Below are positions 1 to 64,000 of a stretch of DNA of 64,000 nt, piece after piece. Origin of the DNA: a virus (Duplodnaviria; Caudoviricetes); the IMG/VR virus record IMGVR_UViG_3300009376_001085, positions 35,132-99,131 of that record, one strand, 5' to 3'. Position numbers and translations under genes: made by a program. Position 1 is the stretch's first letter, and every line of letters starts with the position of its first letter. A model generated the notes under the pieces. That model did no database searches. It worked only from the letters and a program-made list of their open reading frames with translations, and was not told the DNA's origin.

Positions 1-2
1 AC

Positions 3-872
3 ATGAGTGCCGAAATAAAGCCTTGGGCCGGCGGTGAAAAGTATATAGATCCACGGGATGGTTTTTATTGGTTGTTTCATGAAGGTATATTAATGCTATA
101 TTCTACTGAGAATGAATATTATAGTTTTGTTGTATCTATGTTTCAAACAGCAAGCGAGGAAGAACAAGCAGTAGCAAAACGAAATATGCAAGATTTTCAT
201 AAATTGCCTCGCATTAAAGATGCACATAGTAAGATATCTAGTATGTGGAATCAATTAAGTGGTCTTGTTAACTTTCAAACTATGACACTTACAATATCCA
301 AAGAATCTGTCGGCAATGCAATGCGACAAAGATACATAGCAGATATAGCAACATTTAAACAAGCATTAAGCAGTTTGAAAAAATTTGGACTTACAGATGA
401 TTTTATTATAAAAGGGGCACCAACAGAAATACCTAAAACAGTAGGACAAGCATTACAAATGCGAGATTATGTACAAAAAACTTTTAAAGATAAAGATTTA
501 GTTATGTGGCACGGCACAAGTGAAGCACGATGGGAAATTATACAAAATAAAGGACTTCGACCAGGACATACAGGCGAAGCATATGTTGATTTAGTTCCAG
601 ATTATTCCGAACATAATGTATATCTTGCACATACACCCAAAGGAGCTCAATTTTATGCAAAACGACAAGCAAAAAAAGATAATTCAAAAGGTGTTGTTTT
701 AAAAGTACAAGTACCAGACCCAAGTAAAATAGTAGCAGATGATAGATATGCCCGTGGTTGGGAGGGCAAAATAATAGGATTTGATCCTAAACAAATTAAA
801 TCTAGTGTCAAAGAATTAGGAGAAGTAGGCTACAATGGCCGAATTCCGCCTAAATTTATAAGGAAAAAATAA
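3..872 (+). CDS. ADP-ribosyltransferase-fold protein (H-Y-Y type, PARP/Tpt1-like C-terminal domain); may extend upstream of the window
   Basis: C-terminal motifs MWHGTS...IQNKGLRP...VYLA...AQFYA...VVLKV resemble the NAD-binding strands of diphtheria-toxin-like ART folds. Confidence 0.55.
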   Translation: MSAEIKPWAGGEKYIDPRDGFYWLFHEGILMLYSTENEYYSFVVSMFQTASEEEQAVAKRNMQDFHKLPRIKDAHSKISSMWNQLSGLVNFQTMTLTISKESVGNAMRQRYIADIATFKQALSSLKKFGLTDDFIIKGAPTEIPKTVGQALQMRDYVQKTFKDKDLVMWHGTSEARWEIIQNKGLRPGHTGEAYVDLVPDYSEHNVYLAHTPKGAQFYAKRQAKKDNSKGVVLKVQVPDPSKIVADDRYARGWEGKIIGFDPKQIKSSVKELGEVGYNGRIPPKFIRKK

Positions 873-958
873 TGACAGAAGAAAAATGTTGCGAATGTAA
901 TAATTGCACTTGTGATCCATGCGAGTGTACACCGGAAGATCTTTGCGGGTGTGAATGA
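872..958 (+). CDS. 28-aa Cys-rich peptide MTEEKCCECNNCTCDPCECTPEDLCGCE (metallothionein-like); not in the ORF track
   Basis: Hand translation. ATG overlaps the upstream stop (TAATG), TGA overlaps the downstream start (ATGA), AGGA at 861-864; 9 Cys in CC/CxC/CxxC spacing. Confidence 0.75.
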   Translation: MTEEKCCECNNCTCDPCECTPEDLCGCE

Positions 959-1302
959 ACCTTCAACTACAAATAGTAGAAGATTTAAAGTTACATGATG
1001 ACGAAAATGTTAAACTAACACCGCATGATCTATTTTCTAATTATAGAAGCGGAAAAGGTCTTAGACTTTCAAAAGGTGGTTGCCGATTAATGCAAGACCT
1101 TTACGATAGTTATGAAATAAAAATAAAAAGTAAGAAACCAATTAGAACAAAAGATGTTGTTCTATTAGAAAAACATTTAACTTATCCATATTTTATAACA
1201 GAAAAAAAACTTATTTTATTCAGTGAAAAAGATACTGTAGATTTTAAATTATACGATGGCGATTTTCTCGCTTGGTGTAAATCTAAAAGGTACTATGAAT
1301 GA
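955..1302 (+). CDS. hypothetical protein
   Basis: 115-aa ORF coupled to both neighbours by ATGA overlaps. Confidence 0.7.
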   Translation: MNLQLQIVEDLKLHDDENVKLTPHDLFSNYRSGKGLRLSKGGCRLMQDLYDSYEIKIKSKKPIRTKDVVLLEKHLTYPYFITEKKLILFSEKDTVDFKLYDGDFLAWCKSKRYYE

Positions 1303-1976
1303 CAAACTTTTTACATTTATATAGATTTGGCGAATGGTTAAGTAAACAAGGCTTTAATGTCATTCATCCTATTAAACAAGCAGATGCATCTTGGATGCAA
1401 ATGTTAGGTATCGCATCCTCAAAAGAACTTAATATAATGATGGAACATTATTATCATTTTCAAGCACCAATTAAAGCATATTCTCCACGAGATGTTATAA
1501 AAAAATTACAAGATGGTATATCTGCATATGGATTACGAATAAACAGTAAATTAGATGTCAATAGTAAACGAACAGCAGAAAGCGAAAAAACAATTGATAT
1601 TTCATGGTATGATATGTATAGACATAAACATCTATGGTATAAAAATGTTTTAGATATAGGACCTGAATTAGAAGATGATATATTAAGTGAAGTTAGGTTT
1701 GCTACAAATTATTTTAACCAAACAGAACATTATTGTCCTGAGTGTGGTTGTATATGTTTAGACAGGGCAATGAAATCTAGAGTTAAGCCAAAATATCCTG
1801 ATAAGCCACCACTTCCACCTCCGCCAAAACCTCCTCCTCCTTTGGATGTACCTAAACGGCCGCCACGTACAGTTTATTATATAATTAATAATTTTGTATG
1901 TGAAAATTGTACATACAGTCGAGTTAGGAAACGTGAAAAGGATAAAGAAGAAATAATAGTTGAAGAAAAATTTTAA
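1299..1976 (+). CDS. hypothetical protein with C-terminal Zn-ribbon interrupted by a proline-rich stretch
   Basis: CPEC...CENC pairs flank PDKPPLPPPPKPPPPLDVPKRPP. Confidence 0.6.
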   Translation: MTNFLHLYRFGEWLSKQGFNVIHPIKQADASWMQMLGIASSKELNIMMEHYYHFQAPIKAYSPRDVIKKLQDGISAYGLRINSKLDVNSKRTAESEKTIDISWYDMYRHKHLWYKNVLDIGPELEDDILSEVRFATNYFNQTEHYCPECGCICLDRAMKSRVKPKYPDKPPLPPPPKPPPPLDVPKRPPRTVYYIINNFVCENCTYSRVRKREKDKEEIIVEEKF

Positions 1977-1978
1977 GG

Positions 1979-2007
1979 TTGACTTCGAGTCGCCTAGGTT
2001 GTATAAT
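1979..2007 (+). promoter_or_regulatory. sigma70-like promoter (TTGACT-17 nt-TATAAT) with shared TAGGTWG element
   Basis: -35 at 1979-1984, -10 at 2002-2007, intergenic; same architecture at 2994 and 5156. Confidence 0.8.
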
Positions 2008-2045
2008 ATTTGTATAACAGTTAAATACATTCCAAAAAAATCAAG

Positions 2046-2561
2046 ATGGCTGGATACGTAGAAATTACATTAAAAGATTTTAAAAAAGAAATTGAAGACG
2101 GAATGGGCTTCACTTGCATTAATGCCAACAAAGGTTCTCTTAATGATAGAGGTGGCATTGCCAATGAATATATTTTTGAACGTGTAGTAAAACACGAAAC
2201 ACCGGAAGATATGATGCAAGCCCTTAAAGGTGACGGGTTTAGATATGCAGTTCGTATATATTCTTCCATAGATAGAAATACAAATACTACTCGTGACATG
2301 GGCCAAGATGCAATTCGTGTTATATTATATGATTTGAAAAAAGAACGGCCTGTTAAGGTAGAAAAACGTGTTAATCGCACCCAAAATGCTTTGTCTAATA
2401 TGCGGGTACGAGCTAGAGAGATGTGGCAGTATGTTACAAGCGATAAAAATGTTTGTCCTACTTGCAAGAGCTTATTAGTTAAACGAACAGCCAAACGTAC
2501 AAAAAAGAATTTTTTAGGTTGTTCGAGCTATCCTGAATGTAAACATACACAAAACATATAA
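2046..2561 (+). CDS. protein with C-terminal topoisomerase-type C4 zinc finger
   Basis: CPTCKSLLVKR...FLGCSSYPEC fits the zf-C4 topoisomerase pattern. Confidence 0.7.
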   Translation: MAGYVEITLKDFKKEIEDGMGFTCINANKGSLNDRGGIANEYIFERVVKHETPEDMMQALKGDGFRYAVRIYSSIDRNTNTTRDMGQDAIRVILYDLKKERPVKVEKRVNRTQNALSNMRVRAREMWQYVTSDKNVCPTCKSLLVKRTAKRTKKNFLGCSSYPECKHTQNI

Positions 2562-2562
2562 T

Positions 2563-2778
2563 ATGCCAGCGAAATCAATTATACGAAACGAAATCAAAGG
2601 ATTCAAAGCACCTAAGCCGTGCAACCATTGTGGAAGTAGTAAATTGCTTTATACAGGGAGACTAACACAATCTTATCTTGGTGCTAATTGTTCCGGAAGG
2701 CATTTTTGGGGCAAACCATATTTGCCTACTGTAAATTGTACTGACTGTGGCCATGGTTATCAATTTAAAGGAATATGA
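2563..2778 (+). CDS. small Zn-ribbon protein
   Basis: CNHC...CTDC. Confidence 0.55.
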   Translation: MPAKSIIRNEIKGFKAPKPCNHCGSSKLLYTGRLTQSYLGANCSGRHFWGKPYLPTVNCTDCGHGYQFKGI

Positions 2779-2984
2779 TCTGCACACATTGTTGGGCGAC
2801 GTCAATTAAACCATACAAAGATGTTAGTAAACATTGGAACAATCCAGAAGATTCAGTTTATGTATGTTCAGAAGAATGTTATAAAGAATTAATGCAATCA
2901 TTAAAAGACGGCACATGGATGCAATGGAATTCTAAACAAAAAGCAAATGTGCCTAAAAAATCTGCATTAGATAAAAAAAAGTAG
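2775..2984 (+). CDS. small putative metal-binding protein
   Basis: CTHC...CSEEC; ATGA overlap with the upstream gene. Confidence 0.55.
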   Translation: MICTHCWATSIKPYKDVSKHWNNPEDSVYVCSEECYKELMQSLKDGTWMQWNSKQKANVPKKSALDKKK

Positions 2985-2993
2985 AAAAAAAGG

Positions 2994-3022
2994 TTGACTT
3001 TTATGTTGGTAGGTAGTATAAT
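2994..3022 (+). promoter_or_regulatory. sigma70-like promoter (TTGACT-17 nt-TATAAT) upstream of the MoxR ATPase
   Basis: -35 at 2994-2999, -10 at 3017-3022, A-tract immediately upstream. Confidence 0.8.
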
Positions 3023-3067
3023 TATTATATTAAATAAAACATTGTTAACTCAAACGAGAGGCGTCAA

Positions 3068-4168
3068 ATGGCAATGCAAGTAACAGAGACAAGGACAGTA
3101 AACATAAACGAAGCAAATCGTTTAGTCCGCAGGGCAATTAAGCGTAAACGCCCGGTAATGATTTGGGGAGCACCAGGCATTGGCAAGAGTGACTTAGTTG
3201 CTCAACTTGCCAAAGCATTAAACAGAGTGCTAATTGATATTAGACTTCCACTATGGGAACCCACTGACATTAAGGGTATGCCCTACTACAATGCCAAAAG
3301 TGGCAAAATGGAATGGTCAGTTCCAGCAGAATTTCCTACCGATCCAGACTCCACTGCAATTATATTTTTAGACGAAATTAACGGAGCGGCTCCTAGTGTA
3401 CAGGCGGCGGCTTATCAGTTGATCCTTAACAGGCGTGTAGGACAATATGTTCTTCCAGAAGGTGTTGTTATTATAGCGGCAGGGAACAGGGAAACTGATA
3501 AAGGAGTAACTTATAGAATGCCTAAGCCGTTGGCTAACAGGTTCGTTCACATGGAACTCCGTGTTGATTTTACTTGCTGGCAGAACTGGGCAATCCAAAA
3601 TAAAATCCATCCAGACGTAGTAGGTTACTTGAACTTCAGTAAGAAGGACTTGTACGATTTTGATGCTACTAGCGATAGTAAGGCATTTGCAACTCCTAGA
3701 AGCTGGCAGTTTGTTAGCGAACTTGTTGAAGACCAGGAAGATGATGTTGATTTGGGCGAAACGCTCGAAACTGACATGGTTGCTGGTTGTGTTGGAGAAG
3801 GCATTGCAATTAAGTTTAAAACACACCGCGACATGCGTGGTAAACTTCCTAATCCAAGCGATATACTTTCCGGTAAGGTAACTAGCCTACCAGAATGCGA
3901 AGTATCCGCTCAGTATTCACTGACAACTTCAATGTGTTACGAACTCAAAGAAGCCGCAGATCGTTTTGAGAAGCATAACCAAATGGACAAGTTCCATAGC
4001 ATGGCGGAAAACTTCCTAGGGTTTATGATGGATAATTTTAACACTGAAATGGTAATTTATGGTGCAAGGTTGGCACTTAAAAATTACGAATTACCGTTCG
4101 ATCACAAAAAACTTAAGAACTTTGGTAAGTTCTTTGAAAGGTTTGGTAAGTTGATTATTGACGCCTAA
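3068..4168 (+). CDS. MoxR-type AAA+ ATPase
   Basis: Walker A GAPGIGKS, Walker B IIFLDEIN, AAGN sensor, PLANRF arginine finger, TPRSW; GAGG RBS. Confidence 0.9.
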   Translation: MAMQVTETRTVNINEANRLVRRAIKRKRPVMIWGAPGIGKSDLVAQLAKALNRVLIDIRLPLWEPTDIKGMPYYNAKSGKMEWSVPAEFPTDPDSTAIIFLDEINGAAPSVQAAAYQLILNRRVGQYVLPEGVVIIAAGNRETDKGVTYRMPKPLANRFVHMELRVDFTCWQNWAIQNKIHPDVVGYLNFSKKDLYDFDATSDSKAFATPRSWQFVSELVEDQEDDVDLGETLETDMVAGCVGEGIAIKFKTHRDMRGKLPNPSDILSGKVTSLPECEVSAQYSLTTSMCYELKEAADRFEKHNQMDKFHSMAENFLGFMMDNFNTEMVIYGARLALKNYELPFDHKKLKNFGKFFERFGKLIIDA

Positions 4169-4179
4169 TCAACTTGCAT

Positions 4180-4220
4180 AAGGTGCCGGTGTACCTAACT
4201 TGGAGCCGGCACCTTTTTTT
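4180..4220 (+). terminator. intrinsic terminator after the ATPase gene
   Basis: Stem AAGGTGCCGG (4180-4189) / CCGGCACCTT (4206-4215) running into a T-tract. Confidence 0.75.
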
Positions 4221-4233
4221 ATCAGGAAAATTT

Positions 4234-4824
4234 ATGGATATAATGAGACCGTTCGGTCCTACTATTACAAGAACATATTTAGATGATGATATTTACGATA
4301 AATTTATAGACCTTACTGATAATATTTTATTAGATATTAATAGAGAAAATGTAGGACATAAACTAGCAGGAAAAATAAAAGAACAAATAGATATACCACT
4401 TTATACATTAGTAGAATACGGATTAAAAGAATTTTTATTAGACTCAGTTAATTTTTATTTAGATACAGTATTTCAAAGTTTAGCAAATGATCCTCCAAAA
4501 CGAAACTTAGAATTAATAACATGTTGGTTTAATAGTATGTTCAAAAATGAATGGAATCCTATTCATGTGCATAGTACAGATGTTTCGGCTGTAATAGTAT
4601 TAAAGGTGCCTAAGGAATTAAAAGAAGACGAAGGTACTTTATCTTTTACTAACGGGTCTTATAGAATAGTACCGGAATTAGAACATAGTACACAAATATT
4701 TTTACCACGTGAAAAACATTTTTATTTGTTTCCGGCACGATTACATCATGCAGTAAATCCGTTTACTTGCGAAGGTGAACGTAGAACAGTTTCTTTTAAT
4801 ACAAATTGTAATTATAGTATGTAA
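4234..4824 (+). CDS. putative 2OG-Fe(II) oxygenase
   Basis: WFN...NPIHVH...SAVIVLKVP...FPARLHHAVNPF...ERRTVSFN; start moved to ATG 4234 (AGGA RBS, downstream of the terminator). Confidence 0.7.
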   Translation: MDIMRPFGPTITRTYLDDDIYDKFIDLTDNILLDINRENVGHKLAGKIKEQIDIPLYTLVEYGLKEFLLDSVNFYLDTVFQSLANDPPKRNLELITCWFNSMFKNEWNPIHVHSTDVSAVIVLKVPKELKEDEGTLSFTNGSYRIVPELEHSTQIFLPREKHFYLFPARLHHAVNPFTCEGERRTVSFNTNCNYSM

Positions 4825-5159
4825 TGAATGATGATGTTAAAAAAGATAATTGGGGGAGATCTAAACGAACTATTTGGCGGCTCTATGGTAAAGAACGATG
4901 TATTAAAGAATGGGGAAATACATTACCTAGCCCGGCTGATATACAAGAATATAAAGAAAATTGGTCTAAGAAGGCATTAGAGAAAAAACAATATTTTAAA
5001 TGTACTCCAAAAGCAAACTCAACAAAGGTATCTAAATGGTTAAAAAATTATGGGGTAAATAAATTAGACTACAATAATGTGTATAAAGACACAATTATCG
5101 TACGAGATCAGCAGGTATTTGTCATATTAAAATTGCATTTTTTTGAAGGAAATGGTTGA
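4824..5159 (+). CDS. hypothetical protein
   Basis: 111-aa ORF, TAATG coupling. Confidence 0.65.
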   Translation: MNDDVKKDNWGRSKRTIWRLYGKERCIKEWGNTLPSPADIQEYKENWSKKALEKKQYFKCTPKANSTKVSKWLKNYGVNKLDYNNVYKDTIIVRDQQVFVILKLHFFEGNG

Positions 5160-5184
5160 CCTTTTGGTATGTAGGTAGTATAAT
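5156..5184 (+). promoter_or_regulatory. sigma70-like promoter (TTGACC-17 nt-TATAAT) upstream of the VWA/peptidase gene
   Basis: -35 at 5156-5161, -10 at 5179-5184; shares GTAGGTAGTATAAT with the 2994 promoter. Confidence 0.8.
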
Positions 5185-5215
5185 AGTTGTATGATGAATA
5201 AGAAATGGAGCCAAA

Positions 5216-6583
5216 ATGATTAGAAAAAATACATTTTTTTATCAGCCAGGACCAACCGGTGGTACATGGAACCAAGGTGGTAAAGGTACAGTTCCTAGTC
5301 CACAATTAGATTTATCAGAATTAGACAAAGAAGAAGGAAAAGTTCAAGCAGAAAGGCTTATGATGGGGCGAGTAAGACTGCTCCTTAATAAACCTTTTTT
5401 TGGTAACTTAGCAACTAGATTAGTTCCAGTTCCTACCTACAAAGTTCCTACCGCAGGTACAGACGGTAGACGATTTTTTTACAATCCAGCATTTTTAAAG
5501 CATTTGACAGACAACGAAATACTTTTCCTTTGTGGGCACGAAGTACTTCATTGTGTGTTTGATCACTTTGGAAGAAGAGAAGGACGTAATCCTGCATTAT
5601 ACAATATGGCAGGCGATTATGTAATTAATATTATATTAGCCGACGAACAAGTAGGTGATGTAATTACAACGGTTCCAATTTTACTTGATTACAAATACAG
5701 AGGCTGGACTAGCGAAGAAGTATATGATGACTTAGAAAAAAATTGTCCTAATCCAAAGCAAACTTTAGATTTCCATTTTGATATGGATGGAAAAGGTGAA
5801 GGAGATGCAACACAAGGTCAGGGACAAGGCCAAGGTGAAGACGAAGACGAAGGTGGTAATATACAAGCCGATCTCCAAGATGAATTTGGTGGAGGAGAAT
5901 TAACAGATGAAGAAAAGAAAGCCCTTAAAGACGAGCTCAAAGAAGCAGTTATAGAAGCCGCACAACAAGCAGGAGCAGGAAATGTTCCAGGCGGTATTGA
6001 GCGATTGATTAAAGAATGGACCGAACCTAAGATGGATTGGCGTTCAGTTATTAGGGCACAGGTTGAATCAAGTTTAAAAGACGATTATACATTTATGAGG
6101 CCTTCACGTAAATCACATTCAACTAATTGCATACTTCCAGGAATGGATAGAGCAGAAAAAATTGAAGTTGCATGTGGAATTGATTTAAGTGGATCAATAG
6201 GCCAACAACAGGCAAATGATTTTTTAAGTGAAGTAAGAGGAATTTTAGATCAGTATGAAGACTTCAAATTGGATGTTTGGTGCTTTGATACAGAGATTTA
6301 TAATCATAAAGTTTTTACTCCGGACAATGCAGATGACATTGACAAATATGAATTAATGGGCGGAGGCGGAACATCCTTTGAAGTAAATTGGACTTACATG
6401 AAGGAGAATGAAATTGAGCCAAAACAGTTCATTATGTTTACTGACGGCTTCCCTTGCGGTGGTTGGGGTGACAACGAATATTGCGATACTGTTTTCCTTA
6501 TACATGGCAATCAAACTACTACAGCACCTTTTGGTATAACAGTACACTACGAAGAACCAAAGGTCATAAAAGAAGCGGCGTGA
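5216..6583 (+). CDS. HExxH metallopeptidase plus VWA domain protein (DUF2201-like), MoxR partner
   Basis: TAGTDG, HEVLH, acidic Gly/Gln linker, MIDAS DLSGS, GGGGT, FTDG; GGAG RBS. Confidence 0.85.
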   Translation: MIRKNTFFYQPGPTGGTWNQGGKGTVPSPQLDLSELDKEEGKVQAERLMMGRVRLLLNKPFFGNLATRLVPVPTYKVPTAGTDGRRFFYNPAFLKHLTDNEILFLCGHEVLHCVFDHFGRREGRNPALYNMAGDYVINIILADEQVGDVITTVPILLDYKYRGWTSEEVYDDLEKNCPNPKQTLDFHFDMDGKGEGDATQGQGQGQGEDEDEGGNIQADLQDEFGGGELTDEEKKALKDELKEAVIEAAQQAGAGNVPGGIERLIKEWTEPKMDWRSVIRAQVESSLKDDYTFMRPSRKSHSTNCILPGMDRAEKIEVACGIDLSGSIGQQQANDFLSEVRGILDQYEDFKLDVWCFDTEIYNHKVFTPDNADDIDKYELMGGGGTSFEVNWTYMKENEIEPKQFIMFTDGFPCGGWGDNEYCDTVFLIHGNQTTTAPFGITVHYEEPKVIKEAA

Positions 6584-6921
6584 GTTTGAATAATGCATTT
6601 TTAAAAAGGATGTTAGACGGATTGCAAGTTCAATATAACCCAACACTGACAAGGGCAGATTTAGAATTATTAGACAAGAAAATCCTATTACAAATGATGC
6701 GTAATAGGATTGTTCTTGCCTTCAATAAACCACCTATGTGGAATAGATTTGGTTTGGATAAAATCCAAGGAATGTATTATGTAGATAGACTTGATAAAGA
6801 TAGTACACATGGATGGTCAACTGGCGAAAGTGATAAAATTTATCACTTTTGGTTTGAGTTGCCTAGGGATAGAGATAATTTTTTACAAAATATAGCAGAA
6901 TTAAAACTAACACACTCATAA
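6580..6921 (+). CDS. hypothetical protein
   Basis: ORF track 6481-6921; likely GTG start at 6580 overlapping the upstream TGA. Confidence 0.6.
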   Translation: MSLNNAFLKRMLDGLQVQYNPTLTRADLELLDKKILLQMMRNRIVLAFNKPPMWNRFGLDKIQGMYYVDRLDKDSTHGWSTGESDKIYHFWFELPRDRDNFLQNIAELKLTHS

Positions 6922-6962
6922 GGTGATAAATAAATTAAAGCATACTTTAATAAAGGAGTACA

Positions 6963-7265
6963 ATGGCAGAACAACCAGACACGCCTCAGGCAACAGAAGA
7001 GGCGGGTAATCTTACTATTGCAGATCTACAAACAATTTCAAATATTATAGATATTGCAATGACACGAGGAGCATTTCGTGCAAACGAAGCAAAAACAGTA
7101 GGTGAATCGTATGAAAAAATTAATGCATTCTTGCAAACGGTTCAGCAGACTGCCGCAGAGCAGGCTCAACAACCACAACAAGCTCAGCAAGTAGCACCTA
7201 CCGATTTACCCCCCGGTGATGCCGGCAATACAGCCGCAGACGCCATAGCAGAAAAAAATAGTTAA
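6963..7265 (+). CDS. hypothetical phage protein
   Basis: Strong AAGGAG RBS; 100 aa, Gln/Ala-rich tail. Confidence 0.75.
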   Translation: MAEQPDTPQATEEAGNLTIADLQTISNIIDIAMTRGAFRANEAKTVGESYEKINAFLQTVQQTAAEQAQQPQQAQQVAPTDLPPGDAGNTAADAIAEKNS

Positions 7266-7275
7266 TAGGAGGAAA

Positions 7276-7893
7276 ATGCCTTTTACAAAACATGTTGGGA
7301 GAATAGTATCTACCCAACAGAGAGTTGTTGTTGTGTTTAGACAAATACCTGAAGAACCAGATAATTGTCTTTTAGTCGATGTCGAAGGATTAGATAACGA
7401 CATGCATAACGATTTAATGAACGAAGTTGAATCAATACAGGCACAAGAACAAGACGATTTTGCAAATCATGCTCACACTCATTTTTTTAGAGATGGGCGA
7501 AAAATGTTAGAAACACTTCATAACGAAAATAAGTTTATTAAATTAGAAACTAATAAAGTTATGATGACACCAGATGCTAATACAAACATTAGATTAGATG
7601 AACTTAATAAACAGTTAGAGGCTATAAAAGCAAATCCTAATATGACTGAAGATCAATTTAATCAAATAACTAATATTAACACTGATGAAGTAACAGTTGG
7701 GGACGAATTAAAACCGGCAACGGTTACAACAAAAGAAGATGGTGTTTTAGATGATTTTTCACTCGCCAAAGGATACGTAACTCAAGCAGAAGGAATGGAA
7801 GCTGAAGCAAAAAGGCTCAGAGAGCAAGCATATGATTTAGTTCCTAGAAGAAAGTTCAATGATATGCGAAAAAAAGAAAATGCCGTTAGTTGA
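7276..7893 (+). CDS. hypothetical phage protein
   Basis: AGGAGG RBS; 205-aa ORF. Confidence 0.75.
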   Translation: MPFTKHVGRIVSTQQRVVVVFRQIPEEPDNCLLVDVEGLDNDMHNDLMNEVESIQAQEQDDFANHAHTHFFRDGRKMLETLHNENKFIKLETNKVMMTPDANTNIRLDELNKQLEAIKANPNMTEDQFNQITNINTDEVTVGDELKPATVTTKEDGVLDDFSLAKGYVTQAEGMEAEAKRLREQAYDLVPRRKFNDMRKKENAVS

Positions 7894-8224
7894 CGTGGCT
7901 ATAAAATTACCAAAAAATCATACTGACAAAACATTTGAAAAAATTTTAGATGATGTAGAAATAGGTGCAATACCTACTAAATTTATTTTAGAACTACACA
8001 TAAAATTGAATAATGGCCAGACAATAAAAGTTGGTCAAGAATTTTTAAAAAGAGTTAAAACAACCGAAAGTATTTTCGAGGATACCGAGTTGCAACAATT
8101 TGAAGACCAAGTTGTTGATATAGACATTTATATGAATATAGATCTACTTAAAGGTACTGTATATAAAAATGTTGGACGAATACTAGCCAAATATTTCAAC
8201 GATGAAGATACGAAATCTTCTTAA
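7880..8224 (+). CDS. hypothetical protein
   Basis: ORF track 7859-8224; likely start MPLVDV at 7880. Confidence 0.65.
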   Translation: MPLVDVAIKLPKNHTDKTFEKILDDVEIGAIPTKFILELHIKLNNGQTIKVGQEFLKRVKTTESIFEDTELQQFEDQVVDIDIYMNIDLLKGTVYKNVGRILAKYFNDEDTKSS

Positions 8225-9122
8225 AAAACAATACGATGAATCTAAACCTTTAGAAAAACAAGAACAAGAAAAAGATTTACTTCGACAACAAAGTTCACAT
8301 TGGTTTCCTAAAGATCCTCACTTACCCATTGCCTTGCCTCTTGGCGTAAACTTCGAAACAGAATGTTCAGTTGATCCGTTGCCAGGTGCCCCACCTAATA
8401 TGCAACGATATGGATTAATGTATAATGAACAAAATCAAAACATTGAGCCAACCGATGACTTAACTTATGATTTAAATAATCACGGATTTCGTTGCCGACC
8501 ATTCGAAGATATAGATCATAGAAAACAACAAATATTAGCAATAGGATGTTCATTTACATTTGGTATTGGCCTAAAGCAAGAGCATTTATGGCACGATCAT
8601 TTACGGTTAGCATTTTCCGACGAAACAACCCAGATATGGAATATAGGAGTTCCAGGATATTCAAATGATGCTATTACTAGATTAATATGGCGATTTTTAG
8701 AATATATAAGACCTACTATTATATTTGTACAATGGACACATTTTCATAGACGAGAATATGTTCGTGATGATAATTCCATATGGAGAATTTTAACAAATAA
8801 TCCTAGGTATTGGAATGATGGTTCTGATGCATATAAAGCATTTTTTATGATGCATAATGATTTTTATGATCAGTATAATTTTGAGAAGAACTTATCATTA
8901 ATATCAAATATTGCGAAGGCATATCGTATTATATTTGAATATGATACTATAAACAATTTTCCGACTATAGATTATGCCAGAGATAATGAACATCCTGGCC
9001 CTGATTCACATAAATTATTTGCCGTTCAAATGTATAACCAATATTTAAATCAAGTAATTTATGATGATGAAGAAAAAAACAAATTTTTAGAAGATTTCTT
9101 AAACAAAATAGATGAAAAATGA
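8202..9122 (+). CDS. SGNH/GDSL-like protein
   Basis: NNHGFR, AIGCSFTFG (block I-like), NIGVPG, RDNEHPG (DxxH). Confidence 0.6.
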   Translation: MKIRNLLKKQYDESKPLEKQEQEKDLLRQQSSHWFPKDPHLPIALPLGVNFETECSVDPLPGAPPNMQRYGLMYNEQNQNIEPTDDLTYDLNNHGFRCRPFEDIDHRKQQILAIGCSFTFGIGLKQEHLWHDHLRLAFSDETTQIWNIGVPGYSNDAITRLIWRFLEYIRPTIIFVQWTHFHRREYVRDDNSIWRILTNNPRYWNDGSDAYKAFFMMHNDFYDQYNFEKNLSLISNIAKAYRIIFEYDTINNFPTIDYARDNEHPGPDSHKLFAVQMYNQYLNQVIYDDEEKNKFLEDFLNKIDEK

Positions 9123-10024
9123 CAACATTAAAAGAAATAGACATTGAAGATGAACGATATGTGCAAGTCTTAGATAAAGGATTTGTTGGTCTCATTGATT
9201 ATATGGGCTCCGATGATGCAGTAGTACAAGCCGCTCGTGTATCATATGGTACAGGTACTAAAAAAGTACAAGAAGACCGTGGATTAATACGTTACTTAAT
9301 GCGACATGAACATACCACGCCATTTGAAATGTGCGAAGTAAAGTTTCATATTCGTTTACCTATCTTTGTAATGCGACAACTTATACGTCATAGAACAGCC
9401 CAAGTAAACGAATATAGTGGTCGTTATTCAGTTATGTCAGATGATTTTTATATTCCAGAATTAGATAATATAAAGAAACAAAGTAAAACAAATAAACAAG
9501 GTAGAGACGAAGACTTTTCTGATGAGGATAAAGCCAGAACACAAATATGGATGGAAAATGTTCATAATCGTGCCGACTATGTTTATCATAAATTTATTGA
9601 AGATGACATGGCTCGCGAAACTGCAAGAGCTATTCTGCCTGTGTCTAATTACACAGAGGCATATTGGAAATGCAACATTAAAAACTTCTTGCACATGGCT
9701 TGGTTACGTATGGATGCCCATGCACAATGGGAGATACAGGAGTTTGCTCGAGCTATGTATGGCCTTGTACAACCTTTATTTCCGGCTGTATGCGAAGCAT
9801 TTGAAGACTACAAGTTAAATGCAGTACGATTAAGTAGAATGGAAGCCGAACTTACTAAAGTAATCTTTGGCGATTACATGGAGAACTGGGACGACTATAT
9901 AACTGATTGGTATGAATTGCCTGATATGTCTCCTGAGAGTATAAATACAGCTGAAGGAAAGATATGTAAAGATTTTGGCTTATCTAAACGTGAGCTAGAT
10001 GAATTTAAAAGAAAGTGGTTATGA
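9119..10024 (+). CDS. thyX: FAD-dependent thymidylate synthase
   Basis: AARVSY, HTTPFE and ThyX signature RHRTAQVNEYSGRY, AQWEIQ. Confidence 0.95.
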   Translation: MTTLKEIDIEDERYVQVLDKGFVGLIDYMGSDDAVVQAARVSYGTGTKKVQEDRGLIRYLMRHEHTTPFEMCEVKFHIRLPIFVMRQLIRHRTAQVNEYSGRYSVMSDDFYIPELDNIKKQSKTNKQGRDEDFSDEDKARTQIWMENVHNRADYVYHKFIEDDMARETARAILPVSNYTEAYWKCNIKNFLHMAWLRMDAHAQWEIQEFARAMYGLVQPLFPAVCEAFEDYKLNAVRLSRMEAELTKVIFGDYMENWDDYITDWYELPDMSPESINTAEGKICKDFGLSKRELDEFKRKWL

Positions 10025-10678
10025 ATGATAACATTTATTCTAGGCTTTTTATGGTGTCAAATTATATCTCATTTTGGTGCGTCTATTCTTCTTCACAGAT
10101 ATTATTGCCATAAACAAATAAAAAGAGTTCCTGTATGGTTTGAAGTTGTCGGACTATTTGGTTTAATGATAGCATATATTAGAACGCCGATTGGTTGGAT
10201 AGCTTCTCATAGGATGCATCATGCAGATTCTGATGGTCTTACAGATCCACATTCTCCCGTACAAAAAGGTTTTTGGAAAGTTCTTTTTACAATATGGCAT
10301 GTTCCGACAATTCCGTCTAAATATGCTAGAGATTTATATCAAAATCCAATACTTGTATTTTATCATAAACATTGGTTTAAGATAATTATAGCAGTATGGA
10401 TTATTTCTTTACTAATTAGTATAGAATTTTTTATTGCATTTGCATTAATGCCTTTTATATTTTCTAAGATGGGGTTTGGTTTATTAAATACTGTCGGTCA
10501 TGGTGTATCTGCACCCAATGACCAATCTAATGGTCCTCAAAATAAACCTTGGCTTAATTTCTTTATTGCTGGCGAAGGCTGGCATAAAACCCATCATGAA
10601 AAGCCTTGGCAACTACGATTACACAAATATGACACAAGCGGATTCATTGCGGAAAAGCTCTTTGCTAGAGCGATCTAA
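10025..10678 (+). CDS. membrane fatty acid desaturase (delta-9-like)
   Basis: His boxes HRYYCH, HRMHH, GEGWHKTHH; DPHSP; hydrophobic segments. Confidence 0.85.
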   Translation: MITFILGFLWCQIISHFGASILLHRYYCHKQIKRVPVWFEVVGLFGLMIAYIRTPIGWIASHRMHHADSDGLTDPHSPVQKGFWKVLFTIWHVPTIPSKYARDLYQNPILVFYHKHWFKIIIAVWIISLLISIEFFIAFALMPFIFSKMGFGLLNTVGHGVSAPNDQSNGPQNKPWLNFFIAGEGWHKTHHEKPWQLRLHKYDTSGFIAEKLFARAI

Positions 10679-11435
10679 AGCGGTTAGAACATTTCCATTA
10701 TTTCCTTTACCTGAAATAGAGTTAGATTTAACAGAAGTAAAGCATTATAATTGGAATAGTACAAATATAAAAGAATGGTTAAGTCCAATTATAGACTTAT
10801 CGGGGTTTGGATATGTTTATCCAATAAATGGTATCACAGAAGGATTAAATTATTGGATGTGGCAAGAAGATAGAATATGGATGCACAATGGAGATTATCA
10901 ATGGATAACACCTTCTGTACCACATCAAAATATGGGCATAACATATTTGACAACACCATCATCTATAGATGGAAACTTTAAAGAAGTACCTAATGTATAT
11001 AATTATGTTCTTGATATAGCATATGTAGGATCAACTAAAATTGAAAAAATTAATATACATAACAATGTACAAAAAGTATTTTTCTCATTGTCAAAATGTT
11101 TTGGTTTACGTAATATAAGAACAGGATGGTATTTTAGTAAAACACCTGATAAAAAATTAGAACTACTAATAGGATCTGCAAAATATTATAATTATTATGC
11201 ACAAGCAGTAGCCGAATATTTTATCAATAAATATGATATAGATATTGTGTATAAAACTCTTAGGCCTATACAAGAAGAGGTATGCCAGCAATTAGATTTA
11301 ATACCGTCTGATGTTGTATGGCTAGCAACAACCAATGACCCTGCATTTGAAAAATTTAGAAGAGGAGATGTTTGTCGTGTCTGCATTGCGGAAGAAATAT
11401 CAGCTGCCTACCATAGCAGAATTACCACAAATTAA
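10662..11435 (+). CDS. PLP-dependent aminotransferase-fold enzyme
   Basis: NGITEG, VLDIAY, FFSLSKCFGL..IRTGW (fold type I PLP lysine motif); likely TTG start at 10662 (track gives 10500). Confidence 0.65.
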   Translation: MLERSKAVRTFPLFPLPEIELDLTEVKHYNWNSTNIKEWLSPIIDLSGFGYVYPINGITEGLNYWMWQEDRIWMHNGDYQWITPSVPHQNMGITYLTTPSSIDGNFKEVPNVYNYVLDIAYVGSTKIEKINIHNNVQKVFFSLSKCFGLRNIRTGWYFSKTPDKKLELLIGSAKYYNYYAQAVAEYFINKYDIDIVYKTLRPIQEEVCQQLDLIPSDVVWLATTNDPAFEKFRRGDVCRVCIAEEISAAYHSRITTN

Positions 11436-12009
11436 AATAAATTTATCAAAATTAAAAGCAGAATATCTTAAATTCTGTTGGAAATTTGTAGATGTAAAAA
11501 CTGCAAATCCTCACCTATGTATGAATCATAAAAAACTTGTCAGCGAAGTTTACGATAATTTTGAACAAATAAATCTTACAGAATTAAATGGCAAGCCTAT
11601 GCCATATACTGATAACATAAAAGAAAGAATAAAACGTAGAGAAGAAACATTATACAATAAAAAGACACAAGATTATATTGGTAGTTATTTTGAAAATATA
11701 GTAGAACAATTTATATCGCCGGCTATGCGAATACGAATTACAAAACTTGCACCTAAAAAAGAAATAACATGGCACATAGATTATGATCCAACATATGCCA
11801 CAAGAATTATTATACCAATATATTCTAATAAAAAAGTCAAAAATTTATTTAAAGTTAGAAAAAATATTGAAGAATATGTTTTGGAAGAAGGTAAAGCATA
11901 TTTTCTAAATGGAGGATTTGCCCATTCAGTTAAAAATGATAGCAACGATTCAAGAATAGCATTAATGTTTAGTTTAGACGGGCAAGATGATTTAATAAAT
12001 GTACCATGA
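11335..12009 (+). CDS. aspartyl/asparaginyl beta-hydroxylase-like Fe(II)/2OG oxygenase
   Basis: RIRITKLAP...WHIDYD...IIIPI...AHSVKN...RIALM; true start probably 11368-11377. Confidence 0.7.
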   Translation: MTLHLKNLEEEMFVVSALRKKYQLPTIAELPQIKINLSKLKAEYLKFCWKFVDVKTANPHLCMNHKKLVSEVYDNFEQINLTELNGKPMPYTDNIKERIKRREETLYNKKTQDYIGSYFENIVEQFISPAMRIRITKLAPKKEITWHIDYDPTYATRIIIPIYSNKKVKNLFKVRKNIEEYVLEEGKAYFLNGGFAHSVKNDSNDSRIALMFSLDGQDDLINVP

Positions 12010-12791
12010 TACCTTACATTTTTGATAATCTACAAGATAAAAATTTAATTAAAAATTTGCAAGAAACAGGTGTTGCAGTTTCGTATGAGCAAGAATTATC
12101 TGATAGTGCATTGGTTTCTTTTTGCAAAAATATTGGTAATTGCGAAACACCCGAAGCATTTATGAATTTAACCGAACACCCTGAAATATTTAAAGTAACA
12201 GGAAAACGCAACAACGACGGATCTAAAATAGGAATGTTTGGCGATACTGAATTAGGATGGCATAGTAATGGTAATAGTAGACGCAACATAGACAAAATTT
12301 GTGTCGCATTATATTGTAAAATAAGCGACGAAAATACTACTACTAGTTTTTGTAACACAAGCGATCCGTTTTACGATTTATCAGACGAATTACAAGAGTA
12401 TTATAAAAGTATAAAAATAAGATTGGCGTTTGTAAATAATACCATTTACCAATTAGATGAGGACGATCCTGAGTATCAATTAATGAGCAGATATCCTGGG
12501 AGCATAAGACCTTTAGTTGATATACACCCTCATACTGGTAAGTATTATTTTTATTTTCCTTATCATTTTATAATAAAAGCATGGCATAATAGTAAAAAAA
12601 TAAATCATAAAAAAATGATAGAAGATTTAAAACCTATCATTTTTAAATCCAAATATCAATATCATCATATTTTTAAACAAGGCGATTTAGTATTAAGCGA
12701 TCAACTTTGTACACTACACCGACGAACGCCAGTGCATGATGTGAATAGATTACTATACAGATTAGCACATGATTATGATAGATGTACCTAA
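12006..12791 (+). CDS. TauD/TfdA-family dioxygenase
   Basis: GWHSNG, TSFCN, RPLV..HP.TG, GDLVLSDQLCTLHRR...RLLYR. Confidence 0.75.
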   Translation: MIPYIFDNLQDKNLIKNLQETGVAVSYEQELSDSALVSFCKNIGNCETPEAFMNLTEHPEIFKVTGKRNNDGSKIGMFGDTELGWHSNGNSRRNIDKICVALYCKISDENTTTSFCNTSDPFYDLSDELQEYYKSIKIRLAFVNNTIYQLDEDDPEYQLMSRYPGSIRPLVDIHPHTGKYYFYFPYHFIIKAWHNSKKINHKKMIEDLKPIIFKSKYQYHHIFKQGDLVLSDQLCTLHRRTPVHDVNRLLYRLAHDYDRCT

Positions 12792-13410
12792 ACCATCTTA
12801 TAAAAATTTTCCTATTCATAATAAAAAATTAGAAGTTCCGTTGTGTACAGAGTATACAATGGAAGACATGGCCTATCTAGATACTCCTCAGGCTAAACCT
12901 ATTTTTGAAAAACAAGCAGACATAATTATAGAAAAACAATCAAAAGGTATTGTAGATGTAGGTTGCCGGCATGGACCTGTAAACAGTATATTACATGAAA
13001 AAGGATACACAGATTATTTGTATATGGGATTTGATACGTCAGTAGAGCCTATAGAAATGGCAAAAAGCCAATGGTATAATTTTTCTAATATCGAATATAG
13101 ACATGCAAATTGGAATAACATAAAAGACATAACTGTAAATTTTAATGTAGACCAAGTTATATGGAGTGGTGTTCTTTTATATAATCCTGATAGTCATAAA
13201 GAATTATTTGATAAATTAACTGTAGAACTATATAATAGTAACAATGCAATTATACAAGAACCTTGTCATAATCAAATACATTGGGATGATAATTTAATAT
13301 TAAAAACTATAGATTTATCATCATATAAAATGTATAGTAAATATAAAGAATATATTATAAAATGCAACATATTTGCTGGCAATAGAATAATAATAGATGT
13401 AGAAATATGA
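12769..13410 (+). CDS. class I SAM-dependent methyltransferase
   Basis: IVDVGCRHG motif I, YMGFDTS motif II. Confidence 0.7.
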   Translation: MIMIDVPKPSYKNFPIHNKKLEVPLCTEYTMEDMAYLDTPQAKPIFEKQADIIIEKQSKGIVDVGCRHGPVNSILHEKGYTDYLYMGFDTSVEPIEMAKSQWYNFSNIEYRHANWNNIKDITVNFNVDQVIWSGVLLYNPDSHKELFDKLTVELYNSNNAIIQEPCHNQIHWDDNLILKTIDLSSYKMYSKYKEYIIKCNIFAGNRIIIDVEI

Positions 13411-13985
13411 ATAAAAAATTAAAAGATTATATTCAATTAACACAATTTATATCTCATACGGAAGCCGATGAAGTTGTTACTACATTAAATGAAGAAACTA
13501 TATGGAAACCTTATCCGTATGAAAAAGAAAGTTATAATATATGTGTTCAAGAATATCCTAAAATACCATACTTGACAACATCATTAAATTTAGACCATAC
13601 AGTTAGTAAATTTCTTGGGTCTAAAATTGACGTAATAATTAATAATTATATTAATAGTTTTTTACATGATGTTTTTTGGTTTAAAAAATGGAGTGATAAA
13701 TCTCATTTTCATTATATAAAATATCCAAAAAATACAGGAATGGAAACACATTGTGATCATGTTCGGCATACGTTTGATGGTAATCGACGGGGAATTCCTA
13801 TTCTTTCTATTGTAGGTACATTTAATGACGAGTACGAAGGTGGTGAATTATTATTTTTACCAGATACAAAAATTAGATTAAATAAAGGAGAAGTTATTAT
13901 TTTCCCTTCGAATTTTTTATACCCTCATAAAGTATTACAAATAACAAAAGGTATTAGATATTCATTTATAGTGTGGGTTTGGTAA
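13407..13985 (+). CDS. 2OG-Fe(II) oxygenase (prolyl-4-hydroxylase-like)
   Basis: HCD...YEGGEL...FPSNFLYPHKV..ITKGIRYS. Confidence 0.85.
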   Translation: MNKKLKDYIQLTQFISHTEADEVVTTLNEETIWKPYPYEKESYNICVQEYPKIPYLTTSLNLDHTVSKFLGSKIDVIINNYINSFLHDVFWFKKWSDKSHFHYIKYPKNTGMETHCDHVRHTFDGNRRGIPILSIVGTFNDEYEGGELLFLPDTKIRLNKGEVIIFPSNFLYPHKVLQITKGIRYSFIVWVW

Positions 13986-13999
13986 AAATAAATAGTTGT

Positions 14000-14767
14000 A
14001 TGAAATATAAAATTGTAAAAACAAAATTAATATATAAAAATAATATTCCTATTAGGAATTATCAAAATTTAGATCCGCCCGGAGACAGAGATACATATGA
14101 TAAATTACAAATTAATGACAAATATTTAGGTTATAAACAAATTATTTATACTCCTATAGATATGCCATTAATTAATGTAGATTTAAAACATATCGAATCA
14201 TTAAGAAATGACCCTAAAATGGAATGGTCTACATTTGGTTGCGATCACGGTTCGGGGAAAGTATTACTCCTCATGGAAAATAATTTTTTGCATCCTTATG
14301 CAAATTCTAATTGGTTTGATTGGGTAGACACGGAAATACCGCATATAAAAAAATTTATCCAACAATTACCATTTAAAACTATTCGACAATGTTCTTTTGT
14401 TTCTCCTCCAGGTAAATCTAATCCTCATTATGACGAACCTTCAAATATGGTCGAGATACTCCGTAAACAATCTCCATCTCAATATAGAATACGATGGAGC
14501 AATATTACTGATCCAAAAAATGAAGTGTTTTATTTGACAAAAGATAGTGGCGAAACTAAAATTTATCCTGAATTGCCAACCGATACTAATACTTTTGTAT
14601 ATGATGGTAGTGTATATGAGCATGGTGCTGATAAAGGATTTCAAATGAGAAATAGATCCCAACTTGTTATTTCAGGATGCTTAGATATTAAAAAGCATCA
14701 TGTTTTACTAGATAAAAGCATTGAAAAATATAAAGAATATTATTTAATAAATAAATATTTTGAATAA
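14000..14767 (+). CDS. putative cupin/Fe(II) oxygenase
   Basis: PHYDE...YEHG...R; likely ATG at 14000 (track gives 13973). Confidence 0.5.
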   Translation: MKYKIVKTKLIYKNNIPIRNYQNLDPPGDRDTYDKLQINDKYLGYKQIIYTPIDMPLINVDLKHIESLRNDPKMEWSTFGCDHGSGKVLLLMENNFLHPYANSNWFDWVDTEIPHIKKFIQQLPFKTIRQCSFVSPPGKSNPHYDEPSNMVEILRKQSPSQYRIRWSNITDPKNEVFYLTKDSGETKIYPELPTDTNTFVYDGSVYEHGADKGFQMRNRSQLVISGCLDIKKHHVLLDKSIEKYKEYYLINKYFE

Positions 14768-14805
14768 ATTGCTTAAATACGTATATAATATATTTAGGAA
14801 AACAA

Positions 14806-15474
14806 ATGTCAACAGAAAACCCAATAGCAAATGAATACATAATTGAACTTCCGCAATTAATTGATTTATTGCCAACAAAAAATGAATTATTAACAATAAG
14901 TGAAACAAAAATAACGAGTAAAAATATTATTCCGGAATATCAGACAGGAGTGATTGCAAAGGATACAAGTGAAAATAAAGACCATGTTGGGTGGGATGCA
15001 ACGACATGGTATTCTATAAATGATAATTCTAAAATCAATGATACTATTTCTAAATTTACTACCACTAATCGTGTAACAAATGTAGATACGAACTCGTGGT
15101 TATGTACAAAAAAAGATGGCTTCTGGATTCGACCACACGTACATGTTCGGCCCGATGATAAAATTGCCGTTTTAATATATTCAATTTCTCAAGAAAGTTT
15201 TGATATAACTTATACAGATCAATGGATCGGTTCTTCGCTTGGAGATCCGATAGATTCGGATCTCTGGGAAAGCGATCCTTCCGATGATTCCGGACCATAT
15301 AATGAGATTTTTTCAAATAGTTGCTCTTGCCCTGTATTGATTAATGGCCAAATTCCGCATTGTTTTAAAGAAACTAGTGCAAGAACAACTTTATTCATAT
15401 CTATGCATTTTGAAAATACAAACTGGGATTGGTTATTAGAAAAACATACAGCCGGCAACTTACTAACTATATGA
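14806..15474 (+). CDS. putative cupin/Fe(II) oxygenase, paralog of the next gene
   Basis: RPHVH...IPHCF...R; AGGA RBS. Confidence 0.5.
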   Translation: MSTENPIANEYIIELPQLIDLLPTKNELLTISETKITSKNIIPEYQTGVIAKDTSENKDHVGWDATTWYSINDNSKINDTISKFTTTNRVTNVDTNSWLCTKKDGFWIRPHVHVRPDDKIAVLIYSISQESFDITYTDQWIGSSLGDPIDSDLWESDPSDDSGPYNEIFSNSCSCPVLINGQIPHCFKETSARTTLFISMHFENTNWDWLLEKHTAGNLLTI

Positions 15475-16094
15475 TAAATGATTATGTTATAGAATTTCCT
15501 AAATTTAATAATTTATTTGATGAGGACCAATTATTAAACTCGTGCCGATTAAATAAAACATTTGCCGAATGGAAAAAAGATCTATCTAGCAACGAAATTG
15601 ACATAGCATCAAACATGGAGCACTTTCTTTCAGAAGACCCAGATGCTCATGCGGTTAAAAATTATGGAGTAACTTCATATGAAGTACCCGAAACACAACC
15701 AGAAGTAAAACATATATTTGAGGCCATTAATCAAGAATTAATGTGGAAAAAACCTATCGGATGGCTTAATTGCAATAATGGCGATCAATGGACTAAACCA
15801 CATATAGATGCAGTTCGTAATGCAGTATTTCAATTTCCAATTTATCCTAAGAATTATACATTAGTTTATTTGGATAAAAATAATTGGAATAGGAATTCTT
15901 ATCCCCAACCTAATCACATATGGGAACACAAAGTTTCTTGTCCGTTAATTGAAAATGTTTCCATTCCTCATTGTGTATACGATAAAGGTATTAAAAGAAT
16001 TCATTTTCAAATATCTTTATATTTTAAAGATTATAGTTGGGAGAAAATAAAAGAATATGTAAAAAATGGAGAACTTTTTAGTAAAAAAATATAG
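15471..16094 (+). CDS. putative cupin/Fe(II) oxygenase, paralog of the previous gene
   Basis: KPHID...IPHCV...RIHFQI; ATGA overlap start at 15471. Confidence 0.5.
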   Translation: MINDYVIEFPKFNNLFDEDQLLNSCRLNKTFAEWKKDLSSNEIDIASNMEHFLSEDPDAHAVKNYGVTSYEVPETQPEVKHIFEAINQELMWKKPIGWLNCNNGDQWTKPHIDAVRNAVFQFPIYPKNYTLVYLDKNNWNRNSYPQPNHIWEHKVSCPLIENVSIPHCVYDKGIKRIHFQISLYFKDYSWEKIKEYVKNGELFSKKI

Positions 16095-16659
16095 CGATAA
16101 TCCTGAACAATATCGTTCTATTATAGAAATATTTAGAAAAAAAACATTTCAAGAAGGCAACGAAAGTCTAAGTTACAAAAAATATAATCCTGATAATCCT
16201 GATATAGAGACATGGATGGTGTTTAATGAAACCCAAGATCTTATATCTATATCTGCAGGCGAAAAATCTCATTACACAAATGATCCAGACATTGCTTTAA
16301 GAATTTGCAGATACCATATATTAAAACCATTTCGCAGAACACATTGTGGTTTAATGATGGCTGAATATCAAATACAATGGGCTAGAGAACATAATTATCA
16401 AATTTTATATGTTACTCATGATATTAAAAATAGAGCGTTGAATGATTTATATCAACGAAAACGTAAAATGCCATTACCATCATTTAAAAAATGGACAGAA
16501 GGTGAGTGGTATAAAAAATTACAACTAGAAAAAAATTTTTTATTTAAAACAGGAAATATGTTACAATATGTTTATACTATTAGATTGTTTGATCCTAACT
16601 TTATATGGAATCCAAAATCAGATTACATAGTAGAAAAAAAACATAACGGAGATATTTAA
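16066..16659 (+). CDS. GNAT-like acetyltransferase
   Basis: RYHILKPFRRTHCGLMM...WARE...ILYV resembles GNAT motif A/B. Confidence 0.45.
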   Translation: MENFLVKKYSDNPEQYRSIIEIFRKKTFQEGNESLSYKKYNPDNPDIETWMVFNETQDLISISAGEKSHYTNDPDIALRICRYHILKPFRRTHCGLMMAEYQIQWAREHNYQILYVTHDIKNRALNDLYQRKRKMPLPSFKKWTEGEWYKKLQLEKNFLFKTGNMLQYVYTIRLFDPNFIWNPKSDYIVEKKHNGDI

Positions 16660-17582
16660 TTAATTGTTTCTTTTCTCATTTGCATGTCTGTAAGACAAAT
16701 ACAAGCATGTTTGTTACATATAATAGGATCATTAGGAAGATTAATTATTCGTTTTTTAATATTTCCTAATACCCACTCGCTATCCAGACCGCAAGCAGAT
16801 CGTGTTATGGAATTATCTTCTCTAATACGGCACCCGTCTATTCCTGCATAACATTTCCAACCAAAAAAATTATCTTTTCCGGTTAATTTAGCTTCTGCTG
16901 GATCATAATACTCATTATTTAAGTATAACAAATTAGTAATTAAAGACCAATCTACATTTGTTTTCTTATTAAATAGCTTATTCCATTTTTTATGAGATAG
17001 AAATTGTTTTTGTTCATCAGTATAAGGTACATAGGCACCACCCTTATCTTCAACTAAAACTCTCATCACATACGAATTTGGATAATTTTTTAATTTGTCG
17101 TGTATGTAATAACAATTATCTAAAGACTGTTCCCAATGTGTTGGGTCTAATAAAACAGATATTACAATGGGTTTATGTTGATCGAAGATTTTACATATAT
17201 TCACTATATGATCAGATTTAGCGAATTTTGTATGCACAGAAAGTATTAAGCCTGACAAATATTTTTGATTTTCTTTCCACCAACGTAAAGTTCTAGAACC
17301 ATTTGTTATAAAATGAGTATAAACATTTCTATTATATAATTCTTTCAATAAATTGGATATTTTGGGATTTAATGTAGGTTCTCCGCCAGTAAACCTAGCA
17401 GTAAGTTGCTTATATGGATACTTTTTTTTAATTTCATCAATACACCATAAAATATCATTATTATCTAATCTAGTATTTCCTGCCCATACTAACGGTGAAC
17501 AATAAGAACACCGATAATTACAAATTGTGTTTAATACTATGTCAGTTATAAAAATATTATTATTTTCAAGAGTTAATTTCAT
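16656..17582 (-). CDS. radical SAM protein with C-terminal Cys cluster
   Basis: CNYRCSYC, FTGGEPT, TNGSR, C-terminal CYAG...C...C...CIC; likely start MKLTLE at 17582. Confidence 0.85.
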   Translation of the reverse strand: MKLTLENNNIFITDIVLNTICNYRCSYCSPLVWAGNTRLDNNDILWCIDEIKKKYPYKQLTARFTGGEPTLNPKISNLLKELYNRNVYTHFITNGSRTLRWWKENQKYLSGLILSVHTKFAKSDHIVNICKIFDQHKPIVISVLLDPTHWEQSLDNCYYIHDKLKNYPNSYVMRVLVEDKGGAYVPYTDEQKQFLSHKKWNKLFNKKTNVDWSLITNLLYLNNEYYDPAEAKLTGKDNFFGWKCYAGIDGCRIREDNSITRSACGLDSEWVLGNIKKRIINLPNDPIICNKHACICLTDMQMRKETIN

Positions 17583-18225
17583 CTGAAAAACCCCATATTC
17601 GTTCCTGACACCACCAACATATACCACAATGTCCTAATCCCGGATCTTTATTACTTTGTTTTTCCCATTCACATGATCTAGTATGTACAAATAATTTATC
17701 TATTAAATTATACTCTCTATATATTTGAGCTATTTTCTTTTTATCTATATTACACCATGGCGTATAAATTGTATTATCATATAATAGAACTTTGCGTTCG
17801 ACTGTAGGATCTCTGTTTACTTCTGAAGTTTTTTCTATAAATGTATCAGTTATATATTTTGGCGGATTTGCAGTAATGCCTGTATATATAACATTTACTA
17901 ATTTATTTTTTATATAATAATTTGTTTTATCAAATATATTACTTAATGTTTGGTGATCACAAAATGTACTATGATGTTCTATATTTATATTTCCTGTTAA
18001 CTCAATACATTTTTGAATAACATTATTAGTAATTGTTATATTTTTAAATTGTCTTGCTTTATTTCCTGACGAAAAAATATAAATCTTGTTTTTAGAATAT
18101 TTCATTAAAAAATATAAAAGCAAAGAACTATCTGCCCCGCCGCTACAACTTATACCGATAGGGCCTTCATATATTTTTAAATTGACCCCAGATAAATCTA
18201 ATTCTTTAAGTTCGACTAAATTCAT
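17566..18225 (-). CDS. QueC-like PP-loop ATPase
   Basis: SGGADS PP-loop and TRSC...HCGICWWCQER zinc motif. Confidence 0.7.
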   Translation of the reverse strand: MNLVELKELDLSGVNLKIYEGPIGISCSGGADSSLLLYFLMKYSKNKIYIFSSGNKARQFKNITITNNVIQKCIELTGNINIEHHSTFCDHQTLSNIFDKTNYYIKNKLVNVIYTGITANPPKYITDTFIEKTSEVNRDPTVERKVLLYDNTIYTPWCNIDKKKIAQIYREYNLIDKLFVHTRSCEWEKQSNKDPGLGHCGICWWCQERIWGFSDEINS

Positions 18226-18854
18226 GGCTCTAATAGATTTGTTACTGTTGATACAGATTCTTCGGTTAATTTAACATTCATTATTAATACAATATGATCT
18301 TGGTCGTCATTGGCATTAAATACGGTATGTCGTTTGCAAGTATTTAAAAAATATAAATGACCGTAATTCCAAACAAGTATTTTATTTTGTTCATATATAA
18401 AAAATCCCCCATCTAACGGGTTACATACCTGTAAAGGAACAAGTAGTCTAAAACTATCTATTGTAGATCCAATATTATCAATATGAGTAGGAAAAAATCC
18501 CCCAGGAGACAACTTTAATATATGTGATCTAACCAACCATTCTTTAAAAGGATCACAATAAAACTTTACTACATCATAAACAGGTGTCGGTATAATGAAA
18601 TCAGATTCAGATATATTTGTATTATTTTCTTTATTATATTCATACAAACTATCTAAGTCAGGACCAGGGCCTAAAATACCATCTAAATTAGTTATACTTA
18701 ATCCCCAACGATTTATATTTTTTCTAGGATTATATTTCGCCCAATTATTATTAAATTGTTTTAAATTATTTAATATTAAATCAGGGTGGGTATTTATAGT
18801 TAATTCAATTTGATCTCCATAGGCAGTTATGGTGTTAAATAATTCAAAACTCAT
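18222..18854 (-). CDS. aspartyl/asparaginyl beta-hydroxylase-like oxygenase
   Basis: RSHILKLSPGGFFPTHID...LYFLNT..RHTVFN. Confidence 0.7.
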   Translation of the reverse strand: MSFELFNTITAYGDQIELTINTHPDLILNNLKQFNNNWAKYNPRKNINRWGLSITNLDGILGPGPDLDSLYEYNKENNTNISESDFIIPTPVYDVVKFYCDPFKEWLVRSHILKLSPGGFFPTHIDNIGSTIDSFRLLVPLQVCNPLDGGFFIYEQNKILVWNYGHLYFLNTCKRHTVFNANDDQDHIVLIMNVKLTEESVSTVTNLLEP

Positions 18855-19998
18855 ATGTTTTATCTCCTGGCCACAACGGCATTTTAGTTCCCTGTTTACG
18901 TTTGGGTATTTTGCTATCCGCTGAACTTACACAACTATTACTAATACAAACTTTTGGGCCATCAAATAATTTAAAATCATTATAAATGTAACCTAATGGT
19001 TTATCGTCACAACTATAACTTCGTTTTATACTACCGTCTGGTTCTCGTATTATAATGCTTCTATGCCCACTACTACATTCCCACCCTTTAAAGTTATTAA
19101 ATTCAAAAGCATTAAACCGTTCTGCTTGGTCCATAAACCAATATTTTTTATTTTTATCTCTAAATTCTACTTGAAAATGTTGCGGTACATTATTATTTTC
19201 TTCCCAGTAAATTGGGTCGGGGCGTTTGACAAATGTTGGTTTAGGTCGTGTAACATGTTTATTTTTTGCTTCAGTAAATCCACGCTGAGGCATTCCATTG
19301 TGTAACTGTTCAAGCATCTTATCATCATATCCTTTAACTACAAAATTGGCGTGAGGATCACTTTGTGGCTTTAATGTAACATTAATACCACGTTCGTGAA
19401 AATACATTACTTCATCCATTATTTTCCAAAACCATTCAGGAACCATTACACAATTAATTGTTATCTGTACATCATGTTCTTGGCATAATTCTAATTTATC
19501 TGCTAATAGTTTACGCCGCTTTATTTCACTATTATACTCACGATGGTAACTGCATGTAATACTTGCTCGATGAAATGGTGCCGCGGCTTTCACATACTTT
19601 TCAAACCAACGTATGCCGGGTGAACAGTTGCTCGTCATATGTACAGATGTATAATTTGTATTTTTAATATCATCACCTAGATACTTGAGTATTTCAAGAT
19701 AACCAGGATGCAAAGTAGGTTCGCCGCCAGACAAACTAAAATGAAAACTATTAAATCCTCGCTCCCTAGCTTGTTTTTTAATTTTATCAATTGTTTCAAG
19801 ACATAATTCTGTAGGTCTATGGTCCTTATCATCGCTCCTCCCGTGTTCCCAACAATAACTGCAATGGTAATTACAAAAGCGGCCAAGCAACCAAGAGACT
19901 GTAAATAAATCTCTGTAGAGCATATTACGTTGGCCTACTCTTACAAGTTTATCAAATGGAATTTTAGTAAAATCGTATGTACTTGTTATTTTATTCAT
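18844..19998 (-). CDS. radical SAM protein with C-terminal Cys cluster
   Basis: CNYHCSYC, SGGEPT, C-terminal WECSSG...SYSC...CISNSCV. Confidence 0.9.
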   Translation of the reverse strand: MNKITSTYDFTKIPFDKLVRVGQRNMLYRDLFTVSWLLGRFCNYHCSYCWEHGRSDDKDHRPTELCLETIDKIKKQARERGFNSFHFSLSGGEPTLHPGYLEILKYLGDDIKNTNYTSVHMTSNCSPGIRWFEKYVKAAAPFHRASITCSYHREYNSEIKRRKLLADKLELCQEHDVQITINCVMVPEWFWKIMDEVMYFHERGINVTLKPQSDPHANFVVKGYDDKMLEQLHNGMPQRGFTEAKNKHVTRPKPTFVKRPDPIYWEENNNVPQHFQVEFRDKNKKYWFMDQAERFNAFEFNNFKGWECSSGHRSIIIREPDGSIKRSYSCDDKPLGYIYNDFKLFDGPKVCISNSCVSSADSKIPKRKQGTKMPLWPGDKTYEF

Positions 19999-20890
19999 AA
20001 TGAATGTATTTTGTTATTGCAAAATCTATATCAGAAACATCATTAAATAATTGAATATTTCTTTCTACCCATTTTTTATATTCTTCAAACAAGCCATCCT
20101 TAAATATATCTAATTGGTTAGGAGTAATAAAAGAAATATTAGGTTTAGTTTCTTTTATTTTATTTAATATTTTTAAATATTCATTAAACATATCATTCTT
20201 TTCAAACTCATTAAAACAAGCATCCGGATTTTTTGATGATGACATTAATTGAAGCATTTTATATACCGTACTCTCTTCTGGTAGACCATATGGTAGTTTT
20301 TGTTTTCTATTTTTTTTTACTTTTTTAATTAATACATCGTATGGTTCAGCTTGATCACCAACTTCTCTCGTCCTGTTCCTTTCTGTTACCTCTAATGTTG
20401 GCTCGTTTTGTTCTTTCCAATCATTATATCGGCAAAGAAATTCAAATTCATTTTTTACTCGTAAAATATGAACCCATAATATTCTTAAAGCAAAACTATT
20501 TGATACAAAAAAAATACATTTGGTATTTGGTAATATACTAGTTAAGTTATAATCATGATGGGCTAGCCAAAAAGTTCTTTCATATGATTTACCCCAATTA
20601 TTAATATAATATATATATTCTTCAGATTCGAGATCAATTATATCTAGATATTCTTGTTTTGTTTTAAAATATGTATCAAATGAGTATATATATTTCAATA
20701 GGTGTGTTTCTGGTTCGTCGGTTGCTTCTTTAAACCTATGCCCACTTACTTCTGGCCAACCTGGAATTGTGGTTTGGCTATGATATCTATTCCACGGTTT
20801 AGTTGAATACATTATATCAGGCAAAATATAACTACCTATAAATTCGCCGCCGGCTCCTGGCGGATATACCAATACAGTTTGTTCAGTCAT
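19991..20890 (-). CDS. hypothetical protein (N-terminal YPPGAGGEF loop)
   Basis: 299-aa ORF; N-terminal motif shared with 57363 and 50718. Confidence 0.6.
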   Translation of the reverse strand: MTEQTVLVYPPGAGGEFIGSYILPDIMYSTKPWNRYHSQTTIPGWPEVSGHRFKEATDEPETHLLKYIYSFDTYFKTKQEYLDIIDLESEEYIYYINNWGKSYERTFWLAHHDYNLTSILPNTKCIFFVSNSFALRILWVHILRVKNEFEFLCRYNDWKEQNEPTLEVTERNRTREVGDQAEPYDVLIKKVKKNRKQKLPYGLPEESTVYKMLQLMSSSKNPDACFNEFEKNDMFNEYLKILNKIKETKPNISFITPNQLDIFKDGLFEEYKKWVERNIQLFNDVSDIDFAITKYIHYE

Positions 20891-20904
20891 TAAGAATTGT
20901 TTTT

Positions 20905-21930
20905 TTATTCTCTCTCATTTATTTTTTCTAAAAAATATTTTGCTATCCAATTATGTGATAAATGGCCAGGATGTCCTAGTTCTCGTCCAACATCATTAGA
21001 ATCCATAGTATCAAAATTGCCTTCGTCAAACCATTTATTAAAAGGTATTTCTTTACTATCTGAATATAGATATACAAACTTCGTTACTCCATTTTTATTA
21101 CATAGATATCGAATTGCATCAATATTTTTCTTAGCATTAGTTTTTGATTGATATGCATTTGAAAGTTCGTATATTAGATAATATTTAAAATATTCACGTA
21201 TTTCTCTTGTCTGACCATGACTAACAGTACCAAGGTTTACAAAAGAAAACATTCTTGATTTATTTGCACAACTACTTGTGTCTAATCCTAACTTTTGTTG
21301 TTCAAAGTAATTATTAACTTTATGATCTATATCTACAAACGAACGTCTACCTACGTTTGGTCCTAGCATACATACATATTTGGGTTTTAAAATAGGTAAC
21401 CAATATGATGCATATGTATAACATGCATCGTGTCCGGCACCTGGTAATCCAAAATTCCAACAATTTAAGTCTAATTCTTTACTTATTTTAACCGGCCATA
21501 TATCATTATAATGCATTCCAGTTCCATATGTTAAACTGCATCCTAAGAACATAATACCGTCACCTTCGTATGGATCCGATGTTCGAAATCCGTGGTTATT
21601 ATAATAATAAGTTAATGCTTCGGGTGGTACAACTTCAGAACTATTAACCCATACCTCATTTTTATTCTCTTTGTCATATTTTGGGTCAATGTCTTTTATA
21701 AAATCATAATTAGATAGCCATCCGGCGTTTTCTAGTATAGATTTTGCTTTTGCATTTTTTAAGTGATCGTTCCAAGTATCTCTGTTATCGCCACAGTCCC
21801 ACAAATAAGTTCTATTTGTTTTCCAACTATATTCATGAAAGTATGGTATTTCTTCATTGTAATTAAATGCTCCGTCTTTCCACCAGTCAACTACTTTATC
21901 AAAATCTACTTTATTGGCGTTCATTGTCAT
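20905..21930 (-). CDS. SGNH/GDSL-like protein
   Basis: NNHGFR, FLGCSLTYG, NFGLPG, RELGHPG. Confidence 0.6.
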   Translation of the reverse strand: MTMNANKVDFDKVVDWWKDGAFNYNEEIPYFHEYSWKTNRTYLWDCGDNRDTWNDHLKNAKAKSILENAGWLSNYDFIKDIDPKYDKENKNEVWVNSSEVVPPEALTYYYNNHGFRTSDPYEGDGIMFLGCSLTYGTGMHYNDIWPVKISKELDLNCWNFGLPGAGHDACYTYASYWLPILKPKYVCMLGPNVGRRSFVDIDHKVNNYFEQQKLGLDTSSCANKSRMFSFVNLGTVSHGQTREIREYFKYYLIYELSNAYQSKTNAKKNIDAIRYLCNKNGVTKFVYLYSDSKEIPFNKWFDEGNFDTMDSNDVGRELGHPGHLSHNWIAKYFLEKINERE

Positions 21931-23216
21931 ATATACCTTTCAATTCGAGGATGAAGATAATCTAAAACATTTGTATTTCTAATTTTATCTTGCATAATTG
22001 TGTGTTTTTTAAAATGAAAGCGTAACTCATCAATACTATTAGGTTTAATAGTAGGATATGATTCTTCAGGAAATATTTCCCATATTGGTTCAGTTAAACA
22101 AGTCTGTACAGGCATTAATGTTTTTTCGATAAAATATTCATCCTTTATGTTACATTCTTTTATTAGATCATTAATTTCTTTTACTATGAACTTTTTATCA
22201 TCGTCAAATAAAATAGCAGGATGGAAATGAGGTGGTTCTTCACATGCTTGAATATAAGGGGGTGCAATATTATCACCTTGTTTATATAAATTATAAAAGA
22301 ATTTACCCCAGGTTTTAACATCAAAAATATTATACATTTGCAATACTAAATTTATAGATAAATGTACAAGATTTTCCATTTCACGTAATGAATATACATT
22401 ATTAATAACTTGATCCCATTTTGCATTTGTTCGTATATAATCATATGTTTTTCCGGTTCCGTCTAAACTTGCACAAACATTCAACTTTTTAAATTGTTTA
22501 AATAATTGCCAATGTTTATTAAAATTTGTACAATTAGACGTAATATTTAAATTTAAATCAGTATTACCTTCCTCTATTAATTTTTCCAAAAATGATATTG
22601 TATCGGGATCAACTGTAGGCTCGCCTCCTAAAATATTCAACCTTTTAATAAGTTTAAAATCAATAGTAGAAATAAATTTAATTATATCCATATTAGATGT
22701 TTCCTTACGCCATCGATCGCCTCGATAATATTGATGAATTTCTGGATTGGCTGTTACTTCTTTTAATATTTCTGTACTATTTCCTGGATCACACATACGA
22801 CATTTTAAGTTACAAACATTACCTGGTCTAATATCTAAGGCCAATGGTTGTTTAAATTCGTTACCATAATTTATATCATCTGTTACAGTACCTCCATCAC
22901 GTTCTATATATTCTAATCTGTCACTGCTCCATCCTTTTCGTTCTCTATCTCCACATACATGACATTCGATAGGTTCTTCGCCTTTTAATAATTTTTTCCG
23001 TATTTCTAAAAGTTGTTTATCTTTATAAAAAAATTCTTTAAGACGATTACTAGCCGGTATGCCAGATACTTTTTCACTGAATGCTGATCGTGTTTTTCGA
23101 CCCTCACAACACATTTTTATAGAATCCTTGCCAGCATTAATATAGATATGCATAAATGGTGCCGGGCAATAAAAATCTTTACGTATTTTTATTTTTTCAT
23201 GTAACTCTGATCTCAT
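21927..23216 (-). CDS. radical SAM protein with N-terminal twitch/SPASM-like Cys cluster
   Basis: CPAPF...CC...CHVC, then CNLKCRMC, LGGEPT, SLDG. Confidence 0.9.
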   Translation of the reverse strand: MRSELHEKIKIRKDFYCPAPFMHIYINAGKDSIKMCCEGRKTRSAFSEKVSGIPASNRLKEFFYKDKQLLEIRKKLLKGEEPIECHVCGDRERKGWSSDRLEYIERDGGTVTDDINYGNEFKQPLALDIRPGNVCNLKCRMCDPGNSTEILKEVTANPEIHQYYRGDRWRKETSNMDIIKFISTIDFKLIKRLNILGGEPTVDPDTISFLEKLIEEGNTDLNLNITSNCTNFNKHWQLFKQFKKLNVCASLDGTGKTYDYIRTNAKWDQVINNVYSLREMENLVHLSINLVLQMYNIFDVKTWGKFFYNLYKQGDNIAPPYIQACEEPPHFHPAILFDDDKKFIVKEINDLIKECNIKDEYFIEKTLMPVQTCLTEPIWEIFPEESYPTIKPNSIDELRFHFKKHTIMQDKIRNTNVLDYLHPRIERYI

Positions 23217-24589
23217 TCTAAATATCTTTTTAATTGTGGCGTAATCTCTAAAACATTTGTTTTTCGTATTTTGTCTGCTACTAATGTGTGACGAACAAAT
23301 TGTTCTTTATTATATTGAATATTAGGTATCATCCAACGATCTGCTCTTTTTTCTATATTTTCTGGTATGTTATCTGTAAATTTAGATTCTTTTCTATAAT
23401 GACTTACATCTTTATTAAGATCTGAATATACTTGTTGAAAACATTCTTGTTCTTTATCATTTATGTTATAGTCATATATTACTCTATCTATTTCGCTTCT
23501 AATAAAATCTTTATGATCTTCATCTAGCCAATGTACATTTAAATGCATTGGTTCAACTATCGGATGTAGTGCTGGTGGATCTATAAATTCAAACCGTCGA
23601 CTTTGTTCTATCATCCATGCAACATGATAATAGATATGAAATACGTTATATACATTTATAACACTATTGAATCCTATACTATAAATATTAGGTAACTCAC
23701 ATGCTTTTAAAAAGTTTGCGTGAACTTTTTTCCATTCACACCCTGTTCTACAATATTCAAATACTTTTCCTATTCCGTCAACACTAAATCTTAATTGTAA
23801 TCTTTTAAATTGAGAAAGTAATTCAACTGCTTGTTTAGGCCAAACTGTGCCATTAGTAATTATGTGTAATTTTATATTTTTAGCATCGCCATGGTCTACT
23901 AATTGCTTCCATATTTTAAAACAATTAGGATCTATTAACGTTTCGCCTCCAGACATTTTCAACCATCGAACATCTGTTAAATCATAATTTTCATATAACC
24001 TAGAATTATCTTGGTCCCAGTCAATAGATTCTGCCATTCTCATTTGCCATTTATTATCAGTATACATATCCCAATATGTGCCTTCTAATAAATCATGATT
24101 ATCTAGTACTTCTTTTTCTATTTTACTACTCCAGATGCTACAACAAGATCGACATTTAGCATTACATAGTTTACCAGGACGTAAGTCTAAATCAATTGGA
24201 TGGCCATATTTATTACCTGTTTTAATATTAAGCCCCATATCTTCTACTGTTAAATCTGCATCAGAATACTTCTCTATAAATTCTACTCTTGTACTTTCTC
24301 TATCAACTCCGATTTCTTCATAGTGTTTACAATAATCGCACGGACGAGATCCATTTTCGAGAACCGGCCATTCGTTATTTAAAAATGATTTTCGTATGCT
24401 TTTAATTTTATCACCAGTCCATAATCGATGTTGTTGGGCCGCAACTGAATCGCCTTTTTTAATTGCAGGAGTATCTATTCTATCTATAATATCACTCATA
24501 CAACATAATTTAAATGCACTATTCCCCATACTTGTGTACGTATGTAAAAACGGAGCAGGACAAAATACTTTTTTTAACTGTTCTCTCAT
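23213..24589 (-). CDS. radical SAM protein with N-terminal twitch/SPASM-like Cys cluster
   Basis: CPAPF...CC...CDYC, then CNAKCRSC, SGGET, TNGT, SVDG. Confidence 0.9.
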   Translation of the reverse strand: MREQLKKVFCPAPFLHTYTSMGNSAFKLCCMSDIIDRIDTPAIKKGDSVAAQQHRLWTGDKIKSIRKSFLNNEWPVLENGSRPCDYCKHYEEIGVDRESTRVEFIEKYSDADLTVEDMGLNIKTGNKYGHPIDLDLRPGKLCNAKCRSCCSIWSSKIEKEVLDNHDLLEGTYWDMYTDNKWQMRMAESIDWDQDNSRLYENYDLTDVRWLKMSGGETLIDPNCFKIWKQLVDHGDAKNIKLHIITNGTVWPKQAVELLSQFKRLQLRFSVDGIGKVFEYCRTGCEWKKVHANFLKACELPNIYSIGFNSVINVYNVFHIYYHVAWMIEQSRRFEFIDPPALHPIVEPMHLNVHWLDEDHKDFIRSEIDRVIYDYNINDKEQECFQQVYSDLNKDVSHYRKESKFTDNIPENIEKRADRWMIPNIQYNKEQFVRHTLVADKIRKTNVLEITPQLKRYLE

Positions 24590-27027
24590 AATTCAGCTTT
24601 TCGTTTTGCTTTCAATGCCTCACGAATTCCTATTTTAATATATTTTTCATCATCTTTAAAATGTAAACCGGAAGGTTGCCACCATTTATCTTTATCATGA
24701 ACCCATGGAAATTTTTTAGGTGCTAATGCCACATGCATACATTTTGTTTCGAATAAATCATATTCTTCACATAATTCTTGATGCCACTTCAAATATTTAT
24801 TTGGAATATAATCACAACTAAAATTTTTCATTTGATTAATTCCAAGAAAAGCCATTGAAAGAGTTAAATGATTATAATCATTTGTAATAGCAATAGATCC
24901 ATCTGTAAAATTACTATATCTTATTCCTATTCTTGAATGACCGAGTCCTAAACTTTTACTAAGACTAAAACAAACTTGAGTAATTGCAGGATGATTAAAA
25001 TCAAAATCAATATCATAACAAGTACCAAACCATGCACAATCAATTAACACTGGTATATTTTTTTCATGACAAGTATCTAATGTTTGTTTATAAAAAGGTA
25101 CTTTATTACCATTTCCACAAAAAGGCATGCTAATAATCACCCAATCATTTTCATCAAGTGGTTCTTCGTAACCATCATAAATGTTGTCTATAAATTTCCA
25201 ATTATCAACAATTCTTCTATGATAGTGATATTCACCTCTATAAAATCTTAGACGTCTATCTTTATATCTATAGTATGCTTCATCAAAACTTTGAGTAGTA
25301 CCAATTGTAATATCTCGCTCACTAAATCTATCTAAACCTCTTACAGTATTTAATTTAGTTGCACATATCCATTCATGGATAGTATCTAAAAATTCTTGCT
25401 TGCATTCCCAAAAACCAGGAGCTTCAAATTCTTTTCTCCATTCCATATCTCTTAGAGAATATTGAAACTTGGGGTCAAATACAGCATGATGTTTATCTTG
25501 AAAGTAATTGCCTTTACCCATCATAGAAATTATTTTATTAGTTTTGAAATAATTTTTTGAGTCTAAATGTTTAATTATAGGTTCTGCAATTTCTGGTAAT
25601 ATTTCTTCAAATTTTTGATCTCTATGTTTATCAAGAGCAATTGTTCTATCCATAAATTCCTCAATATATTTTGATTCGTCTTTAGCCCACATATAACTAG
25701 TAATTGAATTTAAACATTTTTGGGTAACATCAATAACATATTCCGGTCCTTTAATAGCTTCATAGTGTCTCCATACTTTCTTTTTATGTACTAAATTAGG
25801 AAATATGTTTTTTAAAAAGTTATCATATTTTTGTTGTACTAACTCTTTTGCCTCTAAAGGTAATGCTCTGATATTATAATATACGGGATTGTGTAAATGA
25901 TGCATACTAAAAAATATATGTTTACCATTTATATTGAATCTCTTAAAATTTTGAGCTATTTCCCATTCAATTAATTCTGGAATATATAATACATTAAAAA
26001 CTTGTACGGTTGTAGTAAACCATCCATTTATATTATCAGAGTTATCTATTTTTCTTAATGCTTGCTCAATTTTTTGAAAATTGCTAGGATATCTTATATA
26101 CTCATTTATATGTTTTATACCATCCACACTTCCGCCAATCTCGACTAACCTAAAGTGTTTCCATAAGTCAAAACATTTATCAGGTATATTAACTAGGTTT
26201 GAATTATAATCAAGAGAAATATGCTTGGCTCTATCAGTTTCAATTAACTTTTCAAGTAAATCATATTGAGCTTTAGCTAATGTTGGTTCACCACCACTTA
26301 TATGAATCATTTCAATATTGGGTGCATTTTCAACCAATTCATTAAAGATATCAGTTCTTTCATGCCAACTGTATGGATCAAATCCATCAATAACTACATT
26401 ATTTTTATTATCAAGTTTTAAATTAACATATTTGTCATTAGCACCATCATATCTAAACTTTTTCCGTCCAAAAGCATGATACCAATCCTCCTTCCATGGA
26501 CTACTTTCTGTTGGTCCACACATTCTACATTTTAAATTACATAAATTTCCTAATCTTACATCTGTATGTAAAATAGGTGAATTAGGTTTTAAAGAACCAT
26601 CAATATCAGTAAATTTATATGCATCTTTAATAGTAAAAGATTTTAGAATTTGTTTTTCAACTAATGGTGCTTCCCAAGAAGGACATTTTAAATTACCAGT
26701 ATTTTTATTACGCTCAGCTCTCATTTCATAACGACGTCTATCAACTACCCTTCTACTATTTTGACCTGCATCTTCTTCTTCGTTACATCGCTGACACACA
26801 GGATGTCTTTCTCCCTTTAACATAGATAATCTAACATCTTTTAAAAGAGAACAATTCATTGCTTCACTAATAGATGCATTATCAGCAGTCATTATTTCAT
26901 TATTATTTTTTCTGCATACACCTCTTGTTTCTCTATGGGTATTTGCCTGAACACACATACGATATTGACCATTATTATTAATACTGAAACTAGTCCATGG
27001 TACAGGACAATAACTTTTATTTTCCAT
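24586..27027 (-). CDS. radical SAM / PLP-dependent aminotransferase-fold fusion protein
   Basis: CPVPW...CQRC, CNLKCRMC, SGGEP; C-terminal ~310 aa with GTTQSFD, LIDCAW, FSLSKSLGL...RIG. Confidence 0.85.
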   Translation of the reverse strand: MENKSYCPVPWTSFSINNNGQYRMCVQANTHRETRGVCRKNNNEIMTADNASISEAMNCSLLKDVRLSMLKGERHPVCQRCNEEEDAGQNSRRVVDRRRYEMRAERNKNTGNLKCPSWEAPLVEKQILKSFTIKDAYKFTDIDGSLKPNSPILHTDVRLGNLCNLKCRMCGPTESSPWKEDWYHAFGRKKFRYDGANDKYVNLKLDNKNNVVIDGFDPYSWHERTDIFNELVENAPNIEMIHISGGEPTLAKAQYDLLEKLIETDRAKHISLDYNSNLVNIPDKCFDLWKHFRLVEIGGSVDGIKHINEYIRYPSNFQKIEQALRKIDNSDNINGWFTTTVQVFNVLYIPELIEWEIAQNFKRFNINGKHIFFSMHHLHNPVYYNIRALPLEAKELVQQKYDNFLKNIFPNLVHKKKVWRHYEAIKGPEYVIDVTQKCLNSITSYMWAKDESKYIEEFMDRTIALDKHRDQKFEEILPEIAEPIIKHLDSKNYFKTNKIISMMGKGNYFQDKHHAVFDPKFQYSLRDMEWRKEFEAPGFWECKQEFLDTIHEWICATKLNTVRGLDRFSERDITIGTTQSFDEAYYRYKDRRLRFYRGEYHYHRRIVDNWKFIDNIYDGYEEPLDENDWVIISMPFCGNGNKVPFYKQTLDTCHEKNIPVLIDCAWFGTCYDIDFDFNHPAITQVCFSLSKSLGLGHSRIGIRYSNFTDGSIAITNDYNHLTLSMAFLGINQMKNFSCDYIPNKYLKWHQELCEEYDLFETKCMHVALAPKKFPWVHDKDKWWQPSGLHFKDDEKYIKIGIREALKAKRKAEL

Positions 27028-30000
27028 AGTTATATAACTCTTCTAGCTCAGGAAATATTTCACAAAAATTTAATTTGCGAACTACTTCTAACTTTCTAAT
27101 ATATTCGTTTGTTAATGGCAATAAATGCGATAGGTCTTCTGACCACATAAAATCTATTAATGATTGAAGTTTTCTTATACCAGTTGGTTTTTCTAATGCG
27201 TCAGTATAATGCTCGAAATTTTGTTCTAACCATTTATACAAATCAGTATACTCGTCGGATGCTTTTTCTTTTAATTCTTTTGGCAAACATTTTACACTTA
27301 AAAATTTAGGATTGTATAAAAAATGAATTCCTATCATGCCACCATGAACAGGCCACTTGTTTATTTCTATTAATTCGGGTTGAGATAGTTTCCATTTTAT
27401 TAACTCTGGTATATGAATAATATTGAAAATACTAGCGGTAGTATCTATATTTAATCTGACATTTGGATTCTCTTTTGAAAAATTATTATATTTTTTTAAG
27501 TTTTCAAGCGTTAAATCAAATTCACTCGGATATCGTAACCATTTATGTTTTAGATTTATTCCGTCAATACTTGCGGCAACTTCGACAAAATTTAATCTTT
27601 TAAGAAGATCCAATAACTCATTATCGCATACCTGAATATTAGTATTAAATCTTAAATTCATTTTTGGAGATGCATATTCGATAAATTCTCTAAATTCATT
27701 AATTATAGTTGGTTCGCCCCCTAATATATAAGCATCATTCATAAACTTCTGAGTGGCTAACTCGTCCCATGTTACTTTGTTTTTATACCAATCATATCCA
27801 CCTCTTTGCTCCTTACCTTTAGACCATTCCATTTGTTTGTATAATTTATGGCTTATATTGTCAGAATTTATAATTGTTTTCCAATCTTTAACCCAATAAC
27901 TACTGTCATCGGGGTTACATGTTGCACATGCTAAATTACATTTATTCCCTAACTTTAAATCAACATAATGTATATTTGCAGGAGCAGATCCATCAGGTGT
28001 TGTATTCCAAACAATAGAATCATAATTTAATTTTGAAAACCATTTTTTATTTTCCCAATTTCTTTTACTATTATATCCAACTTCTTCTTCTTTATAACAT
28101 TTTTGGCATTCTCGAGGTTTCTCACCTTTTAACATTGCCAATCTAACATCTCGCATATATTTGGTATTCCACTGTTCCTTCCAATTATCGTGTTTTAAAT
28201 TAACCAATTCGCCGTTGTCTTTTCTGTTACAACCAACCATAGGATGATCTTCATCGCTTCCACTATTAGCAGTACAACATAATTGCATATTGCCTGTTGT
28301 TCGTGTACTAAGATGAATCCATGGAAGTATGCAAAATCCGTTGTTTTCTTTTTCCCAAGGTGCTACCGGAGCATTATCTAGATATGCAATCATTTCTGGA
28401 TCTAAATGATTGTGGTAGTCTTGTTTTCTATTTTTGTCAAAAAATTCTGTAAATTTTTTGAGTTCTTTATGTTTCAGATCTCTAATCGGTAAATTACTAT
28501 CAACGTTTTCTACAAAATTATTGAAGTATTCTATTCTTGGTTCTATTCCCGGAATACCTTTAACATCTTTTACAAATTTTTTATATGCTTTTTTTAGCAT
28601 AGATTTAGGTAAGAATAATGGATTTAGTTCGCTTTGTTCAGGAATCATTTGAAAATCAATACATATATCTATTAATTCAGGATTAATAAAACCACAATAT
28701 TTTTCATAAAAATTACTTGCCCATCGATAAATTTCTCCTAAATTAAAAATATTATATGGCTGAGCAACAATTGAAAAACCTATAAGTGCTTTTGGAAGGA
28801 TCTCATTTTCTTGGGCCAAGAAAAAAAGATTATTATTTTGACAAAATTCAAAAAGGTTTGTAATACTTTTATTCAATAAATTCCATGAAAAAGGATATCG
28901 TATATATTCATACACATCTTTTGTTCCGTCGACTGAAATTCGTAATCTTAATTGTTTAAATTGAGATATTTTTTCTAAAACCTCATTAGTAAATTTTGTT
29001 CCGTTAGTTGTTAAATCTAATTCGATATTTTTTGCGTAATCATGTTCTATTGCATAATCAACTGCATTTAAAAATTTTTTATTTATTGTAGGTTCGCCGC
29101 CTGTTGCTTTTAATACCTCCAATTCAGGTATTGCATTAATTACATCTTGTTCTAAAAATGGTTTTTCATTGGATTTATTTAATCGTTTAACATATTGTCG
29201 CTTATATGTATCTTTGTTTAATAATTCTGGTGTAGCATAACTAAAATGATCTGGTATTTGTTGTCCGTCTTCTACATAACTTAATATTTCCTTTTGATGT
29301 TGATCACTACTTCCTGTGCTACACATTCTACATGCTAAATTACAAGTCGAGTCATATTTTATATCTAAGTATTTTAATTTTGGTTTAGTAACATCTATTT
29401 TATCTATCAAATCTTTAAACCTAGAATTCATAGCAACTCTTAAACTAGATATACCAGAATCTTCTTTTTTCCAACATGCTGAACAAATTTTTGGTCGCTC
29501 ATTATTTAAAAATTGTGATCGTATTTTATTCATATCTGGACCATAAAAGGTATCTTCAATACCAATAACCGATGTATGAAGAATATCTTTTGGATCATTT
29601 GCCATAGAATAATCTTTTATATTTTTATTACTATCACAACATGGTCGATACCATCCCGCAACACTAGATGTTAAATGTATCCATGGAAGAACACACCAAT
29701 TCGGAGTCGGAATGGTTTCGTTTTCGTCTATAAACAATCTTCGTTCTGTTTTGTTTTTTTGCTTATTTTCTTTTTCTCCCAAGTAAATTCGTCTTTTATA
29801 ACTGTTAATTAATTCTATGTTTTTAGAATTATCGACATCAATTAAACCTAAGTCGGGAAGAAAGCCATAAACAAATACATTTGAGTTAAGATTTTTTAGT
29901 AAATTTTGTAATTTTATTGCGATATTATTATAATTTTGTTGGGCCCAAAGAACAAACTCATTACCATAAATATTACTTACGAAAAAAAATGTTTTGCCAG

Positions 30001-31270
30001 GTAATTTATTAATGTATTCTGTTTGCCAACTATCATAATTATTGACAGCATCCCAATGCCAGTATGATACGTTGTGTAAATTATTTTTAAAGATATCCCA
30101 ATGATTATAAAAATTATCCTTTCCTCCCCAACGTTCTAATTCTTCCTCCCAACGTTCATCTATTTCTTCTAATCTATCTGCAAAATTAAATACTTCATAA
30201 TTGTTTTGATGTAGCATATGATGACTGAAAATACTTGAAAGACTGCTGTTTTTTGGATTCCAATCAACATGTAATTTGTATTTTAAACCTATAGAAGGTC
30301 CACTAATATCATAAAATATAACTCTTTCTTTACCTGAATAATTAAATGTATTCAAAAAATGATTTCCTAAAAATCCCGAACTTAAAAATACATAATTATC
30401 GAATTGTTTTGGAGCATCAGCTTTCTCTAATAATGGATAGAAATTTTCAAATTCTTCGGGATATGGTTCGGTATTAAATAAATAAATTTTACTTGAATAA
30501 TGGGATGTTTTGGCAAATTCTAATTTTTTAATTTCTTGTTCTACCTCTTGTATTTGTTTTTGATTATGTTGAAGTTCTTCTAAATAATAAAATTGTTTAA
30601 GTTTTCGTATTTTTTGAGTAAATGATGTAACATTATATCCATGCTTAAAAATACAATTTAAAATATTCCAGCCCCATGACATATTAGTTTCGGGTAAATA
30701 TTCTTTTGTTTTATTATTAGAATTTAACCAAGTTGGTGTATAATCATCATGTAGATTTATTTTACTCCTATTTGCATCATATATAATTTGGTCATGTAAA
30801 ATATTACCAGTATGAAGTGGACTACCTATTTTTTTCCATAATTGTAAATTAATAAAAAGTAATTGCGGATGAATTCCATACCAATGCCTTTTATGATTTA
30901 ATCTTGATGGAGCGTCATTGTCTACTAAATGGGCAAGAAGTACTGAATTAGGATTTTCTTCTGCTAATTTTACTAATTCAAAAGATAGATCTAACCGAAA
31001 AATGTTTGCTGGTTTAATAACTAATGCATATTTACGATGACTTGCTAATGCATCTTTTAAGCATTCATAAAGACTATTGCTTTCGGTATAAAAAACATTG
31101 CGATGCTGAATAGCCAATTCACCTTCTAATCCAGATCTAGTTAATTTGTCTGCCAATTCAAACATATAATCATTTGTAACTTCATCAATACAATGAGAAT
31201 TATCTGTCCAATAACAATAATATATTTCTTCTTCTGCTATAGAATTTAATTCTTTAGTTTCGTTCAACAT
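27017..31270 (-). CDS. 1417-aa protein: unknown N-terminal region plus two tandem radical SAM modules
   Basis: Module 1 CVLPW..CC..CSAC / CNLACRMC / GGEP; module 2 CILPW..CC..CQKC / CNLACATC / GGEP. Confidence 0.85.
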   Translation of the reverse strand: MLNETKELNSIAEEEIYYCYWTDNSHCIDEVTNDYMFELADKLTRSGLEGELAIQHRNVFYTESNSLYECLKDALASHRKYALVIKPANIFRLDLSFELVKLAEENPNSVLLAHLVDNDAPSRLNHKRHWYGIHPQLLFINLQLWKKIGSPLHTGNILHDQIIYDANRSKINLHDDYTPTWLNSNNKTKEYLPETNMSWGWNILNCIFKHGYNVTSFTQKIRKLKQFYYLEELQHNQKQIQEVEQEIKKLEFAKTSHYSSKIYLFNTEPYPEEFENFYPLLEKADAPKQFDNYVFLSSGFLGNHFLNTFNYSGKERVIFYDISGPSIGLKYKLHVDWNPKNSSLSSIFSHHMLHQNNYEVFNFADRLEEIDERWEEELERWGGKDNFYNHWDIFKNNLHNVSYWHWDAVNNYDSWQTEYINKLPGKTFFFVSNIYGNEFVLWAQQNYNNIAIKLQNLLKNLNSNVFVYGFLPDLGLIDVDNSKNIELINSYKRRIYLGEKENKQKNKTERRLFIDENETIPTPNWCVLPWIHLTSSVAGWYRPCCDSNKNIKDYSMANDPKDILHTSVIGIEDTFYGPDMNKIRSQFLNNERPKICSACWKKEDSGISSLRVAMNSRFKDLIDKIDVTKPKLKYLDIKYDSTCNLACRMCSTGSSDQHQKEILSYVEDGQQIPDHFSYATPELLNKDTYKRQYVKRLNKSNEKPFLEQDVINAIPELEVLKATGGEPTINKKFLNAVDYAIEHDYAKNIELDLTTNGTKFTNEVLEKISQFKQLRLRISVDGTKDVYEYIRYPFSWNLLNKSITNLFEFCQNNNLFFLAQENEILPKALIGFSIVAQPYNIFNLGEIYRWASNFYEKYCGFINPELIDICIDFQMIPEQSELNPLFLPKSMLKKAYKKFVKDVKGIPGIEPRIEYFNNFVENVDSNLPIRDLKHKELKKFTEFFDKNRKQDYHNHLDPEMIAYLDNAPVAPWEKENNGFCILPWIHLSTRTTGNMQLCCTANSGSDEDHPMVGCNRKDNGELVNLKHDNWKEQWNTKYMRDVRLAMLKGEKPRECQKCYKEEEVGYNSKRNWENKKWFSKLNYDSIVWNTTPDGSAPANIHYVDLKLGNKCNLACATCNPDDSSYWVKDWKTIINSDNISHKLYKQMEWSKGKEQRGGYDWYKNKVTWDELATQKFMNDAYILGGEPTIINEFREFIEYASPKMNLRFNTNIQVCDNELLDLLKRLNFVEVAASIDGINLKHKWLRYPSEFDLTLENLKKYNNFSKENPNVRLNIDTTASIFNIIHIPELIKWKLSQPELIEINKWPVHGGMIGIHFLYNPKFLSVKCLPKELKEKASDEYTDLYKWLEQNFEHYTDALEKPTGIRKLQSLIDFMWSEDLSHLLPLTNEYIRKLEVVRKLNFCEIFPELEELYNYGK

Positions 31271-32664
31271 TGCATTAATTCTTCCATTTCATAAAATGTT
31301 TTCTTAAAATTTGTACCACGTACCTTATCATTGAGAGTAAGGTATTCTTGAAACTCTGGCATACGCCTTGACCAATCTTCTTGAAACATAAAATTGATCA
31401 TACCCTGTAATCGTTTAATGCCATAACTTGCTTCTCGCCATTTATCGTATGTTATTTTTCCTTTGTGCCAAGACGGAATACCTTTCTCCCAATTTTCTTC
31501 CCACCACGGATAAAAGTCTTCGTATTTTTGCTTAATTTTTTCTTTGAACCAGAGAGGAAATATCTTAACATTAAGATGAGGAGGCCAATATACAAAATGG
31601 TAGTTAATGCCGCCTGCTCCAAACGGCCACATATTGATTTTTTTAAATCCTTGATCAAGTTTCCACCTTATTAAATCTGGTATATAGTACATATTTAATG
31701 CCTGTACTGCACAGGCAATTGTTACTTCTACATTATCATTTGTATTATCTAACATATGAAATTGCTTAACCTGATGCTTCCATTTACTTGGAAAACGAAT
31801 ATAATCATTCATTTTTCCTATTGAATCTATACTATAATGAAATCGCACACGTTTAAACTTATCCCATAATTTAAATAACCTATTAGGCATTTCGACGCCA
31901 TTACTGTTATATCTTAATTCGATTTTAGAAGCATAACCCATTTCGATTATCTTTTCAAGAAGAGTATAATGCTCCTCTATAATTGTACTTTCTCCGCCGG
32001 CAAAATACAATTGATAAATGTTTGGTATTTGGTTATACAAGTCTTCCCAAAACTTAGGATTTTTCTTGTACCAATTATACGTTGCACCCCATTCATCGGC
32101 GCCACCTCCATGCCATTGACATGTATCTTTAAGTGTTTCATTTCGTATTTGCGGATAAAATGCTTTCCAATCTTTAACCCAATCACTAGAATCATGAGGA
32201 CTACACATAATACATCTTAAATTACATTTAGAACCTAAACGCAAATCAATATATCTTATTTTAGGAGGTATTTCACCATCTTCGTTTGTTTCTCCGATCA
32301 TATCATCTAAACTAAATCGTTCCATCCAATATGCTGTTTCCCATTGTCGTTTAGATAAATGCCCTGCATCTTCTTCTTTAAAACACTTCATACAACTAGG
32401 AGGCTTTTCTCCTGCGAGCATTTGTAATCGTATATTCTTCATGTAGGAATTATTCCAAGATTCGTTTAATCCTGCCACATTTAAATTGGCTGGGTTTCCA
32501 TCTTCGGTGCGTAACTCGCCTACTTTTGCCCCTAATGCTTTAACATTAGTAGGTCCTACGCCAGAAGCATTAGCCGTACAGCATACTCGCATCGCACCAT
32601 CAGGTCGTGTGCTAAGATGCATCCAAGGTAATGCACAAAATGTTTCAGAAGGTAGTTTCTGCAT
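31264..32664 (-). CDS. radical SAM protein with N-terminal twitch/SPASM-like Cys cluster
   Basis: CALPW...CC...CMKC, CNLRCIMC, AGGES. Confidence 0.9.
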   Translation of the reverse strand: MQKLPSETFCALPWMHLSTRPDGAMRVCCTANASGVGPTNVKALGAKVGELRTEDGNPANLNVAGLNESWNNSYMKNIRLQMLAGEKPPSCMKCFKEEDAGHLSKRQWETAYWMERFSLDDMIGETNEDGEIPPKIRYIDLRLGSKCNLRCIMCSPHDSSDWVKDWKAFYPQIRNETLKDTCQWHGGGADEWGATYNWYKKNPKFWEDLYNQIPNIYQLYFAGGESTIIEEHYTLLEKIIEMGYASKIELRYNSNGVEMPNRLFKLWDKFKRVRFHYSIDSIGKMNDYIRFPSKWKHQVKQFHMLDNTNDNVEVTIACAVQALNMYYIPDLIRWKLDQGFKKINMWPFGAGGINYHFVYWPPHLNVKIFPLWFKEKIKQKYEDFYPWWEENWEKGIPSWHKGKITYDKWREASYGIKRLQGMINFMFQEDWSRRMPEFQEYLTLNDKVRGTNFKKTFYEMEELMQC

Positions 32665-33301
32665 ATGACTTTTTAAATTTTTCCCAACTTCTAATTAGTA
32701 TAGGGGACCAAAATTTCCAATCTAACCTTGCACCATTACATATTATATGATATCTAGGTTTATCTCCATTGTTTGTAACTGTATGATCCCATACATTAGA
32801 AAAAAACCAAGTAGATCCGTTTTTAATAGGAATATTACCCCAATGAGGCATAGTAAAATCACACCCTTCGGGATGTTGTATAGAAAAATGCAATACTCCT
32901 AACTGCTTCATTTGTTGTTCTAATGGAATTACAGGGTCATCTCTATCATTATGTAAGAAAATAGATCCACCAGGATCTATTTTCATAAATCTAGTTCTTC
33001 GTTGACTTTTTATTCCGGCATTATTTTGTAAGAAGTTTTTTGTTACTGGACATTTATCTGCTATACTTGTCCAATCATATTTAACATCGTTATCAGTATG
33101 ATATACATTTGTATGATCGCCATCAATTCCATACAATGCTAAACTAGACCAACCAATTCCGTCGCTTTTTCTATAAGGCACCCATTCAGTCATCTGTTCA
33201 ACTTCAGGAAGAATGCTTTCCCACGGACATTTAAAATCTAACATTAACCAAGGCAATCCAGTTTGGGTTCGAATCCAGTCAATGTAATTATTTTGATTCA
33301 T
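32645..33301 (-). CDS. aspartyl/asparaginyl beta-hydroxylase-like oxygenase
   Basis: RTRFMKIDPGGSIFLHND...WDHTVTN...PRYHII. Confidence 0.75.
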   Translation of the reverse strand: MNQNNYIDWIRTQTGLPWLMLDFKCPWESILPEVEQMTEWVPYRKSDGIGWSSLALYGIDGDHTNVYHTDNDVKYDWTSIADKCPVTKNFLQNNAGIKSQRRTRFMKIDPGGSIFLHNDRDDPVIPLEQQMKQLGVLHFSIQHPEGCDFTMPHWGNIPIKNGSTWFFSNVWDHTVTNNGDKPRYHIICNGARLDWKFWSPILIRSWEKFKKSYAETTF

Positions 33302-33612
33302 TATTTTTTATTAATGCTATCAATAAAAACATCTCTGTCTTTAATTTCACATGTTTTTTTACATTTCTCAACAGGATTATTGGTATTCCAAGAATTTATA
33401 ATACCATTAAACAACGAACCATCTAATACTTCTTGTATAGTATTATTATACAAACTATTATCATACTTGGCATTAAGTTCACCAAATAAAGTTTTCGGTT
33501 GATTTCCTGCTAACATATTTAACGATTCTGAATTCACATAACAGCAAGGTATTAATTCGCCTAAATGATTTATGAATAGTCGTTTTTGATTTCCGTATTT
33601 ACATTCTATCAT
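33301..33612 (-). CDS. stand-alone SPASM/twitch domain protein
   Basis: IECK...LFINHLGELIPCC...CKKTC, homologous by eye to the C-terminus of 35008-36069. Confidence 0.75.
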   Translation of the reverse strand: MIECKYGNQKRLFINHLGELIPCCYVNSESLNMLAGNQPKTLFGELNAKYDNSLYNNTIQEVLDGSLFNGIINSWNTNNPVEKCKKTCEIKDRDVFIDSINKK

Positions 33613-33633
33613 TACAGTTTTTTATCATACATA

Positions 33634-34419
33634 TCAAAAAATATCTTCACCATTTTCAAGGTCTTTTTCCTTTATCTTATTGAAAGCATATTCTCCTAAT
33701 ACTTTATTTTCATTCACACCCAAATGAAATAAGTCTCTAGCATATGTAGTTTCTAATGGTTTAATATCTTTAATCTTATAAGGACTACCTTCAGGTAAAT
33801 GTATTATTTTACAATCATATTCTTGACATATTTGGTTTAATAAATTTGTATATATAAACCTTCTCCATTCTTGATTCTTTTCATTAACAAATAAATCTAA
33901 ATATTCCCTTTTATACTTACTATCAGAAGGTAAACCATTACCACAATTACCAGCAAAAAATTCATCATCGCCATGATCTTCATTCACCCACCAATTTAAT
34001 CTAGATATTGGTGGATGTTTAAATACATAAATTTTAGGTTTTAATATAGGTATCCAATATAGTGCTCTTTGGGTCGCATGTGACCAATCAGACCCACCAA
34101 TGGCAATATTATGATGGAAAACTTCATAATGATCAGCTGTGATTTTACTCCACATCATATCTAATGGCATTCCTATTCCAACTGTTTGTGAACAACCATT
34201 AAATAATATTGTACAATTTTTCAAAAATGAATCAGAACGATAACCATGTTCATTAAATGTATATTTTATATCAAAATCAATCCAACCTTGCTTTTCAAGT
34301 TCATCATAATTATGTTTGAGATTATAATCATATATTTCTTTAGTATCAGCAGATAACCATGAAATGCTTTGATTACTATATTTAAAATATTTTGAAACAC
34401 CATGTTTCCATTTATCCAT
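33634..34419 (-). CDS. SGNH/GDSL-like protein
   Basis: FNEHGYR, FNGCSQTVG, NIAIGG, ARDLFHLG; likely start MDKWK at 34419. Confidence 0.6.
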   Translation of the reverse strand: MDKWKHGVSKYFKYSNQSISWLSADTKEIYDYNLKHNYDELEKQGWIDFDIKYTFNEHGYRSDSFLKNCTILFNGCSQTVGIGMPLDMMWSKITADHYEVFHHNIAIGGSDWSHATQRALYWIPILKPKIYVFKHPPISRLNWWVNEDHGDDEFFAGNCGNGLPSDSKYKREYLDLFVNEKNQEWRRFIYTNLLNQICQEYDCKIIHLPEGSPYKIKDIKPLETTYARDLFHLGVNENKVLGEYAFNKIKEKDLENGEDIF

Positions 34420-35008
34420 ATTTAACTTCTCCACTATTAGTTCTATGAGACCATATAGTTCTAAACTTTTTGAAACCTTCATCAATTGACATCTGCTTGG
34501 CTTTTTCCATCAGATGATGATTATGATCAAAAACAATGAATTGCCAGGTTGCTTTTCCACCTGCGTTTATAAATGTTCTCCAATTTTCTTGTACTTTTTT
34601 AAAATTTGACCCTACTCTGTACTGTTCTAATGATTGTTGATCGATTCCATCAATACCAAAAAATACCGAAACTTTTCTTTCTCCTAACTCCTTCCAAAAA
34701 TTAACAGTCCTTGTTGATCCATTAGTAGCAATATTTACACCAGTAAAGGATAAAAAATAATCTACAATATCAATAAACTGAGGATGAGTAGTTGGTTCAT
34801 CAACAGAACCACAAAAGTTTATAACTTGTAAGTTAGGTAAGTAACCAGGAGGAATCCATTTTTTTAAATCATTTAATTTTATGTAAGACTTATTAAGTAT
34901 ATGTCCTACTTCATTATTCATTTCTTGACGCAAACATCCGGGACAATGAATATTGCAATAACTAGTAAGCTCTATATCTATCCATTCAACTGTATCTTTA
35001 TGCCACAT
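34412..35008 (-). CDS. radical SAM core domain lacking its C-terminal SPASM domain
   Basis: CNIHCPGC, FCGSVDEP, TNGS, FGIDG, WQFIVFDHN; ends where paralogs continue. Confidence 0.85.
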   Translation of the reverse strand: MWHKDTVEWIDIELTSYCNIHCPGCLRQEMNNEVGHILNKSYIKLNDLKKWIPPGYLPNLQVINFCGSVDEPTTHPQFIDIVDYFLSFTGVNIATNGSTRTVNFWKELGERKVSVFFGIDGIDQQSLEQYRVGSNFKKVQENWRTFINAGGKATWQFIVFDHNHHLMEKAKQMSIDEGFKKFRTIWSHRTNSGEVKYG

Positions 35009-36069
35009 TATATAAATTGCTCCTTAAATGCGTCAAACCCTATGCCACATTTATTTGCACAAACTTTAAGTTTACCATCGTTAACACTAGAACATGACCA
35101 TGAATCTTCTATTGCTTTAAAAAATGGACCTTCTACAATTTCCTTTAATGTATGCTTTCTTAAACTAATATTATCTGGGTCTCCAATTAATTTCCAAATT
35201 GGTGCTTCGCGAGGTCCCCAATACCATTTATATTGTTGTCCTGCTGTCCAACAACAAGGAAAAACATGTCCTTCTGCTGTAACAAATATTTCTGACTTTT
35301 CTATTGCTTTACAACTTATAGGTGTCTTATCATAATATGCATCCATACTACCATGTTCGGTTACTAAATCTTTTTCTTTTTTAAGAGCAGAATTAACATA
35401 TTTGTCTTTTGGCTTTTCTAACTTTTGTGTTTCTTCACCTTTTCTATTTGTTGCTTGATGTGACTCTTTACCTTTATGTTGAACTGTGGAAAAGAATCTC
35501 CCTGTCTTTTTAACTTGAAATTTTTCAAAGCCCATATCTTTTGAGAGTTGTTTTGCTTCGTCTACTTGATGCTCATTATGTTTAAACACTATAAAATCCC
35601 ATTTAGCACGGCCGCCTCTTTTAATAAATGCTTTTGCATTTTCCATTACTCGTTCCCATTTAACTTTTTGTCTATATAAATGATTGGTATCTTCTAAACC
35701 ATCTATGCTAAATGTTATAACTACATCAAGATCTGCTAAATCTTCCCAAAAGTAATCTAATCTAGCACCTCCGTTAGTATTCATACCTAACCACATTTTC
35801 GGATTAGCATGTCTAAAATATCTAAATCCTTCACCTGCATAACTGCTTACACATGGATCACCTAAGTTACCACACATATACATAGAATCTAATTGCTCTA
35901 CAAAACTGCAAGGAAACATTTCATAATAATCTGCAGAACTTAACATTGCATTATGAAGATATGGATTATCTTTACCACCATTTATATTGCGGTCGCATTG
36001 CGGACAGGCGGCATTACATCCTTGGGTTGGCTCTATATGAACACTTTTTATATCTTCATATCTATACAT
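35008..36069 (-). CDS. radical SAM/SPASM protein
   Basis: CNAACPQC, CGNLGDP, TNGG, FSIDG; C-terminal ISCK...FPCCW...CANKC. Confidence 0.9.
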   Translation of the reverse strand: MYRYEDIKSVHIEPTQGCNAACPQCDRNINGGKDNPYLHNAMLSSADYYEMFPCSFVEQLDSMYMCGNLGDPCVSSYAGEGFRYFRHANPKMWLGMNTNGGARLDYFWEDLADLDVVITFSIDGLEDTNHLYRQKVKWERVMENAKAFIKRGGRAKWDFIVFKHNEHQVDEAKQLSKDMGFEKFQVKKTGRFFSTVQHKGKESHQATNRKGEETQKLEKPKDKYVNSALKKEKDLVTEHGSMDAYYDKTPISCKAIEKSEIFVTAEGHVFPCCWTAGQQYKWYWGPREAPIWKLIGDPDNISLRKHTLKEIVEGPFFKAIEDSWSCSSVNDGKLKVCANKCGIGFDAFKEQFI

Positions 36070-36162
36070 TTAATCATATATGGGTCGAGGAGTTGAATCT
36101 TTTTTTCTTAATAGCTTTCGGCGTTTATACCAATTTTTAATTTTTTTAATTATCGAGCACAT
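36070..36162 (-). CDS. 30-aa basic peptide MCSIIKKIKNWYKRRKLLRKKDSTPRPIYD; not in the ORF track
   Basis: Hand translation; fills the gap exactly, stop abuts the next ATG; resembles the 38596-38736 peptide. Confidence 0.55.
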   Translation of the reverse strand: MCSIIKKIKNWYKRRKLLRKKDSTPRPIYD

Positions 36163-37180
36163 TTCGTATCCCCTCATCTTGCAATAAGTATTCTACAATT
36201 AAATCACAGCCAGCTTCGTTTGGATGACAAGAAGGCAAATAATAATTTTGCATCCAATTTTGCCATATATCATCTATCCCCTTTTCATTTTTTTCACCAT
36301 AATCTAACATAGATTTAATTCGAAAAGGAAATTCATTCTCTTCTAATAAAATATATGAAATGGGGTGTTCTTTGTACATATCTTGATCTATATTAAATAA
36401 ATCTCTAAATTTTAGTAAAACATTGCCTTGTTTTTTACCTAGTTCATATGTGCTTTTTGGTAATAACTTTATAAGTTCTTCTTTTTCCCACATAGGCAAA
36501 AGCCATCTAGGTTCAACCCAATCGTATAACCAAATACCTAATTCAAAATGTTTAGACCAAAAATGTTTTAAACTCCAAATAAAATTAATAAACTGTTCTA
36601 TATAATATTGACTATGGAAATAATTTGCATAATTTTCAATACAGCAGTTATTTAATACAGGTTCAAAATATTCTTCGTCTGTTCGTTTGTTGTATTTTTC
36701 TTTTATACTATTTTTACATTGTTCAGGATACCATGTTTCAGTATCATTGTTATCTAAGTATTCATCTGTTACTGTTAAGTAATTAGCCCGCAAAGAAGGC
36801 CGTGCATATTTTTCCGGTGAATCAAAATATTCTATATTGTGATAAAAAACATTATCTCGTTGAATATAATTTTTTCCTTCTATTATTTCTGATTTATTTA
36901 CAATGCCGTTGTTTAATTTATGAGTTACAGATGCTAAGTATCTAAAATCTGCTAACTCTAATATTATTTTTTTGCAATAGTTTTCCTTTGCTAAAAAATA
37001 TAACATTTGTTGAGCATATTCCCAACTTGTTGCACCAACAGCAAAACTATGAAATTCATAATTTGGATATAATTTTCCTAGCTTGTTAATAAAAAATTTA
37101 GAAAATCTTTCTTCAAAAGTACCAAAATCGTCTTGAGGTACACTATAACTAGTTCCTATTATTGCTACTTTTTCTTTCAT
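36146..37180 (-). CDS. SGNH-like hypothetical protein
   Basis: AIIGTSYS N-terminal block, SFAVGA, CHPNEAG C-terminal block. Confidence 0.5.
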   Translation of the reverse strand: MKEKVAIIGTSYSVPQDDFGTFEERFSKFFINKLGKLYPNYEFHSFAVGATSWEYAQQMLYFLAKENYCKKIILELADFRYLASVTHKLNNGIVNKSEIIEGKNYIQRDNVFYHNIEYFDSPEKYARPSLRANYLTVTDEYLDNNDTETWYPEQCKNSIKEKYNKRTDEEYFEPVLNNCCIENYANYFHSQYYIEQFINFIWSLKHFWSKHFELGIWLYDWVEPRWLLPMWEKEELIKLLPKSTYELGKKQGNVLLKFRDLFNIDQDMYKEHPISYILLEENEFPFRIKSMLDYGEKNEKGIDDIWQNWMQNYYLPSCHPNEAGCDLIVEYLLQDEGIRNVLDN

Positions 37181-37938
37181 TTATATCCTATTAACATAAA
37201 TCTTGTATATTTTTCTAATTCAAGTTCACCTTCATATATAATATTACTTAACGGTGCTTGCTGTTTAAATTCATTAATATCTTTAACACAATTGACATGT
37301 TCTGGTAATTCAAAATAGTTATTTGTTTGGAGTGCAACTAACTTATTCCTTGGTATTGCATTAAACCATTCTGTAAATTTTTCAATATGCTCACAACTTG
37401 TGTTAATAATTGTATCTGGTATCTCATGGCATAATCTTGGTTCGCCGTTTACATTTGTAGTATAATAATGATATTCTCCATTTGTATTCGATTTTTCTTT
37501 TAACATATATGTAAAAAAAGAAACAATATCTAATGTTGTTGCTTTAAATGTCCAATTGTCTGCTTTCCATGGTTCATTTAAATCTTCTGCTATTTTCCAA
37601 CAACTATCATCTATATCAAAACTCCTTATTTTATCTACATAAATATTCTCATCTTCAAACATCATAGTCGCAAGGGTGCCATACCATCCGGCACATATAA
37701 AAACTATACCTAAATCAATACCTTTAAGTTTTTTTAATAGCCATTGTTTAGATTTTATTTGTCCTTGTGATAATGCATCTCCTATTTTATCATTATGTTT
37801 TTTTAATCCATGAATTAATTGTGATGGTATTTCTTCTTGCAATTTATCCCAATATTTGTCACCAGATAAGTAGATTTTTTTTGACATTTTTTTAGGCCAA
37901 AGAAGTTGTACTCTATTATGTATTTCTTCTAAATTCAT
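37177..37938 (-). CDS. putative class I SAM-dependent methyltransferase
   Basis: FICAGWYG, IRSFDID, IINTSCEH. Confidence 0.6.
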   Translation of the reverse strand: MNLEEIHNRVQLLWPKKMSKKIYLSGDKYWDKLQEEIPSQLIHGLKKHNDKIGDALSQGQIKSKQWLLKKLKGIDLGIVFICAGWYGTLATMMFEDENIYVDKIRSFDIDDSCWKIAEDLNEPWKADNWTFKATTLDIVSFFTYMLKEKSNTNGEYHYYTTNVNGEPRLCHEIPDTIINTSCEHIEKFTEWFNAIPRNKLVALQTNNYFELPEHVNCVKDINEFKQQAPLSNIIYEGELELEKYTRFMLIGYK

Positions 37939-38596
37939 TTTCTAACCATTCAAAATCGTTTACTTTATCTAACATTTCAGGATTATCTCTATATTTTAAC
38001 CCCCATTCTTTACCATCTTTTGCTCCTCGCATTCCGTCCTTACCATATGGTTTATCGGCACCTACTGTACACCAAATATGTAATCGTGTTTCTGTTTCTT
38101 CGTCTTTTTGGTTATGTATTATTTTGCTGGCGAGTTTAGTACATTCTCTAAATGCAGATTTATATGTGCTAAACGGACTGTAATTAAATCCATTAGTATT
38201 TGATACTTGTGGCATAGGTTTAAATTTGCCAGCAACCGATGTAGTAAAATCTATAAGCCAGTTATCTGCTTCACGTATAACTTTTGTAGGAAATAACTTT
38301 ACACCACCATTACCGTAAATTAATCCATTGATAGGATTCTTTGCACGCCAAACAAATATATGATCTTGTTGATGCCATTCTGGTTCAAAACTAAAATCAA
38401 AGTCAGGTTCAAGAATTGCATCAGCGTCTATAACATAAAAGTTTTTTGTCATAGCTTGTCTAGCACATTCTTTGTGGCCGTTAAAAATACCTTTAATTCC
38501 GTGAACACGTTTTGCATGAGGAGCGACTAACTGAAGCAACTCGTAATGTTCATCGGCAAATGGTTCGTCGTAACTTAGAAAAAATACATCAAGCAT
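37916..38596 (-). CDS. putative GT-A fold glycosyltransferase
   Basis: DVFFLSYDEP, GHKECA, YVIDADA (DxD). Confidence 0.55.
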   Translation of the reverse strand: MLDVFFLSYDEPFADEHYELLQLVAPHAKRVHGIKGIFNGHKECARQAMTKNFYVIDADAILEPDFDFSFEPEWHQQDHIFVWRAKNPINGLIYGNGGVKLFPTKVIREADNWLIDFTTSVAGKFKPMPQVSNTNGFNYSPFSTYKSAFRECTKLASKIIHNQKDEETETRLHIWCTVGADKPYGKDGMRGAKDGKEWGLKYRDNPEMLDKVNDFEWLENEFRRNT

Positions 38597-38736
38597 CAGT
38601 CATATATAAATGGATCTTCTTCACGAAGTTTTTTTAATTTTTTTCGATATTTTATTTCTAATACAATCCAATCATATGGCCATCGAACATAATACCATAT
38701 TCTTCTTAAGACATTTTTAATTTTTCTTTTTTCCAT
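38596..38736 (-). CDS. 46-aa basic peptide ending RKKLKKLREEDPFIYD; not in the ORF track
   Basis: Hand translation MEKRKIKNVLRRIWYYVRWPYDWIVLEIKYRKKLKKLREEDPFIYD; TGATG coupling to the downstream gene. Confidence 0.7.
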   Translation of the reverse strand: MEKRKIKNVLRRIWYYVRWPYDWIVLEIKYRKKLKKLREEDPFIYD

Positions 38737-39083
38737 AATTCCCTTATTGCTGTTGCAGAAATATTTTCTATTTCATCTGGCAGTCTTTCCAAAGTAATAG
38801 AATAACCTACATCACGACCATACGTAATGTCTACAATATTAGGTACTTGCATTATAACATAATCTTTATCAATTGTAAAGTTATGTTTAGTTAAATCTTC
38901 TGTAATTATTTCTTTTACTTCTTCAAACTTTAACGGGTTATTATTATTTACTGGCATGTTTCTAACAAATATAGCAACTTGGCCTGTTCTTTTCATTGCT
39001 TGTTTGAATAGCTCTCGATGCCCGCCATGCCATGGTTGATACCTACCCATCATTTGAACTGTAGGTTTTGTGCTATCTATCAT
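38706..39083 (-). CDS. cytidyltransferase-like (HxGH) nucleotidyltransferase
   Basis: GRYQPWHGGH, YGRDVGY, ISATAIR. Confidence 0.8.
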   Translation of the reverse strand: MIDSTKPTVQMMGRYQPWHGGHRELFKQAMKRTGQVAIFVRNMPVNNNNPLKFEEVKEIITEDLTKHNFTIDKDYVIMQVPNIVDITYGRDVGYSITLERLPDEIENISATAIRELWKKEKLKMS

Positions 39084-39742
39084 ATGTTAATATCCTTAGT
39101 TTGATTTAATAATAATTGTTTCGTTACATCAGTAATAGTACCTGTAACTTGAATAAGACTTCTAGGTTCCCAGCCTGCATTAGCACTTGCATGAGGTATA
39201 TTTGGCCAGTCAAACCAAACAAGATCTCCCTTTTGCCATTTAAGAAAACTAGTACCCATTTGAAAAAAATGTCCTGGTTTCCAATCTTCTAAAAATATAA
39301 AAAATCTAGCAACTTGACTTGTATCTTTGTTCATTTCGTGTTGTTTGTCTATGTGTAAGTTTAACATTTCTCCAGGGTATTGTATATGAAATGCTTGTTT
39401 GGTGTTTTCTAATCCCAAACTATCTAACATGCTTTTAAACACACCTTGAAATTCAAAATGTTTTCGAAATATAACTGTATCTTCGTCCATACCTGCTCTA
39501 CGCAAATCTTCTAATTCTGATTCTAATTGTGCATGGTCTGGATGATACTTTTTGCCTCTAGTTGCCCAAGTCTTGTGTTTTGCTTGTTTAACAACATCAG
39601 CAAGTTCACGAGACCAATCACCTTTAAATCTTGCTAGCCAACGATAGTCGTAACCAGCAAGAGGTTTACTGTTCCAGTTAAAATGATAATTGCTTTGTTG
39701 TTTGCCTGCTTCCCAATTACTATTCATAAACTGATGCTTCAC
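39080..39742 (-). CDS. putative cupin/Fe(II) dioxygenase
   Basis: QYPGEMLNLHID...WPNIPHASAN...PR. Confidence 0.55.
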   Translation of the reverse strand: MKHQFMNSNWEAGKQQSNYHFNWNSKPLAGYDYRWLARFKGDWSRELADVVKQAKHKTWATRGKKYHPDHAQLESELEDLRRAGMDEDTVIFRKHFEFQGVFKSMLDSLGLENTKQAFHIQYPGEMLNLHIDKQHEMNKDTSQVARFFIFLEDWKPGHFFQMGTSFLKWQKGDLVWFDWPNIPHASANAGWEPRSLIQVTGTITDVTKQLLLNQTKDINI

Positions 39743-40361
39743 ATGCTTTTTTAACTTCTTTGTCTAACCAATGATCCTCAATATCATGTATATATTTTGC
39801 ATTAGCATTTTCATTTATTATTTCGTCTACCTTGGGATTTGTCCAATCTATAGGAAATTTTAAAATTTCAATAAGTGATTCTAAATAACGATGCTTCCAC
39901 ATAATTAGACTTTCATAACTTAAAAAATTAATAAAATGCTCTTCGCTTATTTCTTCTATTGCTCGATTAGCATCATTAAATGTGACCTTTCCCCGAACTC
40001 GTTCTTGTTGAAATTCTACAATAGATTTTTCACGAGATATAACTGCTATAATAGGTGATACTTTTTGTTTTTCAACTTCTTGGCAAAATTCTAATACAGG
40101 CGGAACTCTATTCCCGCCTTTATATACATAAGGTATAGAACAAGATGTAACAAAATGAGAATAATCTTTGGATAACTCTAAAAGCGTAGGATCTGCCCAT
40201 GCATTAGCAAAAGGTTCTAAATGATGGCCTTCCCAATATTGTTCCTGTAACTTTTGCCATCCGTATACACTTTTATGTAAGCCAAATATTTTAGCCCACA
40301 TATGATTGCCGGACCCTTGAGGTCCGACAACTATTAGCATTTTTCTATCAAATGCAGTCAT
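39720..40361 (-). CDS. P-loop / sulfotransferase-like protein
   Basis: VVGPQGSGNH, ISRE, FLSYESL. Confidence 0.45.
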   Translation of the reverse strand: MTAFDRKMLIVVGPQGSGNHMWAKIFGLHKSVYGWQKLQEQYWEGHHLEPFANAWADPTLLELSKDYSHFVTSCSIPYVYKGGNRVPPVLEFCQEVEKQKVSPIIAVISREKSIVEFQQERVRGKVTFNDANRAIEEISEEHFINFLSYESLIMWKHRYLESLIEILKFPIDWTNPKVDEIINENANAKYIHDIEDHWLDKEVKKACEASVYE

Positions 40362-41833
40362 GCTTTAATTGCTTCTCCTTGTGCAGAAGCAAACATGTTT
40401 GAAAAAATTAATGTTAAAATAGGTGCTCCTAAAATAGCAACCAATGTACCAGCGAATACAATATATGATCCACCGCCAAACATCTTACCCCAAACAAATA
40501 ATGCTTCGCCTGGTACGGCGGCAAGTATGATGCCCCAAAACATTCCGGGTTCAGTTACCCATTCTGGTTTGAGTAACGAAATCATACTAGGTAACCAGAC
40601 TGCCGCCCGCAGTACAGCAAAAAACAGGAATAACCATACTAACTGCATTCCAGGGATATTTGCAATTAGTAATCCTGCTATTGCTAATGCTACCATACCT
40701 AATCTTGCATAGGTAATAATATCTTTATTGTTTGTGCCTTTTTTGAATTGATTAAACAAATCGTGTCCAGTCATGTTAGCAACCGATGCAAACTGCGAAT
40801 CAAGTATAGCAACCAGTCCTGCGAACACCATAAAGACGAATATAACCGTCGCTACTGGTGGTAAAAAGGTTCCTATAGTAATTGCATTAGTAACACCTAC
40901 CATAGATTTAGGAATTTCTAGTCCTGCACCAGCGGCAACAAAACCTAACAATCCCATCATAATAGGTACAACAATAAAAACAAAACTAGCAATAACATAA
41001 GACGGAATAATACTATCCTTCTTAATACTAAATGCTCGTTGGTAAAAACTATTATCGCCCCATGGACCACCCATGTGGCCTAGGAATGCCGCGGCTCCAA
41101 AGCCTGTAAATATACCCCAAGCAAATGGTGTACCTAATATAGATGCTCCTAGTCCTGTACGTCCTCCTAAGCCTGCAACTACTGTACTCCAGCCACCTGC
41201 TTCTGAAATTGCCCAAGGTACTAATATAATAACACCTGCCCAAACTACAATAATTTTAATTACTTCTGTAATTACAGTTGCTTTAAGCCCTGTCCGGAAT
41301 GAATATAAAATTGCAACGCCTGCCATTAAAAATGTTGCTAATGTATAATCTATTCCGGTAAGGGTTGTAACAGTTTTTGATCCTGCTAACAAATTAATAG
41401 CAAATGCACATGTAGCAAGAATCATCATTTCTACTACAAATAGCCATTGCAATCTAGGACTAAATCGTTTCCGCAAGTAGCCTGAAAATGTAAAGCCTTT
41501 CGGAGATTCCGTTCGTATCTTTTTTGCAAAATATGCAAACGCACCTAATGTTAGGAAGTTTCCTAAACAAAACCAAAACAAACCTACCAAACCATTTACG
41601 TATGCTTGTTGTGTACTAATAAAAAGGCCCGGTGCCCACAGCCAAGCGGCCGCCACACTTAGAGAGCCTTGAAACGTGTTTAATTCTCGTCGTGCAACGA
41701 GGAAAGATGTTTTATTATCATCGTACCCACGTGAATACCAATAGGTCATTGCAAATGCAAATAACCCATATACTACTAAAATTCCTGCTCCTGTCTCCGG
41801 AGAGAAGAGAGGAAACAAACTTGCTATATCCAT
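40358..41833 (-). CDS. sodium:solute symporter family transporter
   Basis: About 13 hydrophobic segments; FLVARR, SVAAAWLWA, RKRFS, GLKATVITE, FYQRAFS; AGGAG RBS. Confidence 0.85.
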   Translation of the reverse strand: MDIASLFPLFSPETGAGILVVYGLFAFAMTYWYSRGYDDNKTSFLVARRELNTFQGSLSVAAAWLWAPGLFISTQQAYVNGLVGLFWFCLGNFLTLGAFAYFAKKIRTESPKGFTFSGYLRKRFSPRLQWLFVVEMMILATCAFAINLLAGSKTVTTLTGIDYTLATFLMAGVAILYSFRTGLKATVITEVIKIIVVWAGVIILVPWAISEAGGWSTVVAGLGGRTGLGASILGTPFAWGIFTGFGAAAFLGHMGGPWGDNSFYQRAFSIKKDSIIPSYVIASFVFIVVPIMMGLLGFVAAGAGLEIPKSMVGVTNAITIGTFLPPVATVIFVFMVFAGLVAILDSQFASVANMTGHDLFNQFKKGTNNKDIITYARLGMVALAIAGLLIANIPGMQLVWLFLFFAVLRAAVWLPSMISLLKPEWVTEPGMFWGIILAAVPGEALFVWGKMFGGGSYIVFAGTLVAILGAPILTLIFSNMFASAQGEAIKA

Positions 41834-41834
41834 T

Positions 41835-42371
41835 TTACTCCTTTATCCATTCACTATATAGTCTTTGTTTATCGAGAGTGTTATGATTTTCATATGTCAT
41901 AAAATTGATTTTATAATTGAACGTGTCTGCAAAATGTTCCATCCATTCTTCGTTCCATGGAAAAAAATTTATTTGCAAACATTCTTGATTATCATGGTCA
42001 TGATGACCGGGATTGCACCGCCAGTAAATTCTGCTGGTGTCTTTTAATATACTTATTACCTTTGCAATTTGGTTTGTTATTCTGTTAACATCACCAAAAT
42101 TTATTGAGCCTAAACATAATGCAACATCATATTTATCGTCAGGCAAAAAGTGTTCTAAACTTATTTTTATATCTGCTTCATCATTTGCAGGATCTATTCC
42201 TAACAAATTTGGTATTTTGTCTTTAAATAAATTATAACCACATCCTACATCTATTACTGTTTCATGTGGTTTAATTTTATCTACTATTTGTATGCCGGAA
42301 TATTCCCACTCATCTATTGGAGAAGGTCCCCATACATTCTCAAAATAATAATCTAATTTATTTTGATCCAT
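41835..42371 (-). CDS. class I SAM-dependent methyltransferase
   Basis: VIDVGCG, LGIDP, YDVALCLGS. Confidence 0.7.
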   Translation of the reverse strand: MDQNKLDYYFENVWGPSPIDEWEYSGIQIVDKIKPHETVIDVGCGYNLFKDKIPNLLGIDPANDEADIKISLEHFLPDDKYDVALCLGSINFGDVNRITNQIAKVISILKDTSRIYWRCNPGHHDHDNQECLQINFFPWNEEWMEHFADTFNYKINFMTYENHNTLDKQRLYSEWIKE

Positions 42372-42804
42372 TTTTTAAAATTGTGCTATAATCTGCCATA
42401 ATAAGTGATTTAATTTGTTTAACTGCTAAATCATATAAATTATCTTGCTTGTTTCTAATTTGAAAATGAAACCATTCAGGTTGTTCGAACATTTTGTTTG
42501 TATCATCATATCTACTATGTTTCACAGTATTTAACCATATTAATAATCCTGGTTCAAACAATTGTCTAAGTTCTTCAGTAGGACATATAAAGTCACATAC
42601 TACCCATCCATCTATTGCTTCTGCCATATCTTTCATACGTAAACATTGTCGTATTCTGCCTTTGGGGGAAAAATCCCAATCCTTAGCCTGCTTCCTTACT
42701 TCGTCTGCATTTAAATGGGGACAATTTAGTGTATAGGCTAATTTTTTGGCAAAAGTCGTTTTGCCAGAGTCATTCAACCCCATTACCAGTAATTTATTAT
42801 TCAT
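42358..42804 (-). CDS. cysC: adenylyl-sulfate (APS) kinase-like protein
   Basis: MGLNDSGKTT P-loop, NADEVR, DFSPKGR, DFICP, FEQP. Confidence 0.65.
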   Translation of the reverse strand: MNNKLLVMGLNDSGKTTFAKKLAYTLNCPHLNADEVRKQAKDWDFSPKGRIRQCLRMKDMAEAIDGWVVCDFICPTEELRQLFEPGLLIWLNTVKHSRYDDTNKMFEQPEWFHFQIRNKQDNLYDLAVKQIKSLIMADYSTILKNGSK

Positions 42805-42811
42805 TTTTTAA

Positions 42812-44314
42812 TTAAGTATATACCTTTATTTTGTGTTTACGCTCAAATTCTCTAGCATCATTTCTTGTGTTTACTAGTGGTTCTCCTTTAATGTTTAAAC
42901 TTGTGTTAAGCAACATCGGACATCCTGTCTTTTTATACCATGTTTCTAGTAAATTTCTTACGTGCGGACAGTCTTTTTTAGTAACTGTTTGTACCCTGCT
43001 TGTATTATCTATGTGGACAATAGCGGGAAACTGCTCTGGATACTTACATCTAGCAGTAAATTGCATATAAGGTGAAGAACTCACCGGCATGTCAAAGTAC
43101 TTATCTGCGTGTTCTGCAAGTATCATTGGAGCAAAGGGCCTAAACGGCTCTCTTCGTTTATATTTATTAACTAAACCTTTAATTTTTTCACCTCGCGGAT
43201 CAGCTAATAACGAACGATGTCCTAATGCTCTAGGACCAAATTCTGCTTTACCACTTGCTACTCCGCATATTTTCTTTTTTAGTAATTGATGTACTACACC
43301 ATCTGTAGGGTACTTCCCTTGTATGTCATGTCCTAAGTATGCTCCTGGCCAACGTATATGTGTATTCATATCTGCTAATATCGCACCTATAGCAGAACCA
43401 GCATCGCCTGGACTAGGCATAATCCATATATCGTCCCACATGTTTGCTATATGACTATTTGCTACACAATTTAACGCACAACCGCCAGTAAACACTAAGT
43501 TATTGCTAGAACCGTGTAGCCTAGCCCATTGCATTATATCTTCTAATATATGTTCATAAATCTTTTGAGTTGCGGCGGCCACATCATATATATCCATTGC
43601 CCGTAATCCTTCGGGTTTCCACCATAAACATCCTCTATGTAAATTTCGATTGAATTTTACTTTGCCTTTTGCTATACTTTTAAAAAATGTGGTCCATAAT
43701 TCTTCGTAAAAACGATTAGGATCGCCGAATGCTGACATACCCATTAAGATATACTCTTCTTCGTTGGGTTTTAAACCTAGCCTCTGTGTCATTGCAGAAT
43801 ACCACAAACCTATCGAATTTGGAAACCATTGTGAATGAAGTTTTGTTAACGTGTTACCTTCTGCTTTCCATATGGTTAAAGTTTCCCATTCTCCTATTGC
43901 ATCTATAACAACTACTGTTGCATTTCTAAACGGAGATGTAAAATATCCCCCGGCGGCATGTGATAAGTGATGTGATATGTTTTTTTGACGAAGGTCGTAT
44001 TTAAAAGATAATCCTAAACTATCTATATGATTACGCAATGCTTCGCCTGTTATTGCACTTTTTAAATCTCTGTTTACAACATTCCATTGTTTAGCATATA
44101 TTTGTCGTGTAAGTTTTTTTAATGGCTGTTCATAATAACAAATACGATTAGGTGAACCATAGCTCAACGCATCACGCAATAACTGCCAATTAAGATTTTT
44201 ATCGTTTTTTACTCTGCTATATCGTTCTGAGTGCGATGCAAATACAAGTTGTCTATTTTTAACAACCGCCAATGCCGCATCATGTGATAGTGCAGATATA
44301 CCCCAGGTTATCAT
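42812..44314 (-). CDS. O-carbamoyltransferase (NodU/CmcH/TobZ family)
   Basis: HDAA, ERYSRVK, HHLSHAA, DAIGE, GGCALNC, GDAG, EFGPRALGHRS, FRPFAP, LLNTSLN. Confidence 0.93.
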   Translation of the reverse strand: MITWGISALSHDAALAVVKNRQLVFASHSERYSRVKNDKNLNWQLLRDALSYGSPNRICYYEQPLKKLTRQIYAKQWNVVNRDLKSAITGEALRNHIDSLGLSFKYDLRQKNISHHLSHAAGGYFTSPFRNATVVVIDAIGEWETLTIWKAEGNTLTKLHSQWFPNSIGLWYSAMTQRLGLKPNEEEYILMGMSAFGDPNRFYEELWTTFFKSIAKGKVKFNRNLHRGCLWWKPEGLRAMDIYDVAAATQKIYEHILEDIMQWARLHGSSNNLVFTGGCALNCVANSHIANMWDDIWIMPSPGDAGSAIGAILADMNTHIRWPGAYLGHDIQGKYPTDGVVHQLLKKKICGVASGKAEFGPRALGHRSLLADPRGEKIKGLVNKYKRREPFRPFAPMILAEHADKYFDMPVSSSPYMQFTARCKYPEQFPAIVHIDNTSRVQTVTKKDCPHVRNLLETWYKKTGCPMLLNTSLNIKGEPLVNTRNDAREFERKHKIKVYT

Positions 44315-45117
44315 GTATTTTCTTTAATTAATTTATTTAATATATTTGCAAGATACTTGCATCCTTTATGTGTATAATGTCCTGTGTTACCATCTGGTTT
44401 TACTGTTATTAGATTAGCATCTTCATTTCGAAGAATATTATTAATTCTATATAATGGTAATCGTATTAAATTTTCTTGTTTCCACATAAATTTACTGTCA
44501 GGTGGGCCGGTGGCAAATACTAATCCTTTTTTATTTTTTAATTTTTTTTCTAAAAATGTTATACTTAGTTCTGTTAAAAATCCTGGACGAACAATAGAAT
44601 CATAACAATCTAATATCCATTCTTTCATTCCAGAATTAATTTTAATATTATATTTTTTTAATATCAGTTCAAACCTGTCTATATAATGATCGTATATTAA
44701 ATGATCTTTTTGTGGTTTTTTTATCCAAGACATATTCTCATTATAAAGAGTAAAATTACCCATCTCAATTTTCTTAAAAAATTCATCTAATAATACCCGG
44801 CCTGAAGAAAAAAATTTTATTCTTGGTTCTATAGTTTCTTGGATAATAACATGGGTGTATAATTTTAATTTATCTTCATGTTCTAATTTAGCTATAATTT
44901 CTGCATAATTAAAATATCCGCATCCAGGCAAAGCAAAAATATCTACTTTAACATTTTTTAATATATCTATATAATTATACCATCCTTCGGGGCCATACCA
45001 TTTTTCTCCTTTATTATACTGCCCTTTGGGACCATCATTATCATTATCCTCAAGAGGACCATAATGACCAAAAGAAAAACTACATCCTAGTATTAAAACT
45101 CTCATAATATTTCTCAT
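44311..45117 (-). CDS. SGNH-like hypothetical protein
   Basis: ILGCSFSFG, FALPGCG, GNTGHYTHKG. Confidence 0.5.
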   Translation of the reverse strand: MRNIMRVLILGCSFSFGHYGPLEDNDNDGPKGQYNKGEKWYGPEGWYNYIDILKNVKVDIFALPGCGYFNYAEIIAKLEHEDKLKLYTHVIIQETIEPRIKFFSSGRVLLDEFFKKIEMGNFTLYNENMSWIKKPQKDHLIYDHYIDRFELILKKYNIKINSGMKEWILDCYDSIVRPGFLTELSITFLEKKLKNKKGLVFATGPPDSKFMWKQENLIRLPLYRINNILRNEDANLITVKPDGNTGHYTHKGCKYLANILNKLIKENT

Positions 45118-46192
45118 AAAATTCTAATCCTTCATGATATAATTTATCGTCTCCTTGGCCCGATAAATGTTTTTTTATTTGATCATTATCTGTTTTTTGT
45201 AATAATTTAAGTTTTCGTTCTGAAGGAAGATTAATTGCATCAAAATATGTAGGGTATTGTATAAAATTTAAATCCCATCTACATTGATATTTTTGCATGT
45301 AATTATAAAAATTGGGGAAATTTTCTATGTTTAATATACCTAAAGTAGGTGTTATAACTAATTCAAATGTAGGAAAATTTTCTATTAGATATTCAATATT
45401 TTTACATACTTTTTTAAAACTGCCACCTAATCGTATGTTATCATTATATTCTGGTAACCCATCTAAACTAATATTAAAATTTACATTATGCTGACTAAGT
45501 TTTTCTAATTTCTGTGCTATTTTTTTATTTGATAAATCAATAGTACAATTAGTAGTAAAAGTTATAGATACTTTTTTATTACTTTCAAGCAAATCTAATA
45601 ATGTCAAAACATTATCATCTAAAAATGGTTCTCCGCCTGCTAGATATACAGACTTGATATCATTTATGTATGGTTTAAGTTTATTGATATAATCTATACT
45701 TTTATTTTTTGATCCCTCAACATACATTCCTAAATCTTTATAAATGTCATAAATTTTACTGCTAAATGATGGAGAACACATTACACAAGCAAGATTGCAT
45801 TTATTACTAAATCGTATATCTAAATAATATATTTTAGGTTTGTTTATATTTGTTTGTTTAAAATAATCATCGTCTAATTCTGTAATATAATAACCACATT
45901 GATCTTGTCGCATAGATTGTAATCCTTTATCTTCGGCTTCAAAACATTTCCAACAAGTATTGGGTCGTTCGTTGTTTAAAAATGCTTGTCGTAATTTAAT
46001 AAAAGAATCTATGTTTATATTTTCTTTATATGATTTTTTAACATCTAATTTACCAAACGAAGACATAGGATCCGATTTGCAACATGGAAACATATTACCA
46101 TCGGCCCATGCATGTAAAGATATCCATGGTACAGGACAAAAATTATTAAAGTTCTTTTTTTCTAAATCTAAATAACGATAATTGTGTTTCAT
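45080..46192 (-). CDS. radical SAM protein with N-terminal twitch/SPASM-like Cys cluster
   Basis: CPVPW...CC...CWKC, CNLACVMC, AGGEP, SLDG; likely start MKHNY at 46192. Confidence 0.88.
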   Translation of the reverse strand: MKHNYRYLDLEKKNFNNFCPVPWISLHAWADGNMFPCCKSDPMSSFGKLDVKKSYKENINIDSFIKLRQAFLNNERPNTCWKCFEAEDKGLQSMRQDQCGYYITELDDDYFKQTNINKPKIYYLDIRFSNKCNLACVMCSPSFSSKIYDIYKDLGMYVEGSKNKSIDYINKLKPYINDIKSVYLAGGEPFLDDNVLTLLDLLESNKKVSITFTTNCTIDLSNKKIAQKLEKLSQHNVNFNISLDGLPEYNDNIRLGGSFKKVCKNIEYLIENFPTFELVITPTLGILNIENFPNFYNYMQKYQCRWDLNFIQYPTYFDAINLPSERKLKLLQKTDNDQIKKHLSGQGDDKLYHEGLEFYEKYYESFNTRM

Positions 46193-46208
46193 AAAACTAT
46201 ATTGAAAG

Positions 46209-47486
46209 TTAAGGACAGTAAGAATGAGCATCTACAAAGAGAGATTTTTTTTGTTTCGGTTGCAATGAATAATGTTGAGCATTTAACCATGCAGTATTTA
46301 AACAATATGTTAATAATTTATTGTATTTAATATAATTTTCTATAGGTTCTATAACAGAATGATGCCAATTTTTATAAATTATATCATTATCTATCACTAA
46401 ATCATTATTTATTTTTTCTTCTATTTTATCTATCCAATAATCAAAATCTTTTACTAAACTACTTTCTTGTATGAAATATAATTTATGAGGATTAGTAAAT
46501 CGAAAAAACATTCCACTTAAACAATTAATTACTACATGTTTAATTGCATCTCGAATAGAATAAGGATAACTTGAAATAAGGTTAGGCAGTACAAGTATAA
46601 ATGGAATATTTGAATAAAGTGCCACATGCATTAATCCGCCCTCTGCTCCGAAAACATATTTAGATCCTAAAATCATATTAATTTTTTCTACTAATGAAAT
46701 TCCTTGTTTGTACGTATTAGTGACATATTTATAATTATCTTTACATTTATTTTTTAAAGCATCAACTATTATGTTTTCAGGTGTTGAATAGAAACTTTTT
46801 AATAGATGAGGAAAGAAAGCATTCCCACCAATAAAATACATTACTTTAAGAAAATCCCCCTCATCTTTATTTTCTTTTTCCATAAAGTCTATATCAGCTC
46901 TTCTAAGAATATCATAATTTTTAAAATTCCCCCAACCGGTAAAGGTTCGATTATTAGTATTTGTTTTTTTAAATAGCAATTTTCTATATGGAGTAGTCTT
47001 CATATTTAATTTTATGACATTATCATAGTTTCCTAACCGAATTTTTTCGGCTGTTTCCCATATATGTTTATATTTGGTATCTTCAATAGGTTTTTCTTTT
47101 ATATATAAGATAGTATTAGTATTTGCAACTAATATAGTTGTGGTTGGATACTTTTTTTCGCCATCAATAAAATCTATAAAACAAATATTTAACTTATTAT
47201 AACTTTCTTTCAAATTAAAAATACAATAACAAAATCTAAGGAGGGGAGATCGAGTATGTTTTTCTATTTCTAATATTTCAGCAATACATTTATTTTCTAC
47301 CATTTGTCTGGTTTGATCTTCAAATTCGTTCTTTGTTGCTGTTTTACTAAAATCAACACGTAAAAATATTGTACATTCTGATTTTAAAGATTTTATATTT
47401 GAAGTCCAATACGATATTTCATTTAAATGATCGCCAAGGCCACCTTTATGTATGTTAACCTTATAATTATTTAAATAATTAATCAT
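46209..47486 (-). CDS. putative GT-B glycosyltransferase-like protein
   Basis: N-terminal GGLGD and VFGAEGGLMHVA resembling GT9-type motifs; likely start MINYL at 47486. Confidence 0.45.
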   Translation of the reverse strand: MINYLNNYKVNIHKGGLGDHLNEISYWTSNIKSLKSECTIFLRVDFSKTATKNEFEDQTRQMVENKCIAEILEIEKHTRSPLLRFCYCIFNLKESYNKLNICFIDFIDGEKKYPTTTILVANTNTILYIKEKPIEDTKYKHIWETAEKIRLGNYDNVIKLNMKTTPYRKLLFKKTNTNNRTFTGWGNFKNYDILRRADIDFMEKENKDEGDFLKVMYFIGGNAFFPHLLKSFYSTPENIIVDALKNKCKDNYKYVTNTYKQGISLVEKINMILGSKYVFGAEGGLMHVALYSNIPFILVLPNLISSYPYSIRDAIKHVVINCLSGMFFRFTNPHKLYFIQESSLVKDFDYWIDKIEEKINNDLVIDNDIIYKNWHHSVIEPIENYIKYNKLLTYCLNTAWLNAQHYSLQPKQKKSLFVDAHSYCP

Positions 47487-48255
47487 ATAATCTATCCATT
47501 GTATTAAAAAATTGAAAACATTCACCTACTAAAGAAATGTATTTTCGAAAATGTTTAGTTTTATATCCATTCGAAACAGCATGTAATGCATTCGATGTAT
47601 TTAAATAAAAAACAAGTGTATTTTTTTCATATTTTATAGTTTTTACTACTTCAATGTTTGAATAAAAGCCAGGCAGAGGTTTTTTAATAAACTTACTATC
47701 TTTAGTTAACTTACAAATTAATAAATCTCGTCCTAAACTATCATCATCAGAATTCCTCATATAAAATAATCCATTATATAATTTATAATTATTATCTAAA
47801 TGAGGGCCCCTAACCGTTGACGTATATTCAACTGGTGTGTTTATGTAGAATTGACATTCCAATTCTACATCTCCTTCTATATTTCTTTGTCCGTAATTAG
47901 CCGATGACCTAATACACCCTTTTAATAATTTAAGTTGTTTTCTAAATTTATTTTCTAATATATATAATTCATCATAAAACAAATCTATAACTTCTTGTAA
48001 AAACTCTGTAGAAGAATGATACCTAAAAAATTCTTTCCATTCATATGATACATTATTATTATCTAATACATGCAAGCATCCTTTTGAATAACCATAATTT
48101 TGTTTATAAGGTTCATAAAATATATTATCATAAGCTGGCCATTGTGAATCTAATAATTCATAATAATCTAATGGCAAGGCATTTTTTATTATAATATGTG
48201 GAAACGGATATAAAATTATATCAGTTTTTTTGGCTTTTGATAAAATTGAAATCAT
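47479..48255 (-). CDS. 2OG-Fe(II) oxygenase
   Basis: YPFPHIII, GPHLDN, LFYM, ALHAVS...R. Confidence 0.7.
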   Translation of the reverse strand: MISILSKAKKTDIILYPFPHIIIKNALPLDYYELLDSQWPAYDNIFYEPYKQNYGYSKGCLHVLDNNNVSYEWKEFFRYHSSTEFLQEVIDLFYDELYILENKFRKQLKLLKGCIRSSANYGQRNIEGDVELECQFYINTPVEYTSTVRGPHLDNNYKLYNGLFYMRNSDDDSLGRDLLICKLTKDSKFIKKPLPGFYSNIEVVKTIKYEKNTLVFYLNTSNALHAVSNGYKTKHFRKYISLVGECFQFFNTMDRLYD

Positions 48256-48898
48256 TTAACCATAAGTTTGAGAAAGAACAATTTTCATGTTTTTTATTCC
48301 ACGGACCGCCTAATGTATAATGATAAACTTTTGCCGAATCAGAATCGTATTCGTCGACAAGAAAATTATATTCTAACGGAATACTACCAATATTATTAGT
48401 CCATTTAAATTGATGTAACCATAAACCAGTATTATTATTTACAGCATCTAAAGATAAGTTTTTACAATCTTTATGAGCACAATTAAACATCATTAAACTA
48501 CTCCAATTTTTTTTCTCATACTTTGATTGGTTTACATTTTTGTTGGCAATTAATTTTTTATCTGTTTTTGGAATATAATCATGTTTACACACCATAACAG
48601 CATATTGTTCATCATAAAATTCTAATAATTCGTAAATATCACATTGCCATAAAAAATCTTGGTCCATAAAAATTGCAATACCTTTGTAATCATTTAACCA
48701 GGGCACTAAAAATCGACAAATAGAAAATTCTGTTGTTTCTAACGGATTAGCTTCACGCCACCAATTTTTTTTTGGTAAAATTGATGTACCTATATTTTTT
48801 ATAGTTATTTGTTTGTTTGTTCTAGATAATATAGAATATTTGCATACATCAGATACAAATTGAGTCCGACTATCAAATCCTATATATACTGTTATCAT
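48221..48898 (-). CDS. glycosyltransferase (GT-A, GT8-like)
   Basis: VYIGFD, TEFSICRFLVP, FMDQDF, KNWSSLMMFN, HYTLGGPW. Confidence 0.8.
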   Translation of the reverse strand: MITVYIGFDSRTQFVSDVCKYSILSRTNKQITIKNIGTSILPKKNWWREANPLETTEFSICRFLVPWLNDYKGIAIFMDQDFLWQCDIYELLEFYDEQYAVMVCKHDYIPKTDKKLIANKNVNQSKYEKKNWSSLMMFNCAHKDCKNLSLDAVNNNTGLWLHQFKWTNNIGSIPLEYNFLVDEYDSDSAKVYHYTLGGPWNKKHENCSFSNLWLNDFNFIKSQKN

Positions 48899-50016
48899 AA
48901 TAATTTTCTATTTCTATTAATAAAATCTAACACAATTTGCGGTAAACTCTCTAGCATAGATACATCGCCATATTTAGGATTATTTGCATCCATCGGAATC
49001 ATATCTCCTGATTTAGAAGATTCTAAATGGACAAACTCCGGTTCTGGAAAAATGTTGTAGCTTCCATCTTTTTCGGATTCAGCAAATATTACTTTAATAA
49101 CATGGCCTATTAACTGACCACCTTTCCATTCCCCGATATACAATGCCCGATATGCTTCATTATATTTTTTAGGCATAAAATTCCATATAGCAACTCCAAT
49201 ACCTTCGGCTAGTCTATTTTTCCATAACCCGAACTGTTTCATTGATCCTGGATATTCGTGATATCCCCAACCATTTCTATTACCGTTGGCTATTTCTCCT
49301 TCATATATTTGTCCATCAGGATATACAAACCCTAATACGCCTTTAAGTTTTTTATTTAAAAAAATATGTCTGTTTGATTTATTATCATATTTGCCGTCAT
49401 AAAAATTATATCCTGGTTCTTTAGAATCGAAAAATGACAATTCATTCATATCTATTATAGGATATAATTGGGCTAAGATTTTTTTGTTTAATACTTTAAA
49501 ATTAGATGAATATGTTTTAGTTCCATTTTGAAGATAACCTAACGATGTTATATCTATTTCATTATTATCTTCATCATACCATTTTCCGTTACCAGTCGGA
49601 TAATAATGAATATCCCCTATATACTTGTAACCATCAACATGTAAAAATACACCAAATCCTTGAGCATTATTATTATTAAATTCACCTATTGCTGTAGCAC
49701 CATTTTGCCATCTATATATACCCCATCCATGCTTTTTATTTTTTACATATTGTCCTGCGTATATATGACCTAATCCCCATTGCTTAATACCGAGGCCGGT
49801 AACATTGCCATTTTCAAATTCACCCAAACAACGAGCACCCGGTTTAATATAATAGCCAAACCCATGTTCTTTACCGTCTTTATATTCTCCAAAATACGTT
49901 CTCTTAATTTCTGTATCATACGAGTACCCTATACCAGTATACTCTTTAAGCCGATCTATCGAAGAAACAAATGATGCCAATGTAAACTCTGTAAAATACT
50001 TTATACCTTTTATCAT
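48895..50016 (-). CDS. MORN-repeat protein
   Basis: Repeats of YxGE(F/Y/W)xxGxxxGxG (YFGEYKDGKEHGFG, YAGQYVKNKKHGWG, YEGEIANGNRNGWG). Confidence 0.8.
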   Translation of the reverse strand: MIKGIKYFTEFTLASFVSSIDRLKEYTGIGYSYDTEIKRTYFGEYKDGKEHGFGYYIKPGARCLGEFENGNVTGLGIKQWGLGHIYAGQYVKNKKHGWGIYRWQNGATAIGEFNNNNAQGFGVFLHVDGYKYIGDIHYYPTGNGKWYDEDNNEIDITSLGYLQNGTKTYSSNFKVLNKKILAQLYPIIDMNELSFFDSKEPGYNFYDGKYDNKSNRHIFLNKKLKGVLGFVYPDGQIYEGEIANGNRNGWGYHEYPGSMKQFGLWKNRLAEGIGVAIWNFMPKKYNEAYRALYIGEWKGGQLIGHVIKVIFAESEKDGSYNIFPEPEFVHLESSKSGDMIPMDANNPKYGDVSMLESLPQIVLDFINRNRKLL

Positions 50017-50031
50017 ATATCCTTCAATCCT

Positions 50032-50745
50032 TTATTTATGGTTAATTCGCTTAAGAAATTCATCTTTACCTTTTTGCGTTCCATCAACTGAACAATTATT
50101 ACATGGCGCAAAATCTCGTTTACCATTATAAATTCTATCTAATTTATTCCATGCATCTACAATATTTTTACCATACCCTACTTTTCTATTCCAATCATTA
50201 CAACATAATCGAACAGTACCATCTAAATCAATAAACATTTTATAAAAAGGTATATAGCAATAACCATCACGGGCGTCTTTGCCTATGTCAACTGACCCAC
50301 CTCTATTAGTAAAATTAGGTTCTCTTTCTTCTAGTGGGCGTAATTCAATATTATCATATTGTCCCCATGCTTCTTGGAACATATCATATTGTGGCTTGCC
50401 ATCATATATTGACACATAAACAATATCTATATCTCGCGACAATATACTTTCAAGCATTTTAGAATTTTTATATAGTATATCGCCATTAGTTGTAATACGT
50501 ATTTTACACTTTTTAGGCATAAGGTCAATAATATTAAACAAATCTTTATTCATTAATGGTTCGCCCCAGCCAGTGAAACTTAACGTACCTTTCCAACGAA
50601 TGTTATCTATTTGTTTTGCTATATTCTCTGCGGTGGGTATGGACATGTATCCCGTCCACTTAAACCCTTGTCCATGAGGACAAAAAATACATTTTCTGTT
50701 ACACCTATCTGTAATATTCAATTCAATTGATTTGAGATCAAGCAT
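50032..50745 (-). CDS. radical SAM/SPASM (twitch) protein
   Basis: CNRKCIFC, GWGEPL, TTNG, NRGG, CYIPF...LCCNDW...CNNC. Confidence 0.9.
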   Translation of the reverse strand: MLDLKSIELNITDRCNRKCIFCPHGQGFKWTGYMSIPTAENIAKQIDNIRWKGTLSFTGWGEPLMNKDLFNIIDLMPKKCKIRITTNGDILYKNSKMLESILSRDIDIVYVSIYDGKPQYDMFQEAWGQYDNIELRPLEEREPNFTNRGGSVDIGKDARDGYCYIPFYKMFIDLDGTVRLCCNDWNRKVGYGKNIVDAWNKLDRIYNGKRDFAPCNNCSVDGTQKGKDEFLKRINHK

Positions 50746-51797
50746 GAACGTATTTTTTCTATATGTCTGTATATTATTTTTTTTGAAACTGTAGATAAAT
50801 CGTCGTTAAAATAAACATCATATTCTTTTAAAATTTTCAAACAGTCATGATTTGCTTTTTCTAACATAGCATCAGTAATCGGACCGTCGTTATTAAAACA
50901 GTTTATTTTTTTTAATTGGGAAGTATCTTTATCTATAATTAGTTTATCTAAATCAATTATGTAATTGTTATTATTTATATAAAATTTATCCTTAGGTATT
51001 TCTATCGAAAATGTTCCTGTAATAATTTCTTGTTCTAATTTTTTTGCTAACTTATCTTTTTCTTTATTATTTAAATTTAAAATTTTTTCTATATATAATT
51101 TTGGATTTTTACAAACAGGATCGTTGTTTATACCTTTATATATTTCAAGATTAGAATCTAAATGTATAAATCGACAAAAAATACCAAGAATAGACGGGTC
51201 TTGGATTAATTTAAGTGGATTAAATGTTTTGTAAGTTAACATAAGAAATTTAAACCAGATATGTTTAAATATTGGTTGATATAATCTTATATTAGGTAAT
51301 GGATCTATTGATTTTTTAAATTTTTCATACATTATAGGTAAAAAATGAGAATTAATTATAAAAGGTGTATCACTTTCAGCTGAAATATTTACATCTAAAT
51401 TATAAATAAAATCATTGTTTGGTAATTTATTATCTATCCAGTATATTGAATTAAAATTAGCGATTAATATAGATATAGATTTTTCTAAACTTATATTTTT
51501 ATTACTACATAATTCTTTCAAAAAATTATTTACTTTAGTTTCTTCATGATGTAAAATATTTCCTGCCGAATCCATGCACCGCCATCGATAACTTTTTTGG
51601 GATCTATTTTTATTAATAATTTTTTCTATTAAATGATTGTCAGATACAAATTGGTTATATATTTTTAAATTATTTAAATGTTTATATTGATCAATATAAC
51701 TAAACTGAATAAATGAAGTTAGAAAATCACCCATACTACCAGTAGAATATATAATATATATTATATCATCTAAATTATTTTTGCTTATATGGTACAT
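50718..51797 (-). CDS. hypothetical protein
   Basis: 359-aa ORF; N-terminal YSTGSMGDFL. Confidence 0.6.
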   Translation of the reverse strand: MYHISKNNLDDIIYIIYSTGSMGDFLTSFIQFSYIDQYKHLNNLKIYNQFVSDNHLIEKIINKNRSQKSYRWRCMDSAGNILHHEETKVNNFLKELCSNKNISLEKSISILIANFNSIYWIDNKLPNNDFIYNLDVNISAESDTPFIINSHFLPIMYEKFKKSIDPLPNIRLYQPIFKHIWFKFLMLTYKTFNPLKLIQDPSILGIFCRFIHLDSNLEIYKGINNDPVCKNPKLYIEKILNLNNKEKDKLAKKLEQEIITGTFSIEIPKDKFYINNNNYIIDLDKLIIDKDTSQLKKINCFNNDGPITDAMLEKANHDCLKILKEYDVYFNDDLSTVSKKIIYRHIEKIRSCLISNQLN

Positions 51798-51803
51798 TAT
51801 TAG

Positions 51804-52661
51804 TTAAATTAGTAAAAGTATTCGCCACAATTCTCTTTTATCATAACACCAATCTTGTTTTCTAGAATGAATTACTTGAAAATTATCCCACATAAGCATG
51901 TCCTTTTCTTTCCACGTACATTCTTCTGCAAATTTATTTTCTAATTCATGATCGTGCGAAATAAGTTTTTGGATTACTGACGTATATAATCCTTTTTTAT
52001 CATTATCTATATCAGAAATATCTTCAATAGATGTAGTTGATAAGTTTAAAATAGGTATATTTAAGATAGGATGATAAACAATAGGAGAGTAATATTCTTC
52101 TGCTTGCTTTTCTTTTTTAGAGAAATTAATAAAAATATCAGGAATATCCCAAACCCAGCCTAGTTTCTTTTTATCTGTTATTTTTTGATCCTGATTTGAC
52201 ATCCGTTGGTGTAATTTCTTGAAGTTATAATGCATCTGAATAGATTTAAGATACTCTACATCATTATCAAATACTTCTGCTAATATTTTAGTAGTATCTA
52301 TAAATTTAGTCGGTAAACTTTGAGCATTGTCTTTATTATATGCAACCCCTGTAATACATTTTTTACAAAACAAAGGAGTTCTAAAAGAAATATCTGAGTG
52401 CCAGGGTAACTCACAGGCCGGGCCAAGTAGCCCGTCTTTAGCAACTCGTATAACACCTGGTGAAGGCATGCCCGGTAAATCACCATCCAATTTACCACAC
52501 CCCATATTTGCTACTATGTTACCATTAATTGCTGATTTGCTAAATTGTAAAAAATCTTCTGGATTAAAAGTTATATCTTGTTCATTTTTTACTAAAATAA
52601 CACCATGCTTTAATACTTCTTGTTTATAGTTTTTGTTTACATCTAGCGTTGTAGTATACAT
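51804..52661 (-). CDS. TauD/TfdA-family dioxygenase
   Basis: PWHSD, TKFID, IVYHP, WKEKDMLMWDNFQVIHSR...RELWR. Confidence 0.8.
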   Translation of the reverse strand: MYTTTLDVNKNYKQEVLKHGVILVKNEQDITFNPEDFLQFSKSAINGNIVANMGCGKLDGDLPGMPSPGVIRVAKDGLLGPACELPWHSDISFRTPLFCKKCITGVAYNKDNAQSLPTKFIDTTKILAEVFDNDVEYLKSIQMHYNFKKLHQRMSNQDQKITDKKKLGWVWDIPDIFINFSKKEKQAEEYYSPIVYHPILNIPILNLSTTSIEDISDIDNDKKGLYTSVIQKLISHDHELENKFAEECTWKEKDMLMWDNFQVIHSRKQDWCYDKRELWRILLLI

Positions 52662-53182
52662 CCTTTTCCCCAAAACATCGGTATATGTTTATTTACTACA
52701 TAATATTTTGCAATTCTATTTTTTAATTTTAATGGCATTTTATATTCATAATCAATATCATATATATAACCTGTAGTGTTTATTTTATTCCAATATCTTT
52801 CCCAAAAAGCATTATGGCTTTTTCTTGCATTCCAATATACTGTATCAATATCGTTTTTAATATGGTCTATTACCATGTATGAAAATAAATCGGAATATGA
52901 ATTAGGTGAAAATATATTATAACCTTCACGAATTATTCCATTTGAATGTATTATTTCATTTGATTTAATTAGTCTCGAATGCCATGTACGCTGAACAGAT
53001 ATTAATTCTTTATCAAATCCTCCATAAAATTCTGTAATATGATTTTTTAATGTCTTTTTCCATAGACCAAAAAACATTTGTCCTTCTATGCTCTGTAAAG
53101 TAATTTTATTTAATATGAATTTTTTTGTAGATAGTAGATCTATTACACTATCATAATCGTCTACAGTTAATTTACGAAACAA
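52643..53182 (-). CDS. hypothetical protein (weakly GNAT-like)
   Basis: MFRKLTVDD start, VYWNAR...FWER; weak resemblance only. Confidence 0.5.
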   Translation of the reverse strand: MFRKLTVDDYDSVIDLLSTKKFILNKITLQSIEGQMFFGLWKKTLKNHITEFYGGFDKELISVQRTWHSRLIKSNEIIHSNGIIREGYNIFSPNSYSDLFSYMVIDHIKNDIDTVYWNARKSHNAFWERYWNKINTTGYIYDIDYEYKMPLKLKNRIAKYYVVNKHIPMFWGKGCILQR

Positions 53183-53768
53183 TTGTCATACCTGAAATAT
53201 TTTTATCGTCTAAAGCAATATGTACAAATTTACGTATAGTATCTGAAGAAATAGATTTTTTCGTAAATTGATCTCCGAATATATTTGCGGATCCGGGAGT
53301 ATTAACAATGTCTGTACATATATTAATATGTTGTATAAATTTATATCTGTTAGTAATATATTTAAAATATGTGTCTACTGCCGCTTTAGATGCATAATAT
53401 GCAGGTGGTAACATTTTTACATCCCTAAAAGCAGTAAGTGCCAACGATCCAAATGTTAAAAATTTTGTAGGTTGTTGAATACTTATTTGATGCTCAACTA
53501 TAGAACATAACGGATGAAACATAATATCAAATAAATTACGTACACTATCTGTCCTGGACATATCCATACATGTGTATGTGATAAAATCAAATGTATTATT
53601 ATTTAAGAATTTATTAAGTTCATTAGTATCAGTAACATCAAGTATTATAGTATTATTTTTGCCAGATCGGCTTATACCTATAACAGAATGTTTTAAATCT
53701 CTATGTAACAAAAGAACTTCTTTGCCTAATCCTTTGCTTGCTCCTACTACAAGTGCGTTAATTTTCAT
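53172..53768 (-). CDS. short-chain dehydrogenase/reductase
   Basis: VVGASKGLG NAD(P) motif and YYASK catalytic motif. Confidence 0.8.
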   Translation of the reverse strand: MKINALVVGASKGLGKEVLLLHRDLKHSVIGISRSGKNNTIILDVTDTNELNKFLNNNTFDFITYTCMDMSRTDSVRNLFDIMFHPLCSIVEHQISIQQPTKFLTFGSLALTAFRDVKMLPPAYYASKAAVDTYFKYITNRYKFIQHINICTDIVNTPGSANIFGDQFTKKSISSDTIRKFVHIALDDKNISGMTIVS

Positions 53769-55209
53769 AAATTTGTTTTAGATATTGTTGTTTAAGATTT
53801 TCTTTTCGTATTTTAAATTCTTTAAAATTAATATCAGAAGTTTTAGAAATATTAAAACATTTGGTATAATCATACCCCAAATTTCTCATGCGAGAATAAA
53901 ATTGAAAAGAAGACAAATAAGTTTTTGTTTTACATTTCTCATTAGTGGTAAAATTAGTTAACAACTCATCTGCTTGTTCACTTGTGATTTCCTTGCTTAG
54001 CCAAGTTTCGTTTGTTTCTTTACTAAACGTACTATAATCTATTATATCTTCTAATGTTTTATCATACTTTGGTATATATAATTTTTGAAATACAAAACTA
54101 TCTAATGGACAATCGGGTGCAGTAAGCCAGTCAAATGTTTCATTTAATGACTCTTCTGTTTCCCCAGGCAATCCTATTATAAAACTTGCTCCTAATAGAA
54201 CATCGTTGTTATATTTTTCTTTTAAAAAATATAATAATTCTTTTTGTTTTTCTGGATGCAATCCTTTGCCTATATGTTTGCCTGCTTTATGATTAAAAGT
54301 TTCAATTCCAAATTGTAAACTTTTTGCACCACTTTCTTGTAATAATTCTCGCATTTCTCGCCATCGCCACATCAAATCTAATCTAGCATAACTAGACCAT
54401 TCAATTTGAAACGGTAAAGAAGTAAAAGTTTCATGCAAAGACCTAACTTTATGAATAGAATCATTATACAAATCATCAGTAAACATGTAACCTGTTGTCC
54501 CCCAATTATTATAATTCAATAGCATTTCTTCTTTTATTGTTTCTGCTAGTTTAACATTATCTCCTGTATTTTTTTTATCATAATTACAAAATTTACAATT
54601 AAATGCACACCCTCTTGCTATTTCTATTGGTAAATGTTCGTTATCAAAAATATAATCACTTACATGAAATAATATTTTACTTCTTTTAAATTTATCATAT
54701 TTGTAATTTGTATTGCTATAAATTTTATTTTCAATTTTTTTATTATTTTTTAAACAATTTAACAATGCTATAATACTATTATCTGCTTCCCCTAATACAT
54801 AATAATCTATTGGGAGTCGTCCGTTGTAATGCGGTGCCTTTGCTCCTCCGATAACTATTTTACAATTACTATTTTTTGTTTTAATATAATTTAAAAATTC
54901 CATCATCCATGGATTAGAATGGGGGAATGTTGCAATATTTGACAAACGAAGACGTTTTCGTAAATCAGGAGATGCTTCATCTTCAGTTGCTCTACTGAAC
55001 AAAGTTGTTGCAAAACCCACAATAAGAGTATCTTTTGTAACAAATTTATCTATTAACTGTTTTGATTCTTCTAGTGTAAAATGAGCGAAAAAGTCGATAA
55101 CTTGGCACGAATATCCTGTATTTCTTATTTCTGTTGCTACTTTATATGCGCCAGCGTATCTACCAAACCCCGGTACTCCGTTACAGTCAGTAAATATTAT
55201 TGTATCCAT
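53758..55209 (-). CDS. cobalamin-binding-domain radical SAM protein (class B methyltransferase-like)
   Basis: N-terminal VGFAT...IVIGG...GEAD, EIARGCAFNCKFC, FGIET, FIIGLPGET. Confidence 0.85.
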   Translation of the reverse strand: MDTIIFTDCNGVPGFGRYAGAYKVATEIRNTGYSCQVIDFFAHFTLEESKQLIDKFVTKDTLIVGFATTLFSRATEDEASPDLRKRLRLSNIATFPHSNPWMMEFLNYIKTKNSNCKIVIGGAKAPHYNGRLPIDYYVLGEADNSIIALLNCLKNNKKIENKIYSNTNYKYDKFKRSKILFHVSDYIFDNEHLPIEIARGCAFNCKFCNYDKKNTGDNVKLAETIKEEMLLNYNNWGTTGYMFTDDLYNDSIHKVRSLHETFTSLPFQIEWSSYARLDLMWRWREMRELLQESGAKSLQFGIETFNHKAGKHIGKGLHPEKQKELLYFLKEKYNNDVLLGASFIIGLPGETEESLNETFDWLTAPDCPLDSFVFQKLYIPKYDKTLEDIIDYSTFSKETNETWLSKEITSEQADELLTNFTTNEKCKTKTYLSSFQFYSRMRNLGYDYTKCFNISKTSDINFKEFKIRKENLKQQYLKQIYEN

Positions 55210-55211
55210 TT

Positions 55212-56108
55212 TTAATTACTTGAATATACCTTTAATACATTTCTTTCTTCATAATCATTTAATAATGTTTCATATGGTAAACTTAAAAACCGGCGCCATT
55301 TTTTGGGTTGTTTTTTTGCATCTTTAAATTGATCACACATATTTGGCGGAAAAATATATCGTTTTTTTTGCTTAGGAATATTAAATCCAAACCAATTATA
55401 TAATTCGTTCTTCCAACCAAAATCGAAATCTTCCGTTGTTTTTTCTTTTACTTTTTGTTTTATAAAATCATTAAAAATAAACGAACAACCAGTTGCGGAT
55501 GTATCTGTTAAAAATCTTGCTTCGCCAGGTCTTTTATAATAATTAAAACTTTCAGAACTACTAAGTCCCATAACTGAGGAAATAAAATGCATTTTACCTT
55601 TACGTAATCCGAGATCACCCGGCATACTAATACCTAAACATAAAAAATATTCAACAGGTAAATTGCCAATGGCCCAATATTGCAAAAAGTAATCTGGATG
55701 AGGTAACCATAAATCTAATTTCATGTATTCATCAAATAATTCATTTGCATTAATATCTATATATTCGACCTGTTTTTTATTATCTTTACAAAATTGTTTT
55801 GCAAATTCTATTTCATATTCATTTAAAAATTTACCACTATCATAAACTTTATACACGAAATGCATAGCATCTACTTTTGCTTCGTGGAAAGCATTAGCAA
55901 CAACTAAACTATCCTGCCCGCCACTTAACATTATAGCAGGATTTTCAATATCATATCGTTGACATCTCTGAAGTAATGTTTCTTTATAATCAAGGGGGTT
56001 TATTCCTTTTGTATTAGTAGCATGATCATAAAAATGATTATACCACCAATTAAATCCTAATTCAAATTGATAGTTTTCTGATATTTTATATTTAAACCAA
56101 GTATTCAT
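55212..56108 (-). CDS. PP-loop (adenine nucleotide alpha hydrolase-like) protein
   Basis: IMLSGGQDS. Confidence 0.55.
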   Translation of the reverse strand: MNTWFKYKISENYQFELGFNWWYNHFYDHATNTKGINPLDYKETLLQRCQRYDIENPAIMLSGGQDSLVVANAFHEAKVDAMHFVYKVYDSGKFLNEYEIEFAKQFCKDNKKQVEYIDINANELFDEYMKLDLWLPHPDYFLQYWAIGNLPVEYFLCLGISMPGDLGLRKGKMHFISSVMGLSSSESFNYYKRPGEARFLTDTSATGCSFIFNDFIKQKVKEKTTEDFDFGWKNELYNWFGFNIPKQKKRYIFPPNMCDQFKDAKKQPKKWRRFLSLPYETLLNDYEERNVLKVYSSN

Positions 56109-57402
56109 TTATATTTTTAGTATTATTGAGGACTTCTCTGTGTATTTCTGTTTTAAAAAAAGAAGAATTCGTTTCTAAAAATGAAACCAAAGGAAGTGCT
56201 TTATTATATTTAATCAAATCTTTATCGTCACGATAGAAATTAAAAAACGGATTAAAAGTATTATGACTAAGATAATTATCTATAGAATGTAAAATTCTAT
56301 ATGGACTCATATTTGTTGATTGTTTAACATCTTTAGGATAAAAATATATGTGTTTTGTAAAATTATTATGTATAATTTTTTCTAAAGTAGAATCCGCATT
56401 TAAACCATTATGATAAAATATTTCAGGAAAATCGTAATCAATAATAGAATTTTTAAAACCTTTAGCAATATGTATATTGGCATTAAGTCCTTCGGCTAAT
56501 AAAGTACCAACGTAAACATCTGTACATTGGCTCATAACTATTAACCTTTTTGTAGAAGGAACTTTTTCAGTTATAAAATTTTTTAAATATTCTATACTAT
56601 TTTGTATGTTATTTGTTAAAGGACCAATACCATAATAATGCGAATCATATAAATCCTGAGGTGTTTTAGTTAGAATTATTATATTATATTCATTAAAATA
56701 TTCATTAAAAAATTTAGTTTGAATAAATTTAATATATCCTAATTTATTAAGGTGCTCTCCAAAGGTGGAAATATATAACAATGTTTTATTTTTATTCTTA
56801 TTATATACTGCTAATCTATCATGAAACCAACAAAAATTAGTTGCTTTTATTTTTTTACTTAAATTTAAATATTTCTGTATTATCGTATTATCATAAAATT
56901 TATTTTCTCCTATTAATTTATCTAATATAATTGTATCAAGATTATTTTTTGTTTTTTTATAAAATATTATTCCAATAAATGGCTGAATTCGATTATTCAA
57001 AGATGATGTTAATATAACATTTAATTTTTCAGGAGAAAAACAATTTAAATAATTATCGTTTCTGTTTAAGAAAAGAGTTATATCATTTACATTTAACTTA
57101 ACAAAATTATTAGCTACAGGTAATAAAAAAATATTTGATTGTTTTGGTATATTGAATAAGTCTATTAAATTATGTTTTCCTGGTGTTATAATAGTAATAA
57201 TTTTAAAATCATAATTTTTCTTAAAAATTTCATCAGGAAAATAAAAATCTATCCATTTTTTTAAACCGTCGGGGACAATATCATTATTAATATCAATTAT
57301 ATTATTTGACGAGTAAAAATTAATATTATGTAATTCATCTCGCATCTTATGTAGTTCGTGAGCTACATGACTAAATCTAGTGTTAAATTTCCAAGTATAC
57401 AT
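56092..57402 (-). CDS. hypothetical protein
   Basis: 436-aa, very AT-rich ORF overlapping both neighbours. Confidence 0.6.
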   Translation of the reverse strand: MYTWKFNTRFSHVAHELHKMRDELHNINFYSSNNIIDINNDIVPDGLKKWIDFYFPDEIFKKNYDFKIITIITPGKHNLIDLFNIPKQSNIFLLPVANNFVKLNVNDITLFLNRNDNYLNCFSPEKLNVILTSSLNNRIQPFIGIIFYKKTKNNLDTIILDKLIGENKFYDNTIIQKYLNLSKKIKATNFCWFHDRLAVYNKNKNKTLLYISTFGEHLNKLGYIKFIQTKFFNEYFNEYNIIILTKTPQDLYDSHYYGIGPLTNNIQNSIEYLKNFITEKVPSTKRLIVMSQCTDVYVGTLLAEGLNANIHIAKGFKNSIIDYDFPEIFYHNGLNADSTLEKIIHNNFTKHIYFYPKDVKQSTNMSPYRILHSIDNYLSHNTFNPFFNFYRDDKDLIKYNKALPLVSFLETNSSFFKTEIHREVLNNTKNINEYLV

Positions 57403-58127
57403 CTATTATCTTTTGCATTTTTACTTATTTTTTTCCAAAGTTCATCATTAAGAGTGTTATTTACTAAATCTAATAAACGGGCCCATTCTTGTTTATTCGG
57501 ATATAAAATTAAATTTCTTGCATTAAAAAGAAAAATTTTATCAAATTTTTCTTTTGGATTATATCTCCAATTTGTAATATACATATTTCGTACAAAATCT
57601 ATACCATGTGTTTGTAATTTATCTATTAAATACCTATCAGGATTACCATGCGTATTTTGTAAATTTTTATGACACATTAAATTAAATTGTTCGTGTTCAT
57701 ATCCTTTTGGCCAATAAAAATGTAAAATAGTAAAATTATTTAAAAATTCGAAAAATATTTCTCTACGGCGAATTTCAGAATGTAAATGACAAAGAGCAAA
57801 ATAATAATTATCAATTGGGTCAACATTTTTTAACCATACATTAAATAAATAATTGCTTAGTTTATATAATTCTTTTAGATCTAATTTGTGTATATCTCTA
57901 TTAATATGTAATTTTTTAGACAATGTTTTATCTATTTCCATTGTCCGAAACCTACTTTTAAAAATATCTCTAAACCACCATTTATTAGTTAATTCGTTCC
58001 GCCAATTTTTATAATAATCTTTATAAACACAATCATCAGCTATTATTGTACCTATAAAATCTCCACCTGCTCCAGCAAATGCCGATATAAAATATATTTT
58101 ATCTTTTAATTCAAGAACGTCTATCAT
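57363..58127 (-). CDS. hypothetical protein (N-terminal FAGAGGDF loop)
   Basis: Motif shared with 19991-20890; likely start MIDVLE at 58127. Confidence 0.6.
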   Translation of the reverse strand: MIDVLELKDKIYFISAFAGAGGDFIGTIIADDCVYKDYYKNWRNELTNKWWFRDIFKSRFRTMEIDKTLSKKLHINRDIHKLDLKELYKLSNYLFNVWLKNVDPIDNYYFALCHLHSEIRRREIFFEFLNNFTILHFYWPKGYEHEQFNLMCHKNLQNTHGNPDRYLIDKLQTHGIDFVRNMYITNWRYNPKEKFDKIFLFNARNLILYPNKQEWARLLDLVNNTLNDELWKKISKNAKDNRCILGNLTLDLVM

Positions 58128-59346
58128 TTTTTTCATGGGTCCAAATGTCATCTATTTGATTATTCTCGCCACATGTGGTAGCACAATATCCTAATTTACC
58201 ACAACGAATATTATCCTTATTCCAGCCATCTTTAAATATATTAAAATAACCACTATTATACACTTCTTCTAATGTATTTTTGTATAAAGAAATATTATCT
58301 TCGCCAAATTTCTTAACTACTTGTTGTATCTGAACTAATTCAAACCAATTAGATGGTACATAATATACTGTACCTATCCAACAACATGGCATAACTAGTC
58401 CTTGGGCAGTAACATAAATCTCATGTTTATCTTCAGGATTTTCGGGTTTCCCTAATACTTTGCAATTTATAGTTGAATTATTAACTCTACGTTCATAATC
58501 AATCTCGGCATGAGCAGTTTTAGGATCAAAGTCTAAAATAGAATCCATAAATATTTTGTCCCATTTATATCTACTTGCTAAAGGTATAGATTGATGAATA
58601 TTAACATTACCTATTTCAGTTCTTGATCCTAAATTTCTATTGTTTTCATCTGTCGGCGCTTCTAATAAATATTCCATCTCTCCATTCCTATTATAAACAG
58701 GGTGGGGCACAGGATTTCCGATTTTATCTAAATTTTGAAACCCTAATGCTTTTTTTGCAATAAATTTATCAAATCCCATTTCTTCACTTAATTGACGAGC
58801 TTCGTCAATTTGATGTTCATTATGTTTAAAAATAAGAAATTCCCATTCTGCTTTGCCACCGCCATCTATAAATGCTTGAGAATTTTCCATTACTTTTTTC
58901 CAACTATTATTTCTTCTATATAAATGATTAGTATCTTCCAAACCATCTATACTAAAAATTAATTGTCCTCTATCTACATTTTTGGGGAAATATTTTCCTA
59001 ACTCTTTATAATAATCAGGAGTCCGAACTCCTCCATTTGTATTCATATGGATAAATGAATCGTCGTGTTCTGTTCTTATATATTCTATAATTTTTAACAT
59101 ATCTTTAGCAACATTTGGCTCGCCAGTACCTCCACATAAAACCCAACTTTTTAATTGCTTAATATAAGGCGAAAACCAAGATTTAAAATCTTGAAAAGAT
59201 ATTTCAGTTAGTTCTAATGTTTTTCTTACAGATGCGCCATTAATACTTCGAGGGCACATAGGGCACAATAAATTACATTTACTTGTAGGTTCTAAATGTA
59301 TTTGATAAAGAGACTCTAACTCAAAATCCGGGTAATATTTCTGCAT
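58111..59346 (-). CDS. radical SAM/SPASM protein, paralog of 35008-36069
   Basis: CNLLCPMC, FSIDGLEDTNHLYR (identical in 35008), FKHNEHQ, INCK...MPCCW...CATTC. Confidence 0.9.
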   Translation of the reverse strand: MQKYYPDFELESLYQIHLEPTSKCNLLCPMCPRSINGASVRKTLELTEISFQDFKSWFSPYIKQLKSWVLCGGTGEPNVAKDMLKIIEYIRTEHDDSFIHMNTNGGVRTPDYYKELGKYFPKNVDRGQLIFSIDGLEDTNHLYRRNNSWKKVMENSQAFIDGGGKAEWEFLIFKHNEHQIDEARQLSEEMGFDKFIAKKALGFQNLDKIGNPVPHPVYNRNGEMEYLLEAPTDENNRNLGSRTEIGNVNIHQSIPLASRYKWDKIFMDSILDFDPKTAHAEIDYERRVNNSTINCKVLGKPENPEDKHEIYVTAQGLVMPCCWIGTVYYVPSNWFELVQIQQVVKKFGEDNISLYKNTLEEVYNSGYFNIFKDGWNKDNIRCGKLGYCATTCGENNQIDDIWTHEKNDRRS

Positions 59347-60532
59347 AATCTTTAAATAATTTAGTAAAATCTTGTTTTCGATATTTGTCGTGTTCTTTTA
59401 TTTCATTAACCCATCTATTATAATCATCAACATTATATTCTTTTGAATGCATAAAATTTATTATATTATCAATTCCTCTATATGCATGCCAATCGGTAGA
59501 TGCATCTTTTAAACCATCTCGTACTTTTTCTTCTATTTTTTGCTTAACTTCAGTAGGAATATTTGTTATATTTTGATAACTAGGCCAATGAACTAAATTT
59601 AAATAAACACCTATATTTTGTTTTTCGAAAAAATTTACAACTTCGTCAATATAATAAACATTAAAATTACTAATAGTTAAACAAACACCTGCACTTACTG
59701 TTTCAGGTTGCTCATCTCGAAATGCCATGTACTTTTTTATATTACTAAGCACTCGTTTCCATTTTGCAGGATACCGCATAAATTCAAATCTATCTTCTAT
59801 TCCATCTATTGAAAACTGTATATCAACCCAGCCAAATTCTTTAAGCCAGTTTAAATATTTTGTTCTGAAAACAGTTCCGTTAGTATTATAATGAAGTTTT
59901 TGATTTTTAGAATAACCTAACTCAACACTTTTTTTAATAAGATTCCATTGCTCTTGTATAATCATAGGTTCTCCACCATAAAAATCAAAATGATTTATAT
60001 TAGGTAACCAATTATCTAATGTTTTCCAAAGGGTATTTTCAGTTGAAAAACATTTTGATATTTGATCCATATGTGTGTTGATTTGTTTTGCTTGATCTTC
60101 ATTAGCAAAAAATAACTCTTCTTCTAACCATCCAGTGCTACTATGTGTACCGCATGTACGACATGCAATATTACATTTATTTCCTAGTTTTAAATCTAAT
60201 ATTTGAGGCTGTGACAAATCATTATCTAATAATTCTTCATGTTCTTTGTTATCCCTTATTCGCTTTGAATTTCTTTCTGCTTTTTCTTCTACCCAACACA
60301 AGTTACAATTAGGATGATATTCTCCATTATTTAATGCATCTCTAACTTCATTTATTTGATCACAATTCCAAAACTCTTCAAGAGTATAGTCATTTAAAAA
60401 TGTATTATTACCATTTATCTTTAATCTATCACTACTCATACAACATATTTTTACCTCACCATTGGCCTCGACTGATAAACTGGTAAAAGGTAAAACACAA
60501 AATGTTTTACTGTTTTTGTTTGCACAACTCAT
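59321..60532 (-). CDS. radical SAM protein with N-terminal twitch/SPASM-like Cys cluster
   Basis: CVLPF...CC...CNLC, CNIACRTC, YGGEP, TNGT, SIDG. Confidence 0.9.
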   Translation of the reverse strand: MSCANKNSKTFCVLPFTSLSVEANGEVKICCMSSDRLKINGNNTFLNDYTLEEFWNCDQINEVRDALNNGEYHPNCNLCWVEEKAERNSKRIRDNKEHEELLDNDLSQPQILDLKLGNKCNIACRTCGTHSSTGWLEEELFFANEDQAKQINTHMDQISKCFSTENTLWKTLDNWLPNINHFDFYGGEPMIIQEQWNLIKKSVELGYSKNQKLHYNTNGTVFRTKYLNWLKEFGWVDIQFSIDGIEDRFEFMRYPAKWKRVLSNIKKYMAFRDEQPETVSAGVCLTISNFNVYYIDEVVNFFEKQNIGVYLNLVHWPSYQNITNIPTEVKQKIEEKVRDGLKDASTDWHAYRGIDNIINFMHSKEYNVDDYNRWVNEIKEHDKYRKQDFTKLFKDYAEILPGF

Positions 60533-61895
60533 AAAAATCCTTATATTCTGGAAATGTTTTTAAAAAATTTTTATTTCTTCGTTTGTCGTGTTCTATAACA
60601 AATTTATAAAAATCTTTTTGTCCATTAGTAACTTGTTCTGGTGTAAATGGATTTTTTATCATAACGTCTGTAACCCTTTTCATTTTTTCATATTCTACTT
60701 CACTAAAACCATGCCAGCCTATTTTATCCATCCTATTTTTTCTCATAAATTTGAGTATATCTTTTTGATCATGTAAATATGATTCAGGCAAAGTATTAAG
60801 TAAAAACCAAGGGGGTTCTTTAATATATGGAGTATCAAATGCAATACGTTGTTCTTTTTCGCTGTTAAATTCAATTTCTTTAAATTCAGTTCGCCATTCC
60901 ATTATTTTTTCTAATAACAATTTAAAACTATTTCTTACACATAAATTATGATAGGTACACATTAAATGAAGTTTACTATTTTTAACTGAATTTAAATATA
61001 ACCTAATATTAGTTTCCCATAGCTCGCAATCAAGCCCGCTTCGTATATACTCTGCCTTTTCTCCCCAAGATTCGACACTAGTAAATAATTCAAATGCTTT
61101 AATTTTATTTTCAGCAAGTAATTTGTTTATTTTTGTAGTCAGTCGTTTTATAAACTTAGTTGCCATTCCCATATTACTATTAACATGTATAGTTAAATGG
61201 GGCGAAGGATCTTTATCTAACATATCAAGCATCTTATATGTATTTAGATTAATTAAACATTCGCCTCCTGTAATACGCAAAACTTGTAAATCATTTTTTA
61301 AGTCGGGCCACCATTTCCAAAATGCATCTATATATGGATTATAATCGTCTGGCTTATAAAATTGATCTTGTAAAAATTCTATACCATATTGATTGTACGA
61401 AACATCATAATTACCGTATCTTTCAATTTCTTCCATCCAACTAGAACTTGCTTGAGGACAACAATAAATACACTTAAAATTACATTTATTGCCAAAACTT
61501 AATTCTATATGCCTAGGATTCCAGTCAGCATTCCATGATAAATTTTTAATAGTATTATAATCTTTTAATGCATACTCATTTGAACTATGAATAAATCTAT
61601 CAGATATATGGTCACCTTCTAAATCTTCTATATTCCAACAATAATAACATTCTTCAGGACGTCCGCCTTCTAGCATTGTTTTACGTTGTTGTTTTTTCCA
61701 TTCTGTATTATGTAATGCCGAAGGATTATTCTCTATTTCTTTTAATCCTATTCGTCTAGGTTGAGGATGATAGCAACTATGATTATCGCCCATATGAAGA
61801 TATAAAGTTTCTGTTTGCCATTTCATTAGGCAAAATCCTTTACCCACTTCATTTAATTTATTTTTTGTAGAAATTATATTTTCAAGATAACTCAT
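60507..61895 (-). CDS. radical SAM protein with N-terminal CxxKW/HSCYHP/CxxCW cluster
   Basis: CLMKW, HSCYHP, CYYCW, CNFKCIYC, TGGEC. Confidence 0.9.
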   Translation of the reverse strand: MSYLENIISTKNKLNEVGKGFCLMKWQTETLYLHMGDNHSCYHPQPRRIGLKEIENNPSALHNTEWKKQQRKTMLEGGRPEECYYCWNIEDLEGDHISDRFIHSSNEYALKDYNTIKNLSWNADWNPRHIELSFGNKCNFKCIYCCPQASSSWMEEIERYGNYDVSYNQYGIEFLQDQFYKPDDYNPYIDAFWKWWPDLKNDLQVLRITGGECLINLNTYKMLDMLDKDPSPHLTIHVNSNMGMATKFIKRLTTKINKLLAENKIKAFELFTSVESWGEKAEYIRSGLDCELWETNIRLYLNSVKNSKLHLMCTYHNLCVRNSFKLLLEKIMEWRTEFKEIEFNSEKEQRIAFDTPYIKEPPWFLLNTLPESYLHDQKDILKFMRKNRMDKIGWHGFSEVEYEKMKRVTDVMIKNPFTPEQVTNGQKDFYKFVIEHDKRRNKNFLKTFPEYKDFYELCKQKQ

Positions 61896-63588
61896 ATTGC
61901 GTTTTACAGTCTATATAAAATTTTGATAGTTCAGGAAAAACTTTCAAAAAATTAAGATTTTTTCTTCTATCATATTCTTTAAAAAACAAATAAAAATTAA
62001 TCATTTTATCTTTAGGGTTAGTTGTTCCTTGTTTTGCCCATTCTAAATTTCTTTTCATTTTGTTTATTTCAAATAATTTAAAACCTGGAGAGATTGTATT
62101 TTGAATTTCTGTATTTTCAGCATTGTCAGATAGGCTTATATTATTCTCCATAAACAAAATTGCATCTTCTATATAATTTAGATATACTGGTTGATTAATT
62201 AATTGAATATTCATCCAATCAGGATATTCTAAGTAAGGAATGTCAAACCATACTAATTGTCTATCTTGTTTTATGTTTGACGTTCGAAGGTCTAATATGT
62301 ATTGTAAGAAATTTTTTAATTTAGGTAAACTTAATATATTAAATGTATTTATGAATGATATATTAACACCTTCTGTTTGTGCTAATACAGTATCTACATT
62401 TCTTTTTAAGTTATTATAATTTAATCCGTATCTAATATATTCTGCCTGTTCTTCTACAGTATCTAGGCTCACATATAATGTAAACTGTTTTCCTTGATTT
62501 AATGCTAATTTAGAATTTGACGGATAAAATTTTCCATCAATTTCTGTATAATTTTCTATATAAAAATATGCTCCGCTATCAGGATCAAACCCTCGCTCAT
62601 TAAAAGTATCGTGTATATTAGTTTCAGATATTCTTGGATATTTTTTAAGTATATTATCATCGCATGATTCTTTTACTATAAATCTTTTTCTTTCGTATGG
62701 ATTAGGATGGTCGATATTAGGCACATAAAATTTAACATCTATACATTTATTTTTTACCTGTTTTTTTGTTATTTTATTAACACTATCTATAAATTTATAT
62801 AACATTTTTTGATCAGGTGGACATAAATTACTGGTTATTGATACTTCTAACAACGGATGAGGATGTTTATTAATGTAATCTAACATTTTAAATGTATTTG
62901 TATCAATAAGAGGTTCGCCGCCAGTCATTCTAAATGTACGCAAATCTTTATAAATTGTAGGTAACCATTTCCAAAAAGCATCAACATAAGGATTTTCTTC
63001 ATTAGACATTTTTAACGGCATATCTAAATATTGTATATCATTATGATTAGAATCTATTCCTGACATTTTATATGGACCAAACTCCTTTATTTCTTTTTCC
63101 CATGTTGTACTCAAATGCGGTGAACAATACATGCATTTAAAATTACATGCTTGATTAAAATTTACTTCGACATTAATTGGATTAACATTATAGTCATAAG
63201 AAGAGGTAGAAATTTTTTTTAATTTATCTTCTGCCCAATCCCAGTCCATATCAAAATATTCACAAGCTCTATAATGCCTATCACTTGTATGATCTAAATC
63301 TTCAGCAGACCAACAAAATTGACACCCTTTTGGTTTGGTTCCTTCAAGCATTAATTTACGTTCGTTCTTTTTTTCTATTGTATTATGTAATGCGCCTGGG
63401 TTGTCTTTTAATTCTTCTAATGGAATTTTATGAGCAGGAGGATGATAACAACTATGTGTTTTTCCTTGAGGCAAATGTAAACTAACTTGCAACCATTTAG
63501 CCATACAAAACGACTTGCTGATCGAGTTAAGTTTTTCTTTCATGACCTCGGATTTATTATAATATTCTCCTCTTTTTAATTTTTGCAT
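61882..63588 (-). CDS. radical SAM protein, paralog of 60507-61895 with an internal insertion
   Basis: CMAKW, HSCYHP, CQFCW, CNFKCMYC, TGGEP. Confidence 0.9.
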   Translation of the reverse strand: MQKLKRGEYYNKSEVMKEKLNSISKSFCMAKWLQVSLHLPQGKTHSCYHPPAHKIPLEELKDNPGALHNTIEKKNERKLMLEGTKPKGCQFCWSAEDLDHTSDRHYRACEYFDMDWDWAEDKLKKISTSSYDYNVNPINVEVNFNQACNFKCMYCSPHLSTTWEKEIKEFGPYKMSGIDSNHNDIQYLDMPLKMSNEENPYVDAFWKWLPTIYKDLRTFRMTGGEPLIDTNTFKMLDYINKHPHPLLEVSITSNLCPPDQKMLYKFIDSVNKITKKQVKNKCIDVKFYVPNIDHPNPYERKRFIVKESCDDNILKKYPRISETNIHDTFNERGFDPDSGAYFYIENYTEIDGKFYPSNSKLALNQGKQFTLYVSLDTVEEQAEYIRYGLNYNNLKRNVDTVLAQTEGVNISFINTFNILSLPKLKNFLQYILDLRTSNIKQDRQLVWFDIPYLEYPDWMNIQLINQPVYLNYIEDAILFMENNISLSDNAENTEIQNTISPGFKLFEINKMKRNLEWAKQGTTNPKDKMINFYLFFKEYDRRKNLNFLKVFPELSKFYIDCKTQYELS

Positions 63589-63608
63589 TTGGTATTGTTA
63601 ATAATAGG

Positions 63609-64000
63609 TCACACTATTTTTTGTGCAACGATAACTCTTTCTTTGTCATTAAACCCCATTAGAATGGTGTCACTTTCTGTTAAATTATTTTCTTTACATA
63701 CATCAGAATATATATCAGCAAATTTATCCCAATTATAATCTACATTATATTCTGTAATGAGAGCATTGGCAATACTTATATTGATTCTGCTAAACATATT
63801 GCATTCATTAAAAAAATCTATACCATCATCGATATTTTCTTTTTGCATTCGCACTCCAATTCGTAAATATTCCGCACCATAACAAAATTTAGATAAACTA
63901 AATGCTAATGTTTCTATACAAGTATATTTTTTTAAATCTATGTTTATATTTTTAGAAACAGGATAATGACAAAAATCTAATAATACTGGTACTTGCAATT
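63609..64000 (-). CDS. PLP-dependent aminotransferase-fold enzyme (5' end outside the window)
   Basis: VLLDFCH, AFSLSKF...LRIGVR; resembles 10662-11435 and the fused domain in 24586-27027. Confidence 0.65.
   Translation of the reverse strand, partial: LQVPVLLDFCHYPVSKNINIDLKKYTCIETLAFSLSKFCYGAEYLRIGVRMQKENIDDGIDFFNECNMFSRINISIANALITEYNVDYNWDKFADIYSDVCKENNLTESDTILMGFNDKERVIVAQKIV

What the first reader, a model, noticed from the sequence alone, without database searches (positions are those of the whole stretch)
10025..64000. Probably phage-encoded tailoring island of >50 kb: 17 radical SAM domains with PLP, carbamoyl, sulfate, glycosyl, methyl and oxygenase enzymes
Seen: 16 radical SAM genes (17 CxxxCxxC motifs), about 11 Fe(II)/2OG or cupin oxygenases, 3 PLP-fold domains, 3 methyltransferases, 3 glycosyltransferase-like genes, 4 SGNH-like genes (a fifth just upstream), a carbamoyltransferase, an SDR, a GNAT, 2 PP-loop enzymes, an APS-kinase-like gene and a transporter. 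No NRPS, PKS or terpene scaffold synthase is present. Established: this enzyme kit parallels amino-sugar/aminoglycoside tailoring (twitch radical SAM dehydrogenase BtrN with PLP aminotransferases, carbamoyltransferase TobZ, cobalamin radical SAM methyltransferases GenK/GenD1, dioxygenase KanJ). Inference: a virus-borne pathway that builds a heavily decorated glycan or small-molecule adduct on virion proteins, host surface or DNA. I do not know of a characterised phage pathway of this size.
Basis: partly seen in the sequence, partly recalled or inferred. Interest (0 to 1): 0.9.

Follow-up and report, generated by a model that had tools for sequence, protein, structure and literature searches.

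The report
Radical-SAM-rich tailoring island in marine jumbo phage
An uncultured marine giant phage carries a block of more than 50 kb packed with iron-sulfur radical enzymes, oxygenases and sugar-type tailoring enzymes, a kit shared by a whole clade of such phages, whose product is unknown but is most likely an exotic decorated sugar.

Summary
The window is the last 64 kb of a 99-kb IMG/VR phage fragment that CheckV rates 28% complete. Its T4-type DNA polymerase is closest to 350-490 kb jumbo phages. From 10,025 to the contig end I find 16 genes with 17 CxxxCxxC motifs and 17 Radical_SAM matches, 12 of them above Pfam's cut-off.

Ten domains in nine genes belong to one uncharacterised family, NCBIfam NF033640 (N_Twi_rSAM), which has an N-terminal four-Cys domain. 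The nearest ESM-Atlas clusters of the one member queried are 97-100% viral.

The island is not unique. All 25 related phage records carry 6-24 radical SAM matches. The four large ones tested also carry gp23 capsid and terminase genes.

A core is conserved across 80 related loci: a GT-A glycosyltransferase-like protein, a class I methyltransferase (often fused to it), a radical SAM/SPASM enzyme and one N_Twi enzyme. Around it sits a variable shell.

One N_Twi enzyme is fused to a probable PLP aminotransferase domain. Relatives add NDP-sugar epimerase/dehydratase and DegT-like genes.

My best reading, at about 0.45, is phage-encoded radical editing and transfer of an unusual sugar. The acceptor is unknown, and no chemistry was tested.

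The parts
10025..16659 (+). Plus-strand block of 10 genes: FA_desaturase (10025-10678), Asp/Asn-hydroxylase-type cupin (11335-12009), TauD (12006-12791), methyltransferase-like (12769-13410), 2OG-FeII_Oxy_3 (13407-13985), GNAT-like (16066-16659) and four ORFs with no family.
   Evidence: Pfam. Orthologues occur in only 4-8 of 80 related loci.
16656..64000 (-). Array of 46 consecutive minus-strand genes, tightly packed and cut off by the contig end. It holds all 16 radical SAM genes.
   Evidence: ORF list. In the 57 genes examined, 44 junctions overlap and only 3 gaps exceed 30 bp.
31264..32664 (-). N_Twi radical SAM enzyme and core member. It is the most conserved gene of the island.
   Evidence: NF033640 at 420.6 bits against a cut-off of 170. 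3982 homologues, the best 120 at 63-87% identity. 80 IMG/VR loci at 62-88% identity.
27017..31270 (-). 1417-aa protein: an unassigned N-terminal part of about 520 aa followed by two N_Twi radical SAM domains in tandem.
   Evidence: 323.5 and 256.8 bits. The N-terminal part has no family. Atlas neighbours are viral and unnamed.
24586..27027 (-). 813-aa fusion: an N_Twi radical SAM domain (aa 1-480) and a probable fold-type I PLP aminotransferase domain (aa 480-813, DNA 24589-25590).
   Evidence: NF033640 at 320.6 bits. PF00155 at E 0.0024, below cut-off. Valine-pyruvate transaminase model at E 0.0018. 31 homologous fusion proteins, with both domain orders. ACC synthase at E 0.09. Invariant S-L-T-K...R.G.
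21927..24589 (-). Two adjacent N_Twi radical SAM genes (21927-23216 and 23213-24589). They are each other's closest paralogues.
45080..46231 (-). N_Twi radical SAM gene.
   Evidence: NF033640 at 252.9 bits. Pfam Radical_SAM at 63 bits, with an N-terminal SPASM match.
59321..63588 (-). Three adjacent N_Twi radical SAM genes (59321-60532, 60507-61895, 61882-63588). The last has a long insertion inside the domain.
35008..36069 (-). Radical SAM/SPASM enzyme of ordinary domain order. Core member.
   Evidence: Pfam. Orthologue in 73 of 80 loci.
37916..38596 (-). GT-A fold glycosyltransferase-like protein with an invariant D57-x-D59. Core member.
   Evidence: AF2 model with pLDDT 90.4. Foldseek matches WrtF, RmlT, GtrB, SunS and ppGalNAc-T at E about 1e-4 and TM about 0.4, and viral GT-A enzymes. 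Orthologue in 65 of 80 loci. No Pfam, PHROG or PDB sequence match.
37177..37938 (-). Class I SAM-dependent methyltransferase fold. Core member. In some relatives it is fused to the GT-A protein in ORFs of 956-1081 aa.
   Evidence: AF2 model with pLDDT 84.6. Foldseek matches O- and N-methyltransferases at E about 1e-6. Fusions seen.
18844..19998 (-). Conserved radical SAM enzyme with only weak viperin, MoaA and ScmF likeness. A distant paralogue lies at 16656-17627.
   Evidence: Orthologue at 57-71% identity in 40 of 80 loci.
33301..35008 (-). Split radical SAM/SPASM paralogue: the core-only ORF 34412-35008 and the SPASM-only ORF 33301-33612, separated by ORF 33634-34485.
   Evidence: Pfam. blastp to 35008-36069 and 58111-59346.
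50032..50745 (-). Short radical SAM/SPASM enzyme.
53758..55209 (-). Radical SAM enzyme with weak B12-binding domain likeness.
   Evidence: Pfam Radical_SAM at 61 bits. B12-binding at 17.6 bits, below cut-off. Weak PhpK and lipid-B12 model matches far below their cut-offs.
58111..59346 (-). Radical SAM/SPASM enzyme, paralogue of 35008-36069.
42812..44314 (-). O-carbamoyltransferase of the NodU/TobZ type.
   Evidence: Pfam at 177 and 145 bits. Nearest solved structures are NovN at 4.6e-60, GdmN at 2e-51 and TobZ at 1.4e-34. Orthologue in 16 of 80 loci.
38706..42804 (-). Activation and import segment: cytidylyltransferase-like (38706-39083), two ORFs with no family, an SSF symporter (40358-41833), a methyltransferase-like ORF (41835-42371, motif read by eye) and an APS-kinase-like P-loop kinase (42358-42804).
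   Evidence: The symporter's nearest solved relative is the DUR3 urea symporter at 1.4e-17.
17566..18854 (-). PP-loop ATPase (17566-18225) and Asp/Asn-hydroxylase-type cupin (18222-18854).
32645..33301 (-). Asp/Asn beta-hydroxylase-type cupin.
   Evidence: PF05118 at 46.4 bits.
51804..52673 (-). TauD-family Fe(II)/2OG dioxygenase.
55212..56108 (-). Second PP-loop-like protein. The match is weak.
   Evidence: QueC at 18.3 bits, below cut-off.
63609..63998 (-). Gene cut by the contig end. It is a paralogue of the PLP-like domain of 24586-27027.
   Evidence: blastp at 8.7e-6.

Best explanation
The window is part of an uncultured marine jumbo phage of the T4 superfamily. From about 16.6 kb to the contig end it carries an operon-like array of 46 genes. 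I read this array as a phage-encoded system that makes and transfers an unusual, heavily edited sugar or sugar-like small molecule.

Proposed mechanism (every step inferred):
1. A host nucleotide-sugar, or a precursor imported by the island's SSF symporter and activated by its kinase and cytidylyltransferase-like protein, is the starting material.
2. It is edited at unactivated positions by a set of old, diverged radical SAM paralogues. Ten of these are N_Twi domains that carry an extra N-terminal four-Cys cluster site.
3. Where a radical SAM domain is fused to a PLP aminotransferase-like domain, the likely logic is oxidation of C-OH to C=O followed by transamination to an amino group.
4. Fe(II)/2OG and cupin oxygenases, PP-loop amidoligases, methyltransferases and an O-carbamoyltransferase add further groups.
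5. The conserved GT-A enzyme and its partner methyltransferase attach and cap the product on an acceptor not yet identified. I favour virion proteins or the host envelope over DNA.

A conserved core with a variable shell would give each phage lineage its own version of the product. The plus-strand block at 10,025-16,659 may be a separate accessory module.

What is shown: the gene content, the family memberships, the viral context, the conservation pattern and the domain fusions.

What is inferred: the substrate class, the order of steps, the chemistry of every radical SAM enzyme, and the acceptor.
For: - Viral context.
- Operon-like packing: 44 overlapping junctions among the 57 genes examined, and only 3 gaps over 30 bp.
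- Conserved core across 80 related loci: GT-A-like protein in 65 of 80, methyltransferase-fold protein in 44 of 80 at 40% identity or more (68 of 80 with any hit), radical SAM/SPASM in 73 of 80, and N_Twi in 80 of 80 by construction.
- The GT-A and methyltransferase folds are predicted with pLDDT 90 and 85.
- In at least four loci the two lie in one ORF of 956-1081 aa, and GT-like ORFs reach 1127 aa. This architecture resembles chlorovirus A064R, a GT-A + GT + class I methyltransferase that builds and O-methylates the capsid glycan (PMC9614988, passages seen).
- The fusion of N_Twi radical SAM with a PLP-like domain is conserved in 31 cluster representatives and occurs in both domain orders. 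The domain has an invariant S-L-T-K...R.G motif that resembles the class I aminotransferase PLP site as I recall it, and three weak independent matches to fold-type I PLP enzymes.
- The carbamoyltransferase is closest to the sugar- and polyketide-tailoring enzymes NovN, GdmN and TobZ.
- A cytidylyltransferase-like protein, a P-loop kinase and a symporter lie together.
- In relatives, NAD-dependent epimerase/dehydratase is present in 12 of 25 records above cut-off and DegT-like in 7 of 25. In G002, G004 and G005 both fall within the radical SAM-rich stretch, and in G017 the epimerase does.
- All ten N_Twi domains keep the four N-terminal Cys, CxxxCxxC and GGE.
- Eight of the ten pair with a copy in G001 or G004 on a quick tree. 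The paralogues are therefore old and individually retained, as expected for distinct steps or specificities.
Against: - No enzyme here was assayed, and no member of NF033640 is characterised as far as I know.
- Pfam GT2 models barely see the GT-like protein: below cut-off in fused relatives and above cut-off in 1 of 25 records. Foldseek TM-scores to solved GT-A enzymes are only about 0.4.
- No sugar-1-phosphate nucleotidyltransferase in 0 of 25 records.
- In this window itself the SDR match is weak and there is no DegT match.
- The PLP assignment rests on sub-threshold matches.
- SPASM/twitch radical SAM enzymes and Asp/Asn hydroxylases are best known from peptide and protein modification.
- Only about five genes are conserved across relatives. 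In G001 the N_Twi genes lie at several separate places in the genome. This argues against one linear 56-gene pathway.
- 20 of 56 ORFs have no family at all.
Confidence: 0.45

Rival explanations
1. Protein or peptide modification. The radical SAM/SPASM and N_Twi enzymes, Asp/Asn hydroxylases, prolyl-hydroxylase-like 2OG oxygenase, glycosyltransferase and methyltransferases mature a phage protein (for example a virion or tail-fibre protein) or a ribosomal peptide, as in multi-radical-SAM RiPP pathways.
For: - SPASM matches occur in 9 ORFs.
- The secondary NCBIfam matches of the radical SAM genes are mostly peptide maturases such as PapB, mycofactocin, SkfB and WgkB.
- The nearest solved core is SkfB at E 1.1e-10.
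- Three Asp_Arg_Hydrox and one 2OG-FeII_Oxy_3 match.
- Fold matches of the GT-A model include the peptide glycosyltransferases SunS and ThuS and the ppGalNAc-transferases.
Against: - There is no room for a precursor-peptide gene: only three intergenic gaps exceed 30 bp.
- No RiPP recognition element, leader protease or exporter family was found in the 56 ORFs.
- All peptide-maturase model scores are far below their cut-offs.
- A fusion with a PLP aminotransferase-like domain, an O-carbamoyltransferase of the NovN/TobZ type, and NDP-sugar enzymes in relatives all fit small-molecule chemistry better.
Confidence: 0.2
2. Not one pathway. The region is a hypervariable accessory part of the genome in which independent enzymes accumulate. 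These could be auxiliary metabolic genes, counter-defence enzymes or nucleotide-modifying radical SAM enzymes, each acting on its own host metabolite or signal.
For: - Most genes between 46,209 and 58,151 have no counterpart in two large relatives.
- Orthologues of the plus-strand block occur in only 4-8 of 80 loci.
- N_Twi genes in G001 lie at about seven separate places in the genome.
- Radical SAM counts vary from 6 to 24 among 25 records.
- Two radical SAM genes give their best, though weak, match to prokaryotic viperin.
- FA_desaturase could act on its own as an auxiliary metabolic gene. That desaturases do so in phages is my recollection, not a call result.
Against: - 46 same-strand genes with overlapping ends point to co-transcription.
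- The conserved, syntenic and sometimes fused core shows functional coupling of at least four or five genes.
- Radical SAM-PLP and radical SAM-radical SAM fusions show coupling between steps.
Confidence: 0.2
3. DNA hypermodification. The island builds a complex adduct on a base of the phage genome to escape restriction, as in thymidine, hydroxymethylcytosine or 7-deazaguanine hypermodification.
For: - The island abuts the replication and nucleotide module and ThyX.
- The published thymidine hypermodification papers mention radical SAM enzymes (PMC5889632 and PMC8989533; search listing and abstracts only). That those pathways also use kinases and PLP enzymes, and that glycosyltransferases, carbamoyl groups and QueC-type PP-loop enzymes are used in other phage DNA modifications, is my recollection.
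- A P-loop kinase is present.
Against: - No TET/JBP in 0 of 5 records. That search rang nowhere, not even in the controls, so it is weak.
- No TGT/DpdA in 0 of 5 records, with 14 of 14 controls positive.
- A thymidylate-synthase-fold enzyme above cut-off in only 1 of 5 records.
- The records are 28-72% complete, so absence is not proof.
- The QueC matches are partial or below cut-off.
Confidence: 0.1

Closest known systems
NCBIfam NF033640, 'twitch domain-containing radical SAM protein' (N_Twi_rSAM)
   Same: Ten domains in nine genes score 198-421 bits against a cut-off of 170 (one of them reaches 285 bits only when its two pieces are summed). They cover the whole model and keep the N-terminal four Cys, CxxxCxxC and GGE.
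   Different: The family is only a named sequence model. I know of no characterised member or solved structure. PDB profile matches cover the radical SAM core only. Here the family is expanded to 10 copies in 54 kb, is fused in tandem, and is fused to a PLP-like domain.
Virus-encoded glycan machinery of giant viruses, e.g. chlorovirus PBCV-1 A064R (GT-A + GT + class I methyltransferase)
   Same: A virus-encoded GT-A enzyme is coupled, and in relatives fused, to a class I SAM methyltransferase. The tailoring genes are lineage-variable (PMC9614988 passages).
   Different: No sequence homology is shown. The host is a bacterium. From my recollection and the passages I read, none of the giant-virus pathways uses radical SAM enzymes, let alone 16. 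The acceptor here is unknown.
Butirosin/aminoglycoside logic: twitch radical SAM dehydrogenase BtrN followed by a PLP aminotransferase; O-carbamoyltransferase TobZ
   Same: A radical SAM enzyme with an auxiliary Cys-rich cluster domain is physically fused to a PLP aminotransferase-like domain. The carbamoyltransferase is homologous to TobZ, NovN and GdmN.
   Different: BtrN is not among the solved structures matched at E<=0.01. The Cys-rich domain is N-terminal here. As I recall, BtrN's is C-terminal. There is no 2-deoxy-scyllo-inosose synthase or other aminoglycoside scaffold gene. This is an analogy of logic, not membership.
T4-like marine environmental viral genome with 12 radical SAM genes (Nishimura et al. 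2017, mSphere, PMC5332604)
   Same: A marine, uncultured, T4-like phage genome with many radical SAM genes. It is the only printed mention of such a load that I found (passage seen).
   Different: That paper lists the genes while discussing Fe-S cluster supply and proposes no function. I could not compare sequences. Fe-S assembly (PF01521) is present in only 2 of 25 records here.
Phage virion glycosylation and cyanophage LPS-gene clusters
   Same: These are phage-borne glycosyltransferase clusters. The mycobacteriophage Che8 glycosyltransferase is among the fold matches (rank 13).
   Different: Those clusters hold a few ordinary glycosyltransferases and sugar enzymes. The cyanophage LPS clusters are recalled, not checked here. 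The N_Twi member I searched with occurs in only 4 of 50,697 deposited phage records, at 23-28% identity.

Membership tests
Radical SAM superfamily (PF04055) | CxxxCxxC cluster-binding motif near the start of the core | tested here: met
   17 motifs in 16 ORFs.
Radical SAM superfamily (PF04055) | Profile match above the curated cut-off | tested here: met
   12 of 17 matches are above 29.5 bits. The other 5 are below, but all lie in N_Twi genes, which pass NF033640.
NF033640 N_Twi_rSAM | Full-length match above the curated cut-off of 170 bits | tested here: met
   10 domains in 9 genes. Nine score 249.8-420.6 bits as single matches. The tenth scores 198.3 bits for its first piece and 285.3 bits when the two pieces split by an insertion are summed. 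0 of 14 control cellular genomes pass.
NF033640 N_Twi_rSAM | N-terminal Cys-rich (twitch-like) domain before the radical SAM core | tested here: met
   C10, C28, C91 and C94 are invariant in all 10 domains. Pfam SPASM matches lie N-terminal to the core in 4 genes. Cluster binding itself was not tested.
BtrN-type twitch radical SAM dehydrogenases | Sequence relationship to BtrN and a C-terminal twitch domain | tested here: not met
   BtrN is absent from the 15 PDB sequences matched at E<=0.01. The Cys-rich domain is N-terminal.
BtrN-type twitch radical SAM dehydrogenases | Oxidation of a secondary alcohol of a sugar or cyclitol to a ketone | not testable with these tools
   Needs an enzyme assay.
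GT-A glycosyltransferases | GT-A (Rossmann-like) fold | tested here: met
   Model pLDDT 90.4. Foldseek probability is 0.89-1.00 to WrtF, RmlT, GtrB, ArnC and ppGalNAc-T, but TM is only about 0.3-0.4. Many viral GT-A enzymes also match.
GT-A glycosyltransferases | DxD metal and nucleotide-sugar binding motif | tested here: met
   D57 and D59 are invariant in 27 orthologues. I did not check that they occupy the DxD position in the model.
GT-A glycosyltransferases | Match to a curated GT sequence family | tested here: not met
   No Pfam, PHROG or PDB sequence match for the window protein. In fused relatives only sub-threshold GT2, Glyco_tranf_2_3 and DUF6492 matches.
Fold-type I PLP aminotransferases | Profile match above cut-off | tested here: not met
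   PF00155 at 17.6 bits against a cut-off of 19.7. NF006967 at 17.1 bits. PDB profile search gives ACC synthase at E 0.09.
Fold-type I PLP aminotransferases | Conserved PLP-binding lysine in an S-x-[ST]-K...R-x-G context | tested here: inconclusive
   S688, K691, R699 and G701 are invariant in 20 fusion proteins. The reference motif is recalled, not checked against a library.
NodU/CmcH/TobZ O-carbamoyltransferases | Both Carbam_trans_N and Carbam_trans_C domains above cut-off | tested here: met
   144.8 and 176.6 bits. NovN at 4.6e-60 and TobZ at 1.4e-34.
RiPP biosynthetic gene cluster | Precursor peptide gene and a leader-recognition or protease/export component | tested here: not met
   Only 3 gaps over 30 bp. 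No such family in 56 ORFs. A precursor encoded elsewhere in the genome cannot be excluded.
Phage DNA hypermodification systems | An enzyme that installs the primary handle (dU/dC hydroxymethylase, TET/JBP or DpdA/TGT) | tested here: not met
   ThyA-fold above cut-off in 1 of 5 records. TET/JBP in 0 of 5, with controls also silent. TGT in 0 of 5. The records are incomplete.
Phosphonate biosynthesis | PEP mutase | tested here: not met
   0 of 25 records.

The most novel reading that the evidence does not exclude
N_Twi radical SAM enzymes are a large, mostly virus-borne family that carries out radical editing of sugars: oxidation, amination through fused PLP domains, epimerisation or deoxygenation at unactivated carbons. 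My profile search found 7,522 clusters at 50% identity with E<=1e-30. On this reading, marine jumbo phages use 10-17 diverged copies per genome, together with oxygenases, as a combinatorial kit. The kit would give each lineage its own hypervariable glycan on the virion or on the infected cell surface. That would be a viral counterpart of O-antigen diversity, built with chemistry not known from any glycosylation pathway.
Probability: 0.2. Interest if true: 0.9.

Novelty: new variant of a known kind. Interest (0 to 1): 0.78.

Why it matters
Radical SAM enzymes carry out some of the hardest reactions in biology, and phages are known to carry one or two of them. Here a clade of uncultured jumbo phages, recovered here from marine metagenomes, devotes 50 kb or more to them. 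I found 6-24 radical SAM matches in each of 25 records.

Most of the load comes from a named but uncharacterised family of several thousand sequence clusters. For the member I queried, the nearest protein-atlas clusters are almost entirely viral.

Working out the product would open a new enzyme family. It would test whether phages make their own exotic glycans or adducts. It would also explain a large iron-dependent investment by viruses in iron-poor seawater.

The conserved four-gene core and the radical SAM-PLP fusion are concrete starting points that can be expressed in the laboratory.

Tried and rejected
Family searches on the unassigned ORFs. NCBIfam on 20 ORFs or domains gave only two trivial weak matches. 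PHROGs on 10 ORFs gave only 'kinase' and one family of unknown function. Single-sequence PDB searches on four of them gave nothing usable. PDB profile searches with the GT-like and methyltransferase-like alignments gave 0 matches.

Phosphonate reading. It was prompted by a weak PhpK-like match and by PMC8942020 (passages). I rejected it because PEP mutase is in 0 of 25 records.

7-deazaguanine reading. Rejected because TGT is in 0 of 5 records.

Cellular homologues. The genome-contig scan with 31264-32664 found none. That scan uses a few near-exact peptide words, so it says little about distant cellular members.

Fe-S assembly link to the 2017 paper. PF01521 is in only 2 of 25 records.

Ralstonia phage RsoM2USA. 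The neighbourhood of a distant N_Twi homologue is annotated as all hypothetical proteins.

Literature. Eight searches found no paper that describes this island type or characterises NF033640. The only related mention is PMC5332604. Two jumbo-phage papers do not mention radical SAM: PMC9123017 had 0 occurrences and PMC12619734 had 0 occurrences. Supplementary tables were closed. Table S1E of PMC5332604 may list the 12 genes.

Expression. No RNA holder was listed by the look-up of sequencing runs, so nothing can be said about expression.

Coverage. In the contigs of three runs from other studies, the stretch 10,006-16,008 had next to no cover while both flanks were covered (table 2). Contig cover cannot show absence. 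Only low-depth joins appear in table 5c, so I draw no conclusion from it. Shares under 0.5 in runs I did not lay are not used.

The careful tree did not finish in 300 s. The quick tree (SH-aLRT only) is what I cite.

Full report
WHAT THE SEQUENCE IS

The window is bases 35,132-99,131 of a single 99,131-bp contig. The genome tool names it an IMG/VR virus record: linear, with a CheckV completeness of 28%. It has no terminal repeats and no N, and no tRNA genes lie in the window.

Upstream of the finding lie replication and nucleotide genes:
- A family-B DNA polymerase (PHROG 262, E 4e-191) and an exonuclease.
- A MoxR-type AAA ATPase, a DUF2201 metallopeptidase/VWA protein and ThyX.

Among 50,697 deposited phage records, the polymerase's best matches are Agrobacterium phage Atu_ph07 (47%), Sinorhizobium phage Phosso, Vibrio phage 2.275.O, Cronobacter phage GAP32 and Pectobacterium phage CBB. 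All have genomes of 349-490 kb. This fits a genome of roughly 350 kb, as the 28% completeness implies.

The contig itself has no capsid or terminase match. Its replication module is syntenic with a 256-kb relative, G004, with the polymerase at 58% identity and about 20 further genes in the same order. G004 and three other large relatives carry a T4-type gp23 capsid gene (E 1e-80 to 1e-103) and a large terminase on the same contigs as their radical SAM islands.

Near-identical DNA occurs in marine metagenome runs from other studies. I laid three of them, and their contigs are 90-99% alike over the flanks. In a run that may be the source sample, a 25,342-nt contig bridges 6,649-20,000, which covers the junction between the replication module and the island.

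CHECK OF THE OBSERVATION

- CxxxCxxC occurs in 16 ORFs, 17 times in all.
- PF04055 searched in six frames over the whole record gives 17 matches at E<=0.01, 12 above cut-off, all in the island.
- Pfam on all 56 island ORFs gives a family for 36 and none for 20.
- Strong matches: carbamoyltransferase (both domains), SSF symporter, TauD (two), Asp/Asn hydroxylase (two above cut-off, one below), 2OG-FeII_Oxy_3, FA_desaturase.
- Marginal matches: APS-kinase-like kinase (also PHROG 'kinase' at 2.6e-24), cytidylyltransferase-like, one QueC-like PP-loop protein above cut-off and one below.
- Below cut-off: SDR, GNAT, B12-binding and the class I/II aminotransferase match.
- No NRPS, PKS or terpene synthase family appears.

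The genes are packed like an operon. 46 consecutive genes lie on the minus strand. Among the 57 genes examined, 44 junctions overlap and only three gaps exceed 30 bp. The last gene is cut by the contig end, so the island is longer than what is seen.

THE RADICAL SAM GENES ARE MOSTLY ONE FAMILY

All-against-all blastp groups the 16 genes as follows:
- Nine genes with ten domains at 22-42% identity.
- A trio of ordinary radical SAM/SPASM enzymes, one of them split.
- A pair with weak viperin and MoaA likeness.
- One short radical SAM/SPASM enzyme.
- One enzyme with weak B12-domain likeness.

The large group is NCBIfam NF033640, 'twitch domain-containing radical SAM protein' (N_Twi_rSAM). Ten domains pass the curated cut-off of 170 bits, while none of 14 control cellular genomes does.

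Pfam sees a SPASM-like segment N-terminal to the radical SAM core, the reverse of the usual order. All ten domains keep four N-terminal cysteines, CxxxCxxC and GGE, so they look like active enzymes with a second cluster site.

A profile of the ten, searched against 1.84 billion cluster representatives, finds 7,522 proteins at E<=1e-30. Many of them have two or three domains. For the member at 31264-32664, the nearest clusters in the ESM Atlas are 97-100% viral, mostly Uroviricota. That member occurs in only 4 of 50,697 deposited phage records, at 23-28% identity. A word-based scan with it found none in 185,579 cellular species genomes, but that scan has low sensitivity.

A PDB profile search matches only the radical SAM core of SkfB, GDGT-MAS, CteB, BlsE, MoaA and viperins. 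Nothing matches the N-terminal domain, and BtrN is not listed.

THE ISLAND IS A CLADE TRAIT WITH A CORE AND A SHELL

The gene 31264-32664 has 3,982 homologues, the best 120 at 63-87% identity, all from metagenomes. It also has 119 matching stretches in IMG/VR, of which 80 loci were kept, on contigs up to 257 kb.

All 25 of the larger related records have 6-24 Radical_SAM matches. NF033640 matches above cut-off number about 17, 14, 11 and 2 in four large relatives.

Within 10 kb of the anchor gene, the following are conserved:
- The radical SAM/SPASM gene 35008-36069, in 73 of 80 loci.
- ORF 37916-38596, in 65 of 80.
- ORF 37177-37938, in 44 of 80 at 40% identity or more, and in 68 of 80 with any hit.
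- The radical SAM gene 18844-19998, in 40 of 80.
- The carbamoyltransferase, in 16 of 80.

In G001 the first four of this set lie side by side. Most other island genes, in particular 46,209-58,151, have no counterpart in G001 or G004.

On a quick maximum-likelihood tree of 37 N_Twi domains, eight of the window's ten pair with a copy from G001 or G004, six of them with SH-aLRT of 95 or more. The paralogues are therefore old and separately retained, not a recent burst (quick tree only).

WHAT THE CORE PROTEINS ARE

The two conserved ORFs with no family were modelled from alignments of orthologues.

- ORF 37916-38596 (pLDDT 90.4) has a GT-A glycosyltransferase fold. It matches WrtF, RmlT, GtrB, SunS and ppGalNAc-transferases at E about 1e-4, though TM is only about 0.4. 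In the viral library it matches two uncultured-phage proteins at TM 0.8, followed by many viral GT-A enzymes. D57-x-D59 is invariant.
- ORF 37177-37938 (pLDDT 84.6) has a class I SAM methyltransferase fold.

In at least four relatives the two are parts of one ORF of 956-1081 aa, and GT-like ORFs reach 1127 aa. Those long proteins give only sub-threshold GT2 and DUF6492 Pfam matches. A glycosyltransferase fused to a class I methyltransferase is the architecture of chlorovirus A064R, which builds and O-methylates the end of the capsid N-glycan (PMC9614988, passages read).

THE RADICAL SAM-PLP FUSION

The C-terminal 334 residues of the 813-aa N_Twi protein give sub-threshold matches to three fold-type I PLP enzymes:
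- Class I/II aminotransferases (PF00155, E 0.0024).
- Valine-pyruvate transaminase (E 0.0018).
- As a profile, ACC synthase (E 0.09).

The domain recurs in 31 cluster representatives of 642-845 aa. 29 of them carry a precomputed Radical_SAM match. In the alignment of 20 of them it lies either after or before the N_Twi domain. S688, K691, R699 and G701 are invariant, which resembles the class I aminotransferase PLP site as I recall it.

I take this as probable, not proven, evidence that an N_Twi enzyme hands its product to a transaminase. That is the logic of making an amino group from a hydroxyl by way of a ketone. BtrN with its aminotransferase is the textbook case, but the resemblance is one of logic only.

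OTHER PIECES

- The carbamoyltransferase is closest to NovN (4.6e-60), GdmN and TobZ.
- The symporter is closest to DUR3 urea symporters and choline transporters.
- In relatives, NAD-dependent epimerase/dehydratase genes (12 of 25 records above cut-off) and DegT-like genes (7 of 25) occur. In G002, G004 and G005 both fall within the radical SAM-rich stretch, and in G017 the epimerase does.
- Sugar-1-phosphate nucleotidyltransferase is absent from all 25 records, so host nucleotide-sugars would be the input.

WEIGHING THE READINGS

Sugar or sugar-like tailoring best fits the following:
- The conserved GT-A and methyltransferase pair.
- The radical SAM-PLP fusion.
- The carbamoyltransferase type.
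- The trio of kinase, cytidylyltransferase-like protein and transporter.
- The NDP-sugar enzymes in relatives.
- The pattern of core plus variable shell, which recalls surface-glycan loci.

Evidence against it is given in the Against line above.

Peptide or protein modification remains a serious rival, because SPASM-type enzymes and Asp/Asn hydroxylases are typical of it. However, there is no room for a precursor gene and no RiPP accessory family.

DNA hypermodification is weakened by the lack of TGT/DpdA, of TET/JBP (a search that rang nowhere) and of a hydroxymethylase-type enzyme in most records. The records are incomplete.

A fourth reading holds that the region is a collection of independent enzymes. 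It fits the variable shell and the scattered copies in G001. It does not fit the fused and syntenic core.

None of these was tested by chemistry, and the acceptor is unknown.

NOVELTY

Eight literature searches found no description of this island type and no characterised N_Twi enzyme. A 2017 survey noted a T4-like marine viral genome with 12 radical SAM genes in a discussion of Fe-S supply (PMC5332604).

I file the finding as a new variant of a known kind, namely virus-encoded tailoring or glycan loci. It is marked by an unprecedented load of radical SAM enzymes from an uncharacterised family that, where I checked, is largely viral.

Noticed in passing
window 33301-35008 (-): A radical SAM/SPASM paralogue appears split. 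ORF 34412-35008 holds only the radical SAM core and ORF 33301-33612 only the SPASM part. Both are alike to 35008-36069 and 58111-59346. ORF 33634-34485, which has no family, sits between them. It is open whether the halves work together or are decaying.
   Followed up: partly
window 16122: Contigs from two runs of different studies (X7 record 13 and X9 record 27) fit the window from 16,122 onward. The sequence to the left, the plus-strand oxygenase block, may differ between strains.
   Followed up: partly
window 38706-44314 (-): A DUR3-like (urea/choline-type) SSF symporter lies two genes from the O-carbamoyltransferase. A cytidylyltransferase-like protein and an APS-kinase-like kinase are close by. 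The kinase and cytidylyltransferase pair recalls, from memory only, the Campylobacter O-methyl phosphoramidate donor pathway. I did not test this.
   Followed up: no
window 3068-6583 (+): A MoxR-type AAA ATPase (3068-4168) and a DUF2201 metallopeptidase/VWA protein (5216-6583) lie in the replication module. Both are conserved in G004 at 58% and 46% identity.
   Followed up: no
window 61882-63588 (-): This N_Twi gene carries an insertion of roughly 100 residues inside the radical SAM domain, so the family model matches it in two pieces. A relative in G002 (152088-153791) has the same split match.
   Followed up: no
G004:C1:223219-224286: An N_Twi match with one in-frame TGA. It could be a broken copy, a sequencing error or recoding. 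I did not examine it.
   Followed up: no
window 1-64000: G+C is 33-39% in the replication module (1-10,000) and mostly 22-33% in the island. A local rise to 35-38% occurs over the symporter and carbamoyltransferase at 40,000-44,000.
   Followed up: no
G024 (record behind L025): A 76-kb related record, rated 4% complete by CheckV, holds 24 Radical_SAM matches. This is the densest seen.
   Followed up: no
L001:14154-15388 (own contig, upstream of the window): Two adjacent paralogous ORFs of 200 and 209 aa (31% identity, E 1e-33) with no assigned function.
   Followed up: no

Follow-up and report, generated by a model that had tools for sequence, protein, structure and literature searches.

A marine jumbo phage protein joins an N-twitch radical SAM module to a PLP domain and may couple oxidation to amination of a sugar-like substrate

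A 64,000-nucleotide stretch of viral DNA (IMGVR_UViG_3300009376_001085:35132-99131, hereafter the window) encodes a radical SAM module and a PLP domain in one polypeptide, a real Rosetta-stone fusion and a variation on known enzymatic logic. We are highly confident that this fusion is not an assembly artefact and that its two modules are functionally coupled. Our favoured reading of its chemistry is put forward tentatively: the protein of this uncultured marine jumbo phage may be a two-enzyme polypeptide in which the radical module generates a carbonyl and the PLP module then aminates it, on a sugar-like substrate.

Both modules are encoded in one uninterrupted frame

The fused gene is a single open frame of 813 codons, interrupted neither by a stop nor by a frameshift. 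Its architecture (a complete radical SAM module, a linker and a PLP domain in one chain) is that described in an earlier note on this DNA, which did not give the strand (minus).

24586..27027, minus strand: whole fused gene, 813 aa plus stop, with N-twitch radical SAM module, linker and PLP-fold domain
25582..27021, minus strand: radical SAM module matching NF033640, aa 3-482, with N-terminal twitch, partial TIM-barrel core and C-terminal helical part
26785..27009, minus strand: span of the four-Cys N-terminal twitch (predicted auxiliary Fe-S), C7, C25, C78 and C81
26518..26541, minus strand: CX3CX2C motif of the predicted SAM-cleaving 4Fe-4S cluster, C163, C167 and C170, sequence LGNLCNLKCRMCGP
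25513..25581, minus strand: interdomain linker, about aa 483-505, holding an internal Met-Met at 25519..25524
24589..25512, minus strand: compact fold-type-I PLP domain, about aa 506-813 (about 310 residues), class I/II aminotransferase-like
25039..25041 (D663), S688, 24955..24957 (K691) and 24931..24933 (R699), minus strand: predicted PLP ligands, from HMMER alignment to HisC and 3if2

The two landmark sequences reported earlier are present as quoted: DKHRDQKFEEILPE occupies aa 465-478, and MMGKG, whose first Met codon is 25524..25522, occupies aa 502-506. Contigs from three other, independent studies bridge the junction (25520-25600) without indel (X7 record 9, covering 25288-27200; X8 record 14, 25339-26034; X9 record 21, 25126-25990). 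Other contigs carry a 98%-identical 813-aa cluster as well as 64-66%-identical proteins of 820-826 aa, and the same 820-826-aa frame is shared by six IMG/VR loci at this lower identity. The linker varies in length and sequence among fused relatives, and pLDDT is low where the C-terminal AlphaFold model begins, on the linker side. Shine-Dalgarno motifs are absent even before the true starts in the island, so the upstream sequence is uninformative about an internal start. Separate translation from the internal Met, which the earlier note had named as a way in which the fusion could fail, is made unlikely by the relatives: the Met-Met pair (aa 502-503) is in frame and close to the domain boundary, but it is missing in 10 of 10 aligned fused relatives. 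An additional internal start would still be compatible with the DNA sequence. Given the bridging contigs and the shared frame as well, the proposal that assembly or annotation created a false junction, or that the halves are made separately, is already largely refuted and we consider it extremely improbable.

The radical SAM module belongs to the N-twitch family

The N-terminal 482 residues match the whole NCBIfam model NF033640 (N_Twi_rSAM) at 1.5e-95; the score is 320.6 bits where the cut-off is 170, and positions 1-396 of the model's 398 are covered. The match was repeated on DNA with 320.8 bits. Pfam Radical_SAM (PF04055) was also matched (2.3e-10, 41.4 bits against a cut-off of 29.5), together with a weak Pfam SPASM match at aa 7-82. 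The four-Cys twitch and the CX3CX2C motif are common to the fused protein and NF033640; as catalogued, that family is stand-alone, about 400 aa long and uncharacterised, whereas the fused protein adds a C-terminal PLP domain. A literature search found no paper on the family. Across 92 relatives (alignment A5), the CX3CX2C motif and C7, C78 and C81 are invariant and C25 is nearly so. The module is predicted to carry a single auxiliary cluster in addition to the single 4Fe-4S cluster that cleaves SAM.

The AlphaFold model of the radical module (pLDDT 92.3) matches radical SAM folds at Z 11-12.7, and the closest solved cores in VIA are anSMEcpe (Z 12.7) and BlsE (Z 12.4). These two best matches share 16-18% identity with the module, carry their own auxiliary-cluster domain at the C-terminus and are tied with unrelated chemistries: anSME, BlsE, PFL-AE, CteB, viperin and SkfB are level as nearest structures, the matches within 1 Z include a dehydrogenase, a decarboxylase, an activase, a thioether-forming enzyme and a dehydratase, and several of the best are peptide-modifying. 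The reaction of anSME turns an alcohol or thiol into a carbonyl, and the substrate of BlsE is a nucleoside sugar acid.

The PLP domain has a class I/II fold and a conserved cofactor site

Pfam Aminotran_1_2 (PF00155) matched the fused protein partially (aa 619-706) and below cut-off (E 0.0024, 17.6 against 19.7 bits), and the cut-off was passed by 5 of 24 relatives scanned, at 24-28 bits. No NCBIfam or PHROG family matched the PLP domain, and PF01041 (DegT/DnrJ/EryC1) gave no Pfam match in the fused protein at E up to 0.01. The AlphaFold model of the domain has a pLDDT of 90.5; its top Foldseek matches are all class I/II PLP enzymes (best 7e-11), and VIA aligned it at Z 20-21 with solved class I/II enzymes over 290-305 of 336 residues, nearly whole chains. 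In this model the predicted fold is clearly that of a class I/II aminotransferase (fold type I, with large and small domains). HisC, kynurenine aminotransferase, ACC synthase, PatB/MalY and CobD have in common with it the whole-domain fold and the Asp, Ser-x-Ser-Lys and Arg motifs; they differ in length (360-420 aa for class I/II enzymes against about 310 here), in sequence (7-13% identity) and in the O3'-binding Asn, which is replaced here.

In the HMMER alignment, the D, SK and R residues of HisC and 3if2 that provide the pyridine-N Asp, the Schiff-base Lys and the phosphate Arg fall on D663, K691 and R699. Among 129 relatives the Asp is kept in 128, the Lys in 126, the phosphate Arg in 124 and an aromatic residue after the Asp in 120. 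K798 of the fused protein occupies the position of the usual carboxylate-binding Arg, and 101 of the 129 have Arg or Lys at this C-terminal NR(V/L/I) position. In class I aminotransferases the Asn of the NPTG motif hydrogen-bonds PLP O3'; the corresponding residue is Cys in the fused protein and Ser (68), Ala (28) or Cys (8) among the relatives. Judged from the predicted fold and the conserved cofactor residues, the PLP module looks active. It belongs to a large and uncatalogued family, viral for the most part, that comprises 392 representative clusters.

Fusion and gene coupling recur in both domain orders

A search for the same architecture in other genomes found both families in 22 of 23 long relatives (698-845 aa), as judged by PF04055. 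The N-twitch module precedes the PLP domain in P0008, P0015 and P0018 and follows it in P0009, P0024 and P0026 (NF033640 at aa 303-698), and in a FastTree phylogeny of PLP domains, read for topology alone, fused forms fall into three or more clades and alternate there with unfused forms. The fusion also has split, translationally coupled gene-pair counterparts, and the two products of one such pair (L020) are 39% (radical SAM) and 44% (PLP) identical to the fused halves. Among 72 non-redundant family genes in the retrieved loci, 4 are fused, 30 lie on the same strand within 150 bp of an N-twitch-like gene, 5 adjoin an N-twitch gene on the opposite strand, for 16 such a gene is no more than 5 kb away, and for 17 the retrieved locus contains no such gene. 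The PLP domain is fused to other partners as well (a B12-radical SAM enzyme, a methyltransferase and a PhyH dioxygenase) and is therefore not bound to a single chemistry. With both domain orders and coupled split pairs in evidence, the Rosetta-stone link between radical SAM and PLP modules proposed earlier is upheld: the two almost certainly act together, as fusions or neighbours, in many phages and predatory bacteria.

Further members of both families lie elsewhere in the window.

27017..31270, minus strand: upstream overlapping gene, 1417 aa, with an uncharacterised N-terminal part of about 500 aa and two tandem N-twitch modules
23213..24589 and 21927..23216 (span 21927..24589), minus strand: two downstream overlapping N-twitch radical SAM genes, NF033640 over cut-off and Pfam match
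10500..11435, plus strand: stand-alone PLP-fold paralogue, 311 aa, family profile 3.5e-33, with P..D, FSLSK and R.G motifs in common
63609..63998, minus strand: third PLP-family member, C-terminal 129 aa, family profile 1.3e-40 and alignment, cut by the contig end

The upstream gene passes the NF033640 cut-off twice, is also matched by Pfam, and is the same neighbour of the fusion in six further loci (L002-L007). Stand-alone paralogues of the PLP domain had been claimed for the window; the claim holds for 10500..11435, which is flanked by a fatty-acid-desaturase-like gene and cupin/TauD dioxygenase genes, while 63609..63998 is truncated and lies directly upstream of an N-twitch radical SAM ORF (61882..63588, NF033640 match). 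The 99-kb contig has ten N-twitch modules above the NF033640 cut-off. The fused gene is part of a 47-kb phage island that combines radical SAM enzymes with dioxygenases and with methyl- and carbamoyl-transferases, and in the window the island also holds carbamoyltransferase, cytidylyltransferase-like and kinase-like genes. No glycosyltransferase was seen among the window ORFs scanned with Pfam, and no amidinotransferase was found on the 99-kb contig.

An island of Pelagibacter phage Mosig EXVC030M is similar, with FA-desaturase-like, TauD, methylase, MoaA-like radical SAM and carbamoyltransferase genes, and is syntenic with 10025..13410 of the window. Its 'putative aminotransferase' Mosig_00079 (stand-alone, 262 aa, uncharacterised) was the sole match in 50,697 phage records, and it took a distant family member as query to find it (25% identity, 2e-9); with the fused protein as query, nothing in the same records matched.

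Gene context points to amine formation

The recurrent neighbours of the PLP family are StrB1-like amidinotransferases, NDP-sugar enzymes and small dioxygenases. A homologue of the StrB1-type inosamine-phosphate amidinotransferase (profile against PDB 1bwd, 7.9e-107) is a neighbour of the family in 34 of the 80 viral loci and in 2 of the 18 bacterial ones, and the 80 viral loci also contain NAD epimerase/dehydratase (11) and UDP-glucose dehydrogenase (5) genes nearby. Four Bdellovibrionota loci were scanned, and in L085, L090 and L094 the members are surrounded by GT2 glycosyltransferases, UDP-sugar dehydrogenases, epimerases or a DegT aminotransferase; the fourth (L082) has two N-twitch genes and no sugar genes. 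The amidinotransferase and NDP-sugar neighbours point to a step that forms an amine on a molecule resembling a sugar or cyclitol. In pelagimyophages, according to PMC7029224, the hypervariable host recognition cluster contains both radical SAM cassettes and LPS-sugar genes.

A proposed order of reactions and its alternatives

Beyond the observed architecture, cofactor-binding residues, fusion recurrence and gene neighbourhoods, we infer the substrate class, the step order and transamination itself. The two modules would catalyse consecutive steps in one tailoring pathway of the 47-kb island, acting on a small and hydrophilic substrate for which a sugar, nucleotide-sugar or cyclitol is the likeliest candidate. 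The radical module would abstract a hydrogen and yield a carbonyl, as anSME and BtrN do, and the PLP module would turn this carbonyl into an amine, taking the amino group from an alpha-amino acid. The resulting amine may, in relatives, be amidinated by a StrB1-like enzyme.

The logic is that of BtrN and BtrR in 2-deoxystreptamine synthesis, in which radical oxidation of an alcohol to a ketone is followed by PLP transamination. BtrN and BtrS are separate proteins, the twitch of BtrN is C-terminal, and BtrS/BtrR belong to the DegT/DnrJ/EryC1 family. In the butirosin pair BtrN/BtrS(R), as in the logic proposed for the fused protein, a radical SAM enzyme of twitch type that bears an auxiliary cluster is paired with a PLP aminotransferase on a cyclitol or sugar. 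Aminocyclitol-type neighbours comparable to that pathway (the StrB1-like amidinotransferase and a carbamoyltransferase) are found in the window or in related loci. In contrast to BtrN, the fused protein has its twitch cysteines at aa 7-81, before the core; in contrast to BtrS/BtrR, its PLP domain is class I/II-like by Pfam, HMMER and fold. BtrN is not among the 50 best fold matches listed by Foldseek or VIA. The comparison made in the earlier note thus holds as an analogy of logic only and not as family likeness. Its wider proposal, that the radical SAM array is linked to amination, is borne out as regards the coupling and a context favouring an amine-forming step, while alcohol oxidation followed by transamination is what we infer.

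The same coupling could also serve a different PLP reaction, that of a decarboxylase, a beta/gamma-lyase or an ACC-synthase-like enzyme, which we judge unlikely but deserving of serious attention. Fold-type-I enzymes include decarboxylases, C-S lyases and ACC synthase, and the fold search does not single out transamination because aminotransferases tie with ACC synthase (Z 21.1), C-S lyases (20.8), MalY and the CobD decarboxylase. The replaced O3'-binding Asn is in line with such a reaction, as is the use of SAM by three of the four kinds of fusion partner (N-twitch radical SAM, B12-radical SAM and methyltransferase). The target in that case would be an amino-acid-bearing intermediate, or SAM or SAM fragments. 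A related precedent appears in a report on phage M6 (PMC8989533), where adjacent genes for a radical SAM isomerase (gp53) and a PLP decarboxylase (gp52) act consecutively on one substrate, DNA-bound glycine, in thymidine hypermodification; gp53 is spore-photoproduct-lyase-like and gp52 has another PLP fold, so that the families differ from those of the fused protein. Neither a 5-hmdU kinase nor an amino-acid:DNA transferase was seen in the window. Three features speak against a non-transaminase: the frequent amidinotransferase neighbour requires a primary amine, the Arg/Lys kept at the carboxylate-binding position is typical of aminotransferases with amino-acid donors, and the Pfam matches that pass cut-off are to Aminotran_1_2, although that family includes lyases.

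Reversal of the two steps is less probable still. The PLP module would aminate a keto-sugar first and the radical SAM module would then deaminate, dehydrate, epimerise or rearrange the product; the DesI/DesII/DesV pathway is a precedent for amination before a radical SAM step. Both domain orders exist, and gene order therefore tells nothing of reaction direction. The radical module also matches the folds of DesII (Z 9.8) and AprD4 (Z 8.7), both of which score below anSME and BlsE. Epimerase/dehydratase genes that could supply a keto-sugar lie near members in the 11 viral loci noted above and in Bdellovibrio L085, but removal of the amine would leave the amidinotransferase without substrate unless another position were used.

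A further proposal, slightly more doubtful again, is that the island modifies a protein or peptide (a tail fibre, other virion proteins or a RiPP-like product) and that the fused enzyme acts on a peptide-bound residue. The best Foldseek matches of the radical module are the peptide maturases SkfB, CteB and SuiB together with anSME, whose substrate is a protein; several Asp/Asn beta-hydroxylase-like cupins are found in the window and in 22 of 80 loci, and the related Mosig island adjoins tail-fibre genes. Against a peptide target, the PLP active site keeps features for binding a free alpha-amino/keto-acid, the recurrent partners are the StrB1-like amidinotransferase and NDP-sugar genes, and no RiPP recognition element was found in the window by Pfam.

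Implications for phage biology

Few gene families have expanded as far in marine giant-phage islands as the N-twitch radical SAM enzymes, and the fusion gives them their first concrete functional partner, a PLP enzyme whose active site is predicted to be intact. The fusion and the StrB1-like neighbour, taken together, restrict the likely chemistry to the formation or handling of a primary amine on a scaffold that is small and polar, and the single 93-kDa fused protein, which could be expressed, is a natural starting point for biochemical work. The mostly viral PLP family, with its 392 representative clusters, is defined here and is unnamed in current family libraries. On the preferred order of oxidation before amination, a more speculative and rather unlikely extension is that phages encode a modular, oxygen-independent pathway to an amino- or guanidino-substituted cyclitol or sugar, in which radical SAM oxidation, class-I-fold transamination, StrB1-like amidination and TobZ-like carbamoylation would be the steps. 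This extension covers marine jumbo phages and pelagiphage-like viruses. If it is true, the fused protein would be the committed oxidise-and-aminate catalyst for an aminoglycoside-like or streptidine-like moiety, and the product would decorate the virion or the infected-cell surface or would be a diffusible compound.

Fusion of a radical SAM module and a PLP-fold domain in one gene

The gene at 24586..27027 (-) reads through 813 codons as one open frame. It overlaps both of its neighbours: the end of the upstream gene, which encodes a 1417-aa protein, at its start, and the beginning of the following gene at its stop. An earlier note had described it as a radical SAM module fused to a PLP aminotransferase-fold domain, and proposed that read support across the junction be checked and the same architecture sought elsewhere. 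Contigs from three other studies' runs (X7, 25288-27200; X8, 25339-26034; X9, 25126-25990) are continuous across the junction, with 4-11 substitutions each and no indels. One X8 contig lacks one base at 26272, where the depth is 5; we took this to be an error or a variant of that single contig. The same frame, 820-826 aa long, occurs in six IMG/VR loci at 64-66% identity, and a search limited to proteins of 447-1423 aa yielded 23 clusters with a PLP part 45-98% identical to ours, 22 of which also match PF04055. Both the length and the sequence of the linker vary among the fused relatives, and the internal Met-Met of the fused protein is missing in 10 of 10 aligned relatives. A Shine-Dalgarno test could not inform on the internal Met, as the island's real starts have no such motifs, and a promoter and terminator scan around the gene gave no difference from shuffled sequences. 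The fusion is real.

The C-terminal domain is predicted to be a fold-type-I PLP enzyme

The PLP part has no family in PHROGs or NCBIfam. Its match to Aminotran_1_2 falls below the Pfam cut-off, NCBIfam valine-pyruvate transaminase models reach only E 0.002-0.02, and phmmer against the PDB returned nothing meaningful. A profile, rather than a single sequence, was needed to find PDB matches: one built from 129 relatives matched class I/II PLP enzymes only (3if2, 2e-4; HisC, 0.014). A structural model based on the same 129-relative alignment has a pLDDT of 90.5. Foldseek returned at least 500 matches to it at E <=0.001, all those listed having the class I/II aminotransferase fold, and VIA gave Z 20-21 over 290-305 residues, nearly the whole of both proteins. 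The modelled structure thus agrees with the fold first proposed for this domain.

In the HMMER alignment, D663 corresponds to the Asp of DEAY, K691 to the Lys of SKAF and R699 to the phosphate Arg; these positions are kept in 128, 126 and 124 of the 129 relatives, respectively. An aromatic residue lies three positions past the Asp in 120/129, and 101/129 have an Arg or Lys in a C-terminal N-R-(V/L/I) motif which, by its resemblance to known motifs, is probably the carboxylate-binding Arg. The family does not retain the Asn found in the usual NPTG motif. Based on sequence, fold and residue conservation, the domain is predicted to be a compact, apparently catalytically competent fold-type-I PLP enzyme.

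Among 1.84 billion representative proteins, 392 relatives of the PLP part were found at E <=0.001 and 68 at <=1e-30; of the best 150, 144 are stand-alone proteins (119-363 aa) and 6 are longer. In the ESM Atlas the domain adjoins clusters automatically named class I/II aminotransferase that are 82-100% viral. The PLP family is therefore large, mainly viral and named in no library. A first search of the phage's own genome recovered only the PLP part itself, and sensitive local searches recovered two paralogues:

10500..11435 (+), stand-alone PLP-fold paralogue
63609..63998 (-), truncated third family member at the contig end

The N-terminal part is a complete N-twitch radical SAM module

Residues 3-482 match NCBIfam NF033640 (N_Twi_rSAM), the radical SAM family with an N-terminal twitch subdomain (N-twitch), from one end to the other. 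The score is 320.6 bits where the cut-off is 170, so the module is complete, as had been claimed. Pfam recognises Radical_SAM over aa 159-331 and, weakly, a domain of SPASM type over aa 7-82. Across 92 aligned relatives, C7, C78, C81, C163, C167, C170 and G245-G246-E247 never vary and C25 hardly does, indicating an N-terminal four-Cys twitch subdomain and a canonical SAM cluster. The DNA encoding CX3CX2C (26515..26553) drew extra contigs in 4/4 runs, at depths of up to 31-fold against about 5; these come from other genes or phages, and the stretch is therefore conserved among paralogues at the nucleotide level.

The AlphaFold model of the module has a pLDDT of 92.3 and moderate similarity to radical SAM structures. 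Fold comparison gave closely spaced Z scores for anSMEcpe (12.7), BlsE (12.4), PFL-activase (12.4), CteB (12.0), viperin (11.9) and SkfB (11.8), with DesII (9.8) and AprD4 (8.7) lower, and the top Foldseek ranks were SkfB, CteB, anSME, SuiB and BlsE. BtrN, the earlier note's point of comparison, is not among the fold matches listed, an absence that is no evidence of difference. Since the top matches are tied and include several chemistries, the reaction cannot be read from the fold.

Radical SAM and PLP genes are coupled across the family

The earlier note had taken the fusion as a Rosetta stone linking radical SAM enzymes to amination. The reverse order, with the PLP part first and a complete NF033640 module after it (aa 303-698), was found in three clusters of relatives of about 700 aa (P0009, P0024, P0026) and in four IMG/VR loci. 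Other fusion partners are a B12-binding radical SAM domain (P0013), a PhyH dioxygenase (P0056) and a class I methyltransferase (P0079). Judged by topology, a FastTree tree of 128 PLP domains, from which two rows with <200 aligned positions were left out, places the N-twitch fusions in three or more clades with unfused proteins between them.

The 98 fetched loci hold 104 PLP family genes, forming 72 clusters at 90% identity. Fusions make up 4/72 clusters, and in 30/72 an N-twitch-like gene lies on the same strand within 150 bp, frequently with overlaps of 4-50 bases. Such a gene adjoins on the opposite strand in 5/72 and lies within 5 kb in 16/72; none was found in the fetched locus for the remaining 17/72. 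In L020, L089, L093-L095 and L099, the adjoining radical SAM gene is the locus's best match to the radical module, at 34-39% identity. On the window's own contig, an N-twitch gene comes after the truncated family member at 63609..63998. Fusions in both orders, together with same-strand pairs, bear out the Rosetta-stone reading.

Neighbourhoods and distribution of the PLP family

The top neighbour cluster other than radical SAM proteins occurs within 5 kb in 33/80 viral loci and has no Pfam hit (E 0.001). Following a lead from the Atlas, its profile matched StrB1, L-arginine:inosamine-phosphate amidinotransferase (1bwd), over the full length at 7.9e-107, with further matches to HsvA, SxtG and glycine amidinotransferase. 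By profile, StrB1-like amidinotransferases are present in 34/80 viral loci (for example L064:9811-10866), many of them near-duplicates, and in 2/18 bacterial loci (L088, L097); none was found on the window's contig. Amidinotransferases require a primary amine. A small HxD...H cupin lies near family members in 28 loci and Asp/Arg-hydroxylase-like cupins in 22, followed by NAD epimerase/dehydratase (11), GTP cyclohydrolase I (10) and UDP-glucose dehydrogenase (5). PDB profile searches with the neighbour families unk399 and unk380 gave no matches.

Distant stand-alone members (L028, L036, L059, L064, L067, L076 and others) share a recurring module in the order unknown 399-aa protein, NAD epimerase, short radical SAM, small cupin, PLP-fold protein, amidinotransferase, UDP-glucose dehydrogenase, phosphoribosyltransferase and GTP cyclohydrolase I.

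In GTDB species genomes, 18/18 PLP-domain loci (L082-L099) belong to Bdellovibrionota lineages, some on megabase chromosomal contigs; because the scan used narrow patterns, this is a lower bound on the range. Pfam scans of four of these loci placed the family gene amid sugar and polysaccharide genes in three (L085, L090, L094), including GT2 glycosyltransferases, PMT_2, UDP-sugar dehydrogenases, epimerases, and a DegT aminotransferase or polysaccharide lyase. In the fourth, L082, the neighbours are housekeeping genes apart from two N-twitch genes.

The gene island and its phage

The window spans bases 35132-99131 of an IMG/VR virus record (99,131 bp, GC ~29%, CheckV completeness 28%) that encodes a T4-type DNA polymerase (phrog_262, 4e-191), endonuclease V, an endolysin, a QueE-like protein and a GTP-cyclohydrolase. 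Jumbo myoviruses of 350-490 kb such as Atu_ph07, Phosso and GAP32 have polymerases with 43-47% identity to that of the record, and from its gene content the record is judged to be a phage. The stretch, whole or in parts, is present in marine metagenomes from seven studies. Its island holds sixteen radical SAM ORFs (seventeen modules), with ten N-twitch modules above the cut-off, and includes:

~16656..63998 (-), co-directional, often overlapping gene run, ~47 kb to the contig end, including the fused gene
27017..31270 (-), 1417-aa protein with a ~500-aa N-terminal part and two complete tandem N-twitch modules (Pfam, NF033640)
40358..41833 (-), sodium:solute symporter
42812..44314 (-), NodU/TobZ-type carbamoyltransferase

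Other island genes encode 2OG/TauD/cupin oxygenases, a methyltransferase, and cytidylyltransferase-like and kinase-like proteins. The 1417-aa gene is a conserved neighbour, lying upstream of the fusion in six related loci as well; its N-terminal ~500 aa gave no match in Pfam or in a PDB profile search. A QueC/asparagine-synthase-like PP-loop ORF at 17566..18225 (-) directly adjoins the radical SAM gene at 16656..17627 (-). The 103-aa ORF at 33301..33612 (-), whose sole match is a SPASM/twitch domain (Pfam, 2e-4), could represent an auxiliary-cluster domain on its own or what is left of an N-twitch gene.

Against 50,697 phage records, tblastn with the whole fused protein gave one radical SAM match at 15% coverage and with the PLP part alone none, and megablast of 20000-32000 found no match. 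The cultured Pelagibacter phage Mosig EXVC030M has a distant family member, annotated 'putative aminotransferase'; its island resembles the present one and adjoins tail-fibre genes. The gene order at 10025..13410 (+), FA-desaturase-like, PLP-fold paralogue, Asp/Arg-hydroxylase-like, TauD and methyltransferase, mirrors Mosig_00080 to Mosig_00074. PMC7029224 describes hypervariable 'host recognition clusters' of this kind in pelagimyophages, where they contain radical SAM cassettes as well as LPS-sugar genes.

Proposed mechanism

Radical SAM enzymes are already known to pair with aminotransferases, as in BtrN/BtrS and DesI/DesII/DesV. Full-text searches outside subscription journals returned no description of a covalent fusion of the two, of this class-I-fold PLP family or of the N-twitch family. 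A role in DNA hypermodification was set aside, as no 5-hmdU kinase or transferase was seen in the window and the phage M6 enzymes (PMC8989533) belong to other families.

In rival readings the PLP part may perform other chemistry, the steps may run in the reversed, DesI/DesII-type order, or the substrate may be a protein. The mechanism best supported by the observed coupling, cofactor sites and neighbourhoods is radical oxidation followed by transamination, for which we infer the step order, the substrate and the transamination. The fusion tells us that the N-twitch radical SAM enzyme and the PLP enzyme act together: the former would oxidise a sugar- or cyclitol-like scaffold to a carbonyl by radical chemistry, and the latter would then transaminate that carbonyl.
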